Source of the DNA: Pseudomonas phage EL
DNA length: 64,000 nt
Sequence record: AJ697969.1
Reading direction: 5' to 3' (one strand)
Shown: one piece after another, positions 1-64,000 of the stretch
Numbering within the stretch: the first letter of the stretch is position 1
How the letters are laid out: every line of letters starts with the position of its first letter
Translations under genes and position numbers: made by a program
Notes under the pieces: generated by a model
Databases searched by the model: none
What the model saw: the letters and a program-made list of their open reading frames with translations, nothing else
What the model was told of the DNA's origin: nothing

Positions 1-2
1 TT

Positions 3-704
3 AAAGCCCTGCACGAACTGGAATTGATCCGTAAGACCAGTGAGGACGACCTCGCTCTGCTGAAAGAAGGGATAGGACCTGAAGCCGCTTATGCCATCAT
101 TGACCGGTACTGGTCGGGTGAACAGGCGGAAAAAATGAAGGTTCGTGTTACGGCTCAGTTCCCTAAGGACAACGGGGGTATTATCCTCAGCACGTCGTTG
201 GGTGAACAGGCTGGTTATATCCTGGCTCTGGGGGCTACCAAGGCCTTCTTTGCGGTGGCGTTCCCCAGGATCGGGGCTCGACTGGAACAGGTGTTCTCGT
301 CCATTAACCAAGCAGACCTGAATGACCCCGTCGCCCTGGAGAAGTACAACGAACTCCGTAAGGAACCAGCCCGGTTCTTTGAGTACTTTGCTAACGGGTT
401 TTTCGAAGGGAAAGAGAAGGTTGCAGACGGTGAGATTACCTGTTGGACTCAACTGCGTGATCACGCCCGTTGTGTGGATGACGGAGATTACCTCTTCCTG
501 GATGACTATGACTTCGAATTGAAGCAGGTTAAGGAGAACTTCTACCAGTATTACCTCTCACCCTCTTCGATCAAAGAGCAATCTCTGGCCGGTATCGATT
601 ACTACACCCAACAACTTGGTGTTCGGGTGCGGTTGGCTAAGTTGTTCTCGTGTTTCTTGGACGAGTTGATTGAGGGTAATCTTCCCTCTAAAGACACCGA
701 GTAA
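3..704 (+). CDS. hypothetical protein, 5'-truncated at the window edge
   Basis: The reading frame is open from nt 3 with no upstream stop and stops at 702-704. It converges on the minus-strand block and shares its terminator hairpin. Confidence 0.55.
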   Translation, partial: KALHELELIRKTSEDDLALLKEGIGPEAAYAIIDRYWSGEQAEKMKVRVTAQFPKDNGGIILSTSLGEQAGYILALGATKAFFAVAFPRIGARLEQVFSSINQADLNDPVALEKYNELRKEPARFFEYFANGFFEGKEKVADGEITCWTQLRDHARCVDDGDYLFLDDYDFELKQVKENFYQYYLSPSSIKEQSLAGIDYYTQQLGVRVRLAKLFSCFLDELIEGNLPSKDTE

Positions 705-716
705 CGTAAAGGTGCT

Positions 717-748
717 CCTACCCACTCCCTTAACGGGGAGTGGGTAGG
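717..748. terminator. bidirectional intrinsic terminator hairpin, CCTACCCACTCCC/GGGAGTGGGTAGG
   Basis: A 13-bp perfect GC-rich stem with a 6-nt loop lies between the convergent genes 3-704(+) and 759-3689(-). A near-identical copy occurs at 26536-26569. Confidence 0.6.
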
Positions 749-758
749 GGTATACGTC

Positions 759-3689
759 TTAAATGGTGGTCGTCATTCTGACGTCATGGGGTTGGAAGAT
801 GATATCAATGGCTTCCTGTATCGATACCAATCCATCGCTGGTTAAGGCGAGTCGTTTACGGATGCTGAAACCAGTGAGGTCATCCAAGTTACTGATGACA
901 TCCACGGTACTGTCGCCCGCAAACGCACTCAACTTAACACTCACCACCTCTTCACTCACATTCTCCTTTAAGGCTTCTGCAAGGTCTAAGGTACTGACTG
1001 TTGTCTTATCAAACAACGCCATATTGAGTTGGCGAGGAGTGCTCTCCTCCAAGGCGGCGCGGAGGTTGGGGTTACGGTAGCCATTTTCCGTGAGGTAGTA
1101 GGTGACCGAGAATGCCAGATCCTGCCGAAGGGTGGATTCATAGTTACTGTTGATCACCACCCGCTGATACCCCAGCTTACTCCGAGGTTGATAGAACAGG
1201 TCAGTTTGGTCAATCGCTTCCGAGCTAAAGGCCAGCATGTCTTGGTTAATACCGTTGACAAAGAAGTCCTTCGTGTATTTAGCAAATTGGATATCGTATT
1301 CGTCTTTGCTGAACTGATAGTTCGCATCGAAGGCAATGAAGTCCCAATAGTACTTCAGTTTACGGGGTTCCAACTCAACCGGAACACCATTCTCGTAAAC
1401 GATATCAATCCCCCTCCGGTACAACAACCGCATTGTACCATCCGGGTTATAGACGATGTCACCCGCCTTATGTTCGATCACTGGTTTCCCTTCACTGTCG
1501 AACACAATCTGACCATTCTCCCGTTTCACCTGGGTAGTCTCATACCGTTCCGGGACATCCGCTTCGTAGTGCTTGTACTGGGCTTCACCCACCAGGGGAC
1601 GAATCCGACTGTACAGGTTACCCAACCGACGACCGAACTCAACTTTGTAATGGGTTTCAATCACCCCCACCATCGGGATATCAAAGATGGTCTCATCAAT
1701 CTTGTCATCGATTTGAGACTGAGTCACCTCTTTATCCCCCGCCCGGGTAAAGATAAAGGTGACATCTGTGGTCAGTTCACTACCGGTCTTACTCTGCTGA
1801 CTTCCAAACTGCCAGAAGTTAGTAAAGTACAAGACGTCTGCCACATCCACATCAAACTGGGTGTTTAAGGTGAACTCCCAGACCCGTTCCTTATTGGGCA
1901 ACACTCCCACCAGTTTACCTGCTACACTGGCCAGGCTGTTACTGTCCAGTGGGTTAATGGACAGTTGGACCCCTACACTGGTATTCGGCAATTCCTTATA
2001 CGAATCCCCCGATTGAGTCACCAAGGTGATGAGATACCCGGTTTCTCGGTGTTCAATGGTGATTTGTCCTACGCCCAGTTCCAGACCCAACGCCGCGTTA
2101 TCGTCCACAAAGGTTTGATACCGAATGATCGGAGAGTCCAAATGATAGGTCCTGAGGACGGCTTGCTTGTTCGTGGTATCCAGTACGTAGTAGAAAGGGG
2201 TATAGACCAGGGTATTCTCCGCCATCATGTCCACCTGCTGTTCAGGGGTCATGTTGAAGTAGGCATCCCGAGTCAACTTGTTCACCAGAACACTGGTGGG
2301 TTTATTGATGTTGAACAACACATTGTGAGGAATAGTCACCCGTTCCCCGTTGTCCAATACCACCCCGCTAGCCACCAGGTCTTCGACTGACGCTAAATAG
2401 CTCCCGACGTAACACGCCATCGGTGCGTAGAAGCCTTTGTTATCCTGAATAGGCAATTCCTTCGTTAATGCAAAGGAACGCTTCGTCATGTAGTCAATGA
2501 CCTTAACCGAACTGTACCCGCGGTTCTCCGCCGCCCCTTTCAGGTTGTTTTCGGTAATCGGGAGGGTGCGTTGTTGGCGACCGTCGATCACCCGTTGTTT
2601 AATTTCCGTAAAGGGAATGGGATCTGTACCGCCCGAGACAATCGCATCCATCTTCCAGGCAACACCCCCCGCATTCACCAGAGGGACTGAATAGGGATCC
2701 AACTTATCAGACCCATACCGATAGTCCCGGTAGGCGGGTTTAATGTCCATCGGGGACACCGTGGTAAGGTCTTTGGTTAACGCCCCTTTGGTGGTATACG
2801 TGTAGATGTTGATAATCCCCCGGCCAATGTCATTCCCTGACGTGATGTACACATCTGGGATCTCATACGAGAACCGTTTATTCACGGTATCGATACTGAG
2901 GGCTAGGGTTACATTCAACGGATCAAAGACATCTTGGTCGTAGGACACCCGGATCTCTTTCAGTTCCCCATTCCGTTGCAACATCGCACGAACCCCATAC
3001 AGGTTGTCCGTGTACTCAATAATCCCCCGACAGCCAGAGGCTTCGTTAGACGTGAGGTTCTCCGTGGCCTTACAGCTCAATTGAGCTACGGGAATCGATA
3101 CCATCACATACCGACGGTCATCCACTTGCTTGAAGGTACGGTCCAAGAGGTTCGTGGAAATAGGAATAAAGGGGTTAGGCGAGCTGTCGTCGTAAACGAT
3201 CTTCCACCCATTCCGTTCGTTGTACTGGATCCGTATCCCATTGACGACCCAGAAGTCGTATCCGTTGACATTCAAAATGGTATCCTTGGGTACGAGGATC
3301 TCTTTATACACCACGGTGTTCTTACCGACGGTTTGACGACGGTCCACAGCAATCTTCAGGAAGTTCTCAATATCCATGGTGAGAATCATCACTGAAGTCG
3401 AGGGATTCGCAAACAACCCAAACCGCTCTTCATCCGACATGTTCATGCTCAGCTCACTGACATTCCGAGCGTGCAGCAGGAACTTACGGCTGTTGACATC
3501 CAAGAGGCGGTTAATGAAGCCATGCGACGTACCCAGGATTAAATCCATGGCCAAGACAAAGGGGTGACTCTTACTGTTGAGTTTAACGGTCCCGTTGAAC
3601 CAGTTATTCTCGATCTCATTCACAATGAGGTTAATACCCCGAATGGGGTTGTTTGCAATACGTTCCAATTCATCTTGACTAATAGCCAT
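759..3689 (-). CDS. large hypothetical protein, 976 aa, possibly virion-associated
   Basis: A 2.9 kb uninterrupted ORF. Its ATG overlaps the TAA stop of the upstream gene (TAATG). No catalytic motifs recognised. Confidence 0.7.
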   Translation of the reverse strand: MAISQDELERIANNPIRGINLIVNEIENNWFNGTVKLNSKSHPFVLAMDLILGTSHGFINRLLDVNSRKFLLHARNVSELSMNMSDEERFGLFANPSTSVMILTMDIENFLKIAVDRRQTVGKNTVVYKEILVPKDTILNVNGYDFWVVNGIRIQYNERNGWKIVYDDSSPNPFIPISTNLLDRTFKQVDDRRYVMVSIPVAQLSCKATENLTSNEASGCRGIIEYTDNLYGVRAMLQRNGELKEIRVSYDQDVFDPLNVTLALSIDTVNKRFSYEIPDVYITSGNDIGRGIINIYTYTTKGALTKDLTTVSPMDIKPAYRDYRYGSDKLDPYSVPLVNAGGVAWKMDAIVSGGTDPIPFTEIKQRVIDGRQQRTLPITENNLKGAAENRGYSSVKVIDYMTKRSFALTKELPIQDNKGFYAPMACYVGSYLASVEDLVASGVVLDNGERVTIPHNVLFNINKPTSVLVNKLTRDAYFNMTPEQQVDMMAENTLVYTPFYYVLDTTNKQAVLRTYHLDSPIIRYQTFVDDNAALGLELGVGQITIEHRETGYLITLVTQSGDSYKELPNTSVGVQLSINPLDSNSLASVAGKLVGVLPNKERVWEFTLNTQFDVDVADVLYFTNFWQFGSQQSKTGSELTTDVTFIFTRAGDKEVTQSQIDDKIDETIFDIPMVGVIETHYKVEFGRRLGNLYSRIRPLVGEAQYKHYEADVPERYETTQVKRENGQIVFDSEGKPVIEHKAGDIVYNPDGTMRLLYRRGIDIVYENGVPVELEPRKLKYYWDFIAFDANYQFSKDEYDIQFAKYTKDFFVNGINQDMLAFSSEAIDQTDLFYQPRSKLGYQRVVINSNYESTLRQDLAFSVTYYLTENGYRNPNLRAALEESTPRQLNMALFDKTTVSTLDLAEALKENVSEEVVSVKLSAFAGDSTVDVISNLDDLTGFSIRKRLALTSDGLVSIQEAIDIIFQPHDVRMTTTI

Positions 3690-4762
3690 TAGCGTTTACC
3701 CCACAATTCCAGTTCCATAGTCGCCAGATTAATCCAGGGATACGAGCCGTAACCCGACAAGTACCGTTCCCTGAACGGAAGTTTGTAGTAATACTGATTC
3801 CTGACCCGAGGGTGCAGGTTAGGGTTGACCCTCAACGTGGTACGGTTAAAGGCATCTGCAATTTGGATATTGTTAAACCGGAATCCCTGACAATCAAAGG
3901 AGATATCCAGTTCATCAAGCCCTTGACCCCTCAGACTGTTCTGAGTACGGTCAATGGTACTGTACGCCCCCGACGGGAAGGTCGTAGGCCACCCACCCCC
4001 ACAGCAGAAGATCCATTCGATATTCCGCATGTTCTTGTTCATGATGAGGTGGTAAATACGGGTGGTGTAGTCCTTATAGTTCTGGAACAACGCATTGGGG
4101 TACGGTTCCATCCCTTCATCCCCGAGGGTCACCGCTTCAATGTAGTGAACCCACACTTCGTACATATACGCCAATACGTTGTGTTTAATGCCGTGATAGG
4201 TTTGTCTCAGGGTATAGTCGTAGTTGACTTTCAAGACCCCATCGACCCACGCATACACTTCTTTACGGAACCCAGGCTCACTTTTGCCCGACGGTAACGA
4301 GAGATCAGGAAACCCTGAACTGACTTTAAGAAAGTTCGTTGCGGGTGGGATCCAAGGGTTCAAGGGATCCAGGGGAGTAATATCGTTCGCATTCGCCGCT
4401 CCCCAAACCGGATCCAGTAACCCTTTTACGTACGCGTTCAAACTGTTCCGTTGAGGACGGTACAATGAGACCAATTGAGGATGAAGGATTACATTCTCAT
4501 CCGACAGATTCAGCATGGGACGCGACATAAACGCTAATCCTATGGTGTCGTCTGGGATGGGCGCTAACTGATTGCCAGGCCCTAGAATACGAAATCCACG
4601 TAACAGGTTTGTCAAGGCGTTATCAAAACCAGGACCGCCATTCTCACGGAACGCGTAATTCCACCATTCCAGGATGGTTTCTTTCGTGACTTCTCTGCTG
4701 GGTGGCGTATTCCCAGGTGTTCTGTCCAACCAAGCGTCGTAATTATTCGGGTCTTCAGCCAT
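3689..4762 (-). CDS. hypothetical protein, 357 aa
   Basis: ORF translationally coupled to the 976-aa gene. An AAGGTAA sequence precedes the ATG at 4762. Confidence 0.65.
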   Translation of the reverse strand: MAEDPNNYDAWLDRTPGNTPPSREVTKETILEWWNYAFRENGGPGFDNALTNLLRGFRILGPGNQLAPIPDDTIGLAFMSRPMLNLSDENVILHPQLVSLYRPQRNSLNAYVKGLLDPVWGAANANDITPLDPLNPWIPPATNFLKVSSGFPDLSLPSGKSEPGFRKEVYAWVDGVLKVNYDYTLRQTYHGIKHNVLAYMYEVWVHYIEAVTLGDEGMEPYPNALFQNYKDYTTRIYHLIMNKNMRNIEWIFCCGGGWPTTFPSGAYSTIDRTQNSLRGQGLDELDISFDCQGFRFNNIQIADAFNRTTLRVNPNLHPRVRNQYYYKLPFRERYLSGYGSYPWINLATMELELWGKR

Positions 4763-4795
4763 TGTTTATTACCTTAAAGTGATCAGGGGTTTATC

Positions 4796-5890
4796 ATGAT
4801 AGGACAAGTATTGTCTCTAGGTTCCTTCTTCTTGGACATCGCCAAGCAGCTGTATCCTGAGAGCAAGGATATCGCCTCGGCGGCCCAAGTAACGGACCGG
4901 GCCAAACATTCATACAATGTGATTTCCACGAGCTCGGTACAACGTAGTGCAGCCCGCACTATTTTGAATCCGATGGTCGCCATTGAGGGGTCCCTTATCC
5001 ACCAGGAATACACCCCGGATCTCATGACGGTGGTGACCCTACGGGATATTACCGCAACACTGACTCACCTGGCGTTGCAGAATTCCGTAGAAGTGGGGGT
5101 TAAGGTGGAGAACCTAATCGGGAGCATCAGTCCCAACCGCGGTGGGATGATGAGTCTCTTCTCGGGACTGGAAGCGATGGATAACAACATCAAACCCAAA
5201 GACCCAGCTACCCCGAACCAAGTTCAGGTCAATAGCAAGACCTACAGTGAACTGATGGAGTTCACCCCCCTGGCGGTGGGTAAAGTGGTGAACGCCACGC
5301 TCTACGGAGCGAATGGTAACAAGATCGAAGTTCCCCTCACCATTCGTCAGATCCCGATTCCGGTGACCCATGAGAACCTGGTGACCCTCTTCTCTGCCGC
5401 TAAACCCGATGAAGGGTTGAAGATGCGATGGATCATGAAGAAGAGTGGTGAGATCACCACGCCTCAGTGGTTCGATGGCAGTGACATCGTTAAAGCCCGT
5501 TTTAAAGCGAAAATGGGTGATACCTCCGGGTATTACAAGGAAGCCATGAAACGGGATACCCAGAATAAACTGGAAGCGATTCGTACGGGGATCATTAGCA
5601 TGAACTCCATGGCGAACACGGTCATCATCACTCAAGATACGGCGACTCAGCTCGAACTGGAAATCGGTCGTAAGTTTGCGGACCCGGTTAGCCGTGAAAA
5701 AATCTTCGAGAGTATTTCGGCGAATACCCTCGTTATCGTGAATGATGACCGGGGTATTTTCACGTTCTACACCGATGGTCAAACCATGCCGGAAGTTTAC
5801 ACACGTCGAGACTTGTCCGTTAAGTCCAAGAAAGAAGGCTCTGCGAACACGCTACAAGATCTCGTTAAACTGCTCAACGGGGGTCTCTAA
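4796..5890 (+). CDS. hypothetical virion-module protein, 364 aa
   Basis: First gene of a 14-gene co-directional block. AGGGG precedes the ATG by 8 nt. Starts only 33 nt from the divergent gene at 4762. Confidence 0.7.
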   Translation: MIGQVLSLGSFFLDIAKQLYPESKDIASAAQVTDRAKHSYNVISTSSVQRSAARTILNPMVAIEGSLIHQEYTPDLMTVVTLRDITATLTHLALQNSVEVGVKVENLIGSISPNRGGMMSLFSGLEAMDNNIKPKDPATPNQVQVNSKTYSELMEFTPLAVGKVVNATLYGANGNKIEVPLTIRQIPIPVTHENLVTLFSAAKPDEGLKMRWIMKKSGEITTPQWFDGSDIVKARFKAKMGDTSGYYKEAMKRDTQNKLEAIRTGIISMNSMANTVIITQDTATQLELEIGRKFADPVSREKIFESISANTLVIVNDDRGIFTFYTDGQTMPEVYTRRDLSVKSKKEGSANTLQDLVKLLNGGL

Positions 5891-6774
5891 TGAATATCTT
5901 TGAATACGTGAAGGGTGTTAAGACGTTCAAGAAGAACGAACTGATAACCAAGCTCACTACCCTCACGGTGGCCAGTAACGACCTGATTTCGAACCTCGAA
6001 CGAATGGTAGCGAATAAGGTGGATTTGAGCCATGAAATCAATCAGTGGGTGATTACCAAGAGTATTGTTCGTGAACTGGACAATAACGGGTACCGGGGTG
6101 TAGGCTTGGTGGGTGCTACCCGGGGATCGTGTGAAACGATTATCAGTTTGGTCCCCGGGTTAACGAAACGGGTGAATGGGTATAAAGACGAAGTCTGGGA
6201 CGGTAAGCTCCTGACCTTGCGTCAAGTCAATATCCTGAACCTGATGGAACACGTGGAGTATTGGTTGAAATACACCAATATGGTCTACAGTGTTCTGCTG
6301 GACTTGAACAACCAGTCAGTCACCACCCCTGAGAAGGCCTTGGATAAGGCCGACTTGAAACTGGTGAATGGGACCCTGGAGTTCTACAAGTCGGTTACCT
6401 TGGACCTCCTGAAAGGGTCTCGTCGTCTCCTGGAGGGTCTGGATGATCTTCCGGATGTGGAAGTCAGTGAAACCTCGTTGGCTGTTCTGGAAGCCACTGA
6501 TCCTAAAGCCGCTCCGGATTACCTGAAGCGAGGCTTTGGGGTCCATCTGCTGAATCCGAAGTATTGGATCGGTTTGGCGAACATGAACCTGAACATTGCA
6601 CGTATCGAGAAGATGCGTCGGGACAACGAACTCTTCGCCATGAAGATCTCGAAAGCTGTGAACATGAAGAACGGTGTCAACGACGCCGAAATCGATCGTC
6701 AGATCGAGGTGCTTCAGGACGAGATCATCAAGAACGTTAACACCATTGAAACCATCGAGAGACGCTATGAATAG
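5890..6774 (+). CDS. hypothetical protein, 294 aa
   Basis: TAATG overlap with the upstream gene, in an operon context. Confidence 0.7.
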   Translation: MNIFEYVKGVKTFKKNELITKLTTLTVASNDLISNLERMVANKVDLSHEINQWVITKSIVRELDNNGYRGVGLVGATRGSCETIISLVPGLTKRVNGYKDEVWDGKLLTLRQVNILNLMEHVEYWLKYTNMVYSVLLDLNNQSVTTPEKALDKADLKLVNGTLEFYKSVTLDLLKGSRRLLEGLDDLPDVEVSETSLAVLEATDPKAAPDYLKRGFGVHLLNPKYWIGLANMNLNIARIEKMRRDNELFAMKISKAVNMKNGVNDAEIDRQIEVLQDEIIKNVNTIETIERRYE

Positions 6775-7279
6775 TTTTCGTCGCTCCCCCAATGGGTTTG
6801 TGAACGCAAAGCTGACGGATGCGGAGATGACAGAGGCCTTTACCAACCTCAATCTCCTCCGGAAGGATGCGTACAGTGATTTCGAATTGGTCATCAAAGG
6901 TCATGTGGCCATTGAAACCATTCGGGATGTCAGTCGGCTGGTGGGTCCCAGTTTCCGTCAGTTTATGGAAGCCAACTACGACAGTGGCCGTGGACCTATT
7001 GCAGGGTTGATCAAAGACATTGTTCATTACCTCAATGGGCGTATGGGTCACCACTCGCTGATTACGTCGCTCCGTATTGAAGAGCGTAAACTCCTGAGTG
7101 CGTCGAAAGTGCGTAAAGCGACCTACCGTCAAACCCAAACCACGGGCAGTCCGCTTCCGCTCCTGGAAGACGACTACATCGTCCACGACTACGATCTCTA
7201 TCGCCTAATGTCCGGTATCAGTCCTTCCAATGTAGGGCGGACCTTGTTGCTACTGGGCGGTGAGAATTACTACAGCTGA
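6767..7279 (+). CDS. hypothetical protein, 170 aa
   Basis: Start moved to the ATG at 6767 (MNSFRR...), which overlaps the upstream stop and is preceded by GAGAGA. The longer ORF-track start at 6674 would overlap the previous gene by 100 nt. Confidence 0.6.
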   Translation: MNSFRRSPNGFVNAKLTDAEMTEAFTNLNLLRKDAYSDFELVIKGHVAIETIRDVSRLVGPSFRQFMEANYDSGRGPIAGLIKDIVHYLNGRMGHHSLITSLRIEERKLLSASKVRKATYRQTQTTGSPLPLLEDDYIVHDYDLYRLMSGISPSNVGRTLLLLGGENYYS

Positions 7280-7301
7280 CCCTTAGGTGGAGAAGAGTGC
7301 A

Positions 7302-8597
7302 ATGAATGATGATGAAAAGACGTTGGCTGCTGAAATGGCTGCGGTCAGTGCAGTCAAATCCCAGGAGATCGTGGAAGCCGCCCGTTCCACGGCGGAACTG
7401 TCGGAGTACCAGAACAGCCTCGATGATCTGTTCGATCGCGTGATTGAAGTCCAACGCACGTTGAACACTCTGGAAGCCCACGAGGTGACACCGGAGTTGG
7501 CTGAACAGCTCGATAAAGAACTGATTGCGGCAGAAGCCCTCCCAGAGGCCGTAGAAGGGGCGGAAGCCTTGGGGTTTACCCTTCTCCCTAAGGCATACCT
7601 TGCGACGCGTCTAGCGGGCTGTGAGAGCTTCCTGAGCGACTTCTTTAAGAGCTCCCGGGAAGTAGTCAGTTTGATTGGAACCTTCTTCCGGGATTCGTAC
7701 GTTCTCTTTATGGAATCCCAGGAGAGTCTGAGTAAGCAGATTGACCTGCTGGAAACCCGGTTGTCCTCTGTCGAGAAGTTTGGCAGTCAAGGTACCTTTA
7801 TCCTGGGTCACCGTCTCTTTAACCGGTTTAAGATCAACGGTAAAGTGGATGAGAACTGGTCCGGTAACCTGACCAAGCTCAACCAAACCCTGTCGGGTCT
7901 GAGTAATAACTATTACCTCAACAGCAAGAATGCGTTGGCGGCATCATTCAGTTACTTCGGTGGGTTTGCAGGTCTGACCCAAGTGGAAGTGGATGAACGC
8001 CTCTGCATGATGCCGGTGAGTCTACCATCAACGCCGTTTAAGGAATGTACTTATCCGGATAAACGCCGTTCGGGACCTAACGTGGTGGCTAAACGGTCGG
8101 TCGAGCTGATGGGTGGTGCGTACTTCTACGATGTTCGCAGTACCGTTAAACCGGTGATCCTGAAGAACCCTGACGACATTCAAGACTTTGTGATCCGTTA
8201 CACTGAAATTGATCACACCGGTTTCGATAACAACGAAGAGTATACCCTTCGGGATGTTGGGGCTGAAGTGAAGGCGTTGTCGAGTGAAGACATTAAGACT
8301 GTCATCAAACTCCTGCGTCAGCTCTTGAAAGACTGGGGTAAGGTCTTTGAAATGGCGGAGACCTACCGCGTAACGGATTCGGATTACAACGACATCATTA
8401 AAGGTTTCCTGGAAGCCGATATCAGTGATGAGGCGAAGACGGTGTTGTCGAAGACGTTCGCTAAAGTCGTTCGTAAGAACCAAACCGAGCTCTTGGGTAT
8501 TCGCGCTGAGGTCTCGAACTACCTCACTCTGATTGTCAACGGGATGGTGTCTATCTGTAACGATTCCATTGGGCTTTACGAAGAAAGCCTGGACTAA
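7302..8597 (+). CDS. hypothetical protein, 431 aa
   Basis: ATG at 7302 preceded by GGAGAAGAG. The track start at 7287 is a GTG. Confidence 0.65.
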   Translation: MNDDEKTLAAEMAAVSAVKSQEIVEAARSTAELSEYQNSLDDLFDRVIEVQRTLNTLEAHEVTPELAEQLDKELIAAEALPEAVEGAEALGFTLLPKAYLATRLAGCESFLSDFFKSSREVVSLIGTFFRDSYVLFMESQESLSKQIDLLETRLSSVEKFGSQGTFILGHRLFNRFKINGKVDENWSGNLTKLNQTLSGLSNNYYLNSKNALAASFSYFGGFAGLTQVEVDERLCMMPVSLPSTPFKECTYPDKRRSGPNVVAKRSVELMGGAYFYDVRSTVKPVILKNPDDIQDFVIRYTEIDHTGFDNNEEYTLRDVGAEVKALSSEDIKTVIKLLRQLLKDWGKVFEMAETYRVTDSDYNDIIKGFLEADISDEAKTVLSKTFAKVVRKNQTELLGIRAEVSNYLTLIVNGMVSICNDSIGLYEESLD

Positions 8598-8610
8598 GCG
8601 GGGTGAGGGT

Positions 8611-9624
8611 ATGAGCGCGGGTTATAAAAGCCAATACGTTGATGCCCTCGAACAACACCAGGACCTGATGCAGGCTCACTCAGAACTCCTTGAGTTGGGC
8701 AGTATCATGGGAATGGATGATGTCGAGGGCAGTGAGGCGTTGAAAGAAGCCGCCATGGACAGTTTGTCTTCGGTAGGTCGGGGTTTGTTCAGTGTGAGTA
8801 AATGGGTCGGGGGTAAAGCGATTGATGGCTTTATTCGTGGTATGACGACCGCAGGTAATCAACTGAACAAGAGTTTCAATGACAACCAAGGACTTATTAA
8901 AAATGTCCTTAAAGACGCTGGTAAGGTGGCTGACAAAGATATTCAGGTTACTGGCAAGAAGATTGGACTGATTACCGCGACCGGTAATCCTGACCGTATT
9001 CTCCACGACATGGAACTCCTGGTTAAGGACCTCGAAGTCGTTGAACAGCACGCCAAAGACCTGATGGGGTTCTTGGACCGTGAATTGGTGACCTTGAGGC
9101 AGTTGAAATCGGCTAAGAAGTCCGAAGACATTCACAAGGTCATTGACGCGTTCAACGGGTTGGAATACCCGGTTATGAAGTTCGCTGACCGGTTGGATAA
9201 GGCGTATAAGTCTGAGGTGCTACCGGGTGGTCGTTTCTTCCTCTTCAAACAGGAAGAAGACGATAAACCTGCGGTGTATTCCATTGGGGGTGAACCGCAT
9301 GAAGGGGAAGGGGTGACCCTGAACCTGTCTAAAACCGAGGTCACTGACATTCTGAATAAACTCGGGAAGGTCAATGCGTTGCACTTGCGGGTTAAGGCAT
9401 CGTATGAGAGTTATCTCGGATTCATCAAATCTTGGGCAGAAATGGTCAAAGGTGTTGATGGTAACTTGAGTCAATTGGATCAAGTGAGTAAGACGGTAAT
9501 AGGCGAAGCTGAGAAGCTAATGGCCGGGAACATGGGGGCTCTCGCATTTTATAGCGGATTCACTCCTCGTGTGGTCGGTTATACCGATAAGTACATTCAT
9601 GGTGTACTTGGGGTATTCGCTTGA
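8611..9624 (+). CDS. hypothetical protein, 337 aa
   Basis: ATG at 8611 preceded by GGGTGAGGGT. Predicted coiled-coil content. Confidence 0.65.
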   Translation: MSAGYKSQYVDALEQHQDLMQAHSELLELGSIMGMDDVEGSEALKEAAMDSLSSVGRGLFSVSKWVGGKAIDGFIRGMTTAGNQLNKSFNDNQGLIKNVLKDAGKVADKDIQVTGKKIGLITATGNPDRILHDMELLVKDLEVVEQHAKDLMGFLDRELVTLRQLKSAKKSEDIHKVIDAFNGLEYPVMKFADRLDKAYKSEVLPGGRFFLFKQEEDDKPAVYSIGGEPHEGEGVTLNLSKTEVTDILNKLGKVNALHLRVKASYESYLGFIKSWAEMVKGVDGNLSQLDQVSKTVIGEAEKLMAGNMGALAFYSGFTPRVVGYTDKYIHGVLGVFA

Positions 9625-9676
9625 TTTGTTTATAAACAATCATTCCATTTCGTTAACGAAACAAAGGAAACAACTC

Positions 9677-10933
9677 ATGAGTATTCTCGATCGCTACACT
9701 GGCATGGAAGAGCTTCTGGAGAACGGCGCGGACAACCTCGAAGATGGTGTGACCGAAGCCGCTGTCGAAGAAGTTCGTGCTGACATCGCCGAGGTTGTGG
9801 CAGAGGTAGAACAGGTCGCGGCTGAAGTCGAAGAACTGCGTGATGACCTGGAAGAGCACGAAGAAGTCGTCGAAGAACTGGCTGAAGAAGTCGAAGGCCT
9901 GGAAAGCATGCTGAGCTCGGGTCAGTTCAGCTCCGTTGGTTTCGCTCACAGCTACAACAAGGCCCTGCGCCTGAACGCCAAGCTGGGCGGCCAATCCTTC
10001 GAACGCCTGGGTGCGGAATCCATCTCCGACGCTGCCACCGCCAAGATCGCTTCGGTGACTGGCGTTGAAGCCTTCATGGACACCGTGAAGAACGCCGGTA
10101 AGAAAGCCGCCGAGTTCATCAAGGCGATCTTCAACACCGTCATCAACTTCTTCGTGGGTCTGTTCAGCACCGCTGCCGGTATCGACCGTCGTCGCGCACA
10201 GCTCGCCGACAAACTCGGTAAAGCCGACAAGCTGAAAGAGAAAATCAAGCTGGGCAAATGGAACATCGGTGTCGACTACGCCAAGAACGGCGCGGACATC
10301 CTGGACAAAGGTCCGTTCACCAAAGTCCTGAGCGATTCCCTGCCGGCCTTCATCGACATCGGCAAGAACCTCGACGGCGTCAACGCCTCCCAGTTCAAGA
10401 CTGCGTACAACAGCCTGGTCGCTGACGTCAAAGCCGTTGTGAAAGAAACCGGCGGAAATGCCACTGAGAAAGGTTCCGGTGACAAGCGTCAAGTCCTGGC
10501 TGCACGTGCCGGCTTCGGCATCTATCTCACCTTCGAAGAGAAGGTCGATACCGATGAAGAAGTCCTGGCTGCCGCGCGTTCCATCAAGCTGTCCTTCGGC
10601 AAGAACAAGGACGCCTCCGAGTTCGCCAAAGGTGAAGCGGCTGTCAAGGCAACCAAAGCACAACTGGAAAGCCTGCTGAAAACTGTGAGCAGTACCGTAT
10701 CCGTTCTGAAAGACAGCAAGATCAGCCAGAAGTTCTCCAAGGCTGAACGTGACCGTGTCGTCGGCACCCTGAACGCCAAAGGTGGTGACAAGGACGCCAA
10801 GGCCGGCACCGACAAGGCGATCAAACTGGTGCGCGCGCTGTACAGCACCGGTGCGAGCCTGACCCAGTCGGTCAACCGTCTGCTGGCTTACCAAGCCAAG
10901 CAATCGCTGGATCTGGTTGCGGCTCACCTGTAA
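9677..10933 (+). CDS. acidic-propeptide virion protein, candidate head/inner-body-type protein, 418 aa
   Basis: Roughly 80-aa polyacidic N-terminus dense in A/V-x-E sites (AAVEE, AEVVAEVEQVAAEVEELRDD...), followed by an Ala/Lys-rich body. Codons are E. coli-optimal (CTG, CGT, AAC, GAC, GGC), unlike neighbouring genes, implying very high expression. Confidence 0.45.
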   Translation: MSILDRYTGMEELLENGADNLEDGVTEAAVEEVRADIAEVVAEVEQVAAEVEELRDDLEEHEEVVEELAEEVEGLESMLSSGQFSSVGFAHSYNKALRLNAKLGGQSFERLGAESISDAATAKIASVTGVEAFMDTVKNAGKKAAEFIKAIFNTVINFFVGLFSTAAGIDRRRAQLADKLGKADKLKEKIKLGKWNIGVDYAKNGADILDKGPFTKVLSDSLPAFIDIGKNLDGVNASQFKTAYNSLVADVKAVVKETGGNATEKGSGDKRQVLAARAGFGIYLTFEEKVDTDEEVLAAARSIKLSFGKNKDASEFAKGEAAVKATKAQLESLLKTVSSTVSVLKDSKISQKFSKAERDRVVGTLNAKGGDKDAKAGTDKAIKLVRALYSTGASLTQSVNRLLAYQAKQSLDLVAAHL

Positions 10934-10964
10934 GGTCGAGTGTTAGGATCTATTCCTAGAGGTA

Positions 10965-10996
10965 CTACAGGTAGGGGGATCTCCCCCTACCTGTAG
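10965..10996 (+). terminator. intrinsic terminator hairpin, CTACAGGTAGGGGGA/TCCCCCTACCTGTAG
   Basis: A 15-bp perfect stem followed by CCTTTATG. Shares the 15-mer CTACCTGTAGCCTTT with the hairpin at 51899. Confidence 0.6.
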
Positions 10997-11060
10997 CCTT
11001 TATGTCGCAATACTGTAATTTCGATGCTATGTACTCAACTTGACTATTAGGTTGTTAACG

Positions 11061-12107
11061 ATGAATACGCATCCTGTAGCGCCCCTCCGATACGTGAATT
11101 CACCGACGGTGTATGAAGAGTATGAGGAGGATAGGGAGGGTTATAATCTAGTCAACGACGAAACGACTATGGTTGCACTCTCCAGAGAGAACGACAAGAT
11201 CAGTGGATTAGAAAGTGTCTACAACTACGTTCTCCACCGACATCAGAATCGGTTGACTGCTTCGACCGGTACTGAGGGGTTTATTGATTCCGTTAAACAC
11301 GGTATCGGTAAACTCATTCAAGTGGTTAAGGATTTCTTTAAGTGGATTTGGAGTTTCTTTGGGACCAAAGGGAAAGCCCTGAAAGACAAAGGAGATGAAC
11401 TGGAGGTCGCTCTTAAAGCCAATGGTGTACGGGAGGATGACATTCCGTATCCCAAAGCCGCCTTTTATATCTTCCCTAAAACGACCAAGTTACCGTCGAA
11501 TGTGGCGTGGGTGGGTAGCGTCATCGGGGATATTGAGCGTGGGATTAAGACGATTGAACGGTACAGTGCAAGTGTGGGGAACTTCTGTAAGGAATTAGGT
11601 CGTCTGATTGACCATTCGAAATACGCAGAATTCACCACCAAACAGAAGGCCTTCTACCAAGAGGTTAAGGGTCTGTTAGGAGTGAACGCGAACCAGGAAG
11701 CCACCCTGGTGGTTAAAGATGACCTGGTCGTGGGTAAGAACACCGTGGAAGTGACGATTAACCTGACGCGGGGGCTGGGTGTCCTGTCGGCTGATCGAGT
11801 GAAGAACGCGACCTTTAAGACTAATGTTTCGCAGGTGCGCGAACTCCTGGTCAAGCACAATCGTCTAACAGAATCCCTCAAGGACATGAACACTAAAGTC
11901 CATTCGTTGGAGAATGACTTTGTAACGGCGCTAATGGCAAGTTTGGACGTTAAAGAGGCGTCTCCTGAAGCTCAGGCTGCCATTAAGGAGATGAAAGCCG
12001 TGATTCGTAAAGCCATGGCGAGTCTTAAAGTCATGGAGACGGAAGTGTATCGGAGTGCTAACGCTGTTTACGCGGTGTTGGAAGCCGCTGTGAAGAGAAG
12101 GAGCTAA
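11061..12107 (+). CDS. hypothetical protein, 348 aa
   Basis: First ATG after the terminator. The track start at 11040 is a TTG. Confidence 0.6.
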   Translation: MNTHPVAPLRYVNSPTVYEEYEEDREGYNLVNDETTMVALSRENDKISGLESVYNYVLHRHQNRLTASTGTEGFIDSVKHGIGKLIQVVKDFFKWIWSFFGTKGKALKDKGDELEVALKANGVREDDIPYPKAAFYIFPKTTKLPSNVAWVGSVIGDIERGIKTIERYSASVGNFCKELGRLIDHSKYAEFTTKQKAFYQEVKGLLGVNANQEATLVVKDDLVVGKNTVEVTINLTRGLGVLSADRVKNATFKTNVSQVRELLVKHNRLTESLKDMNTKVHSLENDFVTALMASLDVKEASPEAQAAIKEMKAVIRKAMASLKVMETEVYRSANAVYAVLEAAVKRRS

Positions 12108-12112
12108 AGGTC

Positions 12113-12598
12113 ATGCAGCTTAGCTTATTGAATCAATCTGTTGTGGTGAAAGCCGCGCTGGGTGATTACACGGACATTAACCCTCGGTTTGGGATTACCA
12201 CGAGGATTAACGATACTGTGTTCAAATACGCCCCTCATGGAGAACTGCGTCAGAGTGTTCTGATTGAGCGCTTGGATCTTGGAGAATTCCTGAAGGGGAT
12301 TCCCCAGGACATTAGCCAGGTGACGTATAAGGAGACCCCTGAGATCGTTGTGAGTCTTCTCCAGGAAAAGCTGGGGGTGTTCCCAGAGGAACAGGAACCA
12401 ATTGTTCAACCCAGCACCCCCCTCGTCCTCAAGGAGGATGATCCTCATACCACGTACTTTGAACTCTGGCGGAGTTTTGTAGGGTTACCCGGTCTCTACC
12501 GTCACGAAGTCGACTTGGGCCTGGTTAACGACACTCTCATAATTGACGCACGTTACTCGACGATTTACAAGGGTAATGTCACCGTTAAGGTTAAGTAA
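12113..12598 (+). CDS. hypothetical protein, 161 aa
   Basis: AAGGAG lies 9 nt upstream of the ATG. Confidence 0.65.
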   Translation: MQLSLLNQSVVVKAALGDYTDINPRFGITTRINDTVFKYAPHGELRQSVLIERLDLGEFLKGIPQDISQVTYKETPEIVVSLLQEKLGVFPEEQEPIVQPSTPLVLKEDDPHTTYFELWRSFVGLPGLYRHEVDLGLVNDTLIIDARYSTIYKGNVTVKVK

Positions 12599-12605
12599 GG
12601 GGACG

Positions 12606-14015
12606 ATGATGAACGCAGCCTATCGTTTAGGTTTGCTGGGGATGATCCTGGGGGAAGTGGGTAAGGACGTTCTCTCCGAGGAGAAGACCCCCGAATTGGT
12701 TAACTACCTGGAAAAACATGGGGTTAGTCAATTAACTGAAGAACACATCATGGGTCAGATTGTCAACACACTGAATATTATCAGTCGTGAGTTTGACTAT
12801 TACGACGCCAGTGAGTTGAAAGTGAATACTGTCCTGGACCGTTACCTGAAGGAAACCCTGAGCAGTATTGAGAATGGAATCTATCAATTCCCTCGGGATA
12901 TTTCCATGCTGATTTGTTCGTTGGGGAATAAGGGTGGGGCGTTTACGGAGACGGAAGGAGTAGGTGAACTGATCAGCACGGGTAAAGGGTTGGTCAATTA
13001 CCTGCTGGAACAGGATGAGGGTAGTTTGAGGAATACCCCAGCTGAGGTGTATTCTGCTACCGCTCGTAAACTGGAATACATTGACAAGATTCTGAGTTTG
13101 GTGGACATCTTTGTAACCTCTCGTCAGGGGCTGTTGGCGGGCTTGGAAGAATATGCGCCGATGGACTACACCTACCTCCATCCGATTGAGGTCAATCATT
13201 GGGGGGTTCCTGGGTTGGAGTGTGCGGGAGGTGATACCTGTGAATGCGGGTGTGTGCTCGACCACCCATTGCATGTTCTCCAGGGCTTGGAAGATTACCT
13301 GGATGGTATTCAAAGCACCGACCGTGATTATTTCCTGACCGTTGCTGAAATGAACGGGGTTAAACTCCGTTCCATTGAAGGGAGTGAGGGTCAAGTTTTC
13401 GACTCCATTAAAGCGGTTGCTCGGAATGCGTACCAAGCGGCTTTGAGTGGGTGGGAACAACTGAAAGCCTGGTACGAGTCGTCTGAGAAAGAGAAAGCTG
13501 ACAACGACGCGGTAGCAAAGACTGGGGAGGACAATAAGAAAGCAGTCCAAACCATGCCCACTAAGAATGTCACTATCAATGACAAGGCGCGTGAGGGGAT
13601 TAAGACCCTGGCGGAGAAGGTGGATGTCTCTGGGGCAATGTCTCAGGTTGTGAATCGGCTTCGGACACCCACGGACGTAGGGGGTGTGATCGATGGATTG
13701 TTGGGTCTTCTTAAGAAAGAAGAAGTCAACGGTGAGAAACTCCGGGCTGATAAGAAAGCGGTTGATACCACCCTGGCTGAATTGAGAAAAGCCTCACAGC
13801 AGACCAGTGGGAATGATGAAGACAAAGAAGCAGTTAGTGCGGCTAAGGCAGCGGTGCAGGAAACGGTTAAAGCTGCTAAAGAAGCCGTCGCGGAGGCCAA
13901 GAAGAAGATTGGTGAACACGATAAGTTGGTTAAAGGTCTTCGTAAAGCCATTAAAGGTATTACACCCCACATCTTTATTAAAGAGGGTGGGAACACTGGG
14001 GGGACGAACACATGA
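12606..14015 (+). CDS. hypothetical protein with a Lys/Ala-rich C-terminal coiled coil, 469 aa
   Basis: ATGATG at 12606 preceded by AAGGGGA. The C-terminal about 120 aa are K/A/E-rich, in a scaffold- or tape-measure-like low-complexity helix. Confidence 0.6.
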   Translation: MMNAAYRLGLLGMILGEVGKDVLSEEKTPELVNYLEKHGVSQLTEEHIMGQIVNTLNIISREFDYYDASELKVNTVLDRYLKETLSSIENGIYQFPRDISMLICSLGNKGGAFTETEGVGELISTGKGLVNYLLEQDEGSLRNTPAEVYSATARKLEYIDKILSLVDIFVTSRQGLLAGLEEYAPMDYTYLHPIEVNHWGVPGLECAGGDTCECGCVLDHPLHVLQGLEDYLDGIQSTDRDYFLTVAEMNGVKLRSIEGSEGQVFDSIKAVARNAYQAALSGWEQLKAWYESSEKEKADNDAVAKTGEDNKKAVQTMPTKNVTINDKAREGIKTLAEKVDVSGAMSQVVNRLRTPTDVGGVIDGLLGLLKKEEVNGEKLRADKKAVDTTLAELRKASQQTSGNDEDKEAVSAAKAAVQETVKAAKEAVAEAKKKIGEHDKLVKGLRKAIKGITPHIFIKEGGNTGGTNT

Positions 14016-14767
14016 AGACACTTCATCCACGTGTCTTGGAACAGATTCAAGCACAATTGCCCAAAGACAGCGTTATCCTGGGTACTCAGCCTGGTGATGA
14101 AGACGTCGGGTATGTGGTGGTTCAGTTGAATAACGACGAAACCATGCTCCCTATCCCGAAGAAGGATATTGGAGATTACATGGGGGTCAGTATTCCTGAA
14201 CTCCCGGTGGGTGACCAGGAGCCGTTGGCTCAGGTGTTTAAACGGCTCAGTAATGCGTTTAAACTCTTCCTCGTGGAAGGGGTGGACTATACGGTTCCAG
14301 AAGGGAAGGTAGACCTGCCCAAGAACGCACCCTCTCCTTTCCAGATAGTCACCCTGGAGATCGCTCCGACCAGTATCCTGTGGAAAGGACGCCTGGTCCT
14401 TAAACTGCTCAATAAAGCCCGCTTAGGACCTTCAGGGGTTCTTAAAGCCACCGACTTGGATACCCCTCGTCTCCAGATGGCGTTAAGTTCTAAAATCTTC
14501 CAGGGGAATGGGAACCTCTTTACGGAGAACCGGTCTCGGTTGTCTGACACCTTCTGTCAGCAGGTGGTTGATTACCTGAACATCGTTAAGATCCAGTCGG
14601 TTACGGTGGATCGGCTGAAAGGGGGAGAACTGATCGATAACGTATCGGATTGTTTCTCAGGCTTGGTGATCATTAAGCTTGAGGAGGGTCCTCATCTGTT
14701 TATTCGGTACCGTTCCGAAGGGGAAGAAGATCCTCAACCATCGCCCGGTGACGTAGACCCGGAATAA
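14012..14767 (+). CDS. hypothetical protein, 251 aa
   Basis: ATGA overlap with the upstream gene. Confidence 0.65.
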   Translation: MKTLHPRVLEQIQAQLPKDSVILGTQPGDEDVGYVVVQLNNDETMLPIPKKDIGDYMGVSIPELPVGDQEPLAQVFKRLSNAFKLFLVEGVDYTVPEGKVDLPKNAPSPFQIVTLEIAPTSILWKGRLVLKLLNKARLGPSGVLKATDLDTPRLQMALSSKIFQGNGNLFTENRSRLSDTFCQQVVDYLNIVKIQSVTVDRLKGGELIDNVSDCFSGLVIIKLEEGPHLFIRYRSEGEEDPQPSPGDVDPE

Positions 14768-14783
14768 CCAACGTCTGGTACTG

Positions 14784-14815
14784 GGGAGGGAGAAGGGGGG
14801 AACCCCTCTCCCTCC
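14784..14815 (+). terminator. GC-rich hairpin, GGGGAGGGAGAAGGGG/CCCCTCTCCCTCC
   Basis: Imperfect 13-bp stem directly after the stop at 14767, with no strong T-run. Confidence 0.4.
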
Positions 14816-14841
14816 TAGACCACATCGTGCAGGCAGTGAAT

Positions 14842-16335
14842 ATGCTTAAAACTTTTGTTGAATGCGAAGAAAACTACGACGCTTATTTGCGTCCTGCGAT
14901 TTATGATTCCATTAAGGCTGTATTGAACTTCTACGGGCTAGACTCCGCCACCGCCATTTACTACAACGGTGAGAATGAGATTGCGAAGACCGTAGGGAGC
15001 AATATGAGTGACGGTCCTCATGCAGATCGGTACACGGATGGAATTTTCAGGAACAAGATCTTTATTGTTCCTGAGGTGAACCGTAGTGAAGCTTGGACGA
15101 ACCGTCGTCAGATGGTGGAGCGTCCCGTACTGTACAACAAGGAACTGGGTATCCTGTTGTGCCCTACGTTTGAGAACAAACGGATTGATGTCAAAGTCGT
15201 CTCGATGTTCAACTCAGAGAACACCGCCCGGCAAATGAAAGACCGTATGAATCGGCTCAAGGAGAACCAAGTCGTTGACTTCACCTTCTCCCCAACGACC
15301 CATATGGTCATTAATCCTCCTATTCTGGAATTCCTAGAGGTGATTTACGACCTCTTGAAGAAGAACAACCCGTCGGTACCCGACCCGTCTGAATGGTTGG
15401 GTAAGATGTGGCAATTTCCGGTGCGTGTGATCAGTAACGTAGCGGGTAACCACAAACGGGTAGTTATCCCGCTTAAACAGAACCGGGTCGGCATTCAGTT
15501 CTCCGAACCCTTTGTAGCGAAGACGAATAAGAGCGCGACTTATGGTCGGTGGGAAGTGGAGTTTACGTACAGCTTCTTCTTCAATGATTTCATTGGGTGG
15601 GAGTTTGAGTATCCCCTGAACATTTATCAGGATGAAATACCCAGTCAGTATATTCCGAGGGTCCAACCTCAACATGAATTACCGGAGTTCATTAAAGCCG
15701 CTCCTGAAGTAGAAGCCGGACGGGAGATTATGTTCCCGGAAGGGTTCAGACACACCCCCTTCTATTTGAAGCTGCCTAAGCATGACCCTTGGGCGTGGCC
15801 TAACTTCGATTGGATGCAACCGGTGATCCAAGCACGACTCAAAGTCGAGGATGAACCCACTCAGGTACTTTGTAACCTATTTGATATTCCTGACTTTGTT
15901 TGGTACGACAATGCTAAGGCGTATTTACTTCGTCGTCATGCGATTGCCTTCCAGCATTTTGAAACCCCTTTTCTGATTCAAGTCTTTGAAAATGACCAGT
16001 TAATTGCCCCTGAACACCTGACCCTGGATGAGAAGGGGTCTATAACGCTTCACAGCAGGCCTGTTTTAAACAAAACATATCGAGTAGTGGTAACCCTCGA
16101 CTATGCGATAAGAGACTATTCTGACGCATTCTGGAGCGATTTAATCGATCATCCTGAAGACTGGGGTATTTTGCCTCAAATCTTTGATTGGTTCGATTTC
16201 AGTGAAGTGCCTGAACCGTGGTACTTACACATCAACTACCTCCGGAAACACATCCATAAGGGATGGGGTCGTTGGACCGAGCGCTTTAACCGATATGAGA
16301 TGGGCTTTGGTTTGTGGGCCTACCGGAACGATTAA
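14842..16335 (+). CDS. hypothetical protein, 497 aa
   Basis: ATG at 14842. A GTG start at 14827 is the alternative. Confidence 0.6.
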   Translation: MLKTFVECEENYDAYLRPAIYDSIKAVLNFYGLDSATAIYYNGENEIAKTVGSNMSDGPHADRYTDGIFRNKIFIVPEVNRSEAWTNRRQMVERPVLYNKELGILLCPTFENKRIDVKVVSMFNSENTARQMKDRMNRLKENQVVDFTFSPTTHMVINPPILEFLEVIYDLLKKNNPSVPDPSEWLGKMWQFPVRVISNVAGNHKRVVIPLKQNRVGIQFSEPFVAKTNKSATYGRWEVEFTYSFFFNDFIGWEFEYPLNIYQDEIPSQYIPRVQPQHELPEFIKAAPEVEAGREIMFPEGFRHTPFYLKLPKHDPWAWPNFDWMQPVIQARLKVEDEPTQVLCNLFDIPDFVWYDNAKAYLLRRHAIAFQHFETPFLIQVFENDQLIAPEHLTLDEKGSITLHSRPVLNKTYRVVVTLDYAIRDYSDAFWSDLIDHPEDWGILPQIFDWFDFSEVPEPWYLHINYLRKHIHKGWGRWTERFNRYEMGFGLWAYRND

Positions 16336-16350
16336 GAAGGAAATGAAACC

Positions 16351-17646
16351 ATGTCTCTGGATATTAACCCTATCGGAAGGGATATTCCGATTGAACCTGA
16401 AACGCCCCGGATCTACAGTGAGACGTATCGACATTCCATTGTGGATTCCGTTTGGCAACCCGAACAGAGCCTGCTCTCTGAAGTTGAAGGTCGTCCTCGT
16501 CTCTGTCAGTACTTCCGTCAATTCCTGAATCCAGGTGAAGAACCTAAACCCTTCTACCCTGGAAACACCGATACGTATCAGAGTTACGTGCGTATTGACC
16601 GGTTACCCCTCAAGATCGATGGGGATGAGACGTTTAACTTTGATCCTCAGACCGGTGAATCCACCAAGATCTTTAACTTCTGGTTTACCACCGATGCCAA
16701 CCCTATTCGTCATGATGTGTTTATTGTGGATATTGGGGATGGTCGAGCAGGGCTCTTTGCGTGTACGGAACAACCGGAAATTCGTAATTTTACCGCAAAT
16801 AAGGTGTACTTCGTTACCGCGGTATTGAGGGGTATCCTCGACCAGGAGACGGATGCCATTCTCCAAGGACGGGTGGTCCAACACCGGGTGTATTCCAAAG
16901 ATTCTGTACTCCATGGAGGGGCTTCCCTGATTACTAAAGGGGAAGAGGAGGTTGGACAGAAACTCTTCCAGTGGAATCAAACCATCGCCAGTCATATCCT
17001 GAAACGGTTCTACTGGAACCCTGAACGCACCATCGTGTTCGATAAGAAGGGGACCAATGAGAAGGATAAGGTGTATGACCCTTATCTGGTGAACTTCCTG
17101 TCTGCGTTCATTACCCCGGACATGCGACAGAACTACCCACCCATTAACCAGTTCTCGGTTCAGTACGGGGGATTGGAGTACAGCCGGTGGGGAACGAACA
17201 ACATTTGGGAAGTGTTATTGAGGGGGGATTTGAATCTCTTGAAGGTGTGCGACAACAAAGCCGCCTTGGTGGAAGTGACCCGGTTAATGAACAGCCGGCT
17301 GTACGGTAACCTGGCGTCGAGTAAGATCCGGTGGTTCGTGACCACCAACCCTAAGGACTTCATTGCGTATCGGGTTCATTTCAATATGGATGGGTATCCC
17401 ATTGTTATTCCCGGGAAACAAGAGGACATTACGTACCTCTTTAGTCAAGGCTTTTACCAAGGGAAACCCGAAGGCGCCTTTGAGAACCTCCTGTACCGAA
17501 CCCTCACCACGAAAATCACGGATCATAAAGAACTCTTAGCCTATTGCGAAGGGTACTTTGATAAGGAACCGGTGGAACAACTGTACGAAGGGGCTATTCT
17601 GCTGATGCTGCTGAAGTACGCGCGTAAATTTGGAGGTCCGCTATGA
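16351..17646 (+). CDS. hypothetical protein, 431 aa
   Basis: A strong AAGAAGGAAATG-type RBS precedes the ATG. Confidence 0.7.
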   Translation: MSLDINPIGRDIPIEPETPRIYSETYRHSIVDSVWQPEQSLLSEVEGRPRLCQYFRQFLNPGEEPKPFYPGNTDTYQSYVRIDRLPLKIDGDETFNFDPQTGESTKIFNFWFTTDANPIRHDVFIVDIGDGRAGLFACTEQPEIRNFTANKVYFVTAVLRGILDQETDAILQGRVVQHRVYSKDSVLHGGASLITKGEEEVGQKLFQWNQTIASHILKRFYWNPERTIVFDKKGTNEKDKVYDPYLVNFLSAFITPDMRQNYPPINQFSVQYGGLEYSRWGTNNIWEVLLRGDLNLLKVCDNKAALVEVTRLMNSRLYGNLASSKIRWFVTTNPKDFIAYRVHFNMDGYPIVIPGKQEDITYLFSQGFYQGKPEGAFENLLYRTLTTKITDHKELLAYCEGYFDKEPVEQLYEGAILLMLLKYARKFGGPL

Positions 17647-18377
17647 GCATGCCCTTAAGTCGGTATAACACCATACGCACCCGACTAATCGAACTCTACA
17701 ACATTCTGAATAACCGGTCCTTCGATGTGTGGGTAACGCCCGCAATGCTCATGAGTTTGGAAGAACTCCGGGATCGGGAAGAATACTCCCAGGAGGGGTT
17801 CGTTGGAGATCCGAATTACTACAACGAATACCAAGTTCGACGGATGAGTGTTCCCAGGATCATTGATATCCTACCTAACTTGTCCAGTGAGAAGGATTTG
17901 GGATTCAGGGAACCTCAGATTGTGATTCCGTTGATCTACGAATCCATTCAGGAGTACATTTGCCTCTGGTGTGAACTCTTTAAGAAAGCACCGGAGTTTC
18001 CAACACCCTCCATTGATGAACTCCGTAAGCTGGAACTCCTGGCGTATACCCTCTTTAATTTCTACAAACGGATTAAACCGTACCTGGATAAGAAGAAACT
18101 ACGGGAACTGGGGGGTGATGTTCAAGAGACCGATAAACGGAACCTAATGCAGTTGTCAGCGCTGTTTAGTATCAACGCCATGGGAACCCCCAAAGCTGAG
18201 ATCAGTTTCGTCAGTCATTTGGATGAACTCTTCGGGGACGATACGTTGAACCCGGGTCTCTCACTCAGTGAACAGCCGTATATCACGAACAAAGCTGTAG
18301 CGGATAGTTTAGCCACGCATGATACACCTGAGGATCTCGGTCCTTGGTTGTTCAATAAACCGACAGGATTACTGTGA
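17643..18377 (+). CDS. hypothetical protein, 244 aa
   Basis: ATGA overlap with the upstream gene. Confidence 0.65.
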   Translation: MSMPLSRYNTIRTRLIELYNILNNRSFDVWVTPAMLMSLEELRDREEYSQEGFVGDPNYYNEYQVRRMSVPRIIDILPNLSSEKDLGFREPQIVIPLIYESIQEYICLWCELFKKAPEFPTPSIDELRKLELLAYTLFNFYKRIKPYLDKKKLRELGGDVQETDKRNLMQLSALFSINAMGTPKAEISFVSHLDELFGDDTLNPGLSLSEQPYITNKAVADSLATHDTPEDLGPWLFNKPTGLL

Positions 18378-18379
18378 GT

Positions 18380-19717
18380 ATGGAATTACCACGTCCATTA
18401 GCTAACTTAATCGCCTTAGCAAACTCGGTGAATACGCAACGGTCGGATAAGAAGATCCGACTGTTTGCAACGATCATTACTCCGGTGGAACAGATTGAAC
18501 TGATTATCCCCACGGGGATGGCTCGGTTGTCGATGTATTCAGCGAACTGTTCCGATGACTGGCGTATTCAGGGCAACTTGCAACCCGGGGTTTACCTGAA
18601 CCGAATCCTGCCCTATAAGGACAATCTCTTTATTGAAGTGGTCGAACGTCAAGGCCTTCATCAAACCATGAGTCGGTTCCGGTGTATCCCCTTGAGTGAC
18701 TCGAACCCTGAGATGGCCGGTAACAGTGTCCATTTGGCTCACCTGGAAGGTAAGGACAGTATTAACCTGATAACGGTTAAGTTCCAGATGATTGAACTGG
18801 GGTACGCTTTGCTGAAGAATGAGATGGTGTCTGACAAGCACTTAATGACCACCTTGGACGATGCACTCCACTACCAACTCACCAAATACGGTAAGCAACT
18901 TCAGTTGACGGGTAAGGATGCCTTTAGAGGGGTGGACATTGAGCGTCCTATCGATAACCCTCGGGTCTTTAAGTTGATTGATATACCGTCTGCGGTGCCT
19001 TTACCCCAGTTAGGGATGTGGATGCAGACCCATGAGGAGTTTGGGATCTATACCAAAGGCTTTGGGATGTATTACCAGAAAGGCCTTTGGATGATTTACC
19101 CGCTCTTCAAGATCGGTCGGTATGAGAACGGTAAACGGGTACTGAGTATTTATCGACTACCGCCTGATGCAGTCCCTACCCTCCACGCCACGTACTTTAC
19201 CCAGGACCGGGTTACAACGATTCTGGCAACCGGTACAGGCCGTCATGTAGATGGAGCAGACATTGATCGTCAGAATGAGGGTACGGGTAAACGGTTGATC
19301 AGTTCGGATGCGGTCATGGGTGAAGTGGGTAACTACTACGCTAAGGGTCAGTCAGCATCAACCCGTCCTGATTCCCTCTCCGAATACCAAACCGCTAAGC
19401 GGAGCAGTGGGGAGGAGATTATACCCTTTGAACCGACCCCTACCAATAACCTCTGTAAGCACTTATCTGTGAACGCTTACAACGATGGGTCGTTGGAAAC
19501 GATTCAGTGGAATAATTCGAACAGGGACTTACTAGAACCAGGTATGCCTGTACGGTTCTTCTTTATGAGTGGAGATGATCGCTTGAAGTACAAGGAGGGT
19601 ACTCTGATTGGTGCTCGTACTGAACTCATGAAGGATACGGAAAGTCCAGATATTATCTTTAGGGAACATTCTGCTTTAACCCTCTTCTTGAATGATAAGG
19701 TGTTTGATGCTCCTTAG
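18380..19717 (+). CDS. hypothetical protein, 445 aa; last gene of the block
   Basis: ATG at 18380. A GTG at 18374 overlapping the upstream TGA is the alternative start. Confidence 0.65.
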   Translation: MELPRPLANLIALANSVNTQRSDKKIRLFATIITPVEQIELIIPTGMARLSMYSANCSDDWRIQGNLQPGVYLNRILPYKDNLFIEVVERQGLHQTMSRFRCIPLSDSNPEMAGNSVHLAHLEGKDSINLITVKFQMIELGYALLKNEMVSDKHLMTTLDDALHYQLTKYGKQLQLTGKDAFRGVDIERPIDNPRVFKLIDIPSAVPLPQLGMWMQTHEEFGIYTKGFGMYYQKGLWMIYPLFKIGRYENGKRVLSIYRLPPDAVPTLHATYFTQDRVTTILATGTGRHVDGADIDRQNEGTGKRLISSDAVMGEVGNYYAKGQSASTRPDSLSEYQTAKRSSGEEIIPFEPTPTNNLCKHLSVNAYNDGSLETIQWNNSNRDLLEPGMPVRFFFMSGDDRLKYKEGTLIGARTELMKDTESPDIIFREHSALTLFLNDKVFDAP

Positions 19718-20066
19718 GTAATTTATCACTTAATGTATTTATTGTATTGTAAACTGGCTGACAAGCGGGTGGGGAAAGGGGTTTATTTCCTAATAAAGAG
19801 TGGAGTAGTTACGGAGTAACTACGACTTCCTTGTTCTATCTTTTGATCTTTCTCTATTCTCTTTAGATCTTTCTTTTGATTTATACGGAATACAGAGAGG
19901 GAAGAGAGGGAATACCCCTTATACCCCCGAAAAAAAGGGGGGATGAGGAATAAGGAGAGAGAACCGTAGGTTAATCAGTATTCCAACACGTTCTGATTAA
20001 TACATTCAGCAAGCAGAGCTGAGAAGATTGCTCTGCCATTACCGATTCACTACCGGAGTAACTACC
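19718..20066. promoter_or_regulatory. repeat-rich noncoding region between the structural block and the small-gene module
   Basis: No ORF with start signals. Contains a 60-nt polypyrimidine tract followed by the purine mirror AGAGAGGGAAGAGAGGGA, hairpins GTAGTTAC-GGA-GTAACTAC and CCCCCG-A7-GGGGGG, a TTAATCAG-N15-CTGATTAA inverted repeat, and a 12-nt direct repeat CGGAGTAACTAC at 19812 and 20054. Confidence 0.4.
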
Positions 20067-20312
20067 ATGACTGGGGATTTCGACCATCTCAGTAACCGTC
20101 AACTGGCAGACTTACTGGCGGGTTACCATTTGTACGGCACTAAGCGGACGAGCGAGATACCCGGGCCTGTAATGCTCAAACTCATCCGAAAACGCCTCCG
20201 GGCAACTGAACCTCTACCTGATATCATTCCCTGTCTCGACGACGGCAAAGACGAACGTGTGCTCGGTCTGTTTGGTGAACGCATCACGGTTAAAGGAAAA
20301 GAAAAACAATGA
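20067..20312 (+). CDS. hypothetical protein, 81 aa
   Basis: ATG at 20067 preceded by GGAGTAA. Confidence 0.55.
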   Translation: MTGDFDHLSNRQLADLLAGYHLYGTKRTSEIPGPVMLKLIRKRLRATEPLPDIIPCLDDGKDERVLGLFGERITVKGKEKQ

Positions 20313-20749
20313 CACATCGTGGGAATAATGAAATTAAGAATACATTTGATCTCTTACACGTGAGTGTAGAGGATCAAACGAATGCGGGGATATTAATACG
20401 GTTATTGGAAAGGGAGGCGAAGATTACCTTTGCTAAGGCGGATACGTTGTTTGTGATGCTGGTAAGGCGTCTAGCAGCGCTTAGGCGAGGCGATCAGGTA
20501 GAAAGGAGTACGGTAGAGGCGGGTAAGGGCAATCGGCTCTATTGGAAGCTTACAGAAGCGTACAGAGTACTTCAAGATAAACCCCCTACTGATCCTCCGT
20601 TGTGTAAAGTCCCTGACGGGTTGGAAGATGTCTTCTTAGCCTTTACGAAGACAGAACCGTTGTATCAAGAAGGCCCCGGGTATTACGGGGCGGTGTATGC
20701 AGGTGACCGCTTACTGACCGCACCCCCGCCTGTAGACTTTGAGTCATGA
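20309..20749 (+). CDS. hypothetical protein, 146 aa
   Basis: ATGA overlap with the upstream gene. Confidence 0.6.
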   Translation: MTHRGNNEIKNTFDLLHVSVEDQTNAGILIRLLEREAKITFAKADTLFVMLVRRLAALRRGDQVERSTVEAGKGNRLYWKLTEAYRVLQDKPPTDPPLCKVPDGLEDVFLAFTKTEPLYQEGPGYYGAVYAGDRLLTAPPPVDFES

Positions 20750-20799
20750 AAACAGTAAATGTTTACGGGTATACCCACTCACTACCCCCTTACTGACCT

Positions 20800-20826
20800 C
20801 CCTACCTAAGCCGAGCTTAGGTAGGG
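20800..20826 (+). terminator. hairpin, CCCTACCTAAGC/GCTTAGGTAGGG
   Basis: A 12-bp perfect stem with a 3-nt loop. Member of the CCTACC hairpin family. Confidence 0.45.
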
Positions 20827-20860
20827 GGTGTTATACCGCATTTAAGCTAAAGGGGAACTC

Positions 20861-20872
20861 AAACCTATATTA
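20861..20872 (+). promoter_or_regulatory. candidate phage promoter motif, AAACCTATATTA(CC)
   Basis: Contains TATATTAC about 35 nt after a hairpin and 44 nt before the ATG at 20916. Related motifs follow hairpins at 26606 and 39613. Confidence 0.3.
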
Positions 20873-20915
20873 CCGGCGTGATTATACCCAATGGATCATT
20901 TAGGAGATTCGGTTT

Positions 20916-21071
20916 ATGCATTACCAAGTGGTGTTTGAACAAGACCTATTGGGTAAAACCCATACACATGACACCGGTCTGTTCATTAACGGTGAATCCA
21001 AACGGTTTTTACCACGTTGTTGGATCATAACGAATCGGTGTTGTATGACGTGTACGACGGACACCTGGTGA
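20916..21071 (+). CDS. small leader ORF, 51 aa, overlapping the start of the next gene
   Basis: A canonical AGGAGA lies 8 nt before the ATG. The ORF ends inside the next ORF, which is in the -1 frame relative to it. Confidence 0.3.
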   Translation: MHYQVVFEQDLLGKTHTHDTGLFINGESKRFLPRCWIITNRCCMTCTTDTW

Positions 21072-21622
21072 TTATCCGTGAAACCAGCGAGGGGGAAGTG
21101 GAGGAATACCTAAGCGATCGGTCGTATGATTACCAGACGTTACCGTTGTTGGTGGTGATTGCGTGCTATAAGCACAATAAGCGGGTGGTGAAGATGGGGC
21201 GGAGTACCCATACCCTGATGTTCCACGACAACAAGGACGGGCGGTTTGAAGCCGTATTAGAAGCCGGTAAAGTCACCCTCCACGATAAGGAGGGGTTAGT
21301 CTTTACCCAAGACGGGGATTATTACCTGTCTCTACCGGAAGAACACGTGGCGAATATCATGCTGGAACGGTTGAATCACAGCTTGAAGTTCTTTGACGAG
21401 AAATACAAGGTTCGGTTTAAAATAGGACGGAACTATGCGTATTTCCCGTTAACGGAAGTCTTTGCAGACCCTGAGGTTCGGAATATACGACTGCGGTTGG
21501 ATAACCTAACGATTACTCAACAGAGCTGGGATCGTATTCGGGAGCAGCTCATGGACCTGTTGGAAGATTACACCCAACCTACTCGAACTGTTCGTATGGA
21601 TCTACCCATTAAGGGGGACTAA
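21017..21622 (+). CDS. hypothetical protein, 201 aa; start uncertain
   Basis: The ORF opens at 20996 and has only TTG (21017) or GTG (21038) starts without an RBS. It is either translationally coupled to, or a frameshift continuation of, the 20916 ORF. Confidence 0.5.
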   Translation: MLDHNESVLYDVYDGHLVIIRETSEGEVEEYLSDRSYDYQTLPLLVVIACYKHNKRVVKMGRSTHTLMFHDNKDGRFEAVLEAGKVTLHDKEGLVFTQDGDYYLSLPEEHVANIMLERLNHSLKFFDEKYKVRFKIGRNYAYFPLTEVFADPEVRNIRLRLDNLTITQQSWDRIREQLMDLLEDYTQPTRTVRMDLPIKGD

Positions 21623-21981
21623 TGGCGTATCAGGAATATGGATCTACGTTCGTTCACGACGGTAAAGTCTACCACCTCAATGACTTCCTCCGTCGAAGTG
21701 AAACACTCCCCGTTAAAACGGTTCCCTTAAAGGACTTTGAATGGCTCCTGGCGTATGCCGTTGAAGAGGATAAGGACAGGATTAAGCGAGCGGACTATTC
21801 CTTTCCGTTGTTGATTACGGAATGGGAAGGGGAGTGGGTGATCATTGATGGCTGGCACCGGTTCCTTAAAGCCCATTGGGATGGGCAATCCGCCTTGAAC
21901 GTTAAGGTCATTCCAACGGACTGGTTTAAAGGTAAAGGAAGGCCCTTTAAACTAAAGGGTTACCGTAATCGCGTTACATAA
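21622..21981 (+). CDS. ParB/Srx-fold (ParB-like nuclease domain) small protein, 119 aa
   Basis: Contains ...WVIIDGWHRFLKA..., which matches the ParB N-terminal/sulfiredoxin (V/I)DGxHR...A signature. TAATG overlap with the upstream gene. Confidence 0.4.
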   Translation: MAYQEYGSTFVHDGKVYHLNDFLRRSETLPVKTVPLKDFEWLLAYAVEEDKDRIKRADYSFPLLITEWEGEWVIIDGWHRFLKAHWDGQSALNVKVIPTDWFKGKGRPFKLKGYRNRVT

Positions 21982-21990
21982 CGTGACATA

Positions 21991-22026
21991 CCCCTACCCC
22001 CTAGCGCTCAGGCTAGGGGGTAGGGG
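21991..22026. terminator. bidirectional hairpin, CCCCTACCCCCTAGC/GCTAGGGGGTAGGGG
   Basis: A 15-bp perfect stem between convergent genes 21622-21981(+) and 22047-23579(-). Confidence 0.6.
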
Positions 22027-22046
22027 GTCTATTATTCATTTTGTCT

Positions 22047-23579
22047 TTACATGGCGTCCCAATCTTTCACGACATCACCATTCTCATTAAAGCGTTGTTG
22101 CAAAGACCGTCTAAAGGCGGGTTTACCATTAATGTCATGTACAAGCCCTAACACGGGATCAAGATCATAGATAAAGAACCGCTTCTCAGGTGAACACCCT
22201 TCACCCCGTTGTTTACCAATGGAACAGGTAAAGTAATTCTTCATGGACGTCTTCGCCACATGAATGGTAATGACACCATCCACTTCGTTGGTAATCTTCG
22301 TAGACGTTTCTGTCATTGACTTACCAGAGACTTCCCGAGCGAAGTAGACCTCAGACTCATCATCCAGTTCTTTTAGTAGTTTCTTAGCTTCAGGGCTCAA
22401 CTGGTGAGGTGTTAAGAAACAAATACCCCGCGCAATCATAAATGACCGGACAGTGCGGAACAGTAATTGAAGTTTATCGGACTTATTCTCCCCAGGGAGT
22501 TTATCGAAATTCTGCAACGCCAAGTAATCATACCCGTACAGAATGATCTCGTGACCTTTGAGTTCCAATTGCCGTACCCGAGCGAACATCTTATCCCGGT
22601 TGTCTTTATGGGCTTCAATCTGGTTAATCACCAGGTACCACCCATTCTTCCGGAAGCAATCCGCAATAGCGGTTACAATGTCTACGCTTTCAGTCACCTG
22701 AAAGTCCCGGTCTTCTTTGTACTTGGTGGTTACCGCCAGCTTGTAGATCCGACGAATCACCAGCTCCATGGCATCCTCAGCCGATTCATACAGGATCGTT
22801 GGAATCTTAGCCTTATTCCGCAGCATGGGTTTGTTGTACATCCCCGCTGAAGCAATCAGGTGAGCCATACCGAAAGACTTACCTCGGTTCGTCATGGCTT
22901 CTAGGAGGTACATCTTACTTCGACGTAATCCTCCATCTGGTTCCAATCCTTGATTGAGACCTTGAATACCGGTTTTAATGATCCCTTCTACACTGTTCTC
23001 CGTCTTCGCCATCTCGATGATATCGAGCATACTTTCCGGCGTGCCTGTATTGACGGAACTCACCACTTCGGATTGACGTTCCCCATACGCGTTATTCACC
23101 CGCTCTTGGATCAAATCAATCAGTTTAGCAAAGTCTTCGGGTTTGGTATCAACGAGGTCCTTATACAGGACTTCTTTCATAGCCTTCTTGAACTGCTTCT
23201 CGAAGACCTCATCTTCCATACTGGAACGAATCTCTGTGATCTGTTTATACACCAGACGACGAGACAGTTCCTCTGTTTCCAGGTCTTCCAATCCAACATT
23301 CACCGCATCCCTGAGACTGTCATCATTCTTGCAGAAGATCGCTACCCGCTGCATCAGCAACGATTTTATAAGTGGATCGTCATTGGACTGGTCCAGCAGC
23401 CAGCTGATTGAAGACCGGATGCTGTCCCTGACACGTCGGTCTTGTGACATCACATCGGGATTTGGGGCTGGGAGTTCTTCCAGTAAGTCTGTCAGTTCTT
23501 CGATCAGGTTAGTGTCTTTTAGTTTTTTGGCCTGATAAATTGCTGATAACAGTTTTACTAACACCAGCAAATCGTTCAT
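22047..23579 (-). CDS. DnaB-family replicative helicase (RecA-fold C-terminal domain), about 510 aa
   Basis: Walker A-like motif (LLEAMTNRGKSFGMAHLIASAG), a DnaB H3-like motif (IILYGYDYLALQN) and an H4-like motif (ICFLTPHQLS). Start set at the ATG at 23579 (MNDLL...), which has an AGGGG RBS. The ORF-track start at 23672 is a GTG that would overlap the divergent gene. Confidence 0.5.
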   Translation of the reverse strand: MNDLLVLVKLLSAIYQAKKLKDTNLIEELTDLLEELPAPNPDVMSQDRRVRDSIRSSISWLLDQSNDDPLIKSLLMQRVAIFCKNDDSLRDAVNVGLEDLETEELSRRLVYKQITEIRSSMEDEVFEKQFKKAMKEVLYKDLVDTKPEDFAKLIDLIQERVNNAYGERQSEVVSSVNTGTPESMLDIIEMAKTENSVEGIIKTGIQGLNQGLEPDGGLRRSKMYLLEAMTNRGKSFGMAHLIASAGMYNKPMLRNKAKIPTILYESAEDAMELVIRRIYKLAVTTKYKEDRDFQVTESVDIVTAIADCFRKNGWYLVINQIEAHKDNRDKMFARVRQLELKGHEIILYGYDYLALQNFDKLPGENKSDKLQLLFRTVRSFMIARGICFLTPHQLSPEAKKLLKELDDESEVYFAREVSGKSMTETSTKITNEVDGVITIHVAKTSMKNYFTCSIGKQRGEGCSPEKRFFIYDLDPVLGLVHDINGKPAFRRSLQQRFNENGDVVKDWDAM

Positions 23580-23604
23580 GCTAACCCCTGAGAGTGTAAA
23601 GTAG

Positions 23605-24150
23605 ATGATTTTTAAATACCCTAACGGTTTACCGTTCGAGTTGTATGTGGTAACCGGGGAGTTGGTTGACACCCTGGTGGCTCAATCCATCCCGCTCTGT
23701 GGATTGAAAGAAATTTCTGCATACCATGACAAGATCACCTTTGGTGAAATGGCTAACTTTGTAGCTTTGCAGTATGCGGCGGCCAAAGTCTTTGGTGTAG
23801 AAATGCCTGACCCTACGGCGTACTTTGGTCATGGGTATAACGCGGGGATGGTAGCCGAAGCATTTAATGGGGTGGACAGTGATGCAATAGCCACCCTCCT
23901 TCGTACCGCCAATCATTTCCGATCGACGGTTAATGGTCAAGTGATTCTCATTGGAGTCGAGGTAGGGGACCATAAAGCCACCGCTAGCTGGGAGAAACTT
24001 CAAGCCAAAACAATCTCAACCGCCGTATTGGAAACACTTTATGCAAGGGTCGGTTATTTGGAAAGTCATTTCGGTCCCGTACCGAAAGCAGGTTTAGGGG
24101 AATTGACTCTGGCTGAAGTGTTCAAGCTGATCCACCTTCAAAACCCCTGA
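23605..24150 (+). CDS. hypothetical protein, 181 aa
   Basis: ORF immediately upstream of the capsid-like gene, divergent from the helicase. Confidence 0.55.
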   Translation: MIFKYPNGLPFELYVVTGELVDTLVAQSIPLCGLKEISAYHDKITFGEMANFVALQYAAAKVFGVEMPDPTAYFGHGYNAGMVAEAFNGVDSDAIATLLRTANHFRSTVNGQVILIGVEVGDHKATASWEKLQAKTISTAVLETLYARVGYLESHFGPVPKAGLGELTLAEVFKLIHLQNP

Positions 24151-24190
24151 TTAAAAGGCTGCATGCATTTTATGTGCAGTTCTATTGCGC

Positions 24191-24206
24191 AACAAACATG
24201 TTTGTT
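24191..24206. promoter_or_regulatory. 16-bp perfect palindrome AACAAACATGTTTGTT upstream of the capsid-like gene
   Basis: Located 27 nt upstream of the ATG at 24233. It overlaps TTTGTTAC, a one-mismatch relative of the TTTATTAC motif seen at 4766 and 39591. Confidence 0.35.
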
Positions 24207-24232
24207 ACTCATCTCGAACAGGATTTATATCC

Positions 24233-26458
24233 ATGGCAAAGCAACTACGAACCTCCATTAATGGAGACAACAATCTTTTCAGCGATGTCTGCAAGTCCCT
24301 GGTAGCCGGTAGTCTTTCCAACATCACCGGTAACGAGAGCTTCGCAGACTTCCGTAGCACTCTTCAGAGCGCGGGCGGTCAGGAAGGTTTTCTGGTCAAC
24401 CGTCTGATTGGTCGTTCGCTCCCGAACGTCAGTGGTAACGAGAGCGCTGACCTGCACACGGGCTTCAACTCGGCTACTTACGACATCGTCCAAGGTATCC
24501 TGGAACGCAAGAGCCGTGACCTGATCCCCATGGACTGCGTTCGTATCTTCCAAGAAGCCGGTGATAACTTCGCCAAGGTGGAAGGTGCTGAAGGCTTCTC
24601 GATGCAGAACTTCGAGGGTCGTGAGCAAGAGATCCGTGCCGCCAACCTGACCCTGAACGCCCAGAGCCACCTTCAAACCGAAGGCGCTGAAGCCCTGTTC
24701 GCCACCGTCGGTGTGCGTTATCAAGACGAAGGCGCTGAGCTGATCGTTCGTGCAGCAGGTCTGGGTACCTACGCGTACGGCAACACCCCGTGGCAATCGG
24801 CTTCTGAACTGCGTCCGATCTTCGGCCTGCTCCGCAGTGGCGATATGTTCAAAGACGAAGCCCTGGCCGTCTACCCGGTATACCCGGACGATAACGCGAG
24901 CGAAGACCGTGCCTTCTTCGTGGCTGAGAGCGTCATCGCCCCGCGTCCTGTGAAATACGCGCAAGGTGATGCCTACGGTCGTGGTGAGCACGAAACCCAA
25001 ATGTTGGCGGTTCCGGTATCGATTCCGAACCTGCTCGCCCTGACCCAAGCGCCGGGCCAACGTCCGTGGAATTCCACCGACGAACTCGAATCCAACTCCA
25101 TCTCCGTGTCTCTCATCGCCGCAAGCGGTAAGCTGGACGGTACTGATATTTCGTTCTTCATCAAAACCGGTGCGATGTCGAACAACACCTTCGCACCAGC
25201 CAACAACGCCCAGACGAGCGATGAGCGCCAACTGAACCTGCAAGTCAAGCAACTGCCGGGCTTCTCGGTGAGCGACAAAGACGGCAAAGTGGTGGGTGAA
25301 ACCATTTTCGCCAGCTTCAAGTCCGCAGGTTACGAACCGCTGCTGGCCTTCCGCCTGACTGGTAGCTACCAACGCCAGACCAACGAGTTCAACCTGCAAC
25401 CGGGTACTGTGACCATCACCGCTGTTCGCAACATCACTACCGGTGTGGTCACCAAGATCGGCTTCGCTGACAGCACGGTTAAAGCCCTGATGCGCTCCTT
25501 CACCGAAGGTAAACTGATCGGTGCTATTACCACCCAGAACGTATCGAACACCAACCGCGGTAACTTCGGTTATCGGATTGAAGTGTACGATGCCAAGAAA
25601 CACCTGTCGGTGAAACGTCGTTCTCCGATCTCGGTGAAATACCCGATCTCGGCTGATGACGTCAACCAGGCCAGCCTGGACTTCGCACTGAGCCAGATGT
25701 CGGTGGTGATTAACAACCAATGCTCCGCTCACGCTTTCCAAGCGGCTGAGCAGCACCTCGAGTACGTCACCTCGATTACCGGTCAACCGGTGGTGGCCAA
25801 CGACCAAGGTTCGGAAGTGCTCGCGGGTCAGCACTTTGTAAGCCCGATCGCCATCAACCGTAGCTTCAAGCTGGTTGATGTGATCTCGGCTAACAGTTCT
25901 TCGGATGTGTTCGTGTCGGTGGCATCCGCCATTACCAACGAGATCGCTGATATCGTTGCGGCCCTGAACACCAAGTCCGGCTTGGCATCCATTGCGGAAT
26001 ACAGCACTGGTAATACCAAGAACGCCTGGACGGTGGTCGTCCATCAGAACTTGAGCCGTTTCATCTTCCGTTCGGGTGATGCACGGACCATTGGTCCGAT
26101 CAACAACCTGAAAGTGGTTGAAACCAACTTCGACAGCATGATCGGTAAGATGTACATCGTTCCGACCAACGATTCCAACAACGAAACCATTAACCCGCTG
26201 GCGGGTATTGGTGTTCTGGTATCGAAGGAGAACGTCGTTGTACAGGGTAACATCACGCGTGACAACAGCGACTTCGGTGTCGTGATGACCCTGCCGAGCT
26301 ACAAACACTGGCCGCTCAACGTGGTCATTGGTTCTCTGGTCATCGAAGATGCTGAAGACCTGCTGAGCGACAAAGGTCTCATCAACCAACTGGCCGTCAA
26401 ACGTGTCAAGGTTGAGAACATCGAGGATGCGAAACCCGACCCAAACGCCGGTCCGTGA
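24233..26458 (+). CDS. major capsid protein candidate (large, phiKZ-like size class), 741 aa
   Basis: Codons are strongly E. coli-optimal (Leu almost only CTG; CGT, CCG, AAC, GAC, TTC, ATC), unlike most of the window. The protein is 741 aa, the size of jumbo-phage capsid proteins. The N-terminal 170 aa are repetitive (SLSNITGNESFADF / SLPNVSGNESADL) and dense in S/A/G-x-E motifs, typical of protease-processed propeptides. No fold can be confirmed by eye. Confidence 0.5.
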   Translation: MAKQLRTSINGDNNLFSDVCKSLVAGSLSNITGNESFADFRSTLQSAGGQEGFLVNRLIGRSLPNVSGNESADLHTGFNSATYDIVQGILERKSRDLIPMDCVRIFQEAGDNFAKVEGAEGFSMQNFEGREQEIRAANLTLNAQSHLQTEGAEALFATVGVRYQDEGAELIVRAAGLGTYAYGNTPWQSASELRPIFGLLRSGDMFKDEALAVYPVYPDDNASEDRAFFVAESVIAPRPVKYAQGDAYGRGEHETQMLAVPVSIPNLLALTQAPGQRPWNSTDELESNSISVSLIAASGKLDGTDISFFIKTGAMSNNTFAPANNAQTSDERQLNLQVKQLPGFSVSDKDGKVVGETIFASFKSAGYEPLLAFRLTGSYQRQTNEFNLQPGTVTITAVRNITTGVVTKIGFADSTVKALMRSFTEGKLIGAITTQNVSNTNRGNFGYRIEVYDAKKHLSVKRRSPISVKYPISADDVNQASLDFALSQMSVVINNQCSAHAFQAAEQHLEYVTSITGQPVVANDQGSEVLAGQHFVSPIAINRSFKLVDVISANSSSDVFVSVASAITNEIADIVAALNTKSGLASIAEYSTGNTKNAWTVVVHQNLSRFIFRSGDARTIGPINNLKVVETNFDSMIGKMYIVPTNDSNNETINPLAGIGVLVSKENVVVQGNITRDNSDFGVVMTLPSYKHWPLNVVIGSLVIEDAEDLLSDKGLINQLAVKRVKVENIEDAKPDPNAGP

Positions 26459-26535
26459 GTCCTGCGAATTACGGGCGGCTTGAGTATCCCGAGTTGCCCT
26501 AGTAGGTACCTCACGGAAATTGCGTGTACCATTAG

Positions 26536-26569
26536 CCCTACCCACTCCCCTAACCGGGAGTGGGTAGGG
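26536..26569 (+). terminator. intrinsic terminator, CCCTACCCACTCCC/GGGAGTGGGTAGGG then TTATATTT
   Basis: Near-identical to the hairpin at 717-748. Sits 78 nt after the capsid-like gene's stop. Confidence 0.65.
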
Positions 26570-26605
26570 TTATATTTGCAGTTATACCGTTTATTGGAAT
26601 ATTTT

Positions 26606-26617
26606 AAACCTACATTA
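26606..26617 (+). promoter_or_regulatory. candidate phage promoter motif, AAACCTACATTA
   Basis: Located 37 nt after the terminator hairpin and 74 nt before the ATG at 26691. The flank TATTTTAAACCTAsATTAT is shared with 39605-39625. Confidence 0.3.
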
Positions 26618-26690
26618 TCCTTGGGTACAAGACAATAGGTTATCTGACCGCGCACCAGATGATCTTGACACTAACTTGAGGATCCTCACC

Positions 26691-27827
26691 ATGAATGACG
26701 TTTCACCCTACCGGCATTTCCGGCTGACTTATGATATCACCAATATGAGCAGCAAACAGATTATTGTCAAGGCGAAAGGAGGGTTGAGTTACCTTATTCG
26801 CAAACCACTAGAGGCTTCGTGGTATCCCGGGGCGATGATCGATATCAAATTCGATCGTCTGTATGTCGGTGATTTCAGTTTTGATAAGTCAGCAGCGCGG
26901 AGTAAATTCGATCGTCTGTTGATTGATAAGATCCAAGCTCACCTGAGCTTTGTGTCGAGCAAAGAGTCGCACGTGGACATTCGGCAGTATCATGACTTCG
27001 GCGTCACGATCAAACTGAACAGGGATGTGGTTGAAGACCTGGAAGGTGAACCGATCCACAGTGATATCCTCGGTATCACGTTGTATAACCGGGAAGAGAA
27101 TACCGGCGATCTTTATCCCCTGAATACGCCAGACTACACCCTCAATGACCTGATGAAATGGGGAATCGGTGAGAGTGATGAGCCGGGAGGTCTTCATTAC
27201 TACGTGTATCTGAACGATCCCCTGAGTGTTCAAAACCCGTTGTACACCAATGTCATGGGTAAAGCGGTAATGGTCCCTACGGTCAGGGAGATGAATAAAG
27301 ATCATGGGTTGTATGTGGGATTGGTCTGCGGTAATTCACTACCGAAGAAGCTATTCTACACCTTTGACCATCTCTGCGATGAAACCCTGGGTTTCCTGGG
27401 TATCTTTAAGACCAAAGCAGAATGTGAGATGGGAGGGAACACGGAACGGGCAATGACTGCCGAGAAGAAAGTGGTTGAACTGAATAAACAACTGAGTTCA
27501 GCCAACAACGAGATTTCCAAACTGAAGGACTTGGTAGACGAGAATGTCCGTAAGAGTGTTGAGTTGGGTATCGAGCTGACCCACCTCAAAAGTGCTCATC
27601 GGTTGGAACTCATGCAAGCGAGAAATGAACGTCAACTGGAGGTGAATCGGCTGCAAATCAACAATGATGCGACCAAAGTACGGAGTGAAATGGACAAGAC
27701 CTTGAGTAAGGCGAATCTGGAGTTCACCCGCCAGCGGGCCAGCGCTAACAACTGGGGAGAAGTGGCTAAGGCGGTTGGGGCTATTGCAACCGTGTTTGCT
27801 GCGGGGTATAAACTATGTACTTCCTGA
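26691..27827 (+). CDS. hypothetical protein with a C-terminal coiled coil and hydrophobic tail, 378 aa
   Basis: ATG at 26691 (MNDVSPY...) preceded by GAGGAT. The C-terminus AKAVGAIATVFAAGYKL is TM-like. Confidence 0.6.
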   Translation: MNDVSPYRHFRLTYDITNMSSKQIIVKAKGGLSYLIRKPLEASWYPGAMIDIKFDRLYVGDFSFDKSAARSKFDRLLIDKIQAHLSFVSSKESHVDIRQYHDFGVTIKLNRDVVEDLEGEPIHSDILGITLYNREENTGDLYPLNTPDYTLNDLMKWGIGESDEPGGLHYYVYLNDPLSVQNPLYTNVMGKAVMVPTVREMNKDHGLYVGLVCGNSLPKKLFYTFDHLCDETLGFLGIFKTKAECEMGGNTERAMTAEKKVVELNKQLSSANNEISKLKDLVDENVRKSVELGIELTHLKSAHRLELMQARNERQLEVNRLQINNDATKVRSEMDKTLSKANLEFTRQRASANNWGEVAKAVGAIATVFAAGYKLCTS

Positions 27828-27844
27828 TATGGTAGGTAGGTAGG

Positions 27845-29557
27845 ATGGACCGGCAACTCATTAAACACATTGAAAATTCCATGCCGAAGTTCAATAAGTT
27901 ACTGGTGGATGGATTTCATCAGAAGGAGTTTAGTAATGCGTTAGGAGTGTTCGATCATTCCATGAGGGCCATTCTGAAAAGTGTTGAGAAACGGGGTGTC
28001 TTTTACAAGAAAACCGTACGAGCTTCACCTCGGGAGTTCATTGACTACTTGATCAACAGCAGTCGTAAAGTCTTCGATGTCCATAAGGAAAGCTTGTATC
28101 CGGTTAAGATCTGGATCCAGTATAAGGACCGAGGGGGTAAGTTAACGGACTTTTACACCTACACGATGCTCCCGTATACGGATAAGTACGGGGATCTGTG
28201 GTTGAGGGGATCGTTGTATAACCCTCAGATCGTACTCGCTGAACAGGGTCTACCCGTAACGAAAGAGAACGCCTTGTTCGTGAAAGTGCTGGGTTTCAAG
28301 TTTAAGATTGGAATCGAGCATTTCAATTTCTGTCAAGTCTTTACCGACACAGGGATTGAGACCCATCGTCACACGGATATCAACCTGGCGGCTAACCGGT
28401 TCTACAGTCCAACCGAATCCCGGAAGATCAAGGACAGTAAGACCCCTGTTCCGTTGTTGGCGTGGTATATCTTTGCGGACATGGGCTTCAGTACGGCCAT
28501 GGAGGAATATGCGGAGTGTGACTTCCGTATAGGCTCTCTGGATGCGCTGCTTAACGAATGCAAGGCAGAAGACCGGTGGGAAGTCTTTACCGGTCCTAAG
28601 CGTGCTTCGGATAATAAACCTTCGTTAGGTGATTATGTCAGTTTGGACATCGGTATTGCGGTACGGAACAAGTCTAGCAGTCGTAAGGAACTGAGCGCAG
28701 TCGGGTTACAGTACAGCTGTGCTTTATTGTTCATTGCGAACTGTTGTTCGTCGTACTTTGATATTGAACGGTTGGATGATCCGGACTATTGGAAGCTGAT
28801 CATAGGGCGGTGTTCCGTTAAGGCGGGTGACAGTGACGAGTACATCATGCGTTTGATGTATGAGCACTTCGATTCCATTCGGGAGTACCTGGATGAAGAT
28901 TCGATTAAGAAGTTCGCTGCTAAATCGATCGTAGTGACCAATATGTTTGATCTGTTCAACTACATCATTGCGAACCGCAGTGAGATTGTCCAGACCACCG
29001 ACCGTGCGTCAGCGTTCAATAAAGACTTGGCCAGTTTGGAATTCACGCTGGACAGTCTGCTGACGTCTGCCAATAACTTCAAGCACGATATCAAGAACAA
29101 CTCGGAAATCAACCAGAAAAAGGTGGCGAGGTTCTTGACTCACAATTTCCCTATTAAGGAGATCGACAATGCACAATACGCCAACCTTATCCTGGAACCC
29201 ACCCCTACGGATAATCCGTTCGTAGACTACGGGTTGGGCTGCATGCCCCAACACAAGGTCTATACCGGTGGTGGTAAGCGTAAACGGGGTGACTTCGACA
29301 CGTCAGATAGCTCAACCTTTACCCACGCGTCGCTTCCCTTTGTTCATAGTTTTTTACGGGTTACGAATCCTAATCCTGATGCACGGGGATTCCTTAATCC
29401 AAGCATTTATCTGATCAATAATCGTACAACGGGCTTAGACCCTCAATTTAAAGAACTCTACGAACGAACAGATAAACGCCTCAAGAAAAGAGAACCATGG
29501 CCATGGCAAACATCCTCCGTCCATCCGGACAAGTCAACCGAGGAACCGTCTCAATAG
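27845..29557 (+). CDS. hypothetical protein, 570 aa
   Basis: Long ORF in the same operon. Confidence 0.65.
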   Translation: MDRQLIKHIENSMPKFNKLLVDGFHQKEFSNALGVFDHSMRAILKSVEKRGVFYKKTVRASPREFIDYLINSSRKVFDVHKESLYPVKIWIQYKDRGGKLTDFYTYTMLPYTDKYGDLWLRGSLYNPQIVLAEQGLPVTKENALFVKVLGFKFKIGIEHFNFCQVFTDTGIETHRHTDINLAANRFYSPTESRKIKDSKTPVPLLAWYIFADMGFSTAMEEYAECDFRIGSLDALLNECKAEDRWEVFTGPKRASDNKPSLGDYVSLDIGIAVRNKSSSRKELSAVGLQYSCALLFIANCCSSYFDIERLDDPDYWKLIIGRCSVKAGDSDEYIMRLMYEHFDSIREYLDEDSIKKFAAKSIVVTNMFDLFNYIIANRSEIVQTTDRASAFNKDLASLEFTLDSLLTSANNFKHDIKNNSEINQKKVARFLTHNFPIKEIDNAQYANLILEPTPTDNPFVDYGLGCMPQHKVYTGGGKRKRGDFDTSDSSTFTHASLPFVHSFLRVTNPNPDARGFLNPSIYLINNRTTGLDPQFKELYERTDKRLKKREPWPWQTSSVHPDKSTEEPSQ

Positions 29558-31842
29558 ATCCTAATGCACCCATCCCCGGGGCTTCTGGTACGACGATGGG
29601 CCTCGGCGCCCGTCAAGGTATGTACAACCAGATGTCACCCTCCATGCAACTCCGTGGTGTTCTCGAACACGGCCTGCAAGGGAATAGTCAGGGTGGGGGT
29701 GGGGGTTCCATCCATTGGGAACGCTACGGTAACTCCCTCTATGAAGACGCTGCACTCCGGGAGATCCGGGAGAATGCGAATTCTGAAATAGACAGTAACC
29801 AACTCTTCTTGGAGAAGTTTTCCCGTGCTGGGGTGGAATTGATTCAGCAGCTAGGAAGACGACAAGGGGCGTTCTATAACGAATACCGGGAGACCTTAGA
29901 AAACTTTCGTTTTGTTCCCAAAACCCCGGTTAAATGTCCCATTCGGGATGAATTCGTTAACAACCTGAACAAGTACCCTGAAACCCTCCGCTTTATCTCA
30001 ACGGCCTCTGTGCCGATGTTTGTCCAGCGACTGATTGTCCTGGGTAAACAAGGGTCTTCGGAGTTGACGACGTCGGACTATATGGGATCCGCAGTCTTTG
30101 CCTATCGGTCTGTTTTAACCATGGAGATGATCTCCTGGTTGTGCAAGAGTCCGGCAGGTCGACAGTTCACGTATAGGTTGACCCCTGAAATCCAGAAAAT
30201 GATCGCTAACCTGGAGCATTTCAAGGATACGTTTAGCCTCGCCTGTAACACGTTAGGTTGTACGAATCCTTATGCGTCCCTGGTGTATGAGGTGAAGACG
30301 CCAACCACGACGGAGAGCCATCTCATCCACGAAGCACAAACCGCCTTCCTTCATTCTAACTTTGGAGCGAACAACGGCGTGGAATCCCAGAACGATCCAA
30401 CCACTGAAGACATCTTTGAAATGGTGAGGAAACGGGCTGAGCTGGCCAGACGGGACAACCAGGTGTATACTCGCCCTGAAGATCCTCGGTTCCAACCCCC
30501 AGAAGTCCAACGCTGGAATAAGGTCCGGAATGATCTTGAAAACCTGACCGTTAAGAACAAGGATGAGTTTGATCTCACCAGTTATTTCCATTACATCGGT
30601 AAACCCAAGCATTATCTGATTCCGGAAACGGATTGGAAGCGGATAAAGAAGGTTTATAAACGCCACCCTGAACAGTCTCCTCAAGAAGAGAGTATCCTCC
30701 CGGGTTGTTTCCGTATTGTGATTATTGACCTGGAAAAGGATAACGGCTGGTTCAGCACTGTTGTAAGGAGTCGTACACTCGATATGGTCACTGCTCTGTC
30801 TAGCCCTGAAAAGCTGTTGCCGTTGCTGGAAGCTACGGAAGACGGTAATGACGTGGTGGTCCTGCCGGTGGAGAAGGTGGTAGAAGATACCAAGTCCCTG
30901 GAGATCACGCTGGAGACCTGTGAAGAATTGGAAGGGATCCCAGTGGTTACGGTGTCTGAAGGCATCGTCAGCGCGACGTCTAAGAAGCTGATGGCGGCTG
31001 TGGTGACGACCAACACCGCCCTGAGTAAGAACATGCCAGGGACCAACGCCACGTCGTTCTCCGCTACGATCTGGGATACCTTCACCTGTTCCGATGCTCG
31101 GGATAAAGTCCGACTCAAGAACGATCTCCCGTTCCTGTTTAAAGACTTTAAGGAGGGCGATCACTCCCTGTCGTATTACCACCGGATGAAAGCGGTTAAG
31201 GAGTACTTGGATGAAGGGATTCTGGATGAGGAGTTGGGTGAGTTCATTCGGACTCGTCTGACCGCAACGGTGAATGCGTGGTTCGTCAGTTCCCTGGGGT
31301 ACGAACGCCTACCAAGCTCACGGAACCATCTGTCGGTAACCGACATCGTCGAAGACTTCGACGAGCTGGATAAGATCCTGGAAGAAGATCATCCTGAAGG
31401 GTACCGACGGTTCAATGAACCGGGAGGGCCGGGTAACTACCTGACGGAACAAATGAAACTGTTCGTTCCCGATGGGAAATACGATGGTGTGGAAAGTGAA
31501 GAGGGTGGTCTAATCCAAGAAGCTCAGAAGAAGTTGGAGTTACCGTTGGAACGCCGCTTCCACATCACGGTGATCAATAAGCGCAATGGCCCGTTGCCGG
31601 ATCCATCGGGAGAACCCTTGATCATTAAGCGCAGTCGATTCCCGGAGTACTTCGATCTCATAGAGAAAGGATTCAAGGGAACGATGAAAGAGACGGATAA
31701 CCTGGACGTTATTGATAAACTGATTCAATTCTCCGGAGGTGATCAACTCTGGTTATTCAGTTACTCAGCCGTCGATAAGAATGTCGCCACTCTTCGGGTG
31801 GTCAGTCGAAGAAGCCCCTTGGTCCTGTTGGATCTCTTCTGA
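29497..31842 (+). CDS. hypothetical protein, 781 aa; start uncertain
   Basis: The ATG at 29497 follows AAAGAGAA but overlaps the upstream gene by 61 nt. The N-terminus is Gly-rich. Confidence 0.6.
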   Translation: MAMANILRPSGQVNRGTVSIDPNAPIPGASGTTMGLGARQGMYNQMSPSMQLRGVLEHGLQGNSQGGGGGSIHWERYGNSLYEDAALREIRENANSEIDSNQLFLEKFSRAGVELIQQLGRRQGAFYNEYRETLENFRFVPKTPVKCPIRDEFVNNLNKYPETLRFISTASVPMFVQRLIVLGKQGSSELTTSDYMGSAVFAYRSVLTMEMISWLCKSPAGRQFTYRLTPEIQKMIANLEHFKDTFSLACNTLGCTNPYASLVYEVKTPTTTESHLIHEAQTAFLHSNFGANNGVESQNDPTTEDIFEMVRKRAELARRDNQVYTRPEDPRFQPPEVQRWNKVRNDLENLTVKNKDEFDLTSYFHYIGKPKHYLIPETDWKRIKKVYKRHPEQSPQEESILPGCFRIVIIDLEKDNGWFSTVVRSRTLDMVTALSSPEKLLPLLEATEDGNDVVVLPVEKVVEDTKSLEITLETCEELEGIPVVTVSEGIVSATSKKLMAAVVTTNTALSKNMPGTNATSFSATIWDTFTCSDARDKVRLKNDLPFLFKDFKEGDHSLSYYHRMKAVKEYLDEGILDEELGEFIRTRLTATVNAWFVSSLGYERLPSSRNHLSVTDIVEDFDELDKILEEDHPEGYRRFNEPGGPGNYLTEQMKLFVPDGKYDGVESEEGGLIQEAQKKLELPLERRFHITVINKRNGPLPDPSGEPLIIKRSRFPEYFDLIEKGFKGTMKETDNLDVIDKLIQFSGGDQLWLFSYSAVDKNVATLRVVSRRSPLVLLDLF

Positions 31843-31879
31843 ATACTTGATTTAATCGCGATTGAATTAAAACTATTAA

Positions 31880-31909
31880 CCTACCCTAGTGGATCTCCAC
31901 TAGGGTAGG
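31880..31909 (+). terminator. intrinsic terminator, CCTACCCTAGTGGA-TC-TCCACTAGGGTAGG plus a T-rich tail
   Basis: A 14-bp perfect stem followed by TATTCCTTATTGGTTTATTTATTT. Confidence 0.65.
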
Positions 31910-32040
31910 TATTCCTTATTGGTTTATTTATTTAACTTACAGTTATTTTCAGATCTAAATAATCAGGGTGAATAGCAACAATCCTATTAATTGTTAACTG
32001 TTTTACTCCCCATTTCCTACACACGAACGAGGATTCACAC

Positions 32041-32397
32041 ATGACCACTTCCAATGACAAAGCCAAAACCACCAACAAGTCCTTCACCGGTGAGCGCAAG
32101 GAAGGTTTCGCAGCCACAACTGTCGCCGGGATCGTCGGAGGCGTCCTGGGTGCCGCCGCCCATTTCAATGGCACCAAAAACATCGGTTCGTCCCTGATCG
32201 CCGGTGCGGCCGGTGTGACCGTCGGTTGGGCGGCGGGTCGTCTGGTGTCCCCTGTTCAACACCTCGGTACGCCAGCTACCATTCTGGGTAGTGCCTGGTC
32301 GGGTCTGCTCGGTGCGTCGATCGCCATCACCGCGGGTGAACTGGCTGGTTCGGTAATGGGTGCTGCCCAAGAAGCCCTGCCGAGCGCCGGCGAGTAA
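32041..32397 (+). CDS. glycine-zipper small membrane protein, 118 aa, very highly expressed
   Basis: Three Gly/Ala-rich hydrophobic segments with GxxxG repeats (VAGIVGGVLGAAAHF; IAGAAGVTVGWAAG; LLGASIAITAGELAG). E. coli-optimal codons. An AT-rich about 120-nt leader follows the terminator, with a GAGGA RBS. Confidence 0.6.
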   Translation: MTTSNDKAKTTNKSFTGERKEGFAATTVAGIVGGVLGAAAHFNGTKNIGSSLIAGAAGVTVGWAAGRLVSPVQHLGTPATILGSAWSGLLGASIAITAGELAGSVMGAAQEALPSAGE

Positions 32398-32471
32398 GTT
32401 CTGCCCCAAGGAGAAGGTTATCCCTTCTCCTCTTCTTTTCAGTAACCCGCTCAGCCAGGAAGGTGTTTATT

Positions 32472-32636
32472 ATGAAATCCAGCGGCCTGCTTCTTCTGTG
32501 CGTTGGTGTTATGTTCGGCTTCTTGTTCGTGAACGCGAACTACGGCCAAGAGACTCAGGAAGATGAATCCCAAGAAGTGATCTTGGGACATCGTATTGCT
32601 CCTAACGGGCAAGAAATCCTGGTCTACCAACACTGA
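32472..32636 (+). CDS. signal-peptide/TM mini-protein, 54 aa
   Basis: Not in the ORF track because it is under 60 aa. Sequence MKSSGLLLLCVGVMFGFLFVNA|NYGQETQEDESQEVILGHRIAPNGQEILVYQH. AGGAAGG lies 9 nt before the ATG. High-GC3 codons like the gene upstream. A terminator-like hairpin follows at about 32650-32700. Confidence 0.45.
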   Translation: MKSSGLLLLCVGVMFGFLFVNANYGQETQEDESQEVILGHRIAPNGQEILVYQH

Positions 32637-32726
32637 AGAACCCACCCCCCGCTTCCTTGTCCTGTTTAAGAGGGATGAGGAGGCGGGTTCTTTACGTCTC
32701 TTTCATTTTTCACATAGGGAAATACC

Positions 32727-33158
32727 ATGCTAACGCCAGATGAAGCGAAGAAACGTCGGGTAAGAGTGGCTGAAATCTTTAGTCTGATTTCGGAGGCTAA
32801 TCAGCTTCTGGTTAAGGTCTCAGCCACCGCGAATGCTAACAGGAGTGAGGAGATGTTTGCGTTATCCATGTCTCTCCTGGAAGAGGCGGACACCAAGCTG
32901 AATGCGTACAAAAAGGAATTCCCCAATTGTCTCTCCTTGAAGTACAACCGTTGGATGCAAGTCGGGGTGAATTCTGAGGGTGGGGTGAGTAATAAACAAG
33001 GGCTTCCTCAACCCCCTCTCTTGACTGAAGACAATCAGCTCTCCCCTGAGTGGGTGACTTGGTACAGTCAGGTTATGGGGTATTCCCATTCCCATGCCTT
33101 GGAGGTGGGTGAACTTCTGTTGAATGCGTATCAGAACCTTCCTCCCTCCGAAGTGTAA
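32727..33158 (+). CDS. hypothetical protein, 143 aa
   Basis: ORF with an upstream GGGAAATACC sequence. A terminator hairpin follows at 33175. Confidence 0.55.
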   Translation: MLTPDEAKKRRVRVAEIFSLISEANQLLVKVSATANANRSEEMFALSMSLLEEADTKLNAYKKEFPNCLSLKYNRWMQVGVNSEGGVSNKQGLPQPPLLTEDNQLSPEWVTWYSQVMGYSHSHALEVGELLLNAYQNLPPSEV

Positions 33159-33174
33159 AGGATTAACGGCAAAC

Positions 33175-33197
33175 AGTCTCCCCCCTTAGGGGAGACT
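33175..33197 (+). terminator. hairpin, AGTCTCCCC-CCTTA-GGGGAGACT plus TTTCTTG
   Basis: A 9-bp perfect stem. Confidence 0.5.
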
Positions 33198-33213
33198 TTC
33201 TTGAGAAAGACGT

Positions 33214-33465
33214 ATGTTTAGAATGAATAAGGGTTGTTACCCTACCGGAATAAATCCTAATGGAAAGTTTCTGAGTCAAGAGGAATTGTGGAAACTCCCC
33301 AATGGGACTTATGTAACCTCCCCTTCGCACCATCATCACGTCTATCAACACGCCCGTCGTGTTGAAGTTCGAGATGGTCAATGCTGGCTGGTCACTGATC
33401 CCAGGTATATCTATTCCCTTGAAGACTTCTTTAAATACAACCTGCTCTACAGGAAAACCGCATGA
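33214..33465 (+). CDS. hypothetical protein, 83 aa
   Basis: Plus-strand ORF consistent with the local orientation. The overlapping minus-strand ORF 33163-33549 is rejected. Confidence 0.45.
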   Translation: MFRMNKGCYPTGINPNGKFLSQEELWKLPNGTYVTSPSHHHHVYQHARRVEVRDGQCWLVTDPRYIYSLEDFFKYNLLYRKTA

Positions 33466-33596
33466 AAAAGACCTGGATGTTGATGTCTCGTAGGAGACAT
33501 TCACCGAGCAGTATGGGATTGACCTAGGGAGTAAACTGGGCTCATTCATCGTTGATTAAAAACCTTTTGTCATTAATCCACTTATAGGACACCGTT

Positions 33597-34064
33597 ATGT
33601 CGAAGAAAATGCCGCCGGACTTCCGTAAACTGCACCTGGAAGCCTTGTACACCTACCTGAATGAAACCACGGGCGCGTGTGTCATCCTGGTTAACACCGA
33701 CGCCGGCCCTGAAGTGAAAGAAATCGGTCAAGGGAACCCCAGCGTCTTCTTCAACATCGGAGGGTTCGCGGTGAAGTACCTTCATTTCCATGAGGAGTAC
33801 GTTCATTTCGAATGCCGTTGCCAGGGGAAGGTATACGAGCTCTTCATCAAGTATGAAGATATCTTGGGTGTGCGGTATAACAGAGACTTGATTTACCTGG
33901 GTGGGGTGTGCCGAATAGTAGGTCAGGATGAAGACGGTCGGTTGATGCTCGCCCCTGGTGAAATCGCTCCTCCAGAACAGGATGATAAGAAAGAATCCTC
34001 CGTCCCCAAACCTCAGAACGGACACACCTCTCCGTTCAAGGTCATTGAAGGCGGTAAAGACTAA
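33597..34064 (+). CDS. hypothetical protein, 155 aa
   Basis: ORF followed by the hairpin CCGGTAGG-GATAA-CCTACCGG at 34084-34104. Confidence 0.55.
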   Translation: MSKKMPPDFRKLHLEALYTYLNETTGACVILVNTDAGPEVKEIGQGNPSVFFNIGGFAVKYLHFHEEYVHFECRCQGKVYELFIKYEDILGVRYNRDLIYLGGVCRIVGQDEDGRLMLAPGEIAPPEQDDKKESSVPKPQNGHTSPFKVIEGGKD

Positions 34065-34189
34065 CCCCTCACTATCAATACCCCCGGTAGGGATAACCTA
34101 CCGGTGGTTAAATTATTCTGTTGAGTGTATCTAATACGTACATTGACCAGAATCATTTAGAGTTTCATAAACACCTGAGGTAATCCAAA

Positions 34190-34672
34190 ATGCTACCGAT
34201 TAAATCACGGCTACAAGAAATGATCATCAACGCCCAACCCCTCCCCGGCGTTGTGGATGACATTTACAAAGGCTACGAGGAAGTTAGGGTGTTCTTCTCC
34301 AACTTCGATCGGGTAATCACTCAACTCCCTTTCGATAAGGATATTCTCAATCACCTGCCCCGGGGTGAAGCCAAGACGGAGGACTTCTTCTTTCTCCACA
34401 CCATCTACCAGGAGCAGAACAAAGGCGCCATCCATGGCTTCGGAGAAGGGTATTCAGGGAACATTCGTTTCCGGATTAAGATCGTACGGAACACTAAAGG
34501 GGTCATTGCAGGGTTGACCGTAGGGACTCTGGGCTGGGGAATGAAAGATCTGGAACGGGATTTCAAGAACAAACACCTGTTGCATGGGGGTGTGGATTAC
34601 AAAGACGAACTCCTGGGTAAAGTGGTTCGTCATATTGAATTGGTCAAACTCTTCTACATCGAAGACATTTAA
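34190..34672 (+). CDS. hypothetical protein, 160 aa
   Basis: ORF preceded by GAGG. Confidence 0.55.
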   Translation: MLPIKSRLQEMIINAQPLPGVVDDIYKGYEEVRVFFSNFDRVITQLPFDKDILNHLPRGEAKTEDFFFLHTIYQEQNKGAIHGFGEGYSGNIRFRIKIVRNTKGVIAGLTVGTLGWGMKDLERDFKNKHLLHGGVDYKDELLGKVVRHIELVKLFYIEDI

Positions 34673-34697
34673 CATCTTTCAGAAGGAGTAACCCCCC

Positions 34698-35021
34698 ATG
34701 GTAACAGTTCGTAAGGAAGGTAAAGAACGGTCTCCTCTGTCGAGTCCCATCGTAGGCGAACGGGATTCCGTTGATTTCCATAACAACAAAGAACACCTGG
34801 AGAATGGGACGTATCGAGTTATCGAGTACGACGGGGAAATCAATTATTGTGTGTTAGACTATCTCGTTGAATCTTGGTACAGCGAGGAAGAACACATGGA
34901 ATTCCTCGATAATCTACACATGGACCATCTGGCCGAGAGAATAGGCGAGCCATACTGCGAAGACTTGGGAGAACCGTTCACCCAAGTCCTACATGACAAT
35001 TTCAGTGACCTTTTGACTTAA
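34698..35021 (+). CDS. hypothetical acidic protein, 107 aa
   Basis: ORF 25 nt after the previous stop. Confidence 0.5.
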   Translation: MVTVRKEGKERSPLSSPIVGERDSVDFHNNKEHLENGTYRVIEYDGEINYCVLDYLVESWYSEEEHMEFLDNLHMDHLAERIGEPYCEDLGEPFTQVLHDNFSDLLT

Positions 35022-35038
35022 CAAGACGAGGGGGTGGT

Positions 35039-35824
35039 ATGAACACGTTTTACATCATTCAAGTCGACCAACGTTCCACTTCCCACCCGGGAACCATCAC
35101 TCAGTATTACGCCGAGGATCCCTCTTCTCGTGGTTATCCCGATTTCAGCAAGTCCTGGATGGACTGTAGCACTTTCCACAGCCTCGAAAGTGCTACTGAA
35201 GTCATTAACCGGATGCTCACTGATAAGAACACTCGCTTCGGTGATGGTTCGGTCTATCTTCCCCTCACATTCCGGATACTGCGTCGTGATTACAACGCAC
35301 CTGTTCCCGGTACGAAATACGAGTTCGATCTCTCCATTGTCGAGTTCTCCTACACCGATCCCTCCGACTTGAAAGTCAAAACAGTTGATCGCTGGGGAGT
35401 CGACTTCATATGGGGTGGAGGAGATAAACTCGCCAGGACTTTCTACCGCGTCGAAACGAATCCCGATCAACCCAACATGCCCTACTTGCCGGGTAAGAAT
35501 GAACCAAGTCTCTTCTACCCCAAGGCATTGGAGGGCGCTCACCCGTGGGTGTACTGGTATATCCGCAGTCATGAACTTGAGTTCACTTCCGCTTCAGTTA
35601 AAACTGCTTTGGAAGAGAAAGACAAGGTCATCGGTAAAATCAGTAACCAAAGTTCCAATGTGGAGCTTTACGACGAGATGTTTCCTAAAGCAGGCGACCG
35701 GGTTGCCGTGGGGGATCTAGTACTCCTGGGGGATGTTCTAGCTCTTCGTAATAAGAACTCCGATCTCACCCTGGAAGAAATCCACCAACAAAAATTGTCT
35801 CGTCGCGTTTCGAATAAACAATAA
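35039..35824 (+). CDS. hypothetical protein, 261 aa; paralog of 36853-37659
   Basis: Shares blocks with the 268-aa protein: VDRWGVDF/VDRWDVEF, GKNEPSLFYP/GDNEPSVFYC, GAHPWVYWYIRSHELEFT/GAHPWIHWYIITHELEFT. Confidence 0.65.
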   Translation: MNTFYIIQVDQRSTSHPGTITQYYAEDPSSRGYPDFSKSWMDCSTFHSLESATEVINRMLTDKNTRFGDGSVYLPLTFRILRRDYNAPVPGTKYEFDLSIVEFSYTDPSDLKVKTVDRWGVDFIWGGGDKLARTFYRVETNPDQPNMPYLPGKNEPSLFYPKALEGAHPWVYWYIRSHELEFTSASVKTALEEKDKVIGKISNQSSNVELYDEMFPKAGDRVAVGDLVLLGDVLALRNKNSDLTLEEIHQQKLSRRVSNKQ

Positions 35825-35836
35825 AGACAGTCAGTC

Positions 35837-35862
35837 AACAGAGGCCCTGTGAGGCCTCTGTT
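35837..35862 (+). terminator. intrinsic terminator, AACAGAGGCC-CTGTGA-GGCCTCTGTT plus GGTATTTATTTC
   Basis: A 10-bp stem followed by a T-rich run. Confidence 0.6.
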
Positions 35863-35893
35863 GGTATTTATTTCAGTAGTCAAGGAATTTGTA

Positions 35894-36358
35894 ATGGCTA
35901 GAAAAACCCTGTGTATGTTGATTCGCCATCACCAGTACGCGCTGGTAACCAATGACATCCAAAAGAGCGACTTCTTTTACACCTGCCCGTTTGAATCGAC
36001 CGTTGAAGGCCAACCGATTCTCTGTGCGGTGTTCTACAAGAAACCCAACCCCGAACGCATGAAAGCTGCGTATTCGCTGACGACTCTCCCCTGTCATTTG
36101 ACCCTTGAAGGATGGCAGAGCCTGATTGTGGATGCAGAACAACGCGCTATCCTCGTTACTCCCAGGCGGATCTATGATTTCCGTGGGGAGGAAATCAACG
36201 TGTGTAATGGAGAGAATAAGGGGTTTACCTTTGGAGCGGATGAATTCGTTCACCTTTTTGGTAAGTACCTCGACGTTAACGTTCCGTTGGGCGCTCTCTA
36301 CGCCGACAAGCAAATTGGTGAAGCATTTGAAGTTATCGCTGTAAAACCCCGTAACTAG
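35894..36358 (+). CDS. hypothetical protein, 154 aa
   Basis: ATG at 35894 (MARKTL...) preceded by AAGGAA 7 nt upstream. The track start at 35849 lies inside the terminator hairpin. Confidence 0.55.
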   Translation: MARKTLCMLIRHHQYALVTNDIQKSDFFYTCPFESTVEGQPILCAVFYKKPNPERMKAAYSLTTLPCHLTLEGWQSLIVDAEQRAILVTPRRIYDFRGEEINVCNGENKGFTFGADEFVHLFGKYLDVNVPLGALYADKQIGEAFEVIAVKPRN

Positions 36359-36433
36359 GAGGAGTGTTATGGGTACCCAAACGATCAGTTCGGCGATTAA
36401 CCCACAACCTTCCATTTCGTATTCGGGTGATTT

Positions 36434-36799
36434 ATGGAAAGAACGATCAAAGAAGTATTTGAATCGATGGCGAAGAATCTTCAAGATATCCAGCGCCTGA
36501 AGGGTCCTAACGCAAGGGTGTGTATTACCTTAGAGATTGACGGCGAAATAGTCGATTTCATCCTGCATCAGGGATATAAACATCAACCCACCCTCTTAAC
36601 TGCGATTATTATCTCAATCCGTATTCAAAATGTTGAAGGTATCCATCCCCAGGGAGTCATCATGATGTACAATGATGGCGAATTGTCGATGGGAATCTAC
36701 AAAGATGCTAAGTACGGCGGCGAAACGTTGGAAGGTGTGCTTCGTGTCGCCGAAGAATACATGAGTGAAGTCGAAGAAACCCCCCACACCCTCCATTGA
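36434..36799 (+). CDS. hypothetical protein, 121 aa
   Basis: ORF with a weak RBS. It is overlapped upstream by a 43-aa ORF at 36369 that carries a strong TAGGAGGAG RBS, in a -1 frame relation. Confidence 0.5.
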   Translation: MERTIKEVFESMAKNLQDIQRLKGPNARVCITLEIDGEIVDFILHQGYKHQPTLLTAIIISIRIQNVEGIHPQGVIMMYNDGELSMGIYKDAKYGGETLEGVLRVAEEYMSEVEETPHTLH

Positions 36800-36852
36800 T
36801 GGAATCCTCTACCCCGCGTCCTACAACCCTACTCCCTTAAAAGGAAGTCATC

Positions 36853-37659
36853 ATGTCTATTTCCTACATCATCCGGATTGATTCCCGTCTCAATAACCAA
36901 GGAGATGCCGTTACACGCTTCTATAACGTTCATGGTGGGGCGTTTGACCATCCCCGCTATATGACCCACTGGTACGACGCAAAAGCCTTCACAACGTTCC
37001 CTGAAGCCGTTAAAGTGGTTAAACGGATCATTGATGAGGAACCGGGGTTGTATTCCAAAGATCCTTACCGGGCGTTGTACGACCTCTGCTCCGCAGGGTT
37101 GGATCGCCCTATAGACCCGGATGGGTCCTACACCTTCGTGATTTACATTATCCGTTGCAATTCGGAGGATCCTTCGGACCCTCGAATGGAAGTGGTGGAT
37201 CGTTGGGATGTGGAGTTCTATCGGAATAAAACCCTACCCGACGGTCAGTTCAGTTCTATCGTATACCACGCGGAGGATAACCCCGAGGAGAGTGACCCCG
37301 GACGCTTCTACGTCCCAGGGGACAACGAACCCAGTGTCTTCTACTGTGACCGATTGGGTGGCGCGCATCCTTGGATCCATTGGTACATCATTACCCATGA
37401 GCTCGAATTCACCCACGAGAACATCGAATTCGCTAAGGATGAGAAAACCCGGGTAATCGAACAACTGCTGGAACAACAGAGCTGGGTGCCGTACTACAGT
37501 GAGAAATTTCCTCTCACTTCCCGAGAAATCGTTGTTCACCAACCCCTGCTGTTGGGGTATGTGTTGAGTAAGCGTAATGACAATCCTTCCCTGTCGTTGG
37601 AAGAGGTCCATTACCAAGAAATCACCCGGCGTAACACCAAACCGTCTGCTCATCACTGA
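36853..37659 (+). CDS. hypothetical protein, 268 aa; paralog of 35039-35824
   Basis: See the paralog evidence at 35039-35824. AAAAGGAAG precedes the ATG. Confidence 0.65.
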   Translation: MSISYIIRIDSRLNNQGDAVTRFYNVHGGAFDHPRYMTHWYDAKAFTTFPEAVKVVKRIIDEEPGLYSKDPYRALYDLCSAGLDRPIDPDGSYTFVIYIIRCNSEDPSDPRMEVVDRWDVEFYRNKTLPDGQFSSIVYHAEDNPEESDPGRFYVPGDNEPSVFYCDRLGGAHPWIHWYIITHELEFTHENIEFAKDEKTRVIEQLLEQQSWVPYYSEKFPLTSREIVVHQPLLLGYVLSKRNDNPSLSLEEVHYQEITRRNTKPSAHH

Positions 37660-37698
37660 GCATTCCGTTAATCCTTATTCCACCGAGGGAGAATGAAC

Positions 37699-38040
37699 AT
37701 GAGAATGGTCCATTGGGCTCGATTGGTTAAAGAGTGCCTCCAACTTCAAGCCGTCAGCGATGATCGCTACCTGGGGGTCTGCTCAGGGTTGAGTTTGTTG
37801 TACCACAAGTACTTCCTGGCCAACGATCTCCCCCTCGAAGCCAACTACCCGGTGCTTACAGCCGCCTTTAAGGAACGGGTAGACCTGGGCCCACCGGCTA
37901 AGGAATCGGTTATGAGCGCTGAACACGCCCAAGAACTGGTTGAAACGGTGGAGGAGACCCTTCGTTACTACGTCAAGTTCTATGCGTGGGGTTGTAACCT
38001 GAAGGCTTCCTTCTGGGCGGAGGTAAAGGGTCAGCATTAA
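37699..38040 (+). CDS. hypothetical protein, 113 aa
   Basis: GAGGGAGA RBS. The second ATG at 37699 has optimal spacing. Confidence 0.55.
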   Translation: MRMVHWARLVKECLQLQAVSDDRYLGVCSGLSLLYHKYFLANDLPLEANYPVLTAAFKERVDLGPPAKESVMSAEHAQELVETVEETLRYYVKFYAWGCNLKASFWAEVKGQH

Positions 38041-38097
38041 TCTTCCACATCCGTTCCAATCTATGTCGGGCACTCTTTTTCTAGAAGAGGTAACCCT

Positions 38098-38289
38098 ATG
38101 CCAAGTGTATCACGTAAACAAGCCAACCTTATGCGAGACGCCGCCCACAGCGCTGAGTTCGCTAAGAAGGTGGGTATCGATCACGAGGTGGCTAAGCATT
38201 GGTACGAGGAAGACAAGAAGGTGGGGTGGTTCGACCCCAGTTCCAATAAAGCGGAATCTTCGAAAAAGACCCCTTCCAAGTCCAGTTAG
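38098..38289 (+). CDS. small conserved-type protein, 63 aa (resembles the DUF3008-like KQxxxM...FAKKVG family)
   Basis: MPSVSRKQANLMRDAAHSAEFAKKVGIDHEVAKHW... with a lysine/serine-rich tail. The family assignment is from memory and tentative. Confidence 0.4.
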   Translation: MPSVSRKQANLMRDAAHSAEFAKKVGIDHEVAKHWYEEDKKVGWFDPSSNKAESSKKTPSKSS

Positions 38290-38477
38290 TCGTTTCCGTA
38301 ATCTTTCCCTTGTAAGGGGTGCTCTCGTAACAGTAACCCTTAGCGGTTACTCGCAGTCGTCCGTGGCCGAGAGTATAAACAGTACAGGTCTATCTATTCC
38401 TTGTGATGGGGTGAATAGGTATGACAATGGCGAACGGACCCCTTTCGATTCAAGTGTAACACTGGAAGAAAAACACA

Positions 38478-38939
38478 ATGAATAAATACTGTGATCTTTA
38501 TGACGTGTTGGAACGGTTTGTTGGGCTGGTTAAACCTGTTGAATTTGGACTCCAACTGGGTTTTAAGGACCATCAGATTATCGGGGAGTTGAGATCTGTT
38601 GGTCTGCACTTGCCGCGTCAATCGGGTAAAACGACCCTGTTGTCCAAGTGGTGTTCGAAACACCCTGACGAAGTGTTCATCGTACACGGGTCTTCTCCAT
38701 GGTTAGAGGCTTTCAAAAGACTTTCAAACCTTCCCGAACTCCCCCCTTGGGTTTCGATCTCCAAAATACGAGACAACCAACCCTTGCTTACGGATCACTC
38801 GACCCTGAAGAAGATTAAATACGTGGTCGTCTATGGTTCGTCGGTTATTTTCTCCTACTGTGGACTCAAGCGTAAAGACTTCAACCAATGGGTGGCTGAC
38901 ACCTTTGGAACTGAAATCGTGGTGATCCATTTAGGTTAA
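38478..38939 (+). CDS. small P-loop NTPase, 153 aa
   Basis: Walker A motif LPRQSGKTTLL at residues 45-55. Ends 6 nt before the tRNA. Confidence 0.5.
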   Translation: MNKYCDLYDVLERFVGLVKPVEFGLQLGFKDHQIIGELRSVGLHLPRQSGKTTLLSKWCSKHPDEVFIVHGSSPWLEAFKRLSNLPELPPWVSISKIRDNQPLLTDHSTLKKIKYVVVYGSSVIFSYCGLKRKDFNQWVADTFGTEIVVIHLG

Positions 38940-38945
38940 GTTTAC

Positions 38946-39021
38946 TCCGTGATAGCTCAGTAGGTAGAGCAACTGTTTCGTAAACAGTAGGTCCCGGGTT
39001 CGAACCCTGGTCACGGAACCA
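38946..39021 (+). tRNA. tRNA-Thr(CGU), 76 nt, CCA encoded
   Basis: Manual cloverleaf: acceptor TCCGTGA/TCACGGA; D-arm GCTC-AGTAGGTA-GAGC; anticodon stem ACTGT/ACAGT with loop TTCGTAA (U33, anticodon CGT, A37); 5-nt variable loop; T-arm CCGGG-TTCGAAC-CCTGG (one G-U pair); discriminator A; CCA. Confidence 0.85.
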
Positions 39022-39164
39022 AACATCGTTACCCCAAAGACTGGGACACACATGCTCGGCACCACCCTCCCCCAGATGCCCTGCGCCGTCCCGCTCCGCC
39101 AGCCATCCTGTTCTCTTCTCTCTTCCAGGGTGGACCGCGGCTTCTTGACAGGGGTGACGGTGTA

Positions 39165-39201
39165 CCTGTTCCCTACCTTTCTCAGAGGGGTGGGGAACAG
39201 G
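39165..39201 (+). terminator. hairpin, CCTGTTCCC...GGGAACAGG plus ACCTTTTCTTTATCC
   Basis: A 9-bp stem with a long loop and a T-rich tail, 145 nt downstream of the tRNA. Confidence 0.45.
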
Positions 39202-39238
39202 ACCTTTTCTTTATCCGCTATGTGCAGAGGATACCGTC

Positions 39239-39535
39239 ATGTCGTTCATTATAAAGGTCATGCGAGAGGACTGTGGGAATGGCACCTCCCGTGACTATGA
39301 AGGCATTATTGTGGGTCAGGGGGATCGGTTTGCTATCTCTTGGGATCCGCATAAAGAACAGCGGGAGCTCACGGTCGAGTTTGCTGATGGGAGAACCTTG
39401 CTCCGGGTGATTGATGGGGATCTTTACGTGGTGAATGCGGACGGTAAGACCATTTCCGGTACCCTCAAGAATAAGCCCTTGCTCCCCGGTACTTCCCACT
39501 CGAACCCCCGAGACAAACTCTCTTCTAAGCTCTAA
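39239..39535 (+). CDS. hypothetical protein, 98 aa
   Basis: ORF followed by a terminator hairpin at 39557. Confidence 0.5.
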   Translation: MSFIIKVMREDCGNGTSRDYEGIIVGQGDRFAISWDPHKEQRELTVEFADGRTLLRVIDGDLYVVNADGKTISGTLKNKPLLPGTSHSNPRDKLSSKL

Positions 39536-39556
39536 CCCGTAAACACCGTGTAAACA

Positions 39557-39589
39557 CCCTCCTACCTCCTTTACAGGGAGGTAGGAGGG
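39557..39589 (+). terminator. intrinsic terminator, CCCTCCTACCTCC-TTTACA-GGGAGGTAGGAGGG plus TTTATTAC
   Basis: A 13-bp stem. The downstream TTTATTAC and TATTTTAAACCTAGATTAT motifs follow. Confidence 0.6.
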
Positions 39590-39612
39590 TTTATTACGGT
39601 ATAGCGTATTTT

Positions 39613-39624
39613 AAACCTAGATTA
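39613..39624 (+). promoter_or_regulatory. candidate phage promoter motif, AAACCTAGATTA
   Basis: Located 24 nt after the hairpin and 31 nt before the ATG at 39655. Same extended motif as 26601-26620. Confidence 0.3.
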
Positions 39625-39654
39625 TTGATGCGTTAAGCCACGAGGAATAAATCA

Positions 39655-40191
39655 ATGTTTACTGAAAAACAAATGGAAGAACTTACCAGTGCTCGTAGAG
39701 AGGATGTGTGGAGTTATGACATATTTGAAATGACACTATTCCTGATGGAAACAGAGTGTGATGGTGGCGTCCCCTTCTTGAAACATATCATCATGTACAG
39801 TTTCAAGAAGATGCTCTCTGGAGAATCACTAGATCGTTATGCGATTGGACTGATGAATAAAATGATCTACGATACTGAAGGCCGTGATGCCAAGGGAATC
39901 GTAGAAAGGGTTGTGTTACAACGATTGACTGAAAGCGATATCCTGGAAGCCCACGCCTCCCTCATGATTTACATCACCAAAGCTAAGGAATTCCTGGAAG
40001 ACCTCAGTCAACGTTTCCCCGATCACTTCCAGAGTGTCAGCCGAGAAGAAACACCCAAAAAGTTCTGCTTTGCGAATAAACCGGCTCCGGAAGGGACGGT
40101 CAGGGAACTCGCCGCTAAATACGGTAAGTCGATCAGTGAAATCCGTAAACTCAAAGCAGCCGGTCGTCTTCATGAACTAGCACAGGGGTAA
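39655..40191 (+). CDS. hypothetical protein, 178 aa
   Basis: ORF preceded by GAGGAATAAATCAATG. Confidence 0.55.
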   Translation: MFTEKQMEELTSARREDVWSYDIFEMTLFLMETECDGGVPFLKHIIMYSFKKMLSGESLDRYAIGLMNKMIYDTEGRDAKGIVERVVLQRLTESDILEAHASLMIYITKAKEFLEDLSQRFPDHFQSVSREETPKKFCFANKPAPEGTVRELAAKYGKSISEIRKLKAAGRLHELAQG

Positions 40192-40197
40192 TTGGTC

Positions 40198-40338
40198 ATG
40201 TTTTGGAAATTCACGTGTTACAACAAGGACACTTGGGAAGCCCCCCACCAAATGACCTTGATAGAAGCGGTCGAACTCTTTATGCGGGAAACCCAATACA
40301 GCCAGTGGGATATTCACTTCGTTGAGAATCTCCACTAA
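40198..40338 (+). CDS. possible small protein, 46 aa
   Basis: Not in the track because it is under 60 aa. An AGGGGT sequence lies 9 nt before the ATG. Fills the gap between neighbouring genes. Confidence 0.2.
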   Translation: MFWKFTCYNKDTWEAPHQMTLIEAVELFMRETQYSQWDIHFVENLH

Positions 40339-40377
40339 ACCGTTGTTAAACAATCTGTTAAACAGAAGGATAGCATT

Positions 40378-41136
40378 ATGAAACCCTTTCGAGTACCTGT
40401 TGGACGTCTCAGTAAAGATCGACTGGAATGGCTCATCCGTCATCGTAAAGAAAAGAAACGTGAATGTCCCTTTGGTGTTGCTCACTTCCCCAAAGGAACG
40501 ATCGCGGTATTCGAGTCCCCAACCCAGCGTTTTCTGAAAGAGGACGAACGTGAGTTTCCTGGTCAGCGGTACGCAACGTTCGAAGCGGAAGTGGAGGGTG
40601 TAGTCCCCAACGGACCGAACAGTTGGGTGGCTGTTCTAAAGGACCGTACGGCGATTAACATCGACTGGGCGCGCAAGATCATTAAACGGGGGGATGGTCC
40701 TCTCCGCGCCGCGGAGAATGACGTGGAGGACAGTCTGTGGAAAACCAGAGCCACCCACCCCCTGGATCCTGACACCCACCTTCCCATCAACAAACACCCC
40801 AACCACTACTACATCGACTCGATCTATCATGTTATCTACGGAAAATTGGAAGAGGTTAATAAAAATAACTTCGCCACTCATCTGATCGATGTGGATAAGT
40901 TGATTTCGCTGATGTGCGGTGATATCATTCGTCAGGCAACCTCCTGTGGTGATGGTGTTTACTGCCATTATCTCATCAGTAAGAAGAAGTTCCGCAAGAT
41001 CTTCAACCGTTGTCTGCCGCGTGCGCGCACCAGCCGGCGTAAAGAAGCTGAACGTCAGGCCAGGATCGAAGCATTCGAATACAACAGGTCGTTTGATGAC
41101 CGTTATGAAGACGATTACGACGACCCGGAGGTGTGA
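40378..41136 (+). CDS. hypothetical basic protein, 252 aa
   Basis: ORF preceded by tandem TGTTAAACA repeats and AGAAGGATAGCATTATG. Confidence 0.55.
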   Translation: MKPFRVPVGRLSKDRLEWLIRHRKEKKRECPFGVAHFPKGTIAVFESPTQRFLKEDEREFPGQRYATFEAEVEGVVPNGPNSWVAVLKDRTAINIDWARKIIKRGDGPLRAAENDVEDSLWKTRATHPLDPDTHLPINKHPNHYYIDSIYHVIYGKLEEVNKNNFATHLIDVDKLISLMCGDIIRQATSCGDGVYCHYLISKKKFRKIFNRCLPRARTSRRKEAERQARIEAFEYNRSFDDRYEDDYDDPEV

Positions 41137-41370
41137 AGAAGTGTTAGAAGCCCCTTAACCTGAAGACCGCCCCACTCCGTCTTTAAAGGAATAACTCCTA
41201 CGTGAAGGAGGGGATTCACGTAAATGCCGTTAAATCACACGTGTAGTCCCCAACCCTTCTCTAAACGGATCTTCGGTAGAAGCCGAACGGTTTACTTAAT
41301 GGTCCGGTTAGCCTTTAAGCTACCGAGAGTGACAGATTAGATACCCCATCACTGTATTTTGGAGAAGGTT

Positions 41371-42354
41371 GTGAAACATAAAGAAACACCCTTTCAACGA
41401 GCCAGCAGCGGGCATGTCCTTCAGGTCGGTGACAACGGGTCTTGCCATGTGGGGGATCACGGGACCGCCATCGCTGGAAAAAATAGCGTCGCCACCGCTG
41501 CGAACAATGGACACGCTGTTTCTGGAGACTATGGGACAGCCATCGTTGAACGCTTTGGTATCGCCTCTGCCGGAAATAAAGGCATGGCTATCGCCGGAGA
41601 TTGCGGCAGTGCCACCGCTGGAGATCATGGTATCGCCACCGCGGGAAATTACAGTACGGCTACTGTCGGATACTTAGGTACTGCCACCGCCGGAAAGAAA
41701 GGGAAAGCTACCGCTGGAGATTGGGGGACTGCTATCGTTGGACTCGATGGCGTTGCGTCTGCTGGAAAGAATGGAAAGATCCACATCCAGTACTTCGACA
41801 GTGAAGCCAATCGTTACCGCACAGCAGTTGGATATATCGGTGAGGACGGTCTCGAACCTGGCGTTCCTTACCAATTGGATGAAAACCACGAGTTCGTAAA
41901 GGGAGACATTGCCATGACAAAATTCTCTACAGAGGGCCACGTGACTATACTCTTCCGAGGATTGGGTGTAGGTCTTATCAACGTCCAGGTCGTAAGGGTC
42001 ACTAAGGGTATAGGACATCCCAAACCCTTTTTCCATATTGAGGGATCTGAAGACAAGGGTTACCGTTTGCTTCATAACGGGAGTGAATGGATTGATCAGG
42101 TCTTTGAGGCTAAGAAAGCTGTACTCTTCATTGAGTCCCTCTACCCCCCTGTGACACCCGATAAAGAGACCGTGAAACTTACAGTGCCCGAGGATCAGCA
42201 AATCCTGGTTAAAGTACGTCGAGTGAATAAGCTGGCCTTGGATGCTGTTGTGTTCCACATTGACACCCTGGGTGGTGCGTATCAGGTATCCTATACCGAG
42301 CAACTGACCCCCGATCTCAATCAGTTGACTCATGTTGAGTTAGTGGTCATTTAA
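41371..42354 (+). CDS. octapeptide-repeat beta-solenoid protein, about 327 aa
   Basis: About 14 tandem 8-residue repeats of consensus G-D-x-G-T-A-T-A at residues 25-135 (GDHGTAIA GKNSVATA ... GDWGTAIV GLDGVASA), mirrored as 24-nt periodicity in the DNA, followed by a non-repetitive 190-aa domain. Start set at the GTG at 41371, 6 nt after GGAG. The track start is a TTG at 41359. Confidence 0.55.
   Translation: MKHKETPFQRASSGHVLQVGDNGSCHVGDHGTAIAGKNSVATAANNGHAVSGDYGTAIVERFGIASAGNKGMAIAGDCGSATAGDHGIATAGNYSTATVGYLGTATAGKKGKATAGDWGTAIVGLDGVASAGKNGKIHIQYFDSEANRYRTAVGYIGEDGLEPGVPYQLDENHEFVKGDIAMTKFSTEGHVTILFRGLGVGLINVQVVRVTKGIGHPKPFFHIEGSEDKGYRLLHNGSEWIDQVFEAKKAVLFIESLYPPVTPDKETVKLTVPEDQQILVKVRRVNKLALDAVVFHIDTLGGAYQVSYTEQLTPDLNQLTHVELVVI
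41440..41770 (+). repeat. 24-nt periodic coding repeat (octapeptide repeats)
   Basis: Recurrent ...gccaccgctgga... / ...gctatcgccgga... units. They lie inside a CDS and are not an interspaced CRISPR-like array. Confidence 0.6.
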
Positions 42355-42365
42355 GGACGTCAATC

Positions 42366-42611
42366 ATGGCTAAAAAGAACCTTAAGGTGTTCAAGACCCA
42401 CGGGGAATTCGATACGGAGGTGATTCGTCGTGCTCGACTTATCCTCGACGCCAGGGGTTACCGGGGGAAGATATGTGTGAACGCACTCGGTGAAAGTTCT
42501 GCGTGGAATAAAGCAGATCGCAATGAGGACGGTCATCGTCTGATCGACGACGACACTATCGCCGAAGTGGCTCGCTCGATGGTTTACGACACTCTCGATT
42601 ACGGAGAGTAA
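42366..42611 (+). CDS. hypothetical protein, 81 aa
   Basis: ORF 11 nt after the previous stop. Confidence 0.5.
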   Translation: MAKKNLKVFKTHGEFDTEVIRRARLILDARGYRGKICVNALGESSAWNKADRNEDGHRLIDDDTIAEVARSMVYDTLDYGE

Positions 42612-42639
42612 GTTTTAACACGTTGACCGTATTATATAC

Positions 42640-42900
42640 GGACAACATGTCGTTTTAATCCGCGTCTGCGGGTCCCGCCTGAACTTAAGGGTGATAAGGT
42701 GTGGTACTCGTCGAGTATGAGCTTGGCAAAACTCATACTCCGAACCCTATGGACGGTATAGCCGCTATCGTCAAGTCACACTGTTGAGCTATTGACCTGG
42801 ACTTCAGTCTCCTTTTCGGTGCTGTCGGCGGGAAGGTTCTCGGACGGTGAGGCGGCTTGTGAAGGTGCTAAACTAGCGCTGGTTGAACACCTAGCAAGTT
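42640..42900 (+). ncRNA. candidate structured noncoding RNA (uncharacterised)
   Basis: A 450-nt gap with no ORF that has start signals. Multiple perfect hairpins (GAGTATGAG-N10-CTCATACTC; CGTAT-tat-ATACG; CCGC-GTCT-GCGG). It ends in a strong intrinsic terminator. Confidence 0.2.
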
Positions 42901-42902
42901 AA

Positions 42903-42970
42903 GGGGAGGAGGGACAGCCATCGGCTCTAAGCAGATGGGTTCCTCCTCCCCTCGCTCCTTTTATTTTTTT
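42903..42970 (+). terminator. strong intrinsic terminator, GGGGAGGAGG...CCTCCTCCCC plus CCTTTTATTTTTTTTG
   Basis: A 10-bp GC outer stem and an inner CCATC/GATGG stem, followed by a 14-nt T-rich tract. Confidence 0.75.
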
Positions 42971-43063
42971 TGTCTTAATACCGTGTTACTCGACCGGTTT
43001 CTAAAGGATACAGACTGTACGAATATTATGTCTTATCCCCCGACTTACCAAGAGGTTAAAGCG

Positions 43064-43540
43064 ATGTCGAAAAACAACGATCAGAAGAACCCCTCCACTC
43101 CTGAGGACGAGAAGGCTAAAGCGGTAACCACCCCTCCGGTGACTCCTCCCGCTCAGCCAGCTCCCGCTACCCCTCAAACGTCTCCCAAAGCCTCGAAAGA
43201 CGAGAGTGAAGAGGATAACCAGGACTTCGACAACATTCTGATCAATGTACTGTCGCTCTATGACAATGGGGAATTCAATAAAGAACTCCTTATTGAGATG
43301 GTGGAAGAAGTCCGTAAGGTTACCCGTCCGGGTCTTATCCCCGAAGAATACTACATCGATGTCGCCGTACAGCGTTATGTGGAATTCGCCAAACGCAAGA
43401 AGATCGACCTGAAAAACCTGTCGATCCTGGTGGGTAATCCTGAAACCTCGGTAGAACTGCGCTCGCTGAACTTCTACCGTGCAATGGAAGGCCTGGGTCC
43501 GACCTTCTTCATGCCGTACATCATTGAGAGTAAAGAGTAA
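43064..43540 (+). CDS. hypothetical protein with a Pro/Thr-rich N-terminus, 158 aa
   Basis: ATG at 43064 preceded by AAGAGG. The track's longer start at 42935 would run through the terminator. Confidence 0.55.
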   Translation: MSKNNDQKNPSTPEDEKAKAVTTPPVTPPAQPAPATPQTSPKASKDESEEDNQDFDNILINVLSLYDNGEFNKELLIEMVEEVRKVTRPGLIPEEYYIDVAVQRYVEFAKRKKIDLKNLSILVGNPETSVELRSLNFYRAMEGLGPTFFMPYIIESKE

Positions 43541-43551
43541 CACTGAATAAA

Positions 43552-43594
43552 CCCCTAACCCCTAGCCCCTTTAACAGGGCTAGGGGTTAGGGGG
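43552..43594. terminator. bidirectional hairpin, CCCCTAACCCCTAGCCCC-TTTAACA-GGGCTAGGGGTTAGGGGG
   Basis: An 18-bp stem between the convergent genes 43064-43540(+) and 43613-46585(-). Confidence 0.65.
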
Positions 43595-43612
43595 TATAAC
43601 ATTTATTTTTGA

Positions 43613-46585
43613 TTAAGCAAAGGGATTGGTATCGGGACTGTTCTCTTCAGGATTGGTCCCATCCTCATTGCCTTCTTCACCCTCAGGAGAGGTTTCTTCT
43701 TCCTCCTCTCCTTCAGTACCTGCTTCAGAACCTTCCTCTTCCTCTATACCTTCCGGTTCTTCCTCTTCCCCGGGAGGGGTATTCTCTAAGGCGTTCTGAT
43801 CCCCTTCAGGGAGATTCGCCTTATCCCTGGCTTCTTGAAGGTCTTTATCAGCCTTATCGATCTTCTTGGCGTGTGCCTTAATGACCTTAGCGTCCGCATC
43901 ACGAGTCCCCGCAATCAGGGCTGCCAGGAACTCCCCGACATTCTGACGCTGACTCACAACGGCGTTCACCAAGGAAGCAAGACCACCACCCTTACCATCG
44001 TTAAGGATGTCGTCAAATGGCATCGGGAGGTTATAGCGCCTGAAGGCTTCAACCGTGAGGACTGACTTCACTTGCTCGTTAATCGCTGTCAGGTTCTTGT
44101 TATTCCCTTCTCCATCATCGGATTCGGGAATACCCAAGAGCTCAGCAATCTGTTTCAGGTTACCCGAATGACCTGCCATAGCGACCCACGACTCCACCAG
44201 CTGACTCACCGTATCCAAACTGTCCTTGAGCTTAGCAGTCGTTTCAACAGAACTGGGGATCGGGAAGTGGGCTTTAAGGTTAGTCAAGAAGTCAACGAGA
44301 ATCATTTTAATGATCTCTTCGTCAGACCCTTCCAGTTTCTCCTTACTGTCCGGTGACCAGAGTTTCTTATTCTCCGAGATCTTGGTCACCAACTTCTTCA
44401 TTAAAGGCACGTTCACGTGAGCATGCTTACGTTCGAAGTCAATAATGAAGTCTGCCAGGCGTTCTTGCCAGTTAACGATTTGGTTCAGGAGCATCTGGTG
44501 TTCAGCCAGGGCCTCAATCTGGAAGTTGTTCTGATCGTCACTGACATCCAACCAACTCCGAGACAGGTGGAAGTAGTTGGCGATCTTGTTCAACAGCTCC
44601 GTACGACTATTCTGATCGACCGGACGGAAGATGTTCTTTTCCAATTGATCGAGCTGAATATCCGAGGCGGGGAAGTAAGGGTTCTCGCCCGCATTGACTT
44701 TAACCGTTAAGGAGTTCTCCCTCAAGGTATCCACAATCATGGGGACTGACAGTTGAGATGTTGAGAGAATACTGTGCAACCGTGGGTTCGCTTCAAAGAA
44801 CGCCGCCCTGGTCGCCGCAATCCCCGCAAAAGGCTCTGCGTCGTTCTCCTGGAGGTTAATCGTCATTTGGGTGTGGGGTGTAGCCGCCTCCAGGTTCGCC
44901 AACGCGTCAGCGAGGTCTAAGGCCGCTAAACGGGCAATGTGCATTTTAGCCATTTGAGTCAACGACTGACCAATCCCTAAACGGTTATAGTTCAGGGCCA
45001 TATAGGTCATCGCTTCCCCAGGCACATACAAACACCGAATCCCCTGTCTCCGGAAAATGCGTTGCAGGAAGATCTTGTTGGCTTCCTCATCGATCTCAAT
45101 ACTGATGTTCTCCCCACGACCACTGAGGACTGACTGCATGTACCGTCGAATGATATTCGATTTCGAGATCTCAATGAACTCGGTCATATCGAAATCACAT
45201 TCTTTCCCTTCTTGGATTTGACGAAGCTGTTGAACCAGGTTGTTCGTACTACCGTTTTTAGGGCGGTTAGCAATCATACTGGCATTGCTTCGGTTACTCT
45301 GGTAGTACTCGAAGTCATTCGTATTCTTCAGGAAACTCCCATCCCGAGGATCTGTGAGGAGGATAAAGTCCGTTTGAGTTCCATTACTCCCGTTGATGTG
45401 AATCGGAATCACCGCTTCACTGGGAACCTTGTAGGTAATCCCCCGTCCATAGGGTGCAATCTTCAAGGCATCGACGGGTTTACTGAATTGAATGATCTGA
45501 CTCACCGGATTCCGTTGAGGGAACAAACGGTTACTCAACTCGTTCAATTCACCTTCCGTTAAGTTAACGGTAGTGGCTTGAGGATCAGCAGGCTTCTTAC
45601 GTTTGCGTTTCTTACCATCCGCATCCGTATAGTGCTGTTGATCATCTCCAGGGTTCGTACGAGCCACCAGAGCGGTTTGGATAATAAGGTCCAACCCTTC
45701 CGCTCCCGTTACCGCGGCAACATTCGACCGACGTTTACTTTCCTCGAACTTCTGGAGGTACAAGACCGCTGGGTTATCGGTCAGGGTAATATCAATCAGC
45801 TGAGCCAATTCCTTCGAGACAGAGTCTTTATCGTCTTCAAAGATATTGAATTCCACTTCAGCATTCTGAGAAGAAGGGTTCAGGAAAAGGGATTCTAGAC
45901 CACTGACGGTGTTATTTGTATTATGACTGGTTCTATTACCGACAAAGACACCTTTGTTCTTCACCCGGACTTTACCGTTGACGACTACGAACTCATGACT
46001 TAGCATCTCTTTAGCCTGGGTCATGAACTGTTCGTTACCGGCAACATCCCCGGATTGCTCCGCACCGTTGATCAAATAATCGAGACCTGGGCGACTCAAG
46101 TTAAACAGCACATAACTCCCGGTATTGAAGAGAATATCCGCGATCATTTCCCTCAAATCTTTCTCGATCTTATAGTCATTGGTATAGTAGCCATCCCAGA
46201 TGGTGAGGAGTTCATCATGCAATTTTGCATTTTTAATAGGGGACGGTTGGGTGTCGTAGGTGAGGATTTTGTCTTGCTTCCCATTGGGGTAGAGTAGACA
46301 CGTCTGCCAGATCAAGGTGGCTTTGTCGATATACGGCGTGATTAACCGCAAATCAGTAGCCGCGTTAATGTTGTTGCTGATGATATTACTCAGCTTTTCC
46401 AGTTTGTAAGGGTTAACCGTCCGATGACCGTTGATCTCATCCCGTTCAGGGGATGAACCGTTACGAGGCGTAGCATTACGCAGGGTCGCTGCAACCACTG
46501 GGTTTTGAGTCGTCAACGATTTACGCAAAGCAGCAAAATCCACCTGCGTGTTACCCTTGGACTGTCTACGAGATGTATCGACCAT
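43613..46585 (-). CDS. large protein with a polyacidic C-terminal tail, 990 aa (portal-like size; function unassigned)
   Basis: ATG at 46585 (MVDTSRR...) preceded by AAGAGG 7 nt upstream. The C-terminal about 70 aa are E/G/P-rich (EEEPEGIEEEEGSEAGTEGEEEEETSPEGEEGNEDG...). Confidence 0.65.
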   Translation of the reverse strand: MVDTSRRQSKGNTQVDFAALRKSLTTQNPVVAATLRNATPRNGSSPERDEINGHRTVNPYKLEKLSNIISNNINAATDLRLITPYIDKATLIWQTCLLYPNGKQDKILTYDTQPSPIKNAKLHDELLTIWDGYYTNDYKIEKDLREMIADILFNTGSYVLFNLSRPGLDYLINGAEQSGDVAGNEQFMTQAKEMLSHEFVVVNGKVRVKNKGVFVGNRTSHNTNNTVSGLESLFLNPSSQNAEVEFNIFEDDKDSVSKELAQLIDITLTDNPAVLYLQKFEESKRRSNVAAVTGAEGLDLIIQTALVARTNPGDDQQHYTDADGKKRKRKKPADPQATTVNLTEGELNELSNRLFPQRNPVSQIIQFSKPVDALKIAPYGRGITYKVPSEAVIPIHINGSNGTQTDFILLTDPRDGSFLKNTNDFEYYQSNRSNASMIANRPKNGSTNNLVQQLRQIQEGKECDFDMTEFIEISKSNIIRRYMQSVLSGRGENISIEIDEEANKIFLQRIFRRQGIRCLYVPGEAMTYMALNYNRLGIGQSLTQMAKMHIARLAALDLADALANLEAATPHTQMTINLQENDAEPFAGIAATRAAFFEANPRLHSILSTSQLSVPMIVDTLRENSLTVKVNAGENPYFPASDIQLDQLEKNIFRPVDQNSRTELLNKIANYFHLSRSWLDVSDDQNNFQIEALAEHQMLLNQIVNWQERLADFIIDFERKHAHVNVPLMKKLVTKISENKKLWSPDSKEKLEGSDEEIIKMILVDFLTNLKAHFPIPSSVETTAKLKDSLDTVSQLVESWVAMAGHSGNLKQIAELLGIPESDDGEGNNKNLTAINEQVKSVLTVEAFRRYNLPMPFDDILNDGKGGGLASLVNAVVSQRQNVGEFLAALIAGTRDADAKVIKAHAKKIDKADKDLQEARDKANLPEGDQNALENTPPGEEEEPEGIEEEEGSEAGTEGEEEEETSPEGEEGNEDGTNPEENSPDTNPFA

Positions 46586-46607
46586 TCTTAACCTCTTCGA
46601 GCGAACT

Positions 46608-48929
46608 ATGGACAATATTGAATTTAATGCTTATCTGACTGACGTGTTTCGTCTAGTCAGAACCATGGTCATCAAAATAGAAGCCATTGCCTTACGGGAT
46701 AACAAAGTCCTGGAGGAAGCGGGTTATCCTGTCGGGTTGGATAAAAGGACCTGGCGGTACTACATGAACCTGAATGGGGACTACCACCCCAATGATCAGA
46801 TCATGACCATTACGTCGATTGATACCGGTGACGAAATTGTCTTCAATAAAGACAACTTGGTGACCCATTTAGCGACGGCCAGGGAGTATGCCACCGGTGG
46901 CTATTGGTTCAATCGCTTGGTTGAACGGTACCCGGGACAAGCTGAATTGATTCGCGGCATTATTGCACCGATCCCCTACGAGGAGACCATAGAGGCCGAG
47001 GACTATAAGATCCTCAAATACAATAAGGCTTTGGTGCAGTGGAATGAGGACCAATTGATCCCTCAACTCCAAGCTTGGATCTACAGTGAAGTGGAACAAG
47101 TCTTCCGCCACGAATACCGGTTAACAGATGACTTGATGCTCCCTTTCGGGATTATGTTGCTGTATGCTGATCTGTTCAAAGCCATTTGTACCATTCGGCA
47201 TGAAGCCATTGGGACGCGGTACGCCCATGATTTCTATATTTGGAGTCACATTGATTCCTACGGGGCGTTCTCCAAGTACAAGGAAAGTTTAGATCGGTAT
47301 CAAACCATGTGGTTGTACCGCAACATTGCGTGGATTGATAACAACCCCGGTCAGCAGTATACCTTTGGGAAGTTGATGGACAACCTCCTGACCCACGCAC
47401 GTATTCCCCTGGCCAAGTTTGATATGGTGGAGAATACAGCGAATCAGTTGGAAGAATTGGTTCCCAATCCCCTGTACCGTAGGCTCCAGCTTAACTTGCA
47501 GGAAGACTACGGTCGAGAAGCCACGTTTATCGATACCCAACACATGATCGATAAACAACAACCCTTGGCAAAAGAGAACCCTAATCAAGCGTCCATGTAC
47601 TATCACGACGCGTTGCAGAAAGGGAAACACAGTAACCATTCTGAACTGCCCACGAAGACGTTGGAATCCAAAATGATGGATTACACCAACCGTCACATCG
47701 ATACCAAGATGTCGGTAGTCTTTAATGAATGGATTTACTTAACCGCTAAGGGGTACTTTAAAGGGCGTATTCTGGTTACCGATCCTAAATCCGGTAAACA
47801 GGTCAGACTCCCGGTTGGGGATGCCTACTACGTGTGGCGGTACTTGGTGGACTTCGCCAGGGATCAAAAACCGGTCAACATCTGTCCGGCGTATTACCAC
47901 AATGTATTGAAAGCGGTTCCTCCCACCCTGGAAGCCTTGATTGATATTGGGGGTCCTTCGTTCATTACGCCGATTATGGCGTATGACGTCCGTAACGTGT
48001 GGATTCCGGTGAACACCTTTATTGCACCGGAATACCTCATGGCGTATTCTGAAGAAGTCTACGCACTCATGTGGAAACACAAGAAGATGTCAAGTCAGTT
48101 CTACGACTTGAACATGCGCGCGCGGATGGAGAACACCACGAAGTTCATGTACGAGTCTGGAATCGCTACGATCACGGACCTGACTACCTACCAACAACTC
48201 CTGAACCGGTATGAGTTCGACTTTACGGAATACACTCCGGAAGAAGCCCGTAACTTTGCCTGGGAGATCTTCAAACGCATCACGGGTTGGGACAGCAACA
48301 ATAACCCGTCCTTGAGGATTAAACAGTCAAACCTCATTGATATCATGATGCAGCTGTCGTCTTACACCATCCAGGTCATTAAGGAAATCGATGACGGTAC
48401 GGACTTAACAGAGCTCCCCAGTGAGATCTTTATTGGGGATCCCCGGTGGATTGGGAAGGGAAATGGCGCCTTCGGGGATTACACCCATGTTCAGATGGAT
48501 ATTCCCACTCATTTCGATGGTGTTCGCACCGTTGAAGAGGTTCATCCCCTGGTTGAACCTATGATCCCTGAGGTGGCAGCGATTGCGGAAGGGTATGGGG
48601 TGGCGCGTAGCGATGATATCTTTGAACGGGTGGATTTCAGCACCAACCTGTTGGACTACGCGGTTCGGATAATCGATGACTCCTATTTCAGGCTGTTACC
48701 AGCAGATCGTATGGGCCTCCCTGAAACTAATTACGGGCGTCTGGTATTTAAAGAGCTGCATAAGGAAACCCCTGTAGGTCCAGCGGACTATGGTCGCCTG
48801 GTGTTTAAGGAGCTGAGTCCCCTGACGGTGATTGACCCAGCTAACTACGGCAGACTGGTCTTAAGAGGGCCGGTTAAGGCGATCACTCCTAGTGGAAGAC
48901 TTCAATTTAAAGACGTTAATAAGGACTAA
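46608..48929 (+). CDS. hypothetical protein with C-terminal YGRLVFKEL-type repeats, 773 aa
   Basis: ATG at 46608 (MDNIEF...), only 22 nt from the divergent gene's start. No Walker motifs seen. Confidence 0.6.
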   Translation: MDNIEFNAYLTDVFRLVRTMVIKIEAIALRDNKVLEEAGYPVGLDKRTWRYYMNLNGDYHPNDQIMTITSIDTGDEIVFNKDNLVTHLATAREYATGGYWFNRLVERYPGQAELIRGIIAPIPYEETIEAEDYKILKYNKALVQWNEDQLIPQLQAWIYSEVEQVFRHEYRLTDDLMLPFGIMLLYADLFKAICTIRHEAIGTRYAHDFYIWSHIDSYGAFSKYKESLDRYQTMWLYRNIAWIDNNPGQQYTFGKLMDNLLTHARIPLAKFDMVENTANQLEELVPNPLYRRLQLNLQEDYGREATFIDTQHMIDKQQPLAKENPNQASMYYHDALQKGKHSNHSELPTKTLESKMMDYTNRHIDTKMSVVFNEWIYLTAKGYFKGRILVTDPKSGKQVRLPVGDAYYVWRYLVDFARDQKPVNICPAYYHNVLKAVPPTLEALIDIGGPSFITPIMAYDVRNVWIPVNTFIAPEYLMAYSEEVYALMWKHKKMSSQFYDLNMRARMENTTKFMYESGIATITDLTTYQQLLNRYEFDFTEYTPEEARNFAWEIFKRITGWDSNNNPSLRIKQSNLIDIMMQLSSYTIQVIKEIDDGTDLTELPSEIFIGDPRWIGKGNGAFGDYTHVQMDIPTHFDGVRTVEEVHPLVEPMIPEVAAIAEGYGVARSDDIFERVDFSTNLLDYAVRIIDDSYFRLLPADRMGLPETNYGRLVFKELHKETPVGPADYGRLVFKELSPLTVIDPANYGRLVLRGPVKAITPSGRLQFKDVNKD
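48727..48920 (+). repeat. protein-level tandem repeats, (N/D)YGRLVFKEL x2 plus degenerate copies
   Basis: PETNYGRLVFKELHKETPVGPADYGRLVFKELSPLTVIDPANYGRLVLRGPVKAITPSGRLQFKD. The DNA copies differ at synonymous sites. Confidence 0.6.
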
Positions 48930-48943
48930 AGGAGAAGAGTCTA

Positions 48944-49342
48944 ATGACCAAAGAGTTGAGACTCATTAAGGAGTCTTTTTGTCGTCTTCACGGGTTAGAT
49001 AAGGCAACGGCCTTGAACATTGAATATCAAGGCCGTAATCCCACCACCCTCAATGCGATGTTCATCCTTCACGGGGACGGCATCCCTTGCACACGGTATG
49101 AGCACGAACGCATCAGTTTGACGCCCCACACCCTGAATCGTTCCCTGGACCTTGACAGCAGTCTTAAACTCCACCGTTCTGATATTAACGCTGAGATGAT
49201 CAGCGCTTGGTTTAATACCCATACGAACGAATCCCTGCTGCCCCAGGACGTGGGTAAACTCATTATTGGAGACCGCGTGACAGTGATCTGTTCCACGGAT
49301 TCTATGCGCTTTAAGCACTCCTTTTCGATGGCTTTTAAATAG
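48944..49342 (+). CDS. hypothetical protein, 132 aa
   Basis: ORF preceded by AAGGAGAAGAG. Confidence 0.55.
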   Translation: MTKELRLIKESFCRLHGLDKATALNIEYQGRNPTTLNAMFILHGDGIPCTRYEHERISLTPHTLNRSLDLDSSLKLHRSDINAEMISAWFNTHTNESLLPQDVGKLIIGDRVTVICSTDSMRFKHSFSMAFK

Positions 49343-49350
49343 GAATCACC

Positions 49351-50298
49351 ATGGCACTTTCTGCTAATGAACTCCAGGATCAGAATCGATCTGAGGTTCC
49401 CGCTCAGACGACCACGAATACCTCCATGGGTAATCTGATCGCGAAATGTATCGTCACTGGTCAACCGATTACCATTCCCAAGTACACCACGCTCAATGAG
49501 CATTATGGTATTCTGGCTGAAGAATCCCTGGGAAGTAAGAATTCCCGAGATTTCTACTTGAAGTATTTCGGGATTGGTGTAAGGGGATCCAACTGTGATG
49601 GTAAAGACAGTCGGGGGGTCAGTCGATTGAAGGTTAACCAACACCAACCGATTGACATGAACTTGTTCACCGCAGTTCCCTTTATTGCACGTCCTTTGGA
49701 CGCCCCTTTGGACAACCTTAACCGCGAGAAGTTTCGTATGAGGACCGTGGAGGCTAGAAACGGTATTCCTTACGAGTTCTATTGGTTGAAGTTGGTTAAT
49801 TTCGATAACTATAATCCAACCGAAAACAAGATCACTCGTGATCCTGTAACCGGTCTGGAGGATGTTAAACCTTACATTCACCGTAAAGACGACCTGGACA
49901 ACCCACAACCGGTTGACTTTACCAGTGAGGGTAACATTCCTGTCAGCAATGAGTACATTAACAGTTCGGCTATTTTGGACTGTTCGTTGACTCAATCTGA
50001 TTTGCGTGAGATTTCACAAGCCTGCAAAATCTACTACGGGGATGCGGGATACGCATCCATTAACGAAGTGGGTGTTGCCTATGGGATTGATACTCAATTC
50101 CGTGGGGAGATTGCTGGAGGCGCGACTATCCAGTATACCGAGGTCATGAGTGCAGTCTTTGCTCACTACATGACCGAGCGTGATGGTCGCAATGCGCTCT
50201 CTAACATCAAGATCCAGCTTGCGTTTGACCACGGTGCAAGCGCGCCCATGCTCTTGCATACCAACTCAACTCAACCCCCAACTGGACAAGGAAACTGA
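49351..50298 (+). CDS. hypothetical protein, 315 aa
   Basis: ORF in the operon. Confidence 0.6.
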   Translation: MALSANELQDQNRSEVPAQTTTNTSMGNLIAKCIVTGQPITIPKYTTLNEHYGILAEESLGSKNSRDFYLKYFGIGVRGSNCDGKDSRGVSRLKVNQHQPIDMNLFTAVPFIARPLDAPLDNLNREKFRMRTVEARNGIPYEFYWLKLVNFDNYNPTENKITRDPVTGLEDVKPYIHRKDDLDNPQPVDFTSEGNIPVSNEYINSSAILDCSLTQSDLREISQACKIYYGDAGYASINEVGVAYGIDTQFRGEIAGGATIQYTEVMSAVFAHYMTERDGRNALSNIKIQLAFDHGASAPMLLHTNSTQPPTGQGN

Positions 50299-50301
50299 CC
50301 C

Positions 50302-50934
50302 ATGGAAATCCCAGCTATACTAAAAGGAGAAGTTCACCTTCCACTGGTTGAGAATATGACGGCAGGTCAGGCAATTGAGATAGCCAACGCCTTCTATCAA
50401 ACCACCCTGAAACCGGAAGACTTCAAGGAAGCCCAAGCCATCGTTGATGGTGATAAAGTCATTCTGGACCTGCTCGACCCTGTGACGGGTGAGGTTGTGG
50501 TGCATTTCGTCAACAAAGCGGGTGTTACACGTAAGCCGCTGGACGATACCACCCTGGTCAATCCCATGGCGGCGGTCGTGAATGCCGATGAGAACATCAT
50601 CTGGGCGGGTCCACCGGAGTTTGTGGGGAGTGTCACGGAGCTGGATTGGCTGAGGTATATTACCGACGCGCCACCACCCATGACCCCTGATCCGATGGAC
50701 TATGCCAAACGGATGGCCACCCTGCTGAATCAGTACAACATTGCGGGTGGTCGGTGGACCAATAACTGGAGTGCGGACCTTCCACGCTCTGTGACGGCAT
50801 TCCACGTGGCATATCGTGGTGACGCCCAATGGGCTCCGTCCAAGTTCATGTTGAATGATCTTGTGTCTGAGTTCATCGTGGTGATTTACCTACCCTACGC
50901 CCACCCCGCCTGTTACGTGTGCTTTGCGTCCTAA
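50302..50934 (+). CDS. hypothetical protein, 210 aa
   Basis: ORF starting 3 nt after the previous stop. Confidence 0.6.
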   Translation: MEIPAILKGEVHLPLVENMTAGQAIEIANAFYQTTLKPEDFKEAQAIVDGDKVILDLLDPVTGEVVVHFVNKAGVTRKPLDDTTLVNPMAAVVNADENIIWAGPPEFVGSVTELDWLRYITDAPPPMTPDPMDYAKRMATLLNQYNIAGGRWTNNWSADLPRSVTAFHVAYRGDAQWAPSKFMLNDLVSEFIVVIYLPYAHPACYVCFAS

Positions 50935-51509
50935 AGCCCTCTGATAGTGTACGGGTCTTAGCCATAGATCCGTCCACTACCTGTATGGGGGTGAGTGTCT
51001 TCGACATCAATATTGCTAAAGCTGAACCGTTTAAGTTGATTTACGCGAACACGATCTTTGGTAATAAGTTGTTGTTTGACATTCCAGCACAATTTGATGA
51101 TCGCGCGGACACTGGTATTGCGGCAAGAAGTTACGGTATGGCGCGCAGTTTAAGTCAACTGTTAGCTATCTTCGAACCCGACAGTGGGATCTGTGAGGAT
51201 AACTTCCTCGGTATGTCTCCGCTTACATTTAAGCAGTTGATTCAAGTGGTCTCCTTGTTACGTGAAACCTTCGTTACCCACGGTATTCATTTGTCGTATC
51301 TCCTCCCTCGTTTAGCTAAAGCCGTGGTGGGTGCAGATTTCAGTGGGAGTAAGAAGGAGGATGTTCATAAAGGGGTGATGGACTATCCGTGGTTAGACGC
51401 CGGCGAGATTGATTTGACGGTTCTGGATGAACACTCCGCTGACAGTGTCGCTATCGGCCTCTATCGGTGTGAGCAGATCGCCCGGCATTACGGTGTCTCA
51501 GAGAGGTGA
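50919..51509 (+). CDS. RuvC-like Holliday-junction resolvase (RNase H-fold endonuclease), 196 aa
   Basis: N-terminal VRVLAIDPSTTCMGVSVFD matches the RuvC LGIDPGxxxxGxAV catalytic-Asp motif. Later ICEDNFLGMSP and a C-terminal HSADSVAIGL (RuvC DAADALAIA-like) complete an acidic tetrad. Confidence 0.5.
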   Translation: MLCVLKPSDSVRVLAIDPSTTCMGVSVFDINIAKAEPFKLIYANTIFGNKLLFDIPAQFDDRADTGIAARSYGMARSLSQLLAIFEPDSGICEDNFLGMSPLTFKQLIQVVSLLRETFVTHGIHLSYLLPRLAKAVVGADFSGSKKEDVHKGVMDYPWLDAGEIDLTVLDEHSADSVAIGLYRCEQIARHYGVSER

Positions 51510-51514
51510 ACGTA

Positions 51515-51885
51515 TGACTGAAACAACTCAAGACGATGACCCAGAGCTACCCGCCAATTCTCCTCCTGTTGAAGGAGGAGTGGAACGGGAGATCTTTGGT
51601 AAATGGAAAGTATTGTTGATTAACCTCGGTGGTATCCTTTCCGTGTTGGTGGTGTGTTTAACGGCACTGATTAACTCGTTTACTATTTACCTGTCAGTAA
51701 CCACCAATGGTAAATGGCCCAGTGAGATGAGTATGTTCATCATGATGGTGGGGCCGGTGATCTGTGCATGGGGGTGGATGAACGTTAACGGTACCTTAAA
51801 GACTATTATGTCTCAATCGGGGTTTAGTAACAAAATGAGAACCAAGGTGGCTGAGATCATTGCGCCTAAGCCCAAGACAGAATAA
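51515..51885 (+). CDS. small membrane protein with two TM segments, 123 aa (holin-like topology; speculative)
   Basis: ATG at 51515 preceded by GAGAGGTG. TM segments VLLINLGGILSVLVVCLTALI and SMFIMMVGPVICAWGWM. Converges on the spanin genes. Confidence 0.45.
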
Positions 51886-51898
51886 ACCCAATAGGAAT

Positions 51899-51930
51899 CC
51901 TACCTGTAGCCTTTGCGGGCTACAGGTAGG
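51899..51930. terminator. bidirectional hairpin, CCTACCTGTAGCC-TTTGCG-GGCTACAGGTAGG
   Basis: A 13-bp perfect stem between the convergent genes. Shares a 15-mer with the hairpin at 10965. Confidence 0.65.
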
Positions 51931-51946
51931 ATTTATCACGCGTCTG

Positions 51947-52396
51947 TCATTCAGGTAGAGCTAAACTCTCAATTAACACATTGATGTTATCAATCAACTG
52001 TGAAATGGTACGCTGGCTGGCGTATAACTTCATGTTGCTGTCATCCAACGCCCGGGTCGTATTGATCAGCAGTACCCGGGTAACTCGATAACAGAGCTCT
52101 CGTGCCTCCCGAGAGGGTTTCTCCAAGCAGTCATACTCCAGCAGAAAGGTCGTTAAACTACTTAACTGACTAGGAGGCATCTCCGCGGGTGGGTTCTTGA
52201 GTTGAGGGAGCACTTGGGTCAGCCTTTCCTGAGCTGCCAGGACTTGCTTCCGGTACGTGTTGATCCTTACTTGCTCCGCTTGAACCTGGAGGATTGAGTT
52301 GGTCTCGGACAGTTTGGGATTGTTGCTGCATCCCACTAGGATCAGGGATACTAGACAGATTAACATCCACCCCATACTTTTCAAGTAGTTTTGCAT
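51947..52396 (-). CDS. o-spanin candidate (outer-membrane lipoprotein), 149 aa
   Basis: Signal peptide with the lipobox LILVG|C (MGWMLICLVSLILVGCSNNPK). It starts inside the i-spanin gene in another frame and extends 223 nt beyond it, an overlapped Rz/Rz1-type arrangement. Confidence 0.5.
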   Translation of the reverse strand: MQNYLKSMGWMLICLVSLILVGCSNNPKLSETNSILQVQAEQVRINTYRKQVLAAQERLTQVLPQLKNPPAEMPPSQLSSLTTFLLEYDCLEKPSREARELCYRVTRVLLINTTRALDDSNMKLYASQRTISQLIDNINVLIESLALPE

Positions 52397-52631
52397 AGCC
52401 TGAGTTGTCCTCTTCAGTTCGCTGTTCCAACTGACGGGCGAGGGTTTGAGTCAAGGCGGCTGTGGCATTGGAATTGTTTTCCATGTTGTCAGCCACCCGT
52501 TGCAACTGGTTGGTAACGCGCTGAATCCCATTAACCGCTTCTACACTGATAGTGGGGTTACGTGGCACAATAGCCTGCCACGCGACAACCGCCAGAATCA
52601 ATATTAGAACCACGTCTCTAATCCATGTCAT
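52170..52631 (-). CDS. i-spanin candidate (type II inner-membrane protein), 153 aa
   Basis: Start at the ATG at 52631 (MTWIRDVVLILILAVVAWQAIV, an N-terminal TM) with a TAGGAGGAT RBS 5 nt upstream. Periplasmic coiled coil followed by a Pro/Ser-rich C-terminus. Confidence 0.5.
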   Translation of the reverse strand: MTWIRDVVLILILAVVAWQAIVPRNPTISVEAVNGIQRVTNQLQRVADNMENNSNATAALTQTLARQLEQRTEEDNSGYAKLLEKYGVDVNLSSIPDPSGMQQQSQTVRDQLNPPGSSGASKDQHVPEASPGSSGKADPSAPSTQEPTRGDAS

Positions 52632-52667
52632 AATGGATCCTCCTAACGGTATTGGGTTCATAACAGG

Positions 52668-53909
52668 TCAATCCTCTTGAATAACACTTCGAATGTAAAG
52701 GTGGTAACCGTTGTACAACGAACTGGGTTCGAAGCGATTGGTATACCCGTGATAAAGGTTTCCACCGTTGGTAATACCGGTGGTCTTGTTGAGGAATTTA
52801 CGTTGAATGCCTAGGTCGATGTCTAAAAGTCTCCTGTTGATGATTTTGCGAGTGAAGTACTTGGGAATAAGGCCATTACTGACCATTAAGGGAATAGAAC
52901 GGGTTTCATGGGTGTGGTAGGTGAAGGGATACTGGTACGTGGTGATGGGCTCCACGGACACATACAGGTTGGGATTATCCAGTACGATGAGGAAGGTACT
53001 GGGATCGGTTAACAGAGTCTTCCAGAAGCTCTCTGTACTGAAGAACCGTTTATCCACGACTTCACGTTCTGGATCAATGATCCGACTGAGGTCGATCATC
53101 GATTTCGAAATAAAGAGGGCGGAAAACCAATCCACCTTCTCCGTACGCAGCGTTAAGGTACGGTCACTCATTACCTGTACCACGTCATTCAGGTACAACC
53201 GACCTCCAATACTCATCCAGACTGTCTTATTCCTTAGACTGACCGGAGACCGTACGTGCAGGAAGTTGTAACTGTCGTGATCCTCAAAGTCGATATCCGT
53301 CTCTTGGAAGGTGTAGGTCTTGAGTTTAGAGAGGGTATTGAAGTTAAGGTAGTTCACATGAATGTTGTCATTCACATTGAAGTGCTTCCCACCGTTCAAC
53401 AGGTACACCGCCTGGTCATCCGCCACTGCTCGTACCAAATGCCCTCCATTGATCGTCCACAACCCCCGTTCAACCAAGGCGTTATAATCCACCGCCGTTC
53501 GATCGGTCTTGATGACCCGAATATCCGGCGCGCTTGCGACGTCCAGGTGCTCCTGGCGATCATTGGCGATCTTAGCGTCACCAGGATACAGGGTAAACCA
53601 TTTGTATTGGATGTCTTGAGCCGTTACGTACCGGTACTCATTGCCGGGGAGGGTATTACTGGTCTTAAGGGGGACATTGATCTGGGTGTCTAACCACTGT
53701 TGGATCACCCCATCGAACAACAGGAACTGGTTATGATAGTCCGCCAGGTCAATGACCACATCCCGGCCGTACAACCCATCTTTCACCACAATCTTTAATT
53801 CACAAAACGTAGCCACCAGTTCTTTGGTGGTCATCTCACTGATATCCACCAATTCCTCTCCTCGGGGGAAGATTTGGTTGATCCCAACCGCCCTTTTATA
53901 GATGTACAT
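52668..53909 (-). CDS. hypothetical protein, 413 aa
   Basis: First gene of the minus-strand unit, divergent from the fiber cassette. No lysozyme or amidase motif recognised. Confidence 0.6.
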   Translation of the reverse strand: MYIYKRAVGINQIFPRGEELVDISEMTTKELVATFCELKIVVKDGLYGRDVVIDLADYHNQFLLFDGVIQQWLDTQINVPLKTSNTLPGNEYRYVTAQDIQYKWFTLYPGDAKIANDRQEHLDVASAPDIRVIKTDRTAVDYNALVERGLWTINGGHLVRAVADDQAVYLLNGGKHFNVNDNIHVNYLNFNTLSKLKTYTFQETDIDFEDHDSYNFLHVRSPVSLRNKTVWMSIGGRLYLNDVVQVMSDRTLTLRTEKVDWFSALFISKSMIDLSRIIDPEREVVDKRFFSTESFWKTLLTDPSTFLIVLDNPNLYVSVEPITTYQYPFTYHTHETRSIPLMVSNGLIPKYFTRKIINRRLLDIDLGIQRKFLNKTTGITNGGNLYHGYTNRFEPSSLYNGYHLYIRSVIQED

Positions 53910-54024
53910 AGGGGTTCAACTCCTTAACGATTCTATGAAATCTACCCTACAGGCCCTATGGGTACTATACTCTCTAGGGGATTAATCATAAAATGCCTTA
54001 TTCATTGACTTTGGAGAAATTCTA

Positions 54025-54768
54025 ATGGCAAACATCGTCTATGGTTGGAACCCCTTCCAGGAACGCGTCGATTGCAGAGTGACGAACGAAATCATTAAAA
54101 CCTCTGGTAATCTCAACCGCGTCGAGTTCGTTCCCCGAGCAGCTCCTTTCTTTGCTCACAACTTCAAACTGTACCGTCAAGGGAGTAACCAACCACTCCT
54201 CCCGGGACAAGACTTCATCTTTGGTCATCCTTTCCAACGGTTTATTAAGACCTATCAGAAGAACGTGTACAGTTCCGTGATTCTGCTGAAACCGGTTGAA
54301 GTGGTCCTGATGGGGGAATATGACACCATTGGCGGACCGTTCGTGTTGGATGATGTGGCGTACGCTACCTTGGTAGCCAACATCATTAACAGCCCCCGGG
54401 AAGCCCTCTGGGAGAACCTGGTCAATGTCCCGACCGAGTTCCCTTCGGATCCTCATGAACATCCGGCTGCCCAGGTCTATGATTTTGCTCAGATGATGGA
54501 TTACCTGCGTGACCTGATCTTGGCGGTTACTCAAACCACCTCCGATTCCCCAACGACCTTGAAGACCCTGTTGGAACAACACCTCGCGGCTGACTTGGCG
54601 CAAGCCCACAGGGCGGATAAGGGAATGCTGGGTCTCGACAATGTAGAGAACTTGGGCAAAGCCACGGTCAATGATATCACGGGCAATTCGGACAACCTCG
54701 TCGTCACTGTAGCCGTTATGAAGGAAGCCCTCCGTCGACTGGCTGCGGGTACGCTGAACCTTAATTAA
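54025..54768 (+). CDS. fiber-module protein carrying only the shared N-terminal domain, 247 aa
   Basis: GGAGAAA RBS. The N-terminal about 60 aa (…VEFVPRAAPFFAHNFKLY…) are related to the N-termini of the next two genes. Confidence 0.6.
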   Translation: MANIVYGWNPFQERVDCRVTNEIIKTSGNLNRVEFVPRAAPFFAHNFKLYRQGSNQPLLPGQDFIFGHPFQRFIKTYQKNVYSSVILLKPVEVVLMGEYDTIGGPFVLDDVAYATLVANIINSPREALWENLVNVPTEFPSDPHEHPAAQVYDFAQMMDYLRDLILAVTQTTSDSPTTLKTLLEQHLAADLAQAHRADKGMLGLDNVENLGKATVNDITGNSDNLVVTVAVMKEALRRLAAGTLNLN

Positions 54769-54778
54769 GGAGCCGGTT

Positions 54779-57700
54779 ATGCATTTTCCAATCGTCCGGG
54801 AATACAAAACCGATATTGTTCACAATAACCTGGAGAACCAAATTCGAGGTGAACCGTTTAAAGTCGATCCAGGAATCTGGTCCCGGATTATTGTGCCTAT
54901 CCACAGTCCGTTCTTTGTCGACAGCCTGAAAGTGACGTTCCCGAACGGTCAACCCATGGACGAGTCCCAGTACCGTATTTATCGCTTGATGCCTCGGTTG
55001 ACGGAACTCACCGCTCAGAAAGTTGCGTGTATGATCGAACTGCTGGACCCTACGATTACCGAAGGGAAGTTGGATTACGATGTGGTAGGGGAATTCAGCC
55101 TGTTTGATACCACCCTGCTCCACATGGTGATTGCTGCCTCTGAAGATGACCGTCCGGTCTGGTGGGAGAACATCAAGAACAAACCCGTGGTCTTCCCACC
55201 GGAGTGGCATACTCACAGCCTACTCTACGACATCATGGCCTTTGGTGACTTTGTTGAAGTCTTGGGGATGATCTCTGACGCGGTTGAAACGCATGGGAAA
55301 CCGTACCTTCAGATTAAGATTGACCATGCGTTTGAACTGTTCAATCATTACCTGGGGATTTACAAGAAGTCACTGGCTGATTTCTTGGCTCGTCATAAAG
55401 CGAGTTATAACAGCCACGGACTGACGGCCTTGCAAGTGGGATTGGAGAAAGTAGACAACTTCCCCACCGCTACCGCTTCCGGTGCCTTGGAAGGTAGACG
55501 TGACCGTCACCTCACGGTATCGGGACTTCAAGCCATTATTGACCACTATGGCTTTAATCCCAAGGACTTCATTGAGAACGGTAAACTTCCCATTGCTCAA
55601 TTCGGTAACACGAACTTCATTCCCCCGTCTATTGATGGATCCTTTGAAGGCTTGGGGGGTAAGAGTGAATGTGCAGCCATTACCATGGAAGCGGATGGCA
55701 GCATCGTCTTTCTGGCTAACCGAATGGATGGGCGTGTTGACGGACTGTATTACTCGGTTCTGGAAGATCCCTATACCAACCCCCGGTTAGTCTATACCAG
55801 TTACCGCTATTCCCACCCTCTGCTCTTAGCGGAGAATGCGGAATGTGATCGGATTGTCCAAGGGAGTGGACGTGAAGTCATTATGCTGGGGGATATTCGT
55901 AAGAACTTGTTTTACATTGGATTGACCAATGGTACCCTGGATCCCACTAAACACATTCTCACACCCATTAACCTGGATGCGCTAAAGGCTCCCTGGAATG
56001 GCAATCCGAACTTCTCCTGGAATACTTGGTTCAGAAGTTTGAGCGTGGCGTATCTGGGGAACTGGATCTACATCTTCCACGCCCACAACGTGGAGAATGG
56101 AGAACAAGCTGATGGTGTAACGGATTACCGGTATCGGTACCTGTACCGGGTTAGAACCAGTGATGTCAACGCCCAGATCCCGGTAACCGCTACGTTGGTC
56201 CGCCCCACCTTTAAAGACGGTGACGGTGTTCAATGGAATAACGCACCGTTCTTCCGGTGGTGTACCCCTCAGGGGTATCAGCGGGTGAATAACAATGATA
56301 CCTGGGAACGGTATTACTTTACCTTTAAACAAAGTGATAACCTCGCCTTTACGGGGATTTACCGTTCCCAGCCAACGGTGGTGTGCCCTATTCCGAACAA
56401 GCCGGGTAAATACCTGGTACGCTTTATGGCGGCCTGGTGGGGGCGGTACGTGGTTCCTGGACTAATAGGTACCTGGGACCTCCCGCTAGAGATGGTGTAT
56501 GAGATGGACCCTGAAACCGGTGTGATGACCCTCCTCCATCAAACACCTCGACGGGAAATCGATTTCCTGAACATTCCGTCCTCTGGCGACCCAAAAAACC
56601 GCCGCCTTAACCAATTGGTGTTCAACGATTCGGAACAAGGCATGGAAGTGCTGGATGATGGGACGATTGTGGCGTCCTACGGGGCCTATCAGTCGTTCCC
56701 CCGGTCAGCCTTCTACGTAGTACCCAGGTCGTTCAAGTCCCGGTATGACGTCATGAACCGGACGTGGATGACCGACTTAGGGGATATTGAAAACCAGCAA
56801 CTCATTGCGGAGAAAATTACCAGCCCGATTGCTTCCTCGATCAAACCACGTTCCTTCTTGTTGGGTAATGGCGGGGATGTGTATACCGCGGGGACCAATA
56901 CCCTACCGAGTGTTATCACCAACCAACTGTGGTACCGGCAGTCCCCTGGGAAGTTAGCGGAGCGTCCTGAGGTCTCTAACCTCTTCTTCAACAAGGTTGT
57001 TTCTCGTCCTCTGAGTAACGCGGTCTTCCGGGTGGAAGGTCCTCCTCAGGTGGGTGGAGCCTATGTGACTGTCCCTTCTAACCTGTTGGATCAGTACAAC
57101 ACGGACTTGGGGGAATTCACCTTCTGTATGGGAACGCAGAAAGCGAACCTCGACCTGTCGAAAGCAGAAGGGGAATGGCCCGCTGGTAATCTTCCTCAAG
57201 ACATCAAGGTTATGTCAGGACATACCCAGCAGATCAATCCGGATGGTTCGATGACCATGGTACCTACGGGGACTATTCTCTACCCATCGTCCATTACGGC
57301 TCGGTTTGTAAACCATGTCGCGAATCCGACTGCCTGTAGAAACTCCCCCGCGATGTTTATCGGGCTGTGTGATCCCACTGGTTTCCTGACCGATAAGTTC
57401 GGTTGGTTACCGGTGATAATGATCATCAACTACGGAGAACCTGGCACCACGTCTCGTCACTGGACAATCTTGGTCATCGACCCGGTTTATACCGGACCCG
57501 TCAATGCCCGAGTGGTCAGTGATTATACCGTGCTGGATGTGGTACACAATGTCCATCTACAGGGTGCTACTGGGTTGACACCTGCCAGCTGGGATGCCTT
57601 CCTGGGCGGGGGAGCTAACACATCGGGTGGGGGTGCGATGAGGGTAGGGTATTACCTCAAGAGCGCGACCGAGTTGGAAGGCTTTATTGACAGTGGGGTC

Positions 57701-58333
57701 ATTGCAGCAGGTCCAGGAGACTCACTCACCTCGTTTGGGACATTCCGGTATACGAACCGTAGTACGAAACGGTGGACTGAATGTATACCTAGTATTACCG
57801 GTCAAAGTGGGGGTGCTAACCACAAGACCGTTACACCGGATAACGGGGTAGCTAACCAAATGGCGTACAACGTTTCCACTGGGGGAGCCGCTACGATCTT
57901 TGAAGGGTCGGTGAATAACCCCTTGCTGGGATCGGTTTACCCCGCTACCGGTTGGTACTTGTTCTTCCAATCGGAACTCAGGGTGGTCTTCAACGGACAG
58001 AACTACACGTTGAAGTCCATCTCCGTGGATTTGTCGGCAATAGTCCCTAATCCCGCTAATAAGACGTTCTATTTGTACGCAGTTCTTAAGAACGGGAATG
58101 CGAGCTACGAAGTGACTTTGGAGAAACGAGCTGAGACACCGTTTATTGTGTGGGTCGGACGAGCGGTTACGAATGACCGTCAGATCCTCACCATTGAACG
58201 GTTTAATGTCTTTACGATTAACGGGAACCGGATCTCCGAGACGAAACGGGGGAACTGCATCCCGGCGTCGTCAGGCTTGGTGAATGCCGAAGGTCAACTC
58301 CCGTGGTTACGTTCTTCTGAAATGCTTCCGTAA
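54779..58333 (+). CDS. tail fiber / receptor-binding-like protein, paralog A, 1184 aa
   Basis: Paralogous to 58389-61970. Shared blocks include FIPPSIDGSFEGLGG, DGLYYSV, LTNGTLDP and a C-terminal ...SSGLVNAEGQLPWLRSSEMLP. The central region is Gly/Thr/Asn-rich, as in fibers. Confidence 0.6.
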   Translation: MHFPIVREYKTDIVHNNLENQIRGEPFKVDPGIWSRIIVPIHSPFFVDSLKVTFPNGQPMDESQYRIYRLMPRLTELTAQKVACMIELLDPTITEGKLDYDVVGEFSLFDTTLLHMVIAASEDDRPVWWENIKNKPVVFPPEWHTHSLLYDIMAFGDFVEVLGMISDAVETHGKPYLQIKIDHAFELFNHYLGIYKKSLADFLARHKASYNSHGLTALQVGLEKVDNFPTATASGALEGRRDRHLTVSGLQAIIDHYGFNPKDFIENGKLPIAQFGNTNFIPPSIDGSFEGLGGKSECAAITMEADGSIVFLANRMDGRVDGLYYSVLEDPYTNPRLVYTSYRYSHPLLLAENAECDRIVQGSGREVIMLGDIRKNLFYIGLTNGTLDPTKHILTPINLDALKAPWNGNPNFSWNTWFRSLSVAYLGNWIYIFHAHNVENGEQADGVTDYRYRYLYRVRTSDVNAQIPVTATLVRPTFKDGDGVQWNNAPFFRWCTPQGYQRVNNNDTWERYYFTFKQSDNLAFTGIYRSQPTVVCPIPNKPGKYLVRFMAAWWGRYVVPGLIGTWDLPLEMVYEMDPETGVMTLLHQTPRREIDFLNIPSSGDPKNRRLNQLVFNDSEQGMEVLDDGTIVASYGAYQSFPRSAFYVVPRSFKSRYDVMNRTWMTDLGDIENQQLIAEKITSPIASSIKPRSFLLGNGGDVYTAGTNTLPSVITNQLWYRQSPGKLAERPEVSNLFFNKVVSRPLSNAVFRVEGPPQVGGAYVTVPSNLLDQYNTDLGEFTFCMGTQKANLDLSKAEGEWPAGNLPQDIKVMSGHTQQINPDGSMTMVPTGTILYPSSITARFVNHVANPTACRNSPAMFIGLCDPTGFLTDKFGWLPVIMIINYGEPGTTSRHWTILVIDPVYTGPVNARVVSDYTVLDVVHNVHLQGATGLTPASWDAFLGGGANTSGGGAMRVGYYLKSATELEGFIDSGVIAAGPGDSLTSFGTFRYTNRSTKRWTECIPSITGQSGGANHKTVTPDNGVANQMAYNVSTGGAATIFEGSVNNPLLGSVYPATGWYLFFQSELRVVFNGQNYTLKSISVDLSAIVPNPANKTFYLYAVLKNGNASYEVTLEKRAETPFIVWVGRAVTNDRQILTIERFNVFTINGNRISETKRGNCIPASSGLVNAEGQLPWLRSSEMLP

Positions 58334-58338
58334 ACCCA

Positions 58339-58370
58339 AGGAGGGAGAGGGTTAACCCCCCTCCCTCCTT
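58339..58370 (+). terminator. hairpin, AAGGAGGGAGAGGG-TTAACC-CCCTCCCTCCTT plus CTTTTC
   Basis: GC-rich stem between the paralogous fiber genes. Confidence 0.5.
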
Positions 58371-58388
58371 CTTTTCAAGGTTTAGTCC

Positions 58389-61300
58389 ATGGATCCGTTT
58401 AAAATCGTTCAATTTGATATTCGTGGAACGCGCCCGGAGAATAAGATCACCGGGGAGAAAATGCTGATCAAGGATAAGACCTGTCCTTGGTTGATCCCGA
58501 ATGGGTCCCCGTTCTTTGCTGAACCTGGCCTGTTCACGTTGTATGACGAACGGGGTGCCGAAATGACCCTCAACCGGGATTACTGGTTGGAGGAAGCCTT
58601 TATCCCGTTCTGTGAGATCAGTGGTCGGAATGTTTGTTGTTTCATTCGGTTAAGTGAGAGTATTCGTCAGAACAACGCTTTCGTTACCGGAGACTACCAA
58701 ACCATTGGGGCGTGGTTCGTACCGCGTAATAACCTGGACGAATGGCTGGAAAAAATGCGGGAAGGGAAGATTCCCATTGAGTGGGAGAAGGTCTTCGGTG
58801 TTCCACCCACCCTACCGCCCGAATACCATTTGCATAAAGCTGATACCGAAATTGGTGATTGGTATGAGCTGACGTTCTTCCTGGATACCATGGCGAACAT
58901 TTACCGGAGCCGAGATCCAGAGTTGGAGGATCAATCGGAAGTTGTGATCAATGAGGCGTTTACGAAGCTCAGGAACTTCCGTGACGCCCAGATGCGTCGT
59001 CTTGTCGAACACGACAAGAATTACAACGCCCCTCACCTCCAAACGAAGACCAACCTTAACCTGGGCAATCTGGATAACTTTGCTACAGCTACTCCCGAAC
59101 AGGATAAGGCGGGTACGGCTGATAACCTCTTCAGTACCACGCTGGGTGTTAAGGAACTGGTCAGGGGGTATACGCCGGATACGTCGGCTTCCATGCGTTC
59201 AGGGATTATTGCCATTAGTCGATTTGGAGGAACGGATTATATCCCTCCGGGTATTAGTGGTTCGTTTGAAGGTCTGGGGGGTGTTACCCCGGACTGTGCA
59301 GCGGTATTGGAACTGAATGATAACCTGGTCTTTATTCGGGCTCATTACGACGGACGGACGGAAGGGTTGTATTACACTGTGGTTCGGAATCACTTGAGCC
59401 TGAATCCCGACGTTTCCTTTACCGGGTATAAATACCAGCCCCCGTCGTTAACGGCCATTGGGTTCGTACCCAACCGGGTCTTTACAGGGAGTGGTCGGAC
59501 TATCATCATGGTAACCCGTGATGGGACGAACCAGGTGTACGCTGCGCTGACCAATGGTACATTGGATCCTTCTGCGCATGTGTTTGTCAAATGTAACATT
59601 GATTTGGCTATCCAAGATCTGGGGACGTCAGTTCGTCTAACGGAGTGGAGTCAAATACACACGTTGGGTAATTGGGTCTACTTGTTTGTCACGGCGATGA
59701 CTGAAGGTCAATGGGGTGGTTGGGGGCATAGTCGTACACGGGCCTACAGAGCCCCTCTCAGCGCGATTAAAAATGGGCAGCCTCTTACCTTCAGTCGGGT
59801 TAAAGTCTCACTGACGAACGTCCCAGGGGCCTTACAGAGCAATGTTGACTACATTGAGTTCACCCCTGCTCCTCCAGACGGTGAATTCAGTACTTACGGC
59901 CCCATTACCTTTGCGCCTTATAAGGCCAAGAAAGGGGTTAAGGGATCCCAACGACGTCCCCTGATGTTCTTCTCTGAATCCAGTGACATAGGACCTCAAT
60001 ATTGTTCCATGCATTACTTCGGGATGATGTTCTTTACTGGGAACATCAACGGGGTGGACCGTGTAACCGGGGTGTACATCGATTGCAGTTACGATTTCAA
60101 CCCTGAAACAGCGACCTTCGTAGTGGTTAAACAACCCCCCGTACAGACCGTTGACCTGAGCAAGATCATCAGCAAAAATTCAACGGCCTCTGTGCATTAT
60201 GCAGGTATTAGTGACGTCTTCTTCAACATCTCTGATCACTCCAGTCACCTCCTGTTGGAGAATAAGGTGATTGTTGGGATGTCACGTCTAGGGTTGAGGG
60301 TCTCTTTCCCGGGGTTGTTTAGCCGTTTGCAGTTCAACAAAAACCCGAATGTAACCGCCAGTGGGATGTTGCGGGATTACATGCACGCGGACAATGCGAA
60401 CTTCTCGGGGATGGGGGTGTGGGAAACGCCCAGTTACCCTATTAAGAACGGAGGGCGAATCAGTGCAGTGGGGTATGAACTTGCCGGGGAGTATTTCTGG
60501 GCAGACAGCGCTGTTGATCATAACCGGTCGTTCTTCTACCGGAAGGTCAGCGGTGAATACGCCGTCCGTCCTGGGATTACCAACAGCAACTACCCCACCT
60601 TATTGGCTCGACCGATCAGCGCAGAGGTGTACGAGAACCGGTTAGACCGTAATACTTCCCTGATCAGTGTAACCGGGAGTGCGGCGTTCCTGACCGCTGA
60701 AGGGATTGAAATGGGGAACAGTTGTTTCTCTGTAATGGGAATGAACCATTTCGACGACCTGGCCTCAGGGGTTGAATCCGATACCACATGCCCTCGGGAG
60801 TTTACCTTTAAAGCCCCTAAAGGAAATGGGATCGTGTTATCCTGCCCCAGAACCTTCAGTCGGGTAATGGACACTGGGGATCAAACCTTTACCCTGAAGG
60901 GTGAAAGCCATTGGGGTGTTAAGCGTAACGTCATGGATAAACTGATCCAGTTGATCCCCGCTACCCTCAGGGAGAAATGGGCGGTTGAGTTGATGGTGAT
61001 CAATCCCATCAGTGGTAAAGGGTTCAGTCGGATGAACTACGCGCTGGCGTTGGTTCATACCCGGGACATCGAAGGGGGTCGGTATGTGGTCAAGAGTAAA
61101 CTGTTGGCCTGTGCACCGGTGATTGGTAATCCAGTCTCGGGGGTCTACCCGATTGATGACCTTACGATTCTTGATCAAACCGCATTTATCACCACGGTGA
61201 ACAACAGTGGGGCTGGGGATGAGTGGAGTGACACAGAAGCGGATGTTGTGGCGTGTCCTCAGGTGTCGCTTTATGTGGATGAAGCGACGAATACCCTCTC

Positions 61301-61970
61301 CGGGCGTATTTCGTCGTTGTACAACGTCCGAGGCGAAGCCTTGGGGTTCAACAAAGCAGTCCTGACCTTCAGCCTTAATAAGACCACTCAGAAATTCTCC
61401 AGTGTTACACCCTTTAACAACGGGGAAGGGATGTCCGCGGCGTGGTGTGTGCAGAACCACGCCATTCCTAACGCCGGGTTAATTACCCAACAGCAAGGCT
61501 ACGTCTTTGAGGACACTGGCGGTGCAGGGTATGTAGGGAAGATCGGAACGAACACGTATTTGATTGGTTCCTGTTACCCGGAAGTGGGTTGGACGATTTT
61601 CTTCCAAGAAGAAGTCGAGATGATGATCAACGGTACCGTGTACAAAATGCCCGGTGGGTCTATCGACTTGAGGAATGTGTCCTCGAATCCTCGTAACAAA
61701 ACGTTCTACATCTATGCGACGGTTGAAGAGTCGGAAGGACGGTATATTGTCTCCGATGTTAAACTGCGGCGTTCCAGTGAGTTGCTGCATGTCGCAACCG
61801 CCGTGACGAACACCAACCAGATTGCCAGTATTACCCGGCAGAAAGTCTTTACCATCGGTGAGTTCCTATTAAGTTACACACGGACGGGAGGGATTATTCC
61901 GGTGAGTTCTGGTTTACCGCAGGATGAAGGTACGTTTAGCTTCTTGAAAGCCTCGGAACTTTTACCTTAA
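58389..61970 (+). CDS. tail fiber / receptor-binding-like protein, paralog B, 1193 aa
   Basis: See paralog A. C-terminal ...SSGLPQDEGTFSFLKASELLP. N-terminal module (…LIPNGSPFFAEPGLFTLY…) shared with the two upstream genes. Confidence 0.6.
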   Translation: MDPFKIVQFDIRGTRPENKITGEKMLIKDKTCPWLIPNGSPFFAEPGLFTLYDERGAEMTLNRDYWLEEAFIPFCEISGRNVCCFIRLSESIRQNNAFVTGDYQTIGAWFVPRNNLDEWLEKMREGKIPIEWEKVFGVPPTLPPEYHLHKADTEIGDWYELTFFLDTMANIYRSRDPELEDQSEVVINEAFTKLRNFRDAQMRRLVEHDKNYNAPHLQTKTNLNLGNLDNFATATPEQDKAGTADNLFSTTLGVKELVRGYTPDTSASMRSGIIAISRFGGTDYIPPGISGSFEGLGGVTPDCAAVLELNDNLVFIRAHYDGRTEGLYYTVVRNHLSLNPDVSFTGYKYQPPSLTAIGFVPNRVFTGSGRTIIMVTRDGTNQVYAALTNGTLDPSAHVFVKCNIDLAIQDLGTSVRLTEWSQIHTLGNWVYLFVTAMTEGQWGGWGHSRTRAYRAPLSAIKNGQPLTFSRVKVSLTNVPGALQSNVDYIEFTPAPPDGEFSTYGPITFAPYKAKKGVKGSQRRPLMFFSESSDIGPQYCSMHYFGMMFFTGNINGVDRVTGVYIDCSYDFNPETATFVVVKQPPVQTVDLSKIISKNSTASVHYAGISDVFFNISDHSSHLLLENKVIVGMSRLGLRVSFPGLFSRLQFNKNPNVTASGMLRDYMHADNANFSGMGVWETPSYPIKNGGRISAVGYELAGEYFWADSAVDHNRSFFYRKVSGEYAVRPGITNSNYPTLLARPISAEVYENRLDRNTSLISVTGSAAFLTAEGIEMGNSCFSVMGMNHFDDLASGVESDTTCPREFTFKAPKGNGIVLSCPRTFSRVMDTGDQTFTLKGESHWGVKRNVMDKLIQLIPATLREKWAVELMVINPISGKGFSRMNYALALVHTRDIEGGRYVVKSKLLACAPVIGNPVSGVYPIDDLTILDQTAFITTVNNSGAGDEWSDTEADVVACPQVSLYVDEATNTLSGRISSLYNVRGEALGFNKAVLTFSLNKTTQKFSSVTPFNNGEGMSAAWCVQNHAIPNAGLITQQQGYVFEDTGGAGYVGKIGTNTYLIGSCYPEVGWTIFFQEEVEMMINGTVYKMPGGSIDLRNVSSNPRNKTFYIYATVEESEGRYIVSDVKLRRSSELLHVATAVTNTNQIASITRQKVFTIGEFLLSYTRTGGIIPVSSGLPQDEGTFSFLKASELLP

Positions 61971-61975
61971 GGTAA

Positions 61976-62004
61976 AGGGGGAGTAAACCTCCCCCTGATC
62001 TTTT
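61976..62004 (+). terminator. hairpin, GGGGGAG-TAAAC-CTCCCCC plus TGATCTTTT
   Basis: Preceded by the 16-bp palindrome TTTACCTTAAGGTAAA (61961-61976), which contains the stop codon. Confidence 0.5.
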
Positions 62005-62019
62005 AAATGGAGTAGCTTT

Positions 62020-64000
62020 ATGATTATCCTTGGCGGGGAACCCCCTTTCATCGAAAACCCTGAACCCAGGTTCGGTGGAGTGATCTCCAAGCTCAATGAG
62101 ATGACCTACAAACTGGAAGCGTGTGTTCACAGCTACAATGAGGGGACTAAAGAAAAGATCCGGTTGTTCAACGCAAACCTGAATGATTTCATTAACCAAG
62201 CCATTGTCCCCATTGACGCCCACATCAATTCCCGGGGGGCAGTCCACGGTGAAACCAAACGGACGATTGGGTTGGGCCTTAAGGACAACTACCGGACGGC
62301 TACCCTGGCGGAACAACAGTCGCTAACGCCTGTGTTGGCGTATGTGACCCCTCACGGTGCTCGCGCTGCGGTTGTAGCCAACAACGTCGGTTATAACGGC
62401 GCGGATTATCAACCCAATGACGTGTTTCAATTCTCGTCGTTCTACAACCCGGATGAATACCCGGTAGTTCCTCCAACGGTGGTTCAACCCATTCGTTATT
62501 TTGGGTACTCCTTGAATGTCGGGATGATGATCAACAACGACCGTCTGGTGTTGTCTCCGGTTACCGATCCGTCTCGTTACCAACGGTACACCGCCTTCTT
62601 GTCTGGTTCTCTGGCGAACGCAGGGGGAACACAGTTCTCGGAGATTCAGAACCTCAACGCGTATTACACCGGACGGAATTGGAATGCGGTAGGAGGGTTT
62701 ACCAGTTCGGGCAAAGTGGCCTTCTTTAAACCCCTGGCTGAGAAGAAGATCTACGAGTTCAAGAACACCCTCCCATTAACCCCCAGTAGTGCTAACTTCC
62801 TGCTGTATCAAGGGTATAGCACGGCGGTCTATAAAGGACTGGGGGTTAGTTGGGAACGAGTCGGTACGGTTCTGACCCTAAAGCACTATTTCTTCAACGT
62901 GAACTTCCTGGAAACCGATCCCACTTTGGTGGAGCAGGTGACTGCGTCGTACACCGCCCGGTTTACTCAGATCAATAAAACACCGTATACCGGACCGGCT
63001 AACGGGAGTCATTCGTACGACATTAATGACTTTGTGACCCTGAGTGCAGGTCAGACCCTGGAGATGAATGGAGGACTGCAACCCACCACAGCCCTCTTCT
63101 GGAACATTCAAGACCGGGAAATCTACCTCTTTGTCGTTATTCCGGTGAATGTGGTCCAAGGGGGTATTCGTCGGCCGTATAACCTCTCCTTCGTGGAATC
63201 CATTGTCCCGGGTACCTTGGAGAATGGAGGAACGGCAACCTTTACCCAACTGGGTAATTTGGTCAAGGACATTATTCAACCGAATATGCTACCCACTGCT
63301 GACGCTAAATGGTTGCGGTACGCGAACACCTGGGATTTCAATAATCCGACCTGGTATCCTGGGATCGTTCTGAAGTCAGGGGAAGTGGTTAAAGCGGTCG
63401 CCACGAAGAACGGTCTACGGGTTAAGCGATTTACCACACCCCATAAAGGCTTGAGGGAATGGGTGTTGGGAGAACGGGCTGAAGTGGGGATGAATGAAGT
63501 TCGTACAGAGTTTTATCCTCCGTCACGCCATAGTCCTTTTGGGCCGGTTCCTGATCGCTTATTCCCCATTGAACACACCGCTGGTACCACGCGGTATCTG
63601 GCTTATTCCGTTGACAGTGAAACTGGGTTGTATGAGTGGAGTGAGTTGACCTGGTCGAATACCTCCATTGTGGGTGTAACCACGGGGAATAAGTTCGGTA
63701 TTGTTCCAGCGGATGTTGGGATTATTAATAGGGAGTTGACCCGTATCCCTAGGGCCATGGCGTCGTTTGCTAGCCTGCTGGTGGATGGAGTCAGTATCAA
63801 CGCCCTGTGTTTCACACCGGATAACCAGTATACCGGGTATGCTTCAATCGCCATGGCGAATGGACGAGTCCAGTTGGGCGCTGAGGTCAAACTCTCCCCA
63901 ACCAGCTTGATTACCCTGCAAGCCGCCAGTGGGGGTATTCTGGCTCGTGCAGCCATTGCGAACCCTCAAGTCAACAACGCCCTCAGGGAAAGTGTGATCA
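62020..64000 (+). CDS. fourth fiber-like protein, 3'-truncated at the window edge (more than 660 aa)
   Basis: Absent from the ORF track because no stop falls within the window. ATG at 62020 follows TGGAGTAG 6 nt upstream. The frame is open to nt 64000. Compositionally fiber-like (Gly/Thr/Asn-rich). Confidence 0.55.
   Translation, partial: MIILGGEPPFIENPEPRFGGVISKLNEMTYKLEACVHSYNEGTKEKIRLFNANLNDFINQAIVPIDAHINSRGAVHGETKRTIGLGLKDNYRTATLAEQQSLTPVLAYVTPHGARAAVVANNVGYNGADYQPNDVFQFSSFYNPDEYPVVPPTVVQPIRYFGYSLNVGMMINNDRLVLSPVTDPSRYQRYTAFLSGSLANAGGTQFSEIQNLNAYYTGRNWNAVGGFTSSGKVAFFKPLAEKKIYEFKNTLPLTPSSANFLLYQGYSTAVYKGLGVSWERVGTVLTLKHYFFNVNFLETDPTLVEQVTASYTARFTQINKTPYTGPANGSHSYDINDFVTLSAGQTLEMNGGLQPTTALFWNIQDREIYLFVVIPVNVVQGGIRRPYNLSFVESIVPGTLENGGTATFTQLGNLVKDIIQPNMLPTADAKWLRYANTWDFNNPTWYPGIVLKSGEVVKAVATKNGLRVKRFTTPHKGLREWVLGERAEVGMNEVRTEFYPPSRHSPFGPVPDRLFPIEHTAGTTRYLAYSVDSETGLYEWSELTWSNTSIVGVTTGNKFGIVPADVGIINRELTRIPRAMASFASLLVDGVSINALCFTPDNQYTGYASIAMANGRVQLGAEVKLSPTSLITLQAASGGILARAAIANPQVNNALRESVI

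Follow-up and report, generated by a model that had tools for sequence, protein, structure and literature searches.

The repeated AAACCTAnATTA sequence of phage EL as a predicted phage promoter

What is the short sequence AAACCTAnATTA that recurs behind terminator-like hairpins in the genome of Pseudomonas phage EL? A preliminary description of a 64,000-nt stretch of this genome (AJ697969.1; the whole stretch is called the window below) had proposed it as a candidate promoter related to the early core promoter of phiKZ. This proposal is supported by the distribution of the motif, the genes downstream of it, a phiKZ-like geometry, a conserved position in relatives and the literature. The repeat is real and almost certainly acts as a phage promoter, one that the literature already records as the promoter motif of phage EL and that is related to the phiKZ early promoter. 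The motif, where it occurs, how well it is conserved and which genes follow it are shown here; by homology with phiKZ we infer which polymerase reads it, when it is used and where exactly transcription starts.

The motif in the window and in a complete genome

The window shares 97-98.7% nucleotide identity with phiRU and HHBS47_1, Pseudomonas aeruginosa jumbo phages of about 210-211 kb with genes for GroEL, a nuclear shell protein and PhuZ. It contains three exact matches to AAACCTANATTA, all on the + strand, at 20861, 26606 and 39613, as the preliminary description had reported. By chance a mean of 0.01 matches is expected at 0 mismatches, and at least three copies were obtained in 0 of 100 shuffles; allowing up to one mismatch added no further match within the window. 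The three copies had been placed behind hairpins of the CCTACC type and before gene starts. The measured distances are 22-33 nt from the preceding hairpin, which in all three cases is long, perfect and GC-rich with CCTACC/GGTAGG, and 42-85 nt to the start codon (ATG at 20916, 26691 and 39655). TATATTAC is present exactly in the first copy, where it had been noticed, and only there. The family has one more member in the window, AGATCTAAATAATCAGGGTGAA with the core AGATCTAAATAA at 31951, which had been missed and which has the highest matrix score there (36.3). The four copies are called P1 to P4 (Table 1); P1 is the weakest (28.0), as it lacks the T-rich upstream element, which is degraded to AACTC. 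The sequence common to the whole family is TAyATyAY. With Rfam covariance models at the gathering score, the only match in the whole window was a tRNA at 38946-39018, and none was found at the motif.

Table 1. Predicted promoter copies, hairpins and downstream genes in the window
Feature	Position	Strand	Details
Early-promoter copy P1 (predicted)	20847..20882	+	core AAACCTATATTA 20861-20872; predicted start G20880
Terminator-like hairpin before P1	20798..20828	+	CTCCCTACCTAAGC-CGA-GCTTAGGTAGGGGG; 14-bp stem; tail TGTTAT
First gene after P1	20916..21622	+	HHBS47_1 counterpart is a 235-aa hypothetical protein
Early-promoter copy P2 (predicted)	26592..26627	+	core AAACCTACATTA 26606-26617; predicted start G26625; score 35.9
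Terminator-like hairpin, major capsid gene / P2 spacer	26533..26572	+	17-bp stem, then TTAT..TGCA
First gene of P2 operon	26691..27827	+	hypothetical, phrog_27591
Second gene of P2 operon, PHIKZ123 homologue (non-virion RNA polymerase subunit)	27845..29557	+	PDB 7OGP chain E, E = 2.3e-6; phrog_2943 'polymerase'
Early-promoter copy P3 (predicted)	31937..31972	+	core AGATCTAAATAA 31951-31962, then TCAGGGTGAA; predicted start G31970
Terminator-like hairpin before P3	31879..31910	+	ACCTACCCTAGTGG-ATCT-CCACTAGGGTAGGT; tail ATTCCTTATT
First gene after P3	32041..32397	+	118-aa hypothetical protein; opens block of small + strand genes
Early-promoter copy P4 (predicted)	39599..39634	+	core AAACCTAGATTA 39613-39624; predicted start G39632; score 29.3
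Terminator-like hairpin and tail before P4	39556..39598	+	hairpin 39556-39590, 16-bp stem; tail TTATTACG
First gene after P4	39655..40191	+	178-aa hypothetical protein, phrog_24977

In the window, the first gene after P1 has lost 1 nt from a T-run near 21006, which shifts its frame.

A weight-matrix scan of the complete HHBS47_1 genome gave 22 sites with a score above 20. Every one of them is located on the + strand at a gene boundary, upstream of a + strand gene and mostly 16-100 nt from the next start codon (range 3-162, n = 22). The family is well apart from the background: scores from 12 to 20 did not occur on either strand, and the top minus-strand site scored between 10 and 12. The enrichment in intergenic DNA on which the proposal had been made to depend is present, since all eight exact copies in HHBS47_1 are on the + strand and seven of them are intergenic, the eighth lying inside a dubious 165-nt ORF. 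In a k-mer analysis of upstream intergenic DNA, AACCTACA, ACCTACAT and TAAACCTA were the most enriched 8-mers.

The full element comprises about 36 nt, roughly YA-N5-TTTy-ARRYCTAYATyAYY-N4-TG, with AAACCTANATTA as its core. If the first A of AAACCTA is numbered 0, the weight matrix from HHBS47_1 has Y-A at -11/-10, a T-tract with T at -4, -3 and -2 in 18, 14 and 19 of the 22 copies, respectively, and A-R-R-Y at 0 to +3. C+4 is invariant and T+5 occurs in 21/22 copies. TAyATyAY spans +5 to +12; within it A+8, T+9 and A+11 are invariant and A+6 is present in 21/22. Seven nucleotides past the core, G+19 is found in 22/22 copies, preceded by T+18 in 16/22, and positions -14 to -12 carry almost zero information.

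Other sequences that had been listed together with the motif fall outside the family. The TTTATTAC near 4766 does not have the invariant C+4, nor the near-invariant A+0 and A+6; its GTG is displaced from the register by 2 nt, and its matrix score is below 8. TTTGTTAC in the palindrome upstream of the capsid gene scored below the threshold. TTTATTAC at 39591 directly adjoins the hairpin and corresponds to the tail of a 'hairpin + TTAT' terminator as in phiKZ, not to a promoter element.

A strong hairpin lies 18-41 nt before 11 of the 22 HHBS47_1 copies; the other 11 have none. The hairpins upstream of the copies have long GC-rich stems, loops of 3-6 nt and TTAT-type tails with no long U-run, and about one third of them contain CTACC/GGTAG in the stem. 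The GC-rich stem-loop of phiKZ-type intrinsic terminators, with TTAT no more than a few nt behind it, is found in all four hairpins of Table 1. At P2 the stem ends with GGGTTA, followed by TATTTGCA. The tail before P4 has a parallel in HHBS47_1, where CTTTATTACGC comes after another hairpin (8614-8647). The P2 hairpin is retained in relatives with different stem sequences, both sides having changed in 6 of 12 pairs. The structure is kept through compensatory changes, and a role as terminator is predicted. Several hairpins in the small-gene block 32000-39500 have no motif copy after them, so that the motif alone does not account for the expression of all units there.

Downstream genes and conservation in relatives

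In HHBS47_1 the site at 14932 is followed by the nuclear shell gene and then by the PHIKZ055 homologue, and the site at 29933 precedes the PHIKZ071 and PHIKZ074 homologues. Together with the PHIKZ123 homologue behind P2, three operons with subunits of the non-virion RNA polymerase lie behind copies of the motif (PHIKZ055, via the shell gene; PHIKZ071/074; PHIKZ123). The genes for PhuZ and GroEL are preceded by copies as well.

Conservation reaches distant relatives. Five uncultivated phages have capsid proteins 57-67% identical to that of this phage. The spacer that separates their capsid gene from the following one is otherwise unalignable, yet TTTyAAACCTACATTAT is invariant there and keeps its position; of the 6 sequences compared, 5 have G+19. 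In L014 and L114, positional homologues of P3 are again found after the same gene, and in L023 the same motif is found 94 nt upstream of a GroEL homologue (40% identical).

The polymerase reading the motif

We consider it probable (about 0.85) that the motif is the early-gene promoter of EL-like Pseudomonas jumbo phages (Elvirus, related to phiKZ) and is read by the injected virion RNA polymerase. This multisubunit enzyme would travel inside the capsid, enter the cell together with the injected DNA and bind the element without a host sigma factor, TAyATyAY being the counterpart of phiKZ TATATTAC. Transcription would start at or beside G+19, so that, relative to the start, the AT-rich core would span about -14 to -7 and the T-tract about -23 to -21. 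Indirectly, this placement is favoured by the invariant G 7 nt past the core, by the same TG in phiKZ, OBP, N1M2 and 201phi2-1, and by a review that puts the centre of the early promoters at about -10. Each copy would open one rightward early transcription unit, with about half of the copies placed 18-41 nt past the putative terminator of the preceding unit. The early units would supply the subunits of the second, non-virion polymerase, by which the middle and late genes would then be transcribed. 5'-end or expression data on any EL-like phage were not found in the searchable literature.

A promoter of the middle or late class, read by the non-virion polymerase, seems improbable. Both polymerases are phage-encoded and sigma-independent, data on timing in EL-like phages were not found in the literature, and some phiKZ genes, the shell gene among them, are transcribed in several contexts. 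However, the copies precede three operons for subunits of the non-virion polymerase itself. The first transcripts of these operons cannot come from the enzyme whose subunits they encode, so a different polymerase has to read the promoters. The motifs published for the middle and late genes of phiKZ also look different, with an AT-rich motif, weak and located at -24, and with TATG at the start. A separate element of the TATG type, ATTTTATGTGyAG, is present upstream of the capsid gene, which fits two classes of promoters, and none of the 22 copies stands directly in front of a structural-gene block.

Use of the motif as a sigma70-type promoter by the Pseudomonas RNA polymerase, with TAyATT as the -10 box, is very improbable, even though TAyATT agrees with TATAAT at 4-5 of 6 positions, depending on Y, a start at G+19 would be 8 nt past the hexamer and within the usual sigma70 range, and one weak sigma70-like match (9/12) overlaps P3. 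Since the core resembles the -10 hexamer, some use by the host polymerase is conceivable. Yet the matrix contains neither a conserved -35 hexamer at a spacing of 16-18 nt nor a TGn extended -10, and nothing in sigma70 promoters corresponds to C+4, the T-tract at about -22 or the A at about -29. The preliminary description had seen no evident -35/-10 pairs, and indeed sigma70-like sites are not enriched (14 found versus 19.5 expected in 20001-40000). Infection by the phiKZ group is moreover resistant to rifampicin, and the extended motif is shared by jumbo phages that infect other hosts, e.g. Klebsiella phage N1M2.

There is likewise very little to be expected from the idea that the motif is mainly the binding site of a regulatory or DNA-handling protein, or that terminator and promoter form a recombination or mobility module modelled on the promoter-early stem-loop cassettes of the T4 type: every second copy has a hairpin in front of it at a rather constant distance of 18-41 nt, about one third of the stems share CTACC/GGTAG and the flanked genes are small and variable among relatives, but 11/22 copies have no hairpin, the stems differ between copies and relatives, so that there is no long shared recombination substrate, and the strict co-orientation with genes and the fixed architecture shared with the mapped phiKZ early promoters are explained more simply by promoter function.

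Comparison with known phage promoters and terminators

In the table of Lewis et al. 2020 (PMC7058600), WTTTYAAACCTACATTATY is entered as the predicted EL promoter with Hertveldt et al. 2005 (J Mol Biol 354:536) as the source; the same table holds OBP, 201phi2-1, N1M2 and phiKZ (TATATTAC). In the comparison with published consensus sequences of the phiKZ family that had been suggested, P2 matched this 19-nt EL consensus at 19/19 positions, P4 at 18/19 and P1 and P3 at 15/19 each. The motif is thus an ordinary one, already published for EL and related to the well-studied phiKZ early promoter. The 19-mer as tabulated shows no essential difference from the element described here, which extends beyond it (A-10, mostly T+18, invariant G+19). 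Degenerate, functional-looking members such as AGATCTAAATAA would escape the 19-mer.

The early promoters of phiKZ are reported to have the core TATATTAC, to number 28-32 sites and to be read by the virion RNA polymerase (Ceyssens 2014, Wicke 2020, Putzeys 2024). Review-level statements describe them as AT-rich and centred near -10, with an extended -10 box together with a motif rich in T upstream of -19. The phiKZ start sites were mapped experimentally, and it is in phiKZ only that early, host-polymerase-independent transcription by the injected virion polymerase is established. Among the seven + strand TATATTAC sites in phiKZ 1-50000, six have TTTA/TTTG 5 nt upstream, and TG follows exactly 5 nt downstream in all seven. 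Applied to phiKZ, the EL matrix found sites upstream of PHIKZ036, PHIKZ053 and the shell gene PHIKZ054. EL and phiKZ share the AT-rich core TAyATyAY, the T-tract about 9 nt upstream, TG 5 nt downstream, the location before the shell and other early genes, often after 'hairpin + TTAT' terminators, and the unidirectional strand bias. Whereas phiKZ has variable bases before the core, EL has ..CCTA.. or ..TCTA.. there, due to the invariant C+4 and T+5 in 21/22 copies. The motif is also more conspicuous in EL, because the genome has a GC content of about 50% compared to 37% in phiKZ.

The hairpins of EL resemble the phiKZ terminators in having a GC-rich stem followed by a TTAT-type tail. In phiKZ the conserved intrinsic terminator motif is BCCYCCCCHWWDGGGRRGGBYTTATKYYGT (Putzeys 2024); the stems in EL exceed it in length (12-19 bp), and in many of them CCCTACC/GGTAGGG takes the place of CCYCCCC/GGGRRGG.

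The consensus sequences of OBP, N1M2 and 201phi2-1, phages with other hosts and other genome sizes than EL, follow the A-N5-TTTY-ARRY...ATATTAY-N4/5-TG layout seen in EL (Lewis 2020, PMC7058600). At +4/+5, OBP and N1M2 have A-K and EL has C-T. The complete layout of 33-35 nt, T-B-Y-A-W5-TTTC-ARRY-..-ATATTAT-Y-W-A-A-G-T-G-W-A (Cornelissen 2012; Lewis 2020), is identical to that of EL, where it reads Y-A at -11/-10, TTTy, ARRY, TAyATTAYY and gTGaa at +17 to +21.

Copies of the motif in the window and in a complete related genome

The three motif instances of the preliminary description are present where it had placed them, on the plus strand (P1, P2 and P4 in the table). No other site in the 64-kb window matches AAACCTANATTA, even with a tolerance of one mismatch; with no mismatches the mean in shuffled sequence was 0.01, and none of 100 shuffles reached three. 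The arrangement described for them, with a hairpin before and a plus-strand gene start after, also holds: the 12-mers lie 22-33 nt past long, perfect, GC-rich stems with CCTACC/GGTAGG and 42-85 nt before a start codon. From the shuffles and these positions it follows that the recurrent 12-mer is real and not a product of chance.

Window positions 20000-28000 are 97-98.7% identical to Pseudomonas aeruginosa jumbo phages of about 210 kb (phiRU, HHBS47_1, MIZ-Pa99 and others). Genome-wide tests were run on the complete HHBS47_1 (210,836 bp, 237 CDS), which is collinear with the window. Its annotation includes a GroEL chaperonin, a nuclear shell protein, the tubulin PhuZ and many RNA-polymerase beta-like fragments, and its gene complement is that of phage EL and the phiKZ group. 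The 12-mer occurs eight times in this genome, always on the plus strand. Seven copies are intergenic, and the eighth lies inside a 165-nt "hypothetical" ORF that also spans a hairpin. A weight matrix iterated from these sites converged at 22 sites, all on the plus strand and all scoring above 20. Scores from 12 to 20 did not occur on either strand of HHBS47_1, and the top score on the minus strand was between 10 and 12; for annotation, the matrix separates real sites from background unambiguously. An unbiased k-mer enrichment in upstream intergenic DNA ranked AACCTACA, ACCTACAT and TAAACCTA at the top. Together with the co-oriented intergenic sites this confirms the genome-wide intergenic enrichment on which the preliminary description had made its proposal depend.

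Applied to the window, the matrix returned four sites. The fourth (P3), with a CCTACC-type hairpin on its 5' side and a gene downstream at 32041, had been overlooked owing to four differences in its core; the original list was thus correct in its three entries but incomplete.

Features in the window and in HHBS47_1 (L001 and L002 are stretches of the latter; P1-P4 are predicted promoter copies, with the position of the core)
Feature	Position	Strand	Remarks
P1	20861	+	AAACCTATATTA; predicted start 20880 (G+19)
P2	26606	+	AAACCTACATTA; predicted start 26625 (G+19)
P3	31951	+	AGATCTAAATAATCAGGGTGAA; predicted start 31970 (G+19)
P4	39613	+	AAACCTAGATTA; predicted start 39632 (G+19)
Hairpin	20798-20828
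Hairpin	21991-22026
Hairpin	26533-26572
Hairpin	31879-31910		5' of P3
Hairpin	39556-39590
Gene	20916-21622		first behind P1
PHIKZ123 homologue	27845-29557		second gene of an operon behind a motif copy
tRNA-Thr	38946-39021	+	anticodon CGT; in a small plus-strand gene block, ~590 nt upstream of P4
Capsid upstream element	24166-24178	+	ATTTTATGTGCAG; ~60 nt before the ATG of the major capsid gene
Candidate late promoter core	24168-24174	+	ATTTTATG
Candidate late promoter core	53987-53993	-	ATTTTATG
Palindrome	~24190-24205	+	ACAAACATGTTTGT; between candidate late promoter and capsid start codon
CDS0079, "hypothetical protein"	L001 20740-20904		overlies terminator hairpin and promoter copy
CDS0024, "hypothetical protein"	L002 14788-14952		overlies promoter copy
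PHIKZ074 homologue	L002 32361-35459		1032 aa

Architecture, downstream genes and conservation

With the first A of AAACCTA numbered 0, the 22 HHBS47_1 copies share an invariant C+4, A+8, T+9, A+11 and G+19. A0, T+5 and A+6 are each found in 21 copies, A-10 in 19, T-4 and T-2 in 18-19, and T+18 in 16. The shared architecture extends over 36 nt, with the approximate consensus Y-A-N5-TTTy-ARRYCTAYATyAYY-N4-TG-w-a. All 22 sites face a plus-strand gene, mostly with 16-100 nt between G+19 and the next start codon, and 11 have a strong hairpin 18-41 nt upstream. Hairpins were taken from a relaxed listing, as the requirement for a perfect stem and an exact TTAT under-counts terminators. Long perfect GC-rich hairpins (10-19 bp) occur at about 60 intergenic loci of HHBS47_1; judged by eye, CTACC/GGTAG is present in about one third of their stems, far above our chance expectation, and the stems are followed by TTAT-like tails instead of long runs of T.

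Downstream of motif copies are found PhuZ, the nuclear shell gene followed by the PHIKZ055 homologue, the PHIKZ071 and PHIKZ074 homologues, GroEL, and, in the window, the operon with the PHIKZ123 homologue. Within the PHIKZ074 homologue of HHBS47_1 an insert (aa 245-313) matches mini-inteins of the DnaB/gp41-1 type, and HNH endonuclease genes adjoin other polymerase fragments in this genome. In the first gene behind P1 a T-run at about 21006 is one base shorter than in HHBS47_1 (TTTTT instead of TTTTTT) and the frame is shifted; either a sequencing error in the homopolymer or a true frameshift could account for this.

IMG/VR, scanned with TTTYAAACCTAYATTAY, gave 119 matches, many of them in contigs of 224-266 kb; about 20 of the matched contigs are of jumbo size. 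About half of the 119 were chance matches (unrelated contigs, low extended scores, no homologous proteins) and were left out. By protein comparison several matched contigs are distant relatives, with capsid proteins 57-67% identical and about 40% identity in the gene after the capsid. In five of them (L014, L047, L099, L104, L114) the motif occupies the place of P2, the spacer separating the capsid gene from its downstream neighbour. The spacer alignment has a mean column identity of 53%, yet contains an invariant TTTyAAACCTACATTAT block, and G+19 is retained in five of six sequences. The hairpin before P2 is kept with different stem sequences, with changes on both sides in 6 of 12 pairs. L014 and L114 each have a positional homologue of P3 behind the same gene, and in L023 a copy precedes a GroEL homologue by 94 nt.

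The 36-nt architecture recurs in many of these uncultivated 224-266-kb jumbo-phage contigs with lineage-specific differences at few positions. Hence promoter and virion-polymerase sequences might be co-varied across jumbo-phage genomes, which could, as a rather speculative prospect, point to the subunit by which a sigma-less polymerase reads its promoter and to the early regulons of uncultured nucleus-forming phages. In a weaker form of this idea, cassettes of hairpin plus promoter would mark the borders of exchangeable early-gene modules.

Elements outside the motif family

Three further elements had been considered related, and none can be kept. TTTATTAC at 39591 directly abuts a hairpin (39556-39590) and is thus a terminator tail; a comparable CTTTATTACGC tail stands behind another hairpin of HHBS47_1. 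In TTTATTAC near 4766, which scores below 8, the invariant C+4 is missing, as are two near-invariant bases, A0 and A+6; the element lies in a 33-nt divergent spacer with its GTG two bases out of register. TTTGTTAC near 24200, upstream of the capsid gene, also scores below 8 and is part of a palindrome.

As capsid-gene promoter, the ATTTTATGTGyAG element at 24166-24178 is more plausible than TTTGTTAC. This form is kept in L014, L047 and L114 and resembles the TATG start of the phiKZ late promoter, which makes it a candidate for a late promoter of the non-virion polymerase. In HHBS47_1 TTTTATG occurs 12 times; seven copies are intergenic, five of these 43-78 nt before a gene start. The palindrome, a possible operator or 5'-UTR hairpin, is kept with an altered centre (ACAAATATATTTGT) in L014 and L047 and not clearly in L114.

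Probable early promoters and their published counterparts

The motif, its distribution and conservation and the identities of the genes behind it are direct observations. By homology, we consider the copies to be early promoters of the virion-packaged multisubunit RNA polymerase, with transcription starting at or next to G+19 (probability about 85%). Each copy would open a rightward early unit, often directly behind the terminator of the previous one. With a start at G+19 the core would lie at -14 to -7 and the T-tract at -23 to -21, which fits the description of phiKZ early promoters; this geometry is suggested by text statements for phiKZ and by the conserved TG.

Reading by the non-virion polymerase is unlikely. 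The subunits of this enzyme in phiKZ are PHIKZ055, 071/073, 074 and 123 (PDB 7OGP), and since it cannot make its own first transcripts, whatever reads the promoters of three subunit operons must already be there at injection. A host sigma70 promoter is unlikely as well: there is no -35, and a sigma70 scan of window positions 20001-40000 revealed neither enrichment nor systematic overlap with the copies, in line with the lack of evident -35/-10 pairs that the preliminary description had noted at the gene boundaries concerned. A protein-binding site or recombination cassette is also unlikely, and no known RNA element explains the motif, as an Rfam scan of the whole window found a tRNA only.

For annotation, early promoters at P1-P4 would place four early transcription-unit starts in the window, one of them driving a non-virion RNA polymerase subunit. 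The small ORFs CDS0079 and CDS0024 of HHBS47_1 become doubtful and probably do not represent genes. Another probable error in the same record is the start annotated at 151899, 2 nt upstream of a predicted transcription start.

A literature search on Elvirus transcriptomics yielded no relevant item and no transcript data for EL-like phages. The element itself has been described: Table 2 of Lewis et al. 2020 (PMC7058600) lists WTTTYAAACCTACATTATY as predicted EL promoter, citing Hertveldt et al. 2005, and statements in published phiKZ work give 28-32 early promoters, experimentally mapped and used by the injected virion polymerase. Its value as a discovery is therefore low. The initial proposal of a phiKZ-related promoter was nevertheless correct, as judged from distribution, conservation, downstream genes and published consensus. 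P2 agrees with the EL consensus, as tabulated there, at 19 of 19 positions. The same table gives BSHAWWWWWTTTYARRYAKATATTATYWWADTG for OBP, TBYAWWWWWTTTCARRYAKATATTATYWAAGTGWA for N1M2, TTAWTAVAA_HYWTTTRARR_BTATATTACDWHDGTG for 201phi2-1 and TATATTAC for phiKZ. OBP and N1M2 share the extended features found here (A at -10, T-tract, TG at +18/+19), whereas at +4/+5 the EL lineage has C-T and OBP and N1M2 have A-K. phiKZ has seven plus-strand TATATTAC sites within its first 50 kb; TTTA or TTTG stands 5 nt upstream of six of them, and TG follows at exactly 5 nt in all seven. With the EL matrix, phiKZ sites are recovered before PHIKZ036, 053 and 054 (the shell gene), and the hairpin plus TTAT upstream of EL-type copies agrees with the conserved phiKZ terminator motif.

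Follow-up and report, generated by a model that had tools for sequence, protein, structure and literature searches.

A self-contained transcription unit in Pseudomonas phage EL and its two small, putatively envelope-directed gene products

In the window, the whole 64,000-nucleotide stretch that was analysed, a terminator, a promoter, ORF1, a leaky hairpin, ORF2 and a second terminator form a single self-contained chimallivirus transcription unit. By sequence comparison, ORF1 belongs to an uncharacterised family of three-helix glycine-zipper proteins, and ORF2 is a homologue of phiKZ PHIKZ010.1. The preliminary description of this DNA had seen no counterpart for the pair, which does not hold, as homologues exist for both genes. 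New here are the definition of the ORF1 family, its fixed slot in the core genome with a nearly invariant 33-nt promoter in spite of 27-41% protein identity, and the connection of ORF2 to phiKZ gp10.1. The explanation that we favour as a whole, a single unit for the early and abundant production of envelope-directed ORF1 and ORF2, has in our judgement about an even chance of being correct. The window originates from an Elvirus (EL/RU-like) genome and shares 98.5% identity with phage phiRU across 6 kb; ORF1 and ORF2 presumably correspond to EL gp82 and gp83. The unit comprises the following features:

31879..31910, plus strand: intrinsic terminator of the upstream operon, a perfect GC-rich 14-bp hairpin with a ATTCCTTATT tail
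31931..31963, plus strand: promoter-like element of 33 nt, TTTAACTTACAGTTATTTTCAGATCTAAATAAT, conserved in relatives
31954-31963, plus strand: -10-like core TCTAAATAAT of the promoter-like element
31964..32040, plus strand: leader (5' UTR) with the Shine-Dalgarno sequence GAGGA at 32029-32033
32041..32397, plus strand: ORF1, 118 aa, identical to EL Q2Z0Z9
32409..32431, plus strand: weak hairpin in the ORF1-ORF2 gap, a terminator or attenuator with a 9-bp stem followed by CTTCTTTTC
32457..32463, plus strand: Shine-Dalgarno sequence AGGAAGG of ORF2, 8 nt 5' of the ATG
32472..32636, plus strand: ORF2, 54 aa, matching phrog_15989
32577-32624, plus strand: conserved hairpin motif VILGHRIAPNGQEILV in the mature part of ORF2
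32648..32687, plus strand: strong terminator of 16 pairs that ends the unit

Boundaries, promoter and expression of the unit

Upstream of the unit lies an operon of a 383-aa gene, a non-virion RNA polymerase subunit gene and a 781-aa gene. Its terminator, rightly called perfect in the preliminary description, has 14 pairs (8 GC) and a 4-nt loop (-27.2 kcal/mol, z = -6.4) and is similar to the phiKZ terminator class, in which a hairpin is followed by TTAT (PMC10914365). RisingSun, Miami and one of the fetched loci (L007) carry a hairpin at the equivalent position. The terminator that ends the unit folds with -29.5 kcal/mol (z = -5.1) and the hairpin between the two genes with -14.1 kcal/mol (z = -3.1); in relatives, a strong terminator immediately follows the ORF1 homologue, in contrast to this weak hairpin of EL. 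A motif scan found no promoter-like motif in the 74-nt gap between ORF1 and ORF2 (32398-32471). The AT-rich leader was borne out (67% A+T across 31843-32040), as was the strong ribosome-binding site of ORF1, with GAGGA placed 7 nt ahead of the ATG. RNA structure in the leader (31964-32040) is not significant (folding z = -0.6), and its first ~15 nt (AGGGTGAATA) are kept in relatives. Transcription may start a few nucleotides 3' of 31963.

The promoter-like element is closely tied to ORF1. The degenerate pattern TTTAASTTAYANNNNWTTTCARRTCTAWATWAY matches exactly 5' of the ORF1 homologues in seven fetched loci (L001, L004, L006-L010). In IMG/VR it matched eight stretches; six of the seven with downstream sequence lie 54-75 nt 5' of an ORF1-family gene or of the RisingSun positional counterpart, and in the eighth match the contig ends downstream of the pattern. 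RisingSun and the metagenomic relatives have the 33-nt element in exact form, and Miami has a diverged version that lies upstream of three tandem ORF1 paralogues. Promoter element and ORF1 family are co-conserved in one genomic slot with a protein identity of only 27-41%, the RisingSun gene being counted here by position and promoter only. The element is of practical use as a marker for locating ORF1-type genes, and for work on how the phage polymerases recognise promoters.

The core of the element is akin to the EL early-type motif TATTTTAAACCTANATTAT (copies at 26600 and 39607), which stands both before the operon of the non-virion RNA polymerase subunit and before the gene immediately upstream of the PhiKZ014 homologue (phrog_16056). 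The ORF1 promoter departs from this canonical early motif of EL in several places and represents a distinct sub-variant, TTTCARRTCTAWATWAY preceded by TTTAASTTAYA, that is nearly specific to the ORF1 family. Its core is also similar to the phiKZ motif TTTAAACAGTATATTAC, located upstream of gp5, gp6, gp10 and gp10.1. With phiKZ-type early promoters it shares an AT-rich -10-like block TAnAT(T/A)A(C/T), a T-tract ~14-16 nt before the end of this block and a further conserved block upstream, a layout in agreement with the published conservation of early (virion RNA polymerase) promoters at -10, -20 and -30 (PMC11512511; PMC8244752). Judged by these motifs, the ORF1 promoter is similar to chimallivirus promoters of the early (virion RNA polymerase) class. 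Gene context by itself cannot fix the timing, since in phage 201phi2-1 the promoter nearest the homologous polymerase subunit gene is classed as late (PMC11512511). A sigma-70 scan returned CTTACA-16-AATAAT at 31936-31963. Since such matches are rarer in the region than in shuffles and phiKZ transcription is reported to be independent of the host machinery (PMC8244752), which we assume for EL too, we rejected a host sigma-70 promoter and assign this site to the phage promoter instead.

High GC3 had been put forward as a sign of very high expression. GC3 singles out neither gene (ORF1 0.65, z = +1.5; ORF2 0.59, z = +0.4; window mean 0.57 +/- 0.05), and the 62% GC of ORF1 is due to GC2 (0.60), i.e. 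to Gly/Ala codons. We therefore used a codon index referenced to the major capsid gene, and here the claimed expression-linked bias is found: among 54 ORFs, ORF1 ranks third (z = +2.8) and ORF2 fourth (z = +1.6), with the internal head protein, a virion protein and the PhiKZ014 homologue also near the top. Based on the conserved promoter, the good ribosome-binding sites and the capsid-like codon choice, the unit is probably strongly expressed, so that this part of the preliminary description stands as a probability. The published phiKZ RNA-seq data point in the same direction: PHIKZ010.1 mRNA rises from 0 to 2361 and 7311 at -2, 2 and 10 min and is the highest from 2 to 10 min among gp1-gp23 listed in the table. 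At 2 min gp5-gp23 are on, and gp1-gp4, which are without the TTTAAACAGTATATTAC motif, are off; over 2-10 min gp121-125 are rising, and the capsid gene and the holin gene gp142 stay flat. PHIKZ010.1 is an immediate-early, highly transcribed phiKZ gene, and ORF1 and ORF2 look like early, heavily expressed genes.

ORF1 and its relatives in a fixed gene slot

An exhaustive phmmer search with ORF1 found 13 small proteins with E-values from 6e-11 to 5.6e-4; four long repeat proteins also listed (P0007, P0011, P0013, P0017) were dropped as unrelated by inspection. Members of the family are EL Q2Z0Z9, Miami gp42 and gp43 and proteins of uncultured chimalliviruses (within P0002-P0024), which have in common a similarity beyond composition, the gene slot and the upstream element. 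In profile scoring Miami gp43 reached 34.8 bits and gp42 19.8 bits versus at most 7.9 bits for shuffles, and Foldseek matched ORF1 to the Miami protein with probability 1.0. For RisingSun gp87 (phrog_34416) the score of 9.9 bits stayed below that of the best shuffle (12.5) and gives no support; we regard this protein as the ORF1 counterpart by position, promoter and architecture only. Since tblastn with ORF1, RisingSun gp87 or Miami gp43 gave no cross-genus match, the links between genera come from phmmer, profile scoring, Foldseek, gene order and the promoter. A word-indexed protein search returned copies of ORF1 and ORF2 from Elvirus only.

The slot is defined by the order major head gene, ~380-aa gene, polymerase subunit, ~780-aa gene, ORF1-type gene and a convergent gene for a ~1000-aa virion protein, and this order is conserved in Miami-type and uncultured chimalliviruses and in RisingSun. 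Hosts of the family are Pseudomonas and Klebsiella, with Erwinia added by the positional RisingSun counterpart. The proteins of Miami, RisingSun and the uncultured relatives are like ORF1 in size, in the polar N-terminus (often MT...) and in three Gly/Ala-rich helices. Unlike EL, Miami has three tandem copies (gp41, gp42 and gp43), one of them with an additional N-terminal domain, and an adjoining ORF2 homologue is missing in all these relatives. phiKZ-like phages carry ORF2-family genes without ORF1: tblastn found no ORF1 homologue in their genomes, and phiKZ gp125, which occupies the slot, is unrelated to ORF1. The idea of a conserved two-gene module therefore had to be given up, as the ORF1 family occurs without ORF2 in all other lineages examined.

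ORF1 contains 17% Gly and 19% Ala. Its three hydrophobic segments, already seen in the preliminary description, have Kyte-Doolittle 19-residue maxima of 1.64, 1.33 and 1.39, so that the helices are marginally hydrophobic and only the first reaches the classical cut-off. GxxxG occurs 6 times in ORF1 versus 3.1 expected from shuffles (p = 0.055), and the motif is clearly enriched in most relatives. The AlphaFold2 model has helices at 25-45, 48-75 and 77-112 (pLDDT 69.5). A polar, net-positive N-terminus is followed by a 94-residue hydrophobic core (residues ~20-113) with six charged residues, nearly none of them in the modelled helices, and in the last 19 residues (ELAGSVMGAAQEALPSAGE), none of which is basic, the charges add up to -3. 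ORF1 is likely a multi-helix membrane protein and is predicted to lie in the inner membrane with its N-terminus inside and its C-terminus outside. A summed Hessa-scale estimate of membrane insertion was discarded, because a real holin likewise scored as non-inserting.

Searches for a family of known function in Pfam, PHROGs, PADLOC, PDB and BFVD gave no match for ORF1 or ORF2. For ORF1, the Pfam, PHROGs and PADLOC scans had no significant match, the sole Pfam match being the sub-threshold, unrelated Podoplanin family, and Foldseek against the PDB returned nothing at E < 4. The Pfam families PF13488 (Gly-zipper_Omp), PF05433 (Glycine zipper 2TM) and PF13441 (YMGG) resemble ORF1 in their Gly/Ala-rich helices with small-xxx-small spacing. 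However, they are mostly two-helix outer-membrane lipoprotein domains, whereas ORF1 has three helices and neither signal peptide nor lipobox, and none of them matched ORF1 at E <= 1. Among 20 family members, glycine-zipper families gave sub-threshold matches in one or two, which together with those to TraT and MccV were judged compositional.

ORF2 and the PHIKZ010.1 family

ORF2 matches phrog_15989 with E = 4.2e-28 over residues 4-54 and is 49% identical to PHIKZ010.1 over 98% of its length and 56% identical to the protein of phage Bobae. The gene had been described as overlooked, with a ribosome-binding site of its own; the AGGAAGG site is there, but the gene is annotated in public relatives and contained in phrog_15989. 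By tblastn, the family extends to 69 Pseudomonas phage records, and nothing further was found among 5.8 billion proteins. It is confined to two distinct giant-phage genera with Pseudomonas hosts only, mostly P. aeruginosa. The alignment of the family has 20 invariant columns, including LGHRI, PNG and LV.

As claimed before, ORF2 begins with a hydrophobic helix (Kyte-Doolittle maximum 2.14), and the rest of the protein is acidic. Residues 1-22 are signal-peptide-like with VNA at the end; under rule-based criteria, Lys at position 2 and a hydrophobic stretch of 15-17 residues are present, and V/I-N-A at residues 20-22 is kept in all three ORF2 sequence types. The N-terminus is thus a putative Sec signal peptide with a predicted signal peptidase I site. 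AlphaFold2, run on the single sequence, gave a helix at 4-24 and a beta-hairpin of strands 37-42 and 48-53. PHIKZ010.1 shares with ORF2 the length class, the hydrophobic N-terminus with an F(V/I)NA end and the invariant LGHRI-PNG-E-LV hairpin. The strongly acidic linker of ORF2 (net about -6) is peculiar to EL. The two genes also differ in setting, since PHIKZ010.1 is found in the early region at the left end, flanked by gp10 and gp11 and served by its own early promoter, whereas EL ORF2 follows ORF1 and is without its own promoter.

Possible roles in the host envelope

Nucleus-forming jumbo phages are much studied, yet their early membrane-directed functions (vesicle handling, exclusion, lysis inhibition) are poorly known. 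So far as we found, no early jumbo-phage function has been assigned to the periplasm, in which ORF2 is predicted to act. In the mechanism we propose, the virion RNA polymerase of the phage would read the promoter early in infection, and ORF1 would be made abundantly and insert into the inner membrane, where it would form a bundle of three helices with a cytoplasmic N-terminus and an acidic periplasmic C-terminus and may self-associate via its small-residue (GxxxG) faces. Translation of ORF2 would depend on read-through transcripts; the protein would then be exported by the Sec pathway and cut after VNA, and its conserved beta-hairpin could bind a target in the envelope or periplasm of P. aeruginosa. 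The most likely role, still speculative and suggested by localisation and timing only, is an early conditioning of the host envelope, for example by blocking or sensing a secondary infection or by changing membrane permeability or energisation. ORF1 and ORF2 are small and simple to delete or express, which makes these hypotheses directly testable.

Superinfection exclusion or a role in lysis timing would also be conceivable. T4 Imm and Sp and T5 Llp are exclusion proteins that block later-arriving phages, and ORF2, with or without ORF1, might likewise be an early periplasmic peptide that stops DNA entry or receptor function for later phages. The high-level transcription of the phiKZ homologue right after infection and the predicted export of ORF2 would fit, and the restriction of its family to Pseudomonas, mostly P. 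aeruginosa, suits a host-specific envelope target. However, neither protein has sequence or fold similarity to known exclusion proteins, and the multi-genus hosts and the core slot of the ORF1 family are unusual for exclusion genes, so that we consider exclusion rather unlikely.

The preliminary description had also proposed a holin/antiholin or lysis-timing pair. Under this reading ORF1 would be a holin with three transmembrane helices whose glycine zippers build lethal holes, and ORF2 would be a periplasmic regulator like T4 RI. T4 RI combines a signal-anchor-release N-terminus with a holin-binding periplasmic domain, and the signal-like N-terminus and small periplasmic part of ORF2 are reminiscent of it in architecture only. 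ORF1 is holin-like in size (118 aa, with holins at about 60-150 aa), helix number and hydrophobicity: the class I holin lambda S105 is likewise small, with three modestly hydrophobic helices, glycine-zipper-type packing motifs and a Kyte-Doolittle maximum of 1.61 versus 1.64 in ORF1. In addition, the BFVD matches of ORF1, non-significant with E > 1 throughout, are enriched in annotated holins. Elvirus genomes contain no homologue of the phiKZ holin gp142 by tblastn, and lysis inhibition or pseudolysogeny after multiple infection is common to phiKZ and EL (PMC7909554; PMC12894885). In phiKZ, the holin is gp142, for which complementation of a lambda S-amber lysogen and triggering by DNP were examined, and gp143 regulates it (PMC12894885). 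Neither is related to ORF1 or ORF2, so that phiKZ combines an ORF2 homologue with an unrelated holin, and PHIKZ010.1 is on at 2 min whereas gp142 is near background throughout the first 10 min. The early-class look of the ORF1 promoter argues against the late expression expected of a holin, and in contrast to the charged basic tail typical of holins the C-terminus of ORF1 is short with a negative net charge. Class I holins do not match ORF1 in sequence or, at a significant level, in fold, and the predicted topology is opposite to theirs. The unit is also away from the lysis genes: the spanins are 20 kb distant on the opposite strand (i-spanin 52170-52661, o-spanin with lipobox LVGC 51947-52396, both minus strand), as had been noted, and no endolysin or spanin gene adjoins ORF1. 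A better positional holin candidate is a 152-aa ORF with two hydrophobic segments that adjoins the spanins and is unrelated to phiKZ gp142. Since, besides, ORF1 and ORF2 never co-occur outside Elvirus, we regard a holin/antiholin pair as unlikely, and the same applies to a role in lysis at the end of the cycle.

Alternatively, ORF1 could be no inner-membrane protein but a helical protein rich in Ala and Gly that is abundant and either soluble or self-assembling, e.g. a virion-internal or scaffold-like component with its gene next to head genes. Its helices are only marginally hydrophobic, its codon index lies beside those of the capsid and internal head proteins, and the neighbouring genes are mostly structural. 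On the other hand, a hydrophobic core with so few charged residues is atypical of soluble proteins, the hydrophobicity of ORF1 equals that of a proven three-helix holin, and the early-type promoter speaks against a virion component. RisingSun gp87 is moreover absent from the main text of the RisingSun paper, including its table of lysate mass spectrometry, a method that easily misses small hydrophobic proteins. Compared with the inner-membrane placement that we prefer, a soluble ORF1 thus seems decidedly improbable.

Finally, the ORF1 family could form an abundant glycine-zipper channel that inserts by itself early on and opens or reshapes the lipid vesicle (early phage infection vesicle) around the injected genome, and the ORF2/phiKZ gp10.1 family could be the missing periplasmic sensor of the multiplicity-dependent lysis inhibition or pseudolysogeny common to giant P. 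aeruginosa phages; taken jointly, we give these two readings very little chance. The former is weakened because tblastn found no ORF1 homologue in phiKZ-like genomes; phiKZ is the phage in which vesicles of this kind were first described. A vesicle channel, if true, would provide for early mRNA exit or for genome release into the nascent protein shell in nucleus-forming phages of the EL, RisingSun and Miami types.

Genome setting and transcription unit

The 6-kb stretch around ORF1 and ORF2 shares 97-98.5% identity with eight Pseudomonas phages of ~210 kb (phiRU, MIZ-Pa99, HHBS8_1 and others), and the ORF1 product is 100% identical to the EL protein Q2Z0Z9. Based on these matches, we assign the source phage to Elvirus, a giant phage in the phiKZ-related nucleus-forming group. 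Both ORFs are already present in databases as hypothetical proteins. Counting from two anchors, EL gp79 (cited in the Klebsiella phage Miami annotation) and EL gp99 (the PhiKZ014 homologue, phrog_16056), ORF1 would be gp82 and ORF2 gp83. By this count, EL gp96 and gp97 should fall within 38940-39654, which together with 42355-42934, 19718-20308 and 6775-7286 makes up four stretches of 512-715 nt that lack an ORF of at least 100 aa in the gene list of the window and may harbour small genes or non-coding RNAs.

The gene order runs from the major head protein through a 383-aa gene, a non-virion RNA polymerase subunit (phrog_2943) and a 781-aa gene (phrog_13213) to ORF1 and ORF2, followed by ~11 kb of small genes and a convergent gene for a 1000-aa virion protein. 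The unit itself contains the following features:

31879-31910 (+), terminator upstream of ORF1: 14 perfect pairs, -27.2 kcal/mol, 0 shuffles folding equally well
31931-31963 (+), 33-nt promoter-like element
32041-32397 (+), ORF1, 118 aa
32409-32431 (+), hairpin between ORF1 and ORF2, -14.1 kcal/mol
32472-32636 (+), ORF2, 54 aa
32648-32687 (+), hairpin closing the unit after ORF2, -29.5 kcal/mol

The preliminary description, which had proposed a highly expressed two-gene membrane module, was correct about the perfect terminator, the AT-rich leader (67% A+T) and the ribosome-binding sites (GAGGA, 7 nt 5' of the ORF1 ATG; AGGAAGG, 8 nt 5' of the ORF2 ATG). ORF2 starts with the ATG at 32472; a GTG nine bases upstream was rejected, as it overlaps the ribosome-binding site and homologues begin with MK. 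Since we found no promoter motif in the 74-nt gap upstream of ORF2, its expression in EL must, judging from the sequence, come by read-through of the weak hairpin at 32409-32431. A 124-aa antisense ORF (32035-32409, -) entirely overlaps ORF1 and was taken as a shadow ORF arising from the Gly/Ala-rich frame and not as a gene, because homologues, ribosome-binding site and promoter all favour the plus strand. Besides, many GC-rich perfect intergenic hairpins with the arms CCTACCC...GGGTAGG (705-758, 21982-22046, 26459-26530, 43541-43612 and others) appear to form a phage-type terminator family, which resembles the conserved phiKZ terminator motif (PMC10914365).

The ORF1 and ORF2 protein families

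ORF1 is rich in Gly (17%) and Ala (19%); its N-terminus is polar and net-positive, its C-terminus acidic, and it contains three hydrophobic stretches. The three segments had been described as GxxxG-rich: the stretches themselves stand, but the GxxxG excess in ORF1 is marginal (6 versus 3.1 in shuffles, p = 0.055); among the family members analysed, 13 of 23 exceed their shuffles at p <= 0.01. The Kyte-Doolittle maximum of 1.64 is on a par with the 1.61 of lambda S105, a proven holin with three helices, and marginal hydrophobicity is therefore no argument against membrane insertion. An AlphaFold2 model from 20 family sequences (pLDDT 69.5) predicts helices at 25-45, 48-75 and 77-112.

ORF1 had no significant match in Pfam or PHROGs and no match in the PDB, and a word-indexed protein search returned Elvirus copies only. 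Exhaustive searching of 1.84 billion representatives with phmmer yielded another 13 ORF1-like proteins (105-129 aa, E = 6e-11 to 5.6e-4), all with the same layout. They sit on contigs that resemble jumbo-phage genomes, with a conserved succession of head protein (PF25620), ~378 aa, ~550 aa, ~780 aa and ORF1 homologue; this newly delineates the family and its fixed slot. In phiKZ, by contrast, this slot is occupied by the unrelated gp125. In Miami it holds an array:

L011 (Klebsiella phage Miami) 9969-11461, gp41-gp43: three tandem glycine-zipper paralogues, the first with an extra ~100-aa N-terminal domain

These tandem copies point to amplification of the family gene in Miami-type phages. Against the family profile, gp43 scored 34.8 bits and gp42 19.8 bits, with 200 shuffles reaching at most 7.9. 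The slot in Erwinia phage RisingSun is taken by gp87, which agrees with the family in position, size, MTTSN start and promoter, but lacks sequence support because its 9.9 bits stay below the shuffle maximum of 12.5. A Foldseek search of viral models returned EL first and then a Miami protein (probability 1.0), with weaker matches in Vibrio phages 2 TSL-2019, Aphrodite1 and VP4B and in Edwardsiella phage pEt-SU; annotated holins appeared only at E > 1.

ORF2 belongs to phrog_15989 (E = 4e-28). Using tblastn, we retrieved 69 Pseudomonas phage records, comprising the eight Elvirus genomes and phiKZ-like phages, with identities of 49% to PHIKZ010.1 and 56% in phage Bobae; no relatives outside these phages were found among 5.8 billion proteins. 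Hence both ORFs have homologues and database entries, contrary to the earlier view of a pair with no obvious counterpart whose second member had been missed. PHIKZ010.1 lies in the phiKZ left-end region between gp10 and gp11 and has no glycine-zipper neighbour in phiKZ. A conserved two-gene module did not hold up, as ORF1 and ORF2 do not co-occur outside Elvirus; on the sequences compared, they are two independent gene families.

The ORF2 alignment starts with a variable hydrophobic N-terminus that closes with a conserved F(V/I)NA, continues with a variable linker, which is strongly acidic in EL only, and ends in the almost invariant V(I/V)LGHRI(A/G)PNG(Q/V)E(I/M)LV. A single-sequence AlphaFold2 model predicts a helix (4-24) and a beta-hairpin (37-42/48-53), with pLDDT >90 in parts. 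V/I-N-A is a plausible candidate signal peptidase I site by the (-3, -1) rule, and cleavage there would free a ~30-residue peptide into the periplasm; alternatively, the N-terminus may act as a signal anchor instead of a cleaved signal.

Promoter, temporal class and expression level

The AT-rich leader contains what we read as a conserved phage promoter. Comparing EL, RisingSun and two metagenomic lineages, we found that the block upstream of ORF1 homologues is more conserved than the proteins (27-41% identity). Its pattern, TTTAA(C/G)TTA(C/T)A-N4-(A/T)TTTCA(A/G)(A/G)TCTA(A/T)AT(A/T)A(C/T), is exact in seven fetched loci, and Miami carries a diverged block 5' of the first paralogue. Scanning 2.9 million IMG/VR contigs gave eight stretches, seven on contigs of 105-235 kb and one (L021) on a 10.8-kb fragment duplicating the site of L020. 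Six of the seven stretches with downstream sequence lie 54-75 nt 5' of an ORF1-family gene or the RisingSun positional counterpart, one precedes a different gene and one runs off the contig end. Because of this adjacency, we regard the 33-nt element as behaving like a promoter variant closely tied to the ORF1 family, and this near-invariant mark is new. A second copy at 284-316 of locus L018 (IMG/VR 3300046536_000256, a 233-kb contig) precedes an unrelated gene (MNSQIERPVYELALEATIEALK...); the element therefore looks like a promoter type and not a gene-specific leader.

The window has just four copies of the promoter core (C/T)CTANAT(A/T)A(C/T), all intergenic and on the plus strand. Two copies belong to the longer exact motif TATTTTAAACCTANATTAT (26600-26618 and 39607-39625; chance expectation 0.04), each just past a GC-rich terminator. 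The former precedes the 383-aa/polymerase-subunit/781-aa operon and is kept at the equivalent position in RisingSun, Miami and metagenomic loci, and the latter precedes the gene immediately upstream of the PhiKZ014 homologue; TATTTTAAACCTANATTAT is probably the Elvirus early-promoter consensus. The phiKZ equivalent of the 26600-26618 motif is TCTATATTAC, upstream of gp121, and ATTCAAAC..TTTAAACAGTATATTAC stands upstream of each of the left-end genes gp5, gp6, gp10 and gp10.1, gp5 having the first such motif.

In the source data of the phiKZ RNA-seq, gp5-gp23 are already at levels between hundreds and thousands of units at 2 min, while gp1-gp4 (L002, phiKZ, 164-2103), which have no motif, stay <30 units through the first 10 min (Gerovac et al. 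2024). PHIKZ010.1 is immediate-early and ranks top among the listed gp1-gp23 with 0 units at -2 min, 2361 at 2 min and 7311 at 10 min; gp121-125 climb steadily between 2 and 10 min, whereas the capsid gene stays level and the holin gp142 remains near 14 (Gerovac et al. 2024). The link of ORF2 to the most highly transcribed of the phiKZ left-end early genes gp1-gp23 is new. Published phiKZ-type early promoters are AT-rich, conserved around -10, -20 and -30, and read by the injected virion polymerase (PMC11512511, PMC8244752). Based on motif likeness, phiKZ timing and this description, we place the ORF1 promoter, at moderate confidence, among the early promoters, with the caveat that, for 201phi2-1, the promoter lying nearest to its homologue of the polymerase subunit gene has been grouped with the late ones (PMC11512511).

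Expression-linked codon bias is present when codon use is measured against the major capsid gene, but not as the high GC3 first proposed: GC3 is 0.65 for ORF1 and 0.59 for ORF2 against 0.57 +/- 0.05 (54 ORFs), and the 62% GC of ORF1 stems from second codon positions. In the capsid-referenced index, ORF1 ranks third of 54 ORFs (0.650, z = +2.8) and ORF2 fourth (0.553, z = +1.6), the latter being noisy because it has only 54 codons. Gly is encoded by GGT in 75% of cases (capsid gene 74%, window average 39%) and Leu by CTG in 78% (68% and 33%). The other leaders are the internal head protein, a virion protein and the PhiKZ014 homologue, and so the index seems to reflect product abundance.

Lysis and a possible envelope function

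Our data weaken the idea that ORF1 and ORF2 form a holin/antiholin pair and argue against a conserved pair or lysis cassette, which is new. The ORF1 promoter is apparently of the early class, PHIKZ010.1 is on at 2 min versus a phiKZ holin at background, the ORF1 tail is acidic, the two genes do not co-occur outside Elvirus and the spanins are far away. In favour of a lysis role, T4 rI is likewise expressed early, no homologue of the phiKZ holin gp142 (PMC12894885) was found in Elvirus, and phiKZ and EL share lysis inhibition or pseudolysogeny on multiple infection (PMC7909554, PMC12894885). The spanins do lie about 20 kb off on the opposite strand, as expected from the preliminary description:

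52170-52661 (-), i-spanin, 163 aa, N-terminal membrane helix
51947-52396 (-), o-spanin, 149 aa, lipobox LVGC, overlapping the i-spanin
51427-51885 (+), 152-aa ORF (phrog_14084) carrying two hydrophobic segments; it is convergent to the spanin genes and overlaps a RuvC-like gene at that gene's end

Unlike the phiKZ cassette gp141-144, the EL spanin pair (51947-52661) has no adjoining endolysin gene. The 152-aa ORF has no similarity to gp142 and is, by position, a better holin candidate for EL than ORF1 or ORF2. A non-membrane, virion-internal ORF1 is unlikely, because its helices carry very few charges.

For ORF1 as a membrane protein, the basic juxtamembrane motif GERKEG would stay cytoplasmic, the three helices would cross the inner membrane with the acidic C-terminus toward the periplasm, and small-residue faces could drive oligomerisation. 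ORF2 would be exported via Sec and cleaved, and its hairpin may bind an envelope partner through beta-strand pairing. The ORF2 family is found in two giant-phage genera, all with Pseudomonas hosts, mostly P. aeruginosa, which suggests a host-specific target, and the spread of the ORF1 family across Pseudomonas and Klebsiella phages (in Erwinia, the positional RisingSun counterpart) points to a general role in the membrane or to one internal to the phage. Our best guess, which is speculative, is early envelope conditioning, either by excluding or sensing a secondary infection or by changing membrane permeability. ORF1 and ORF2 would be a new addition to the many small envelope proteins that phages make early, a sound but modest result. 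One metagenomic lineage carries, directly 5' of the ORF1-type promoter, a 43-aa ORF (MSYLLRRFADACGAPILGIAIGFGLYYGFKYLG...; L004 7774-7905, also L005, L006, L020 and L021) with one hydrophobic helix, a second and unrelated mini membrane protein beside the ORF1 family.
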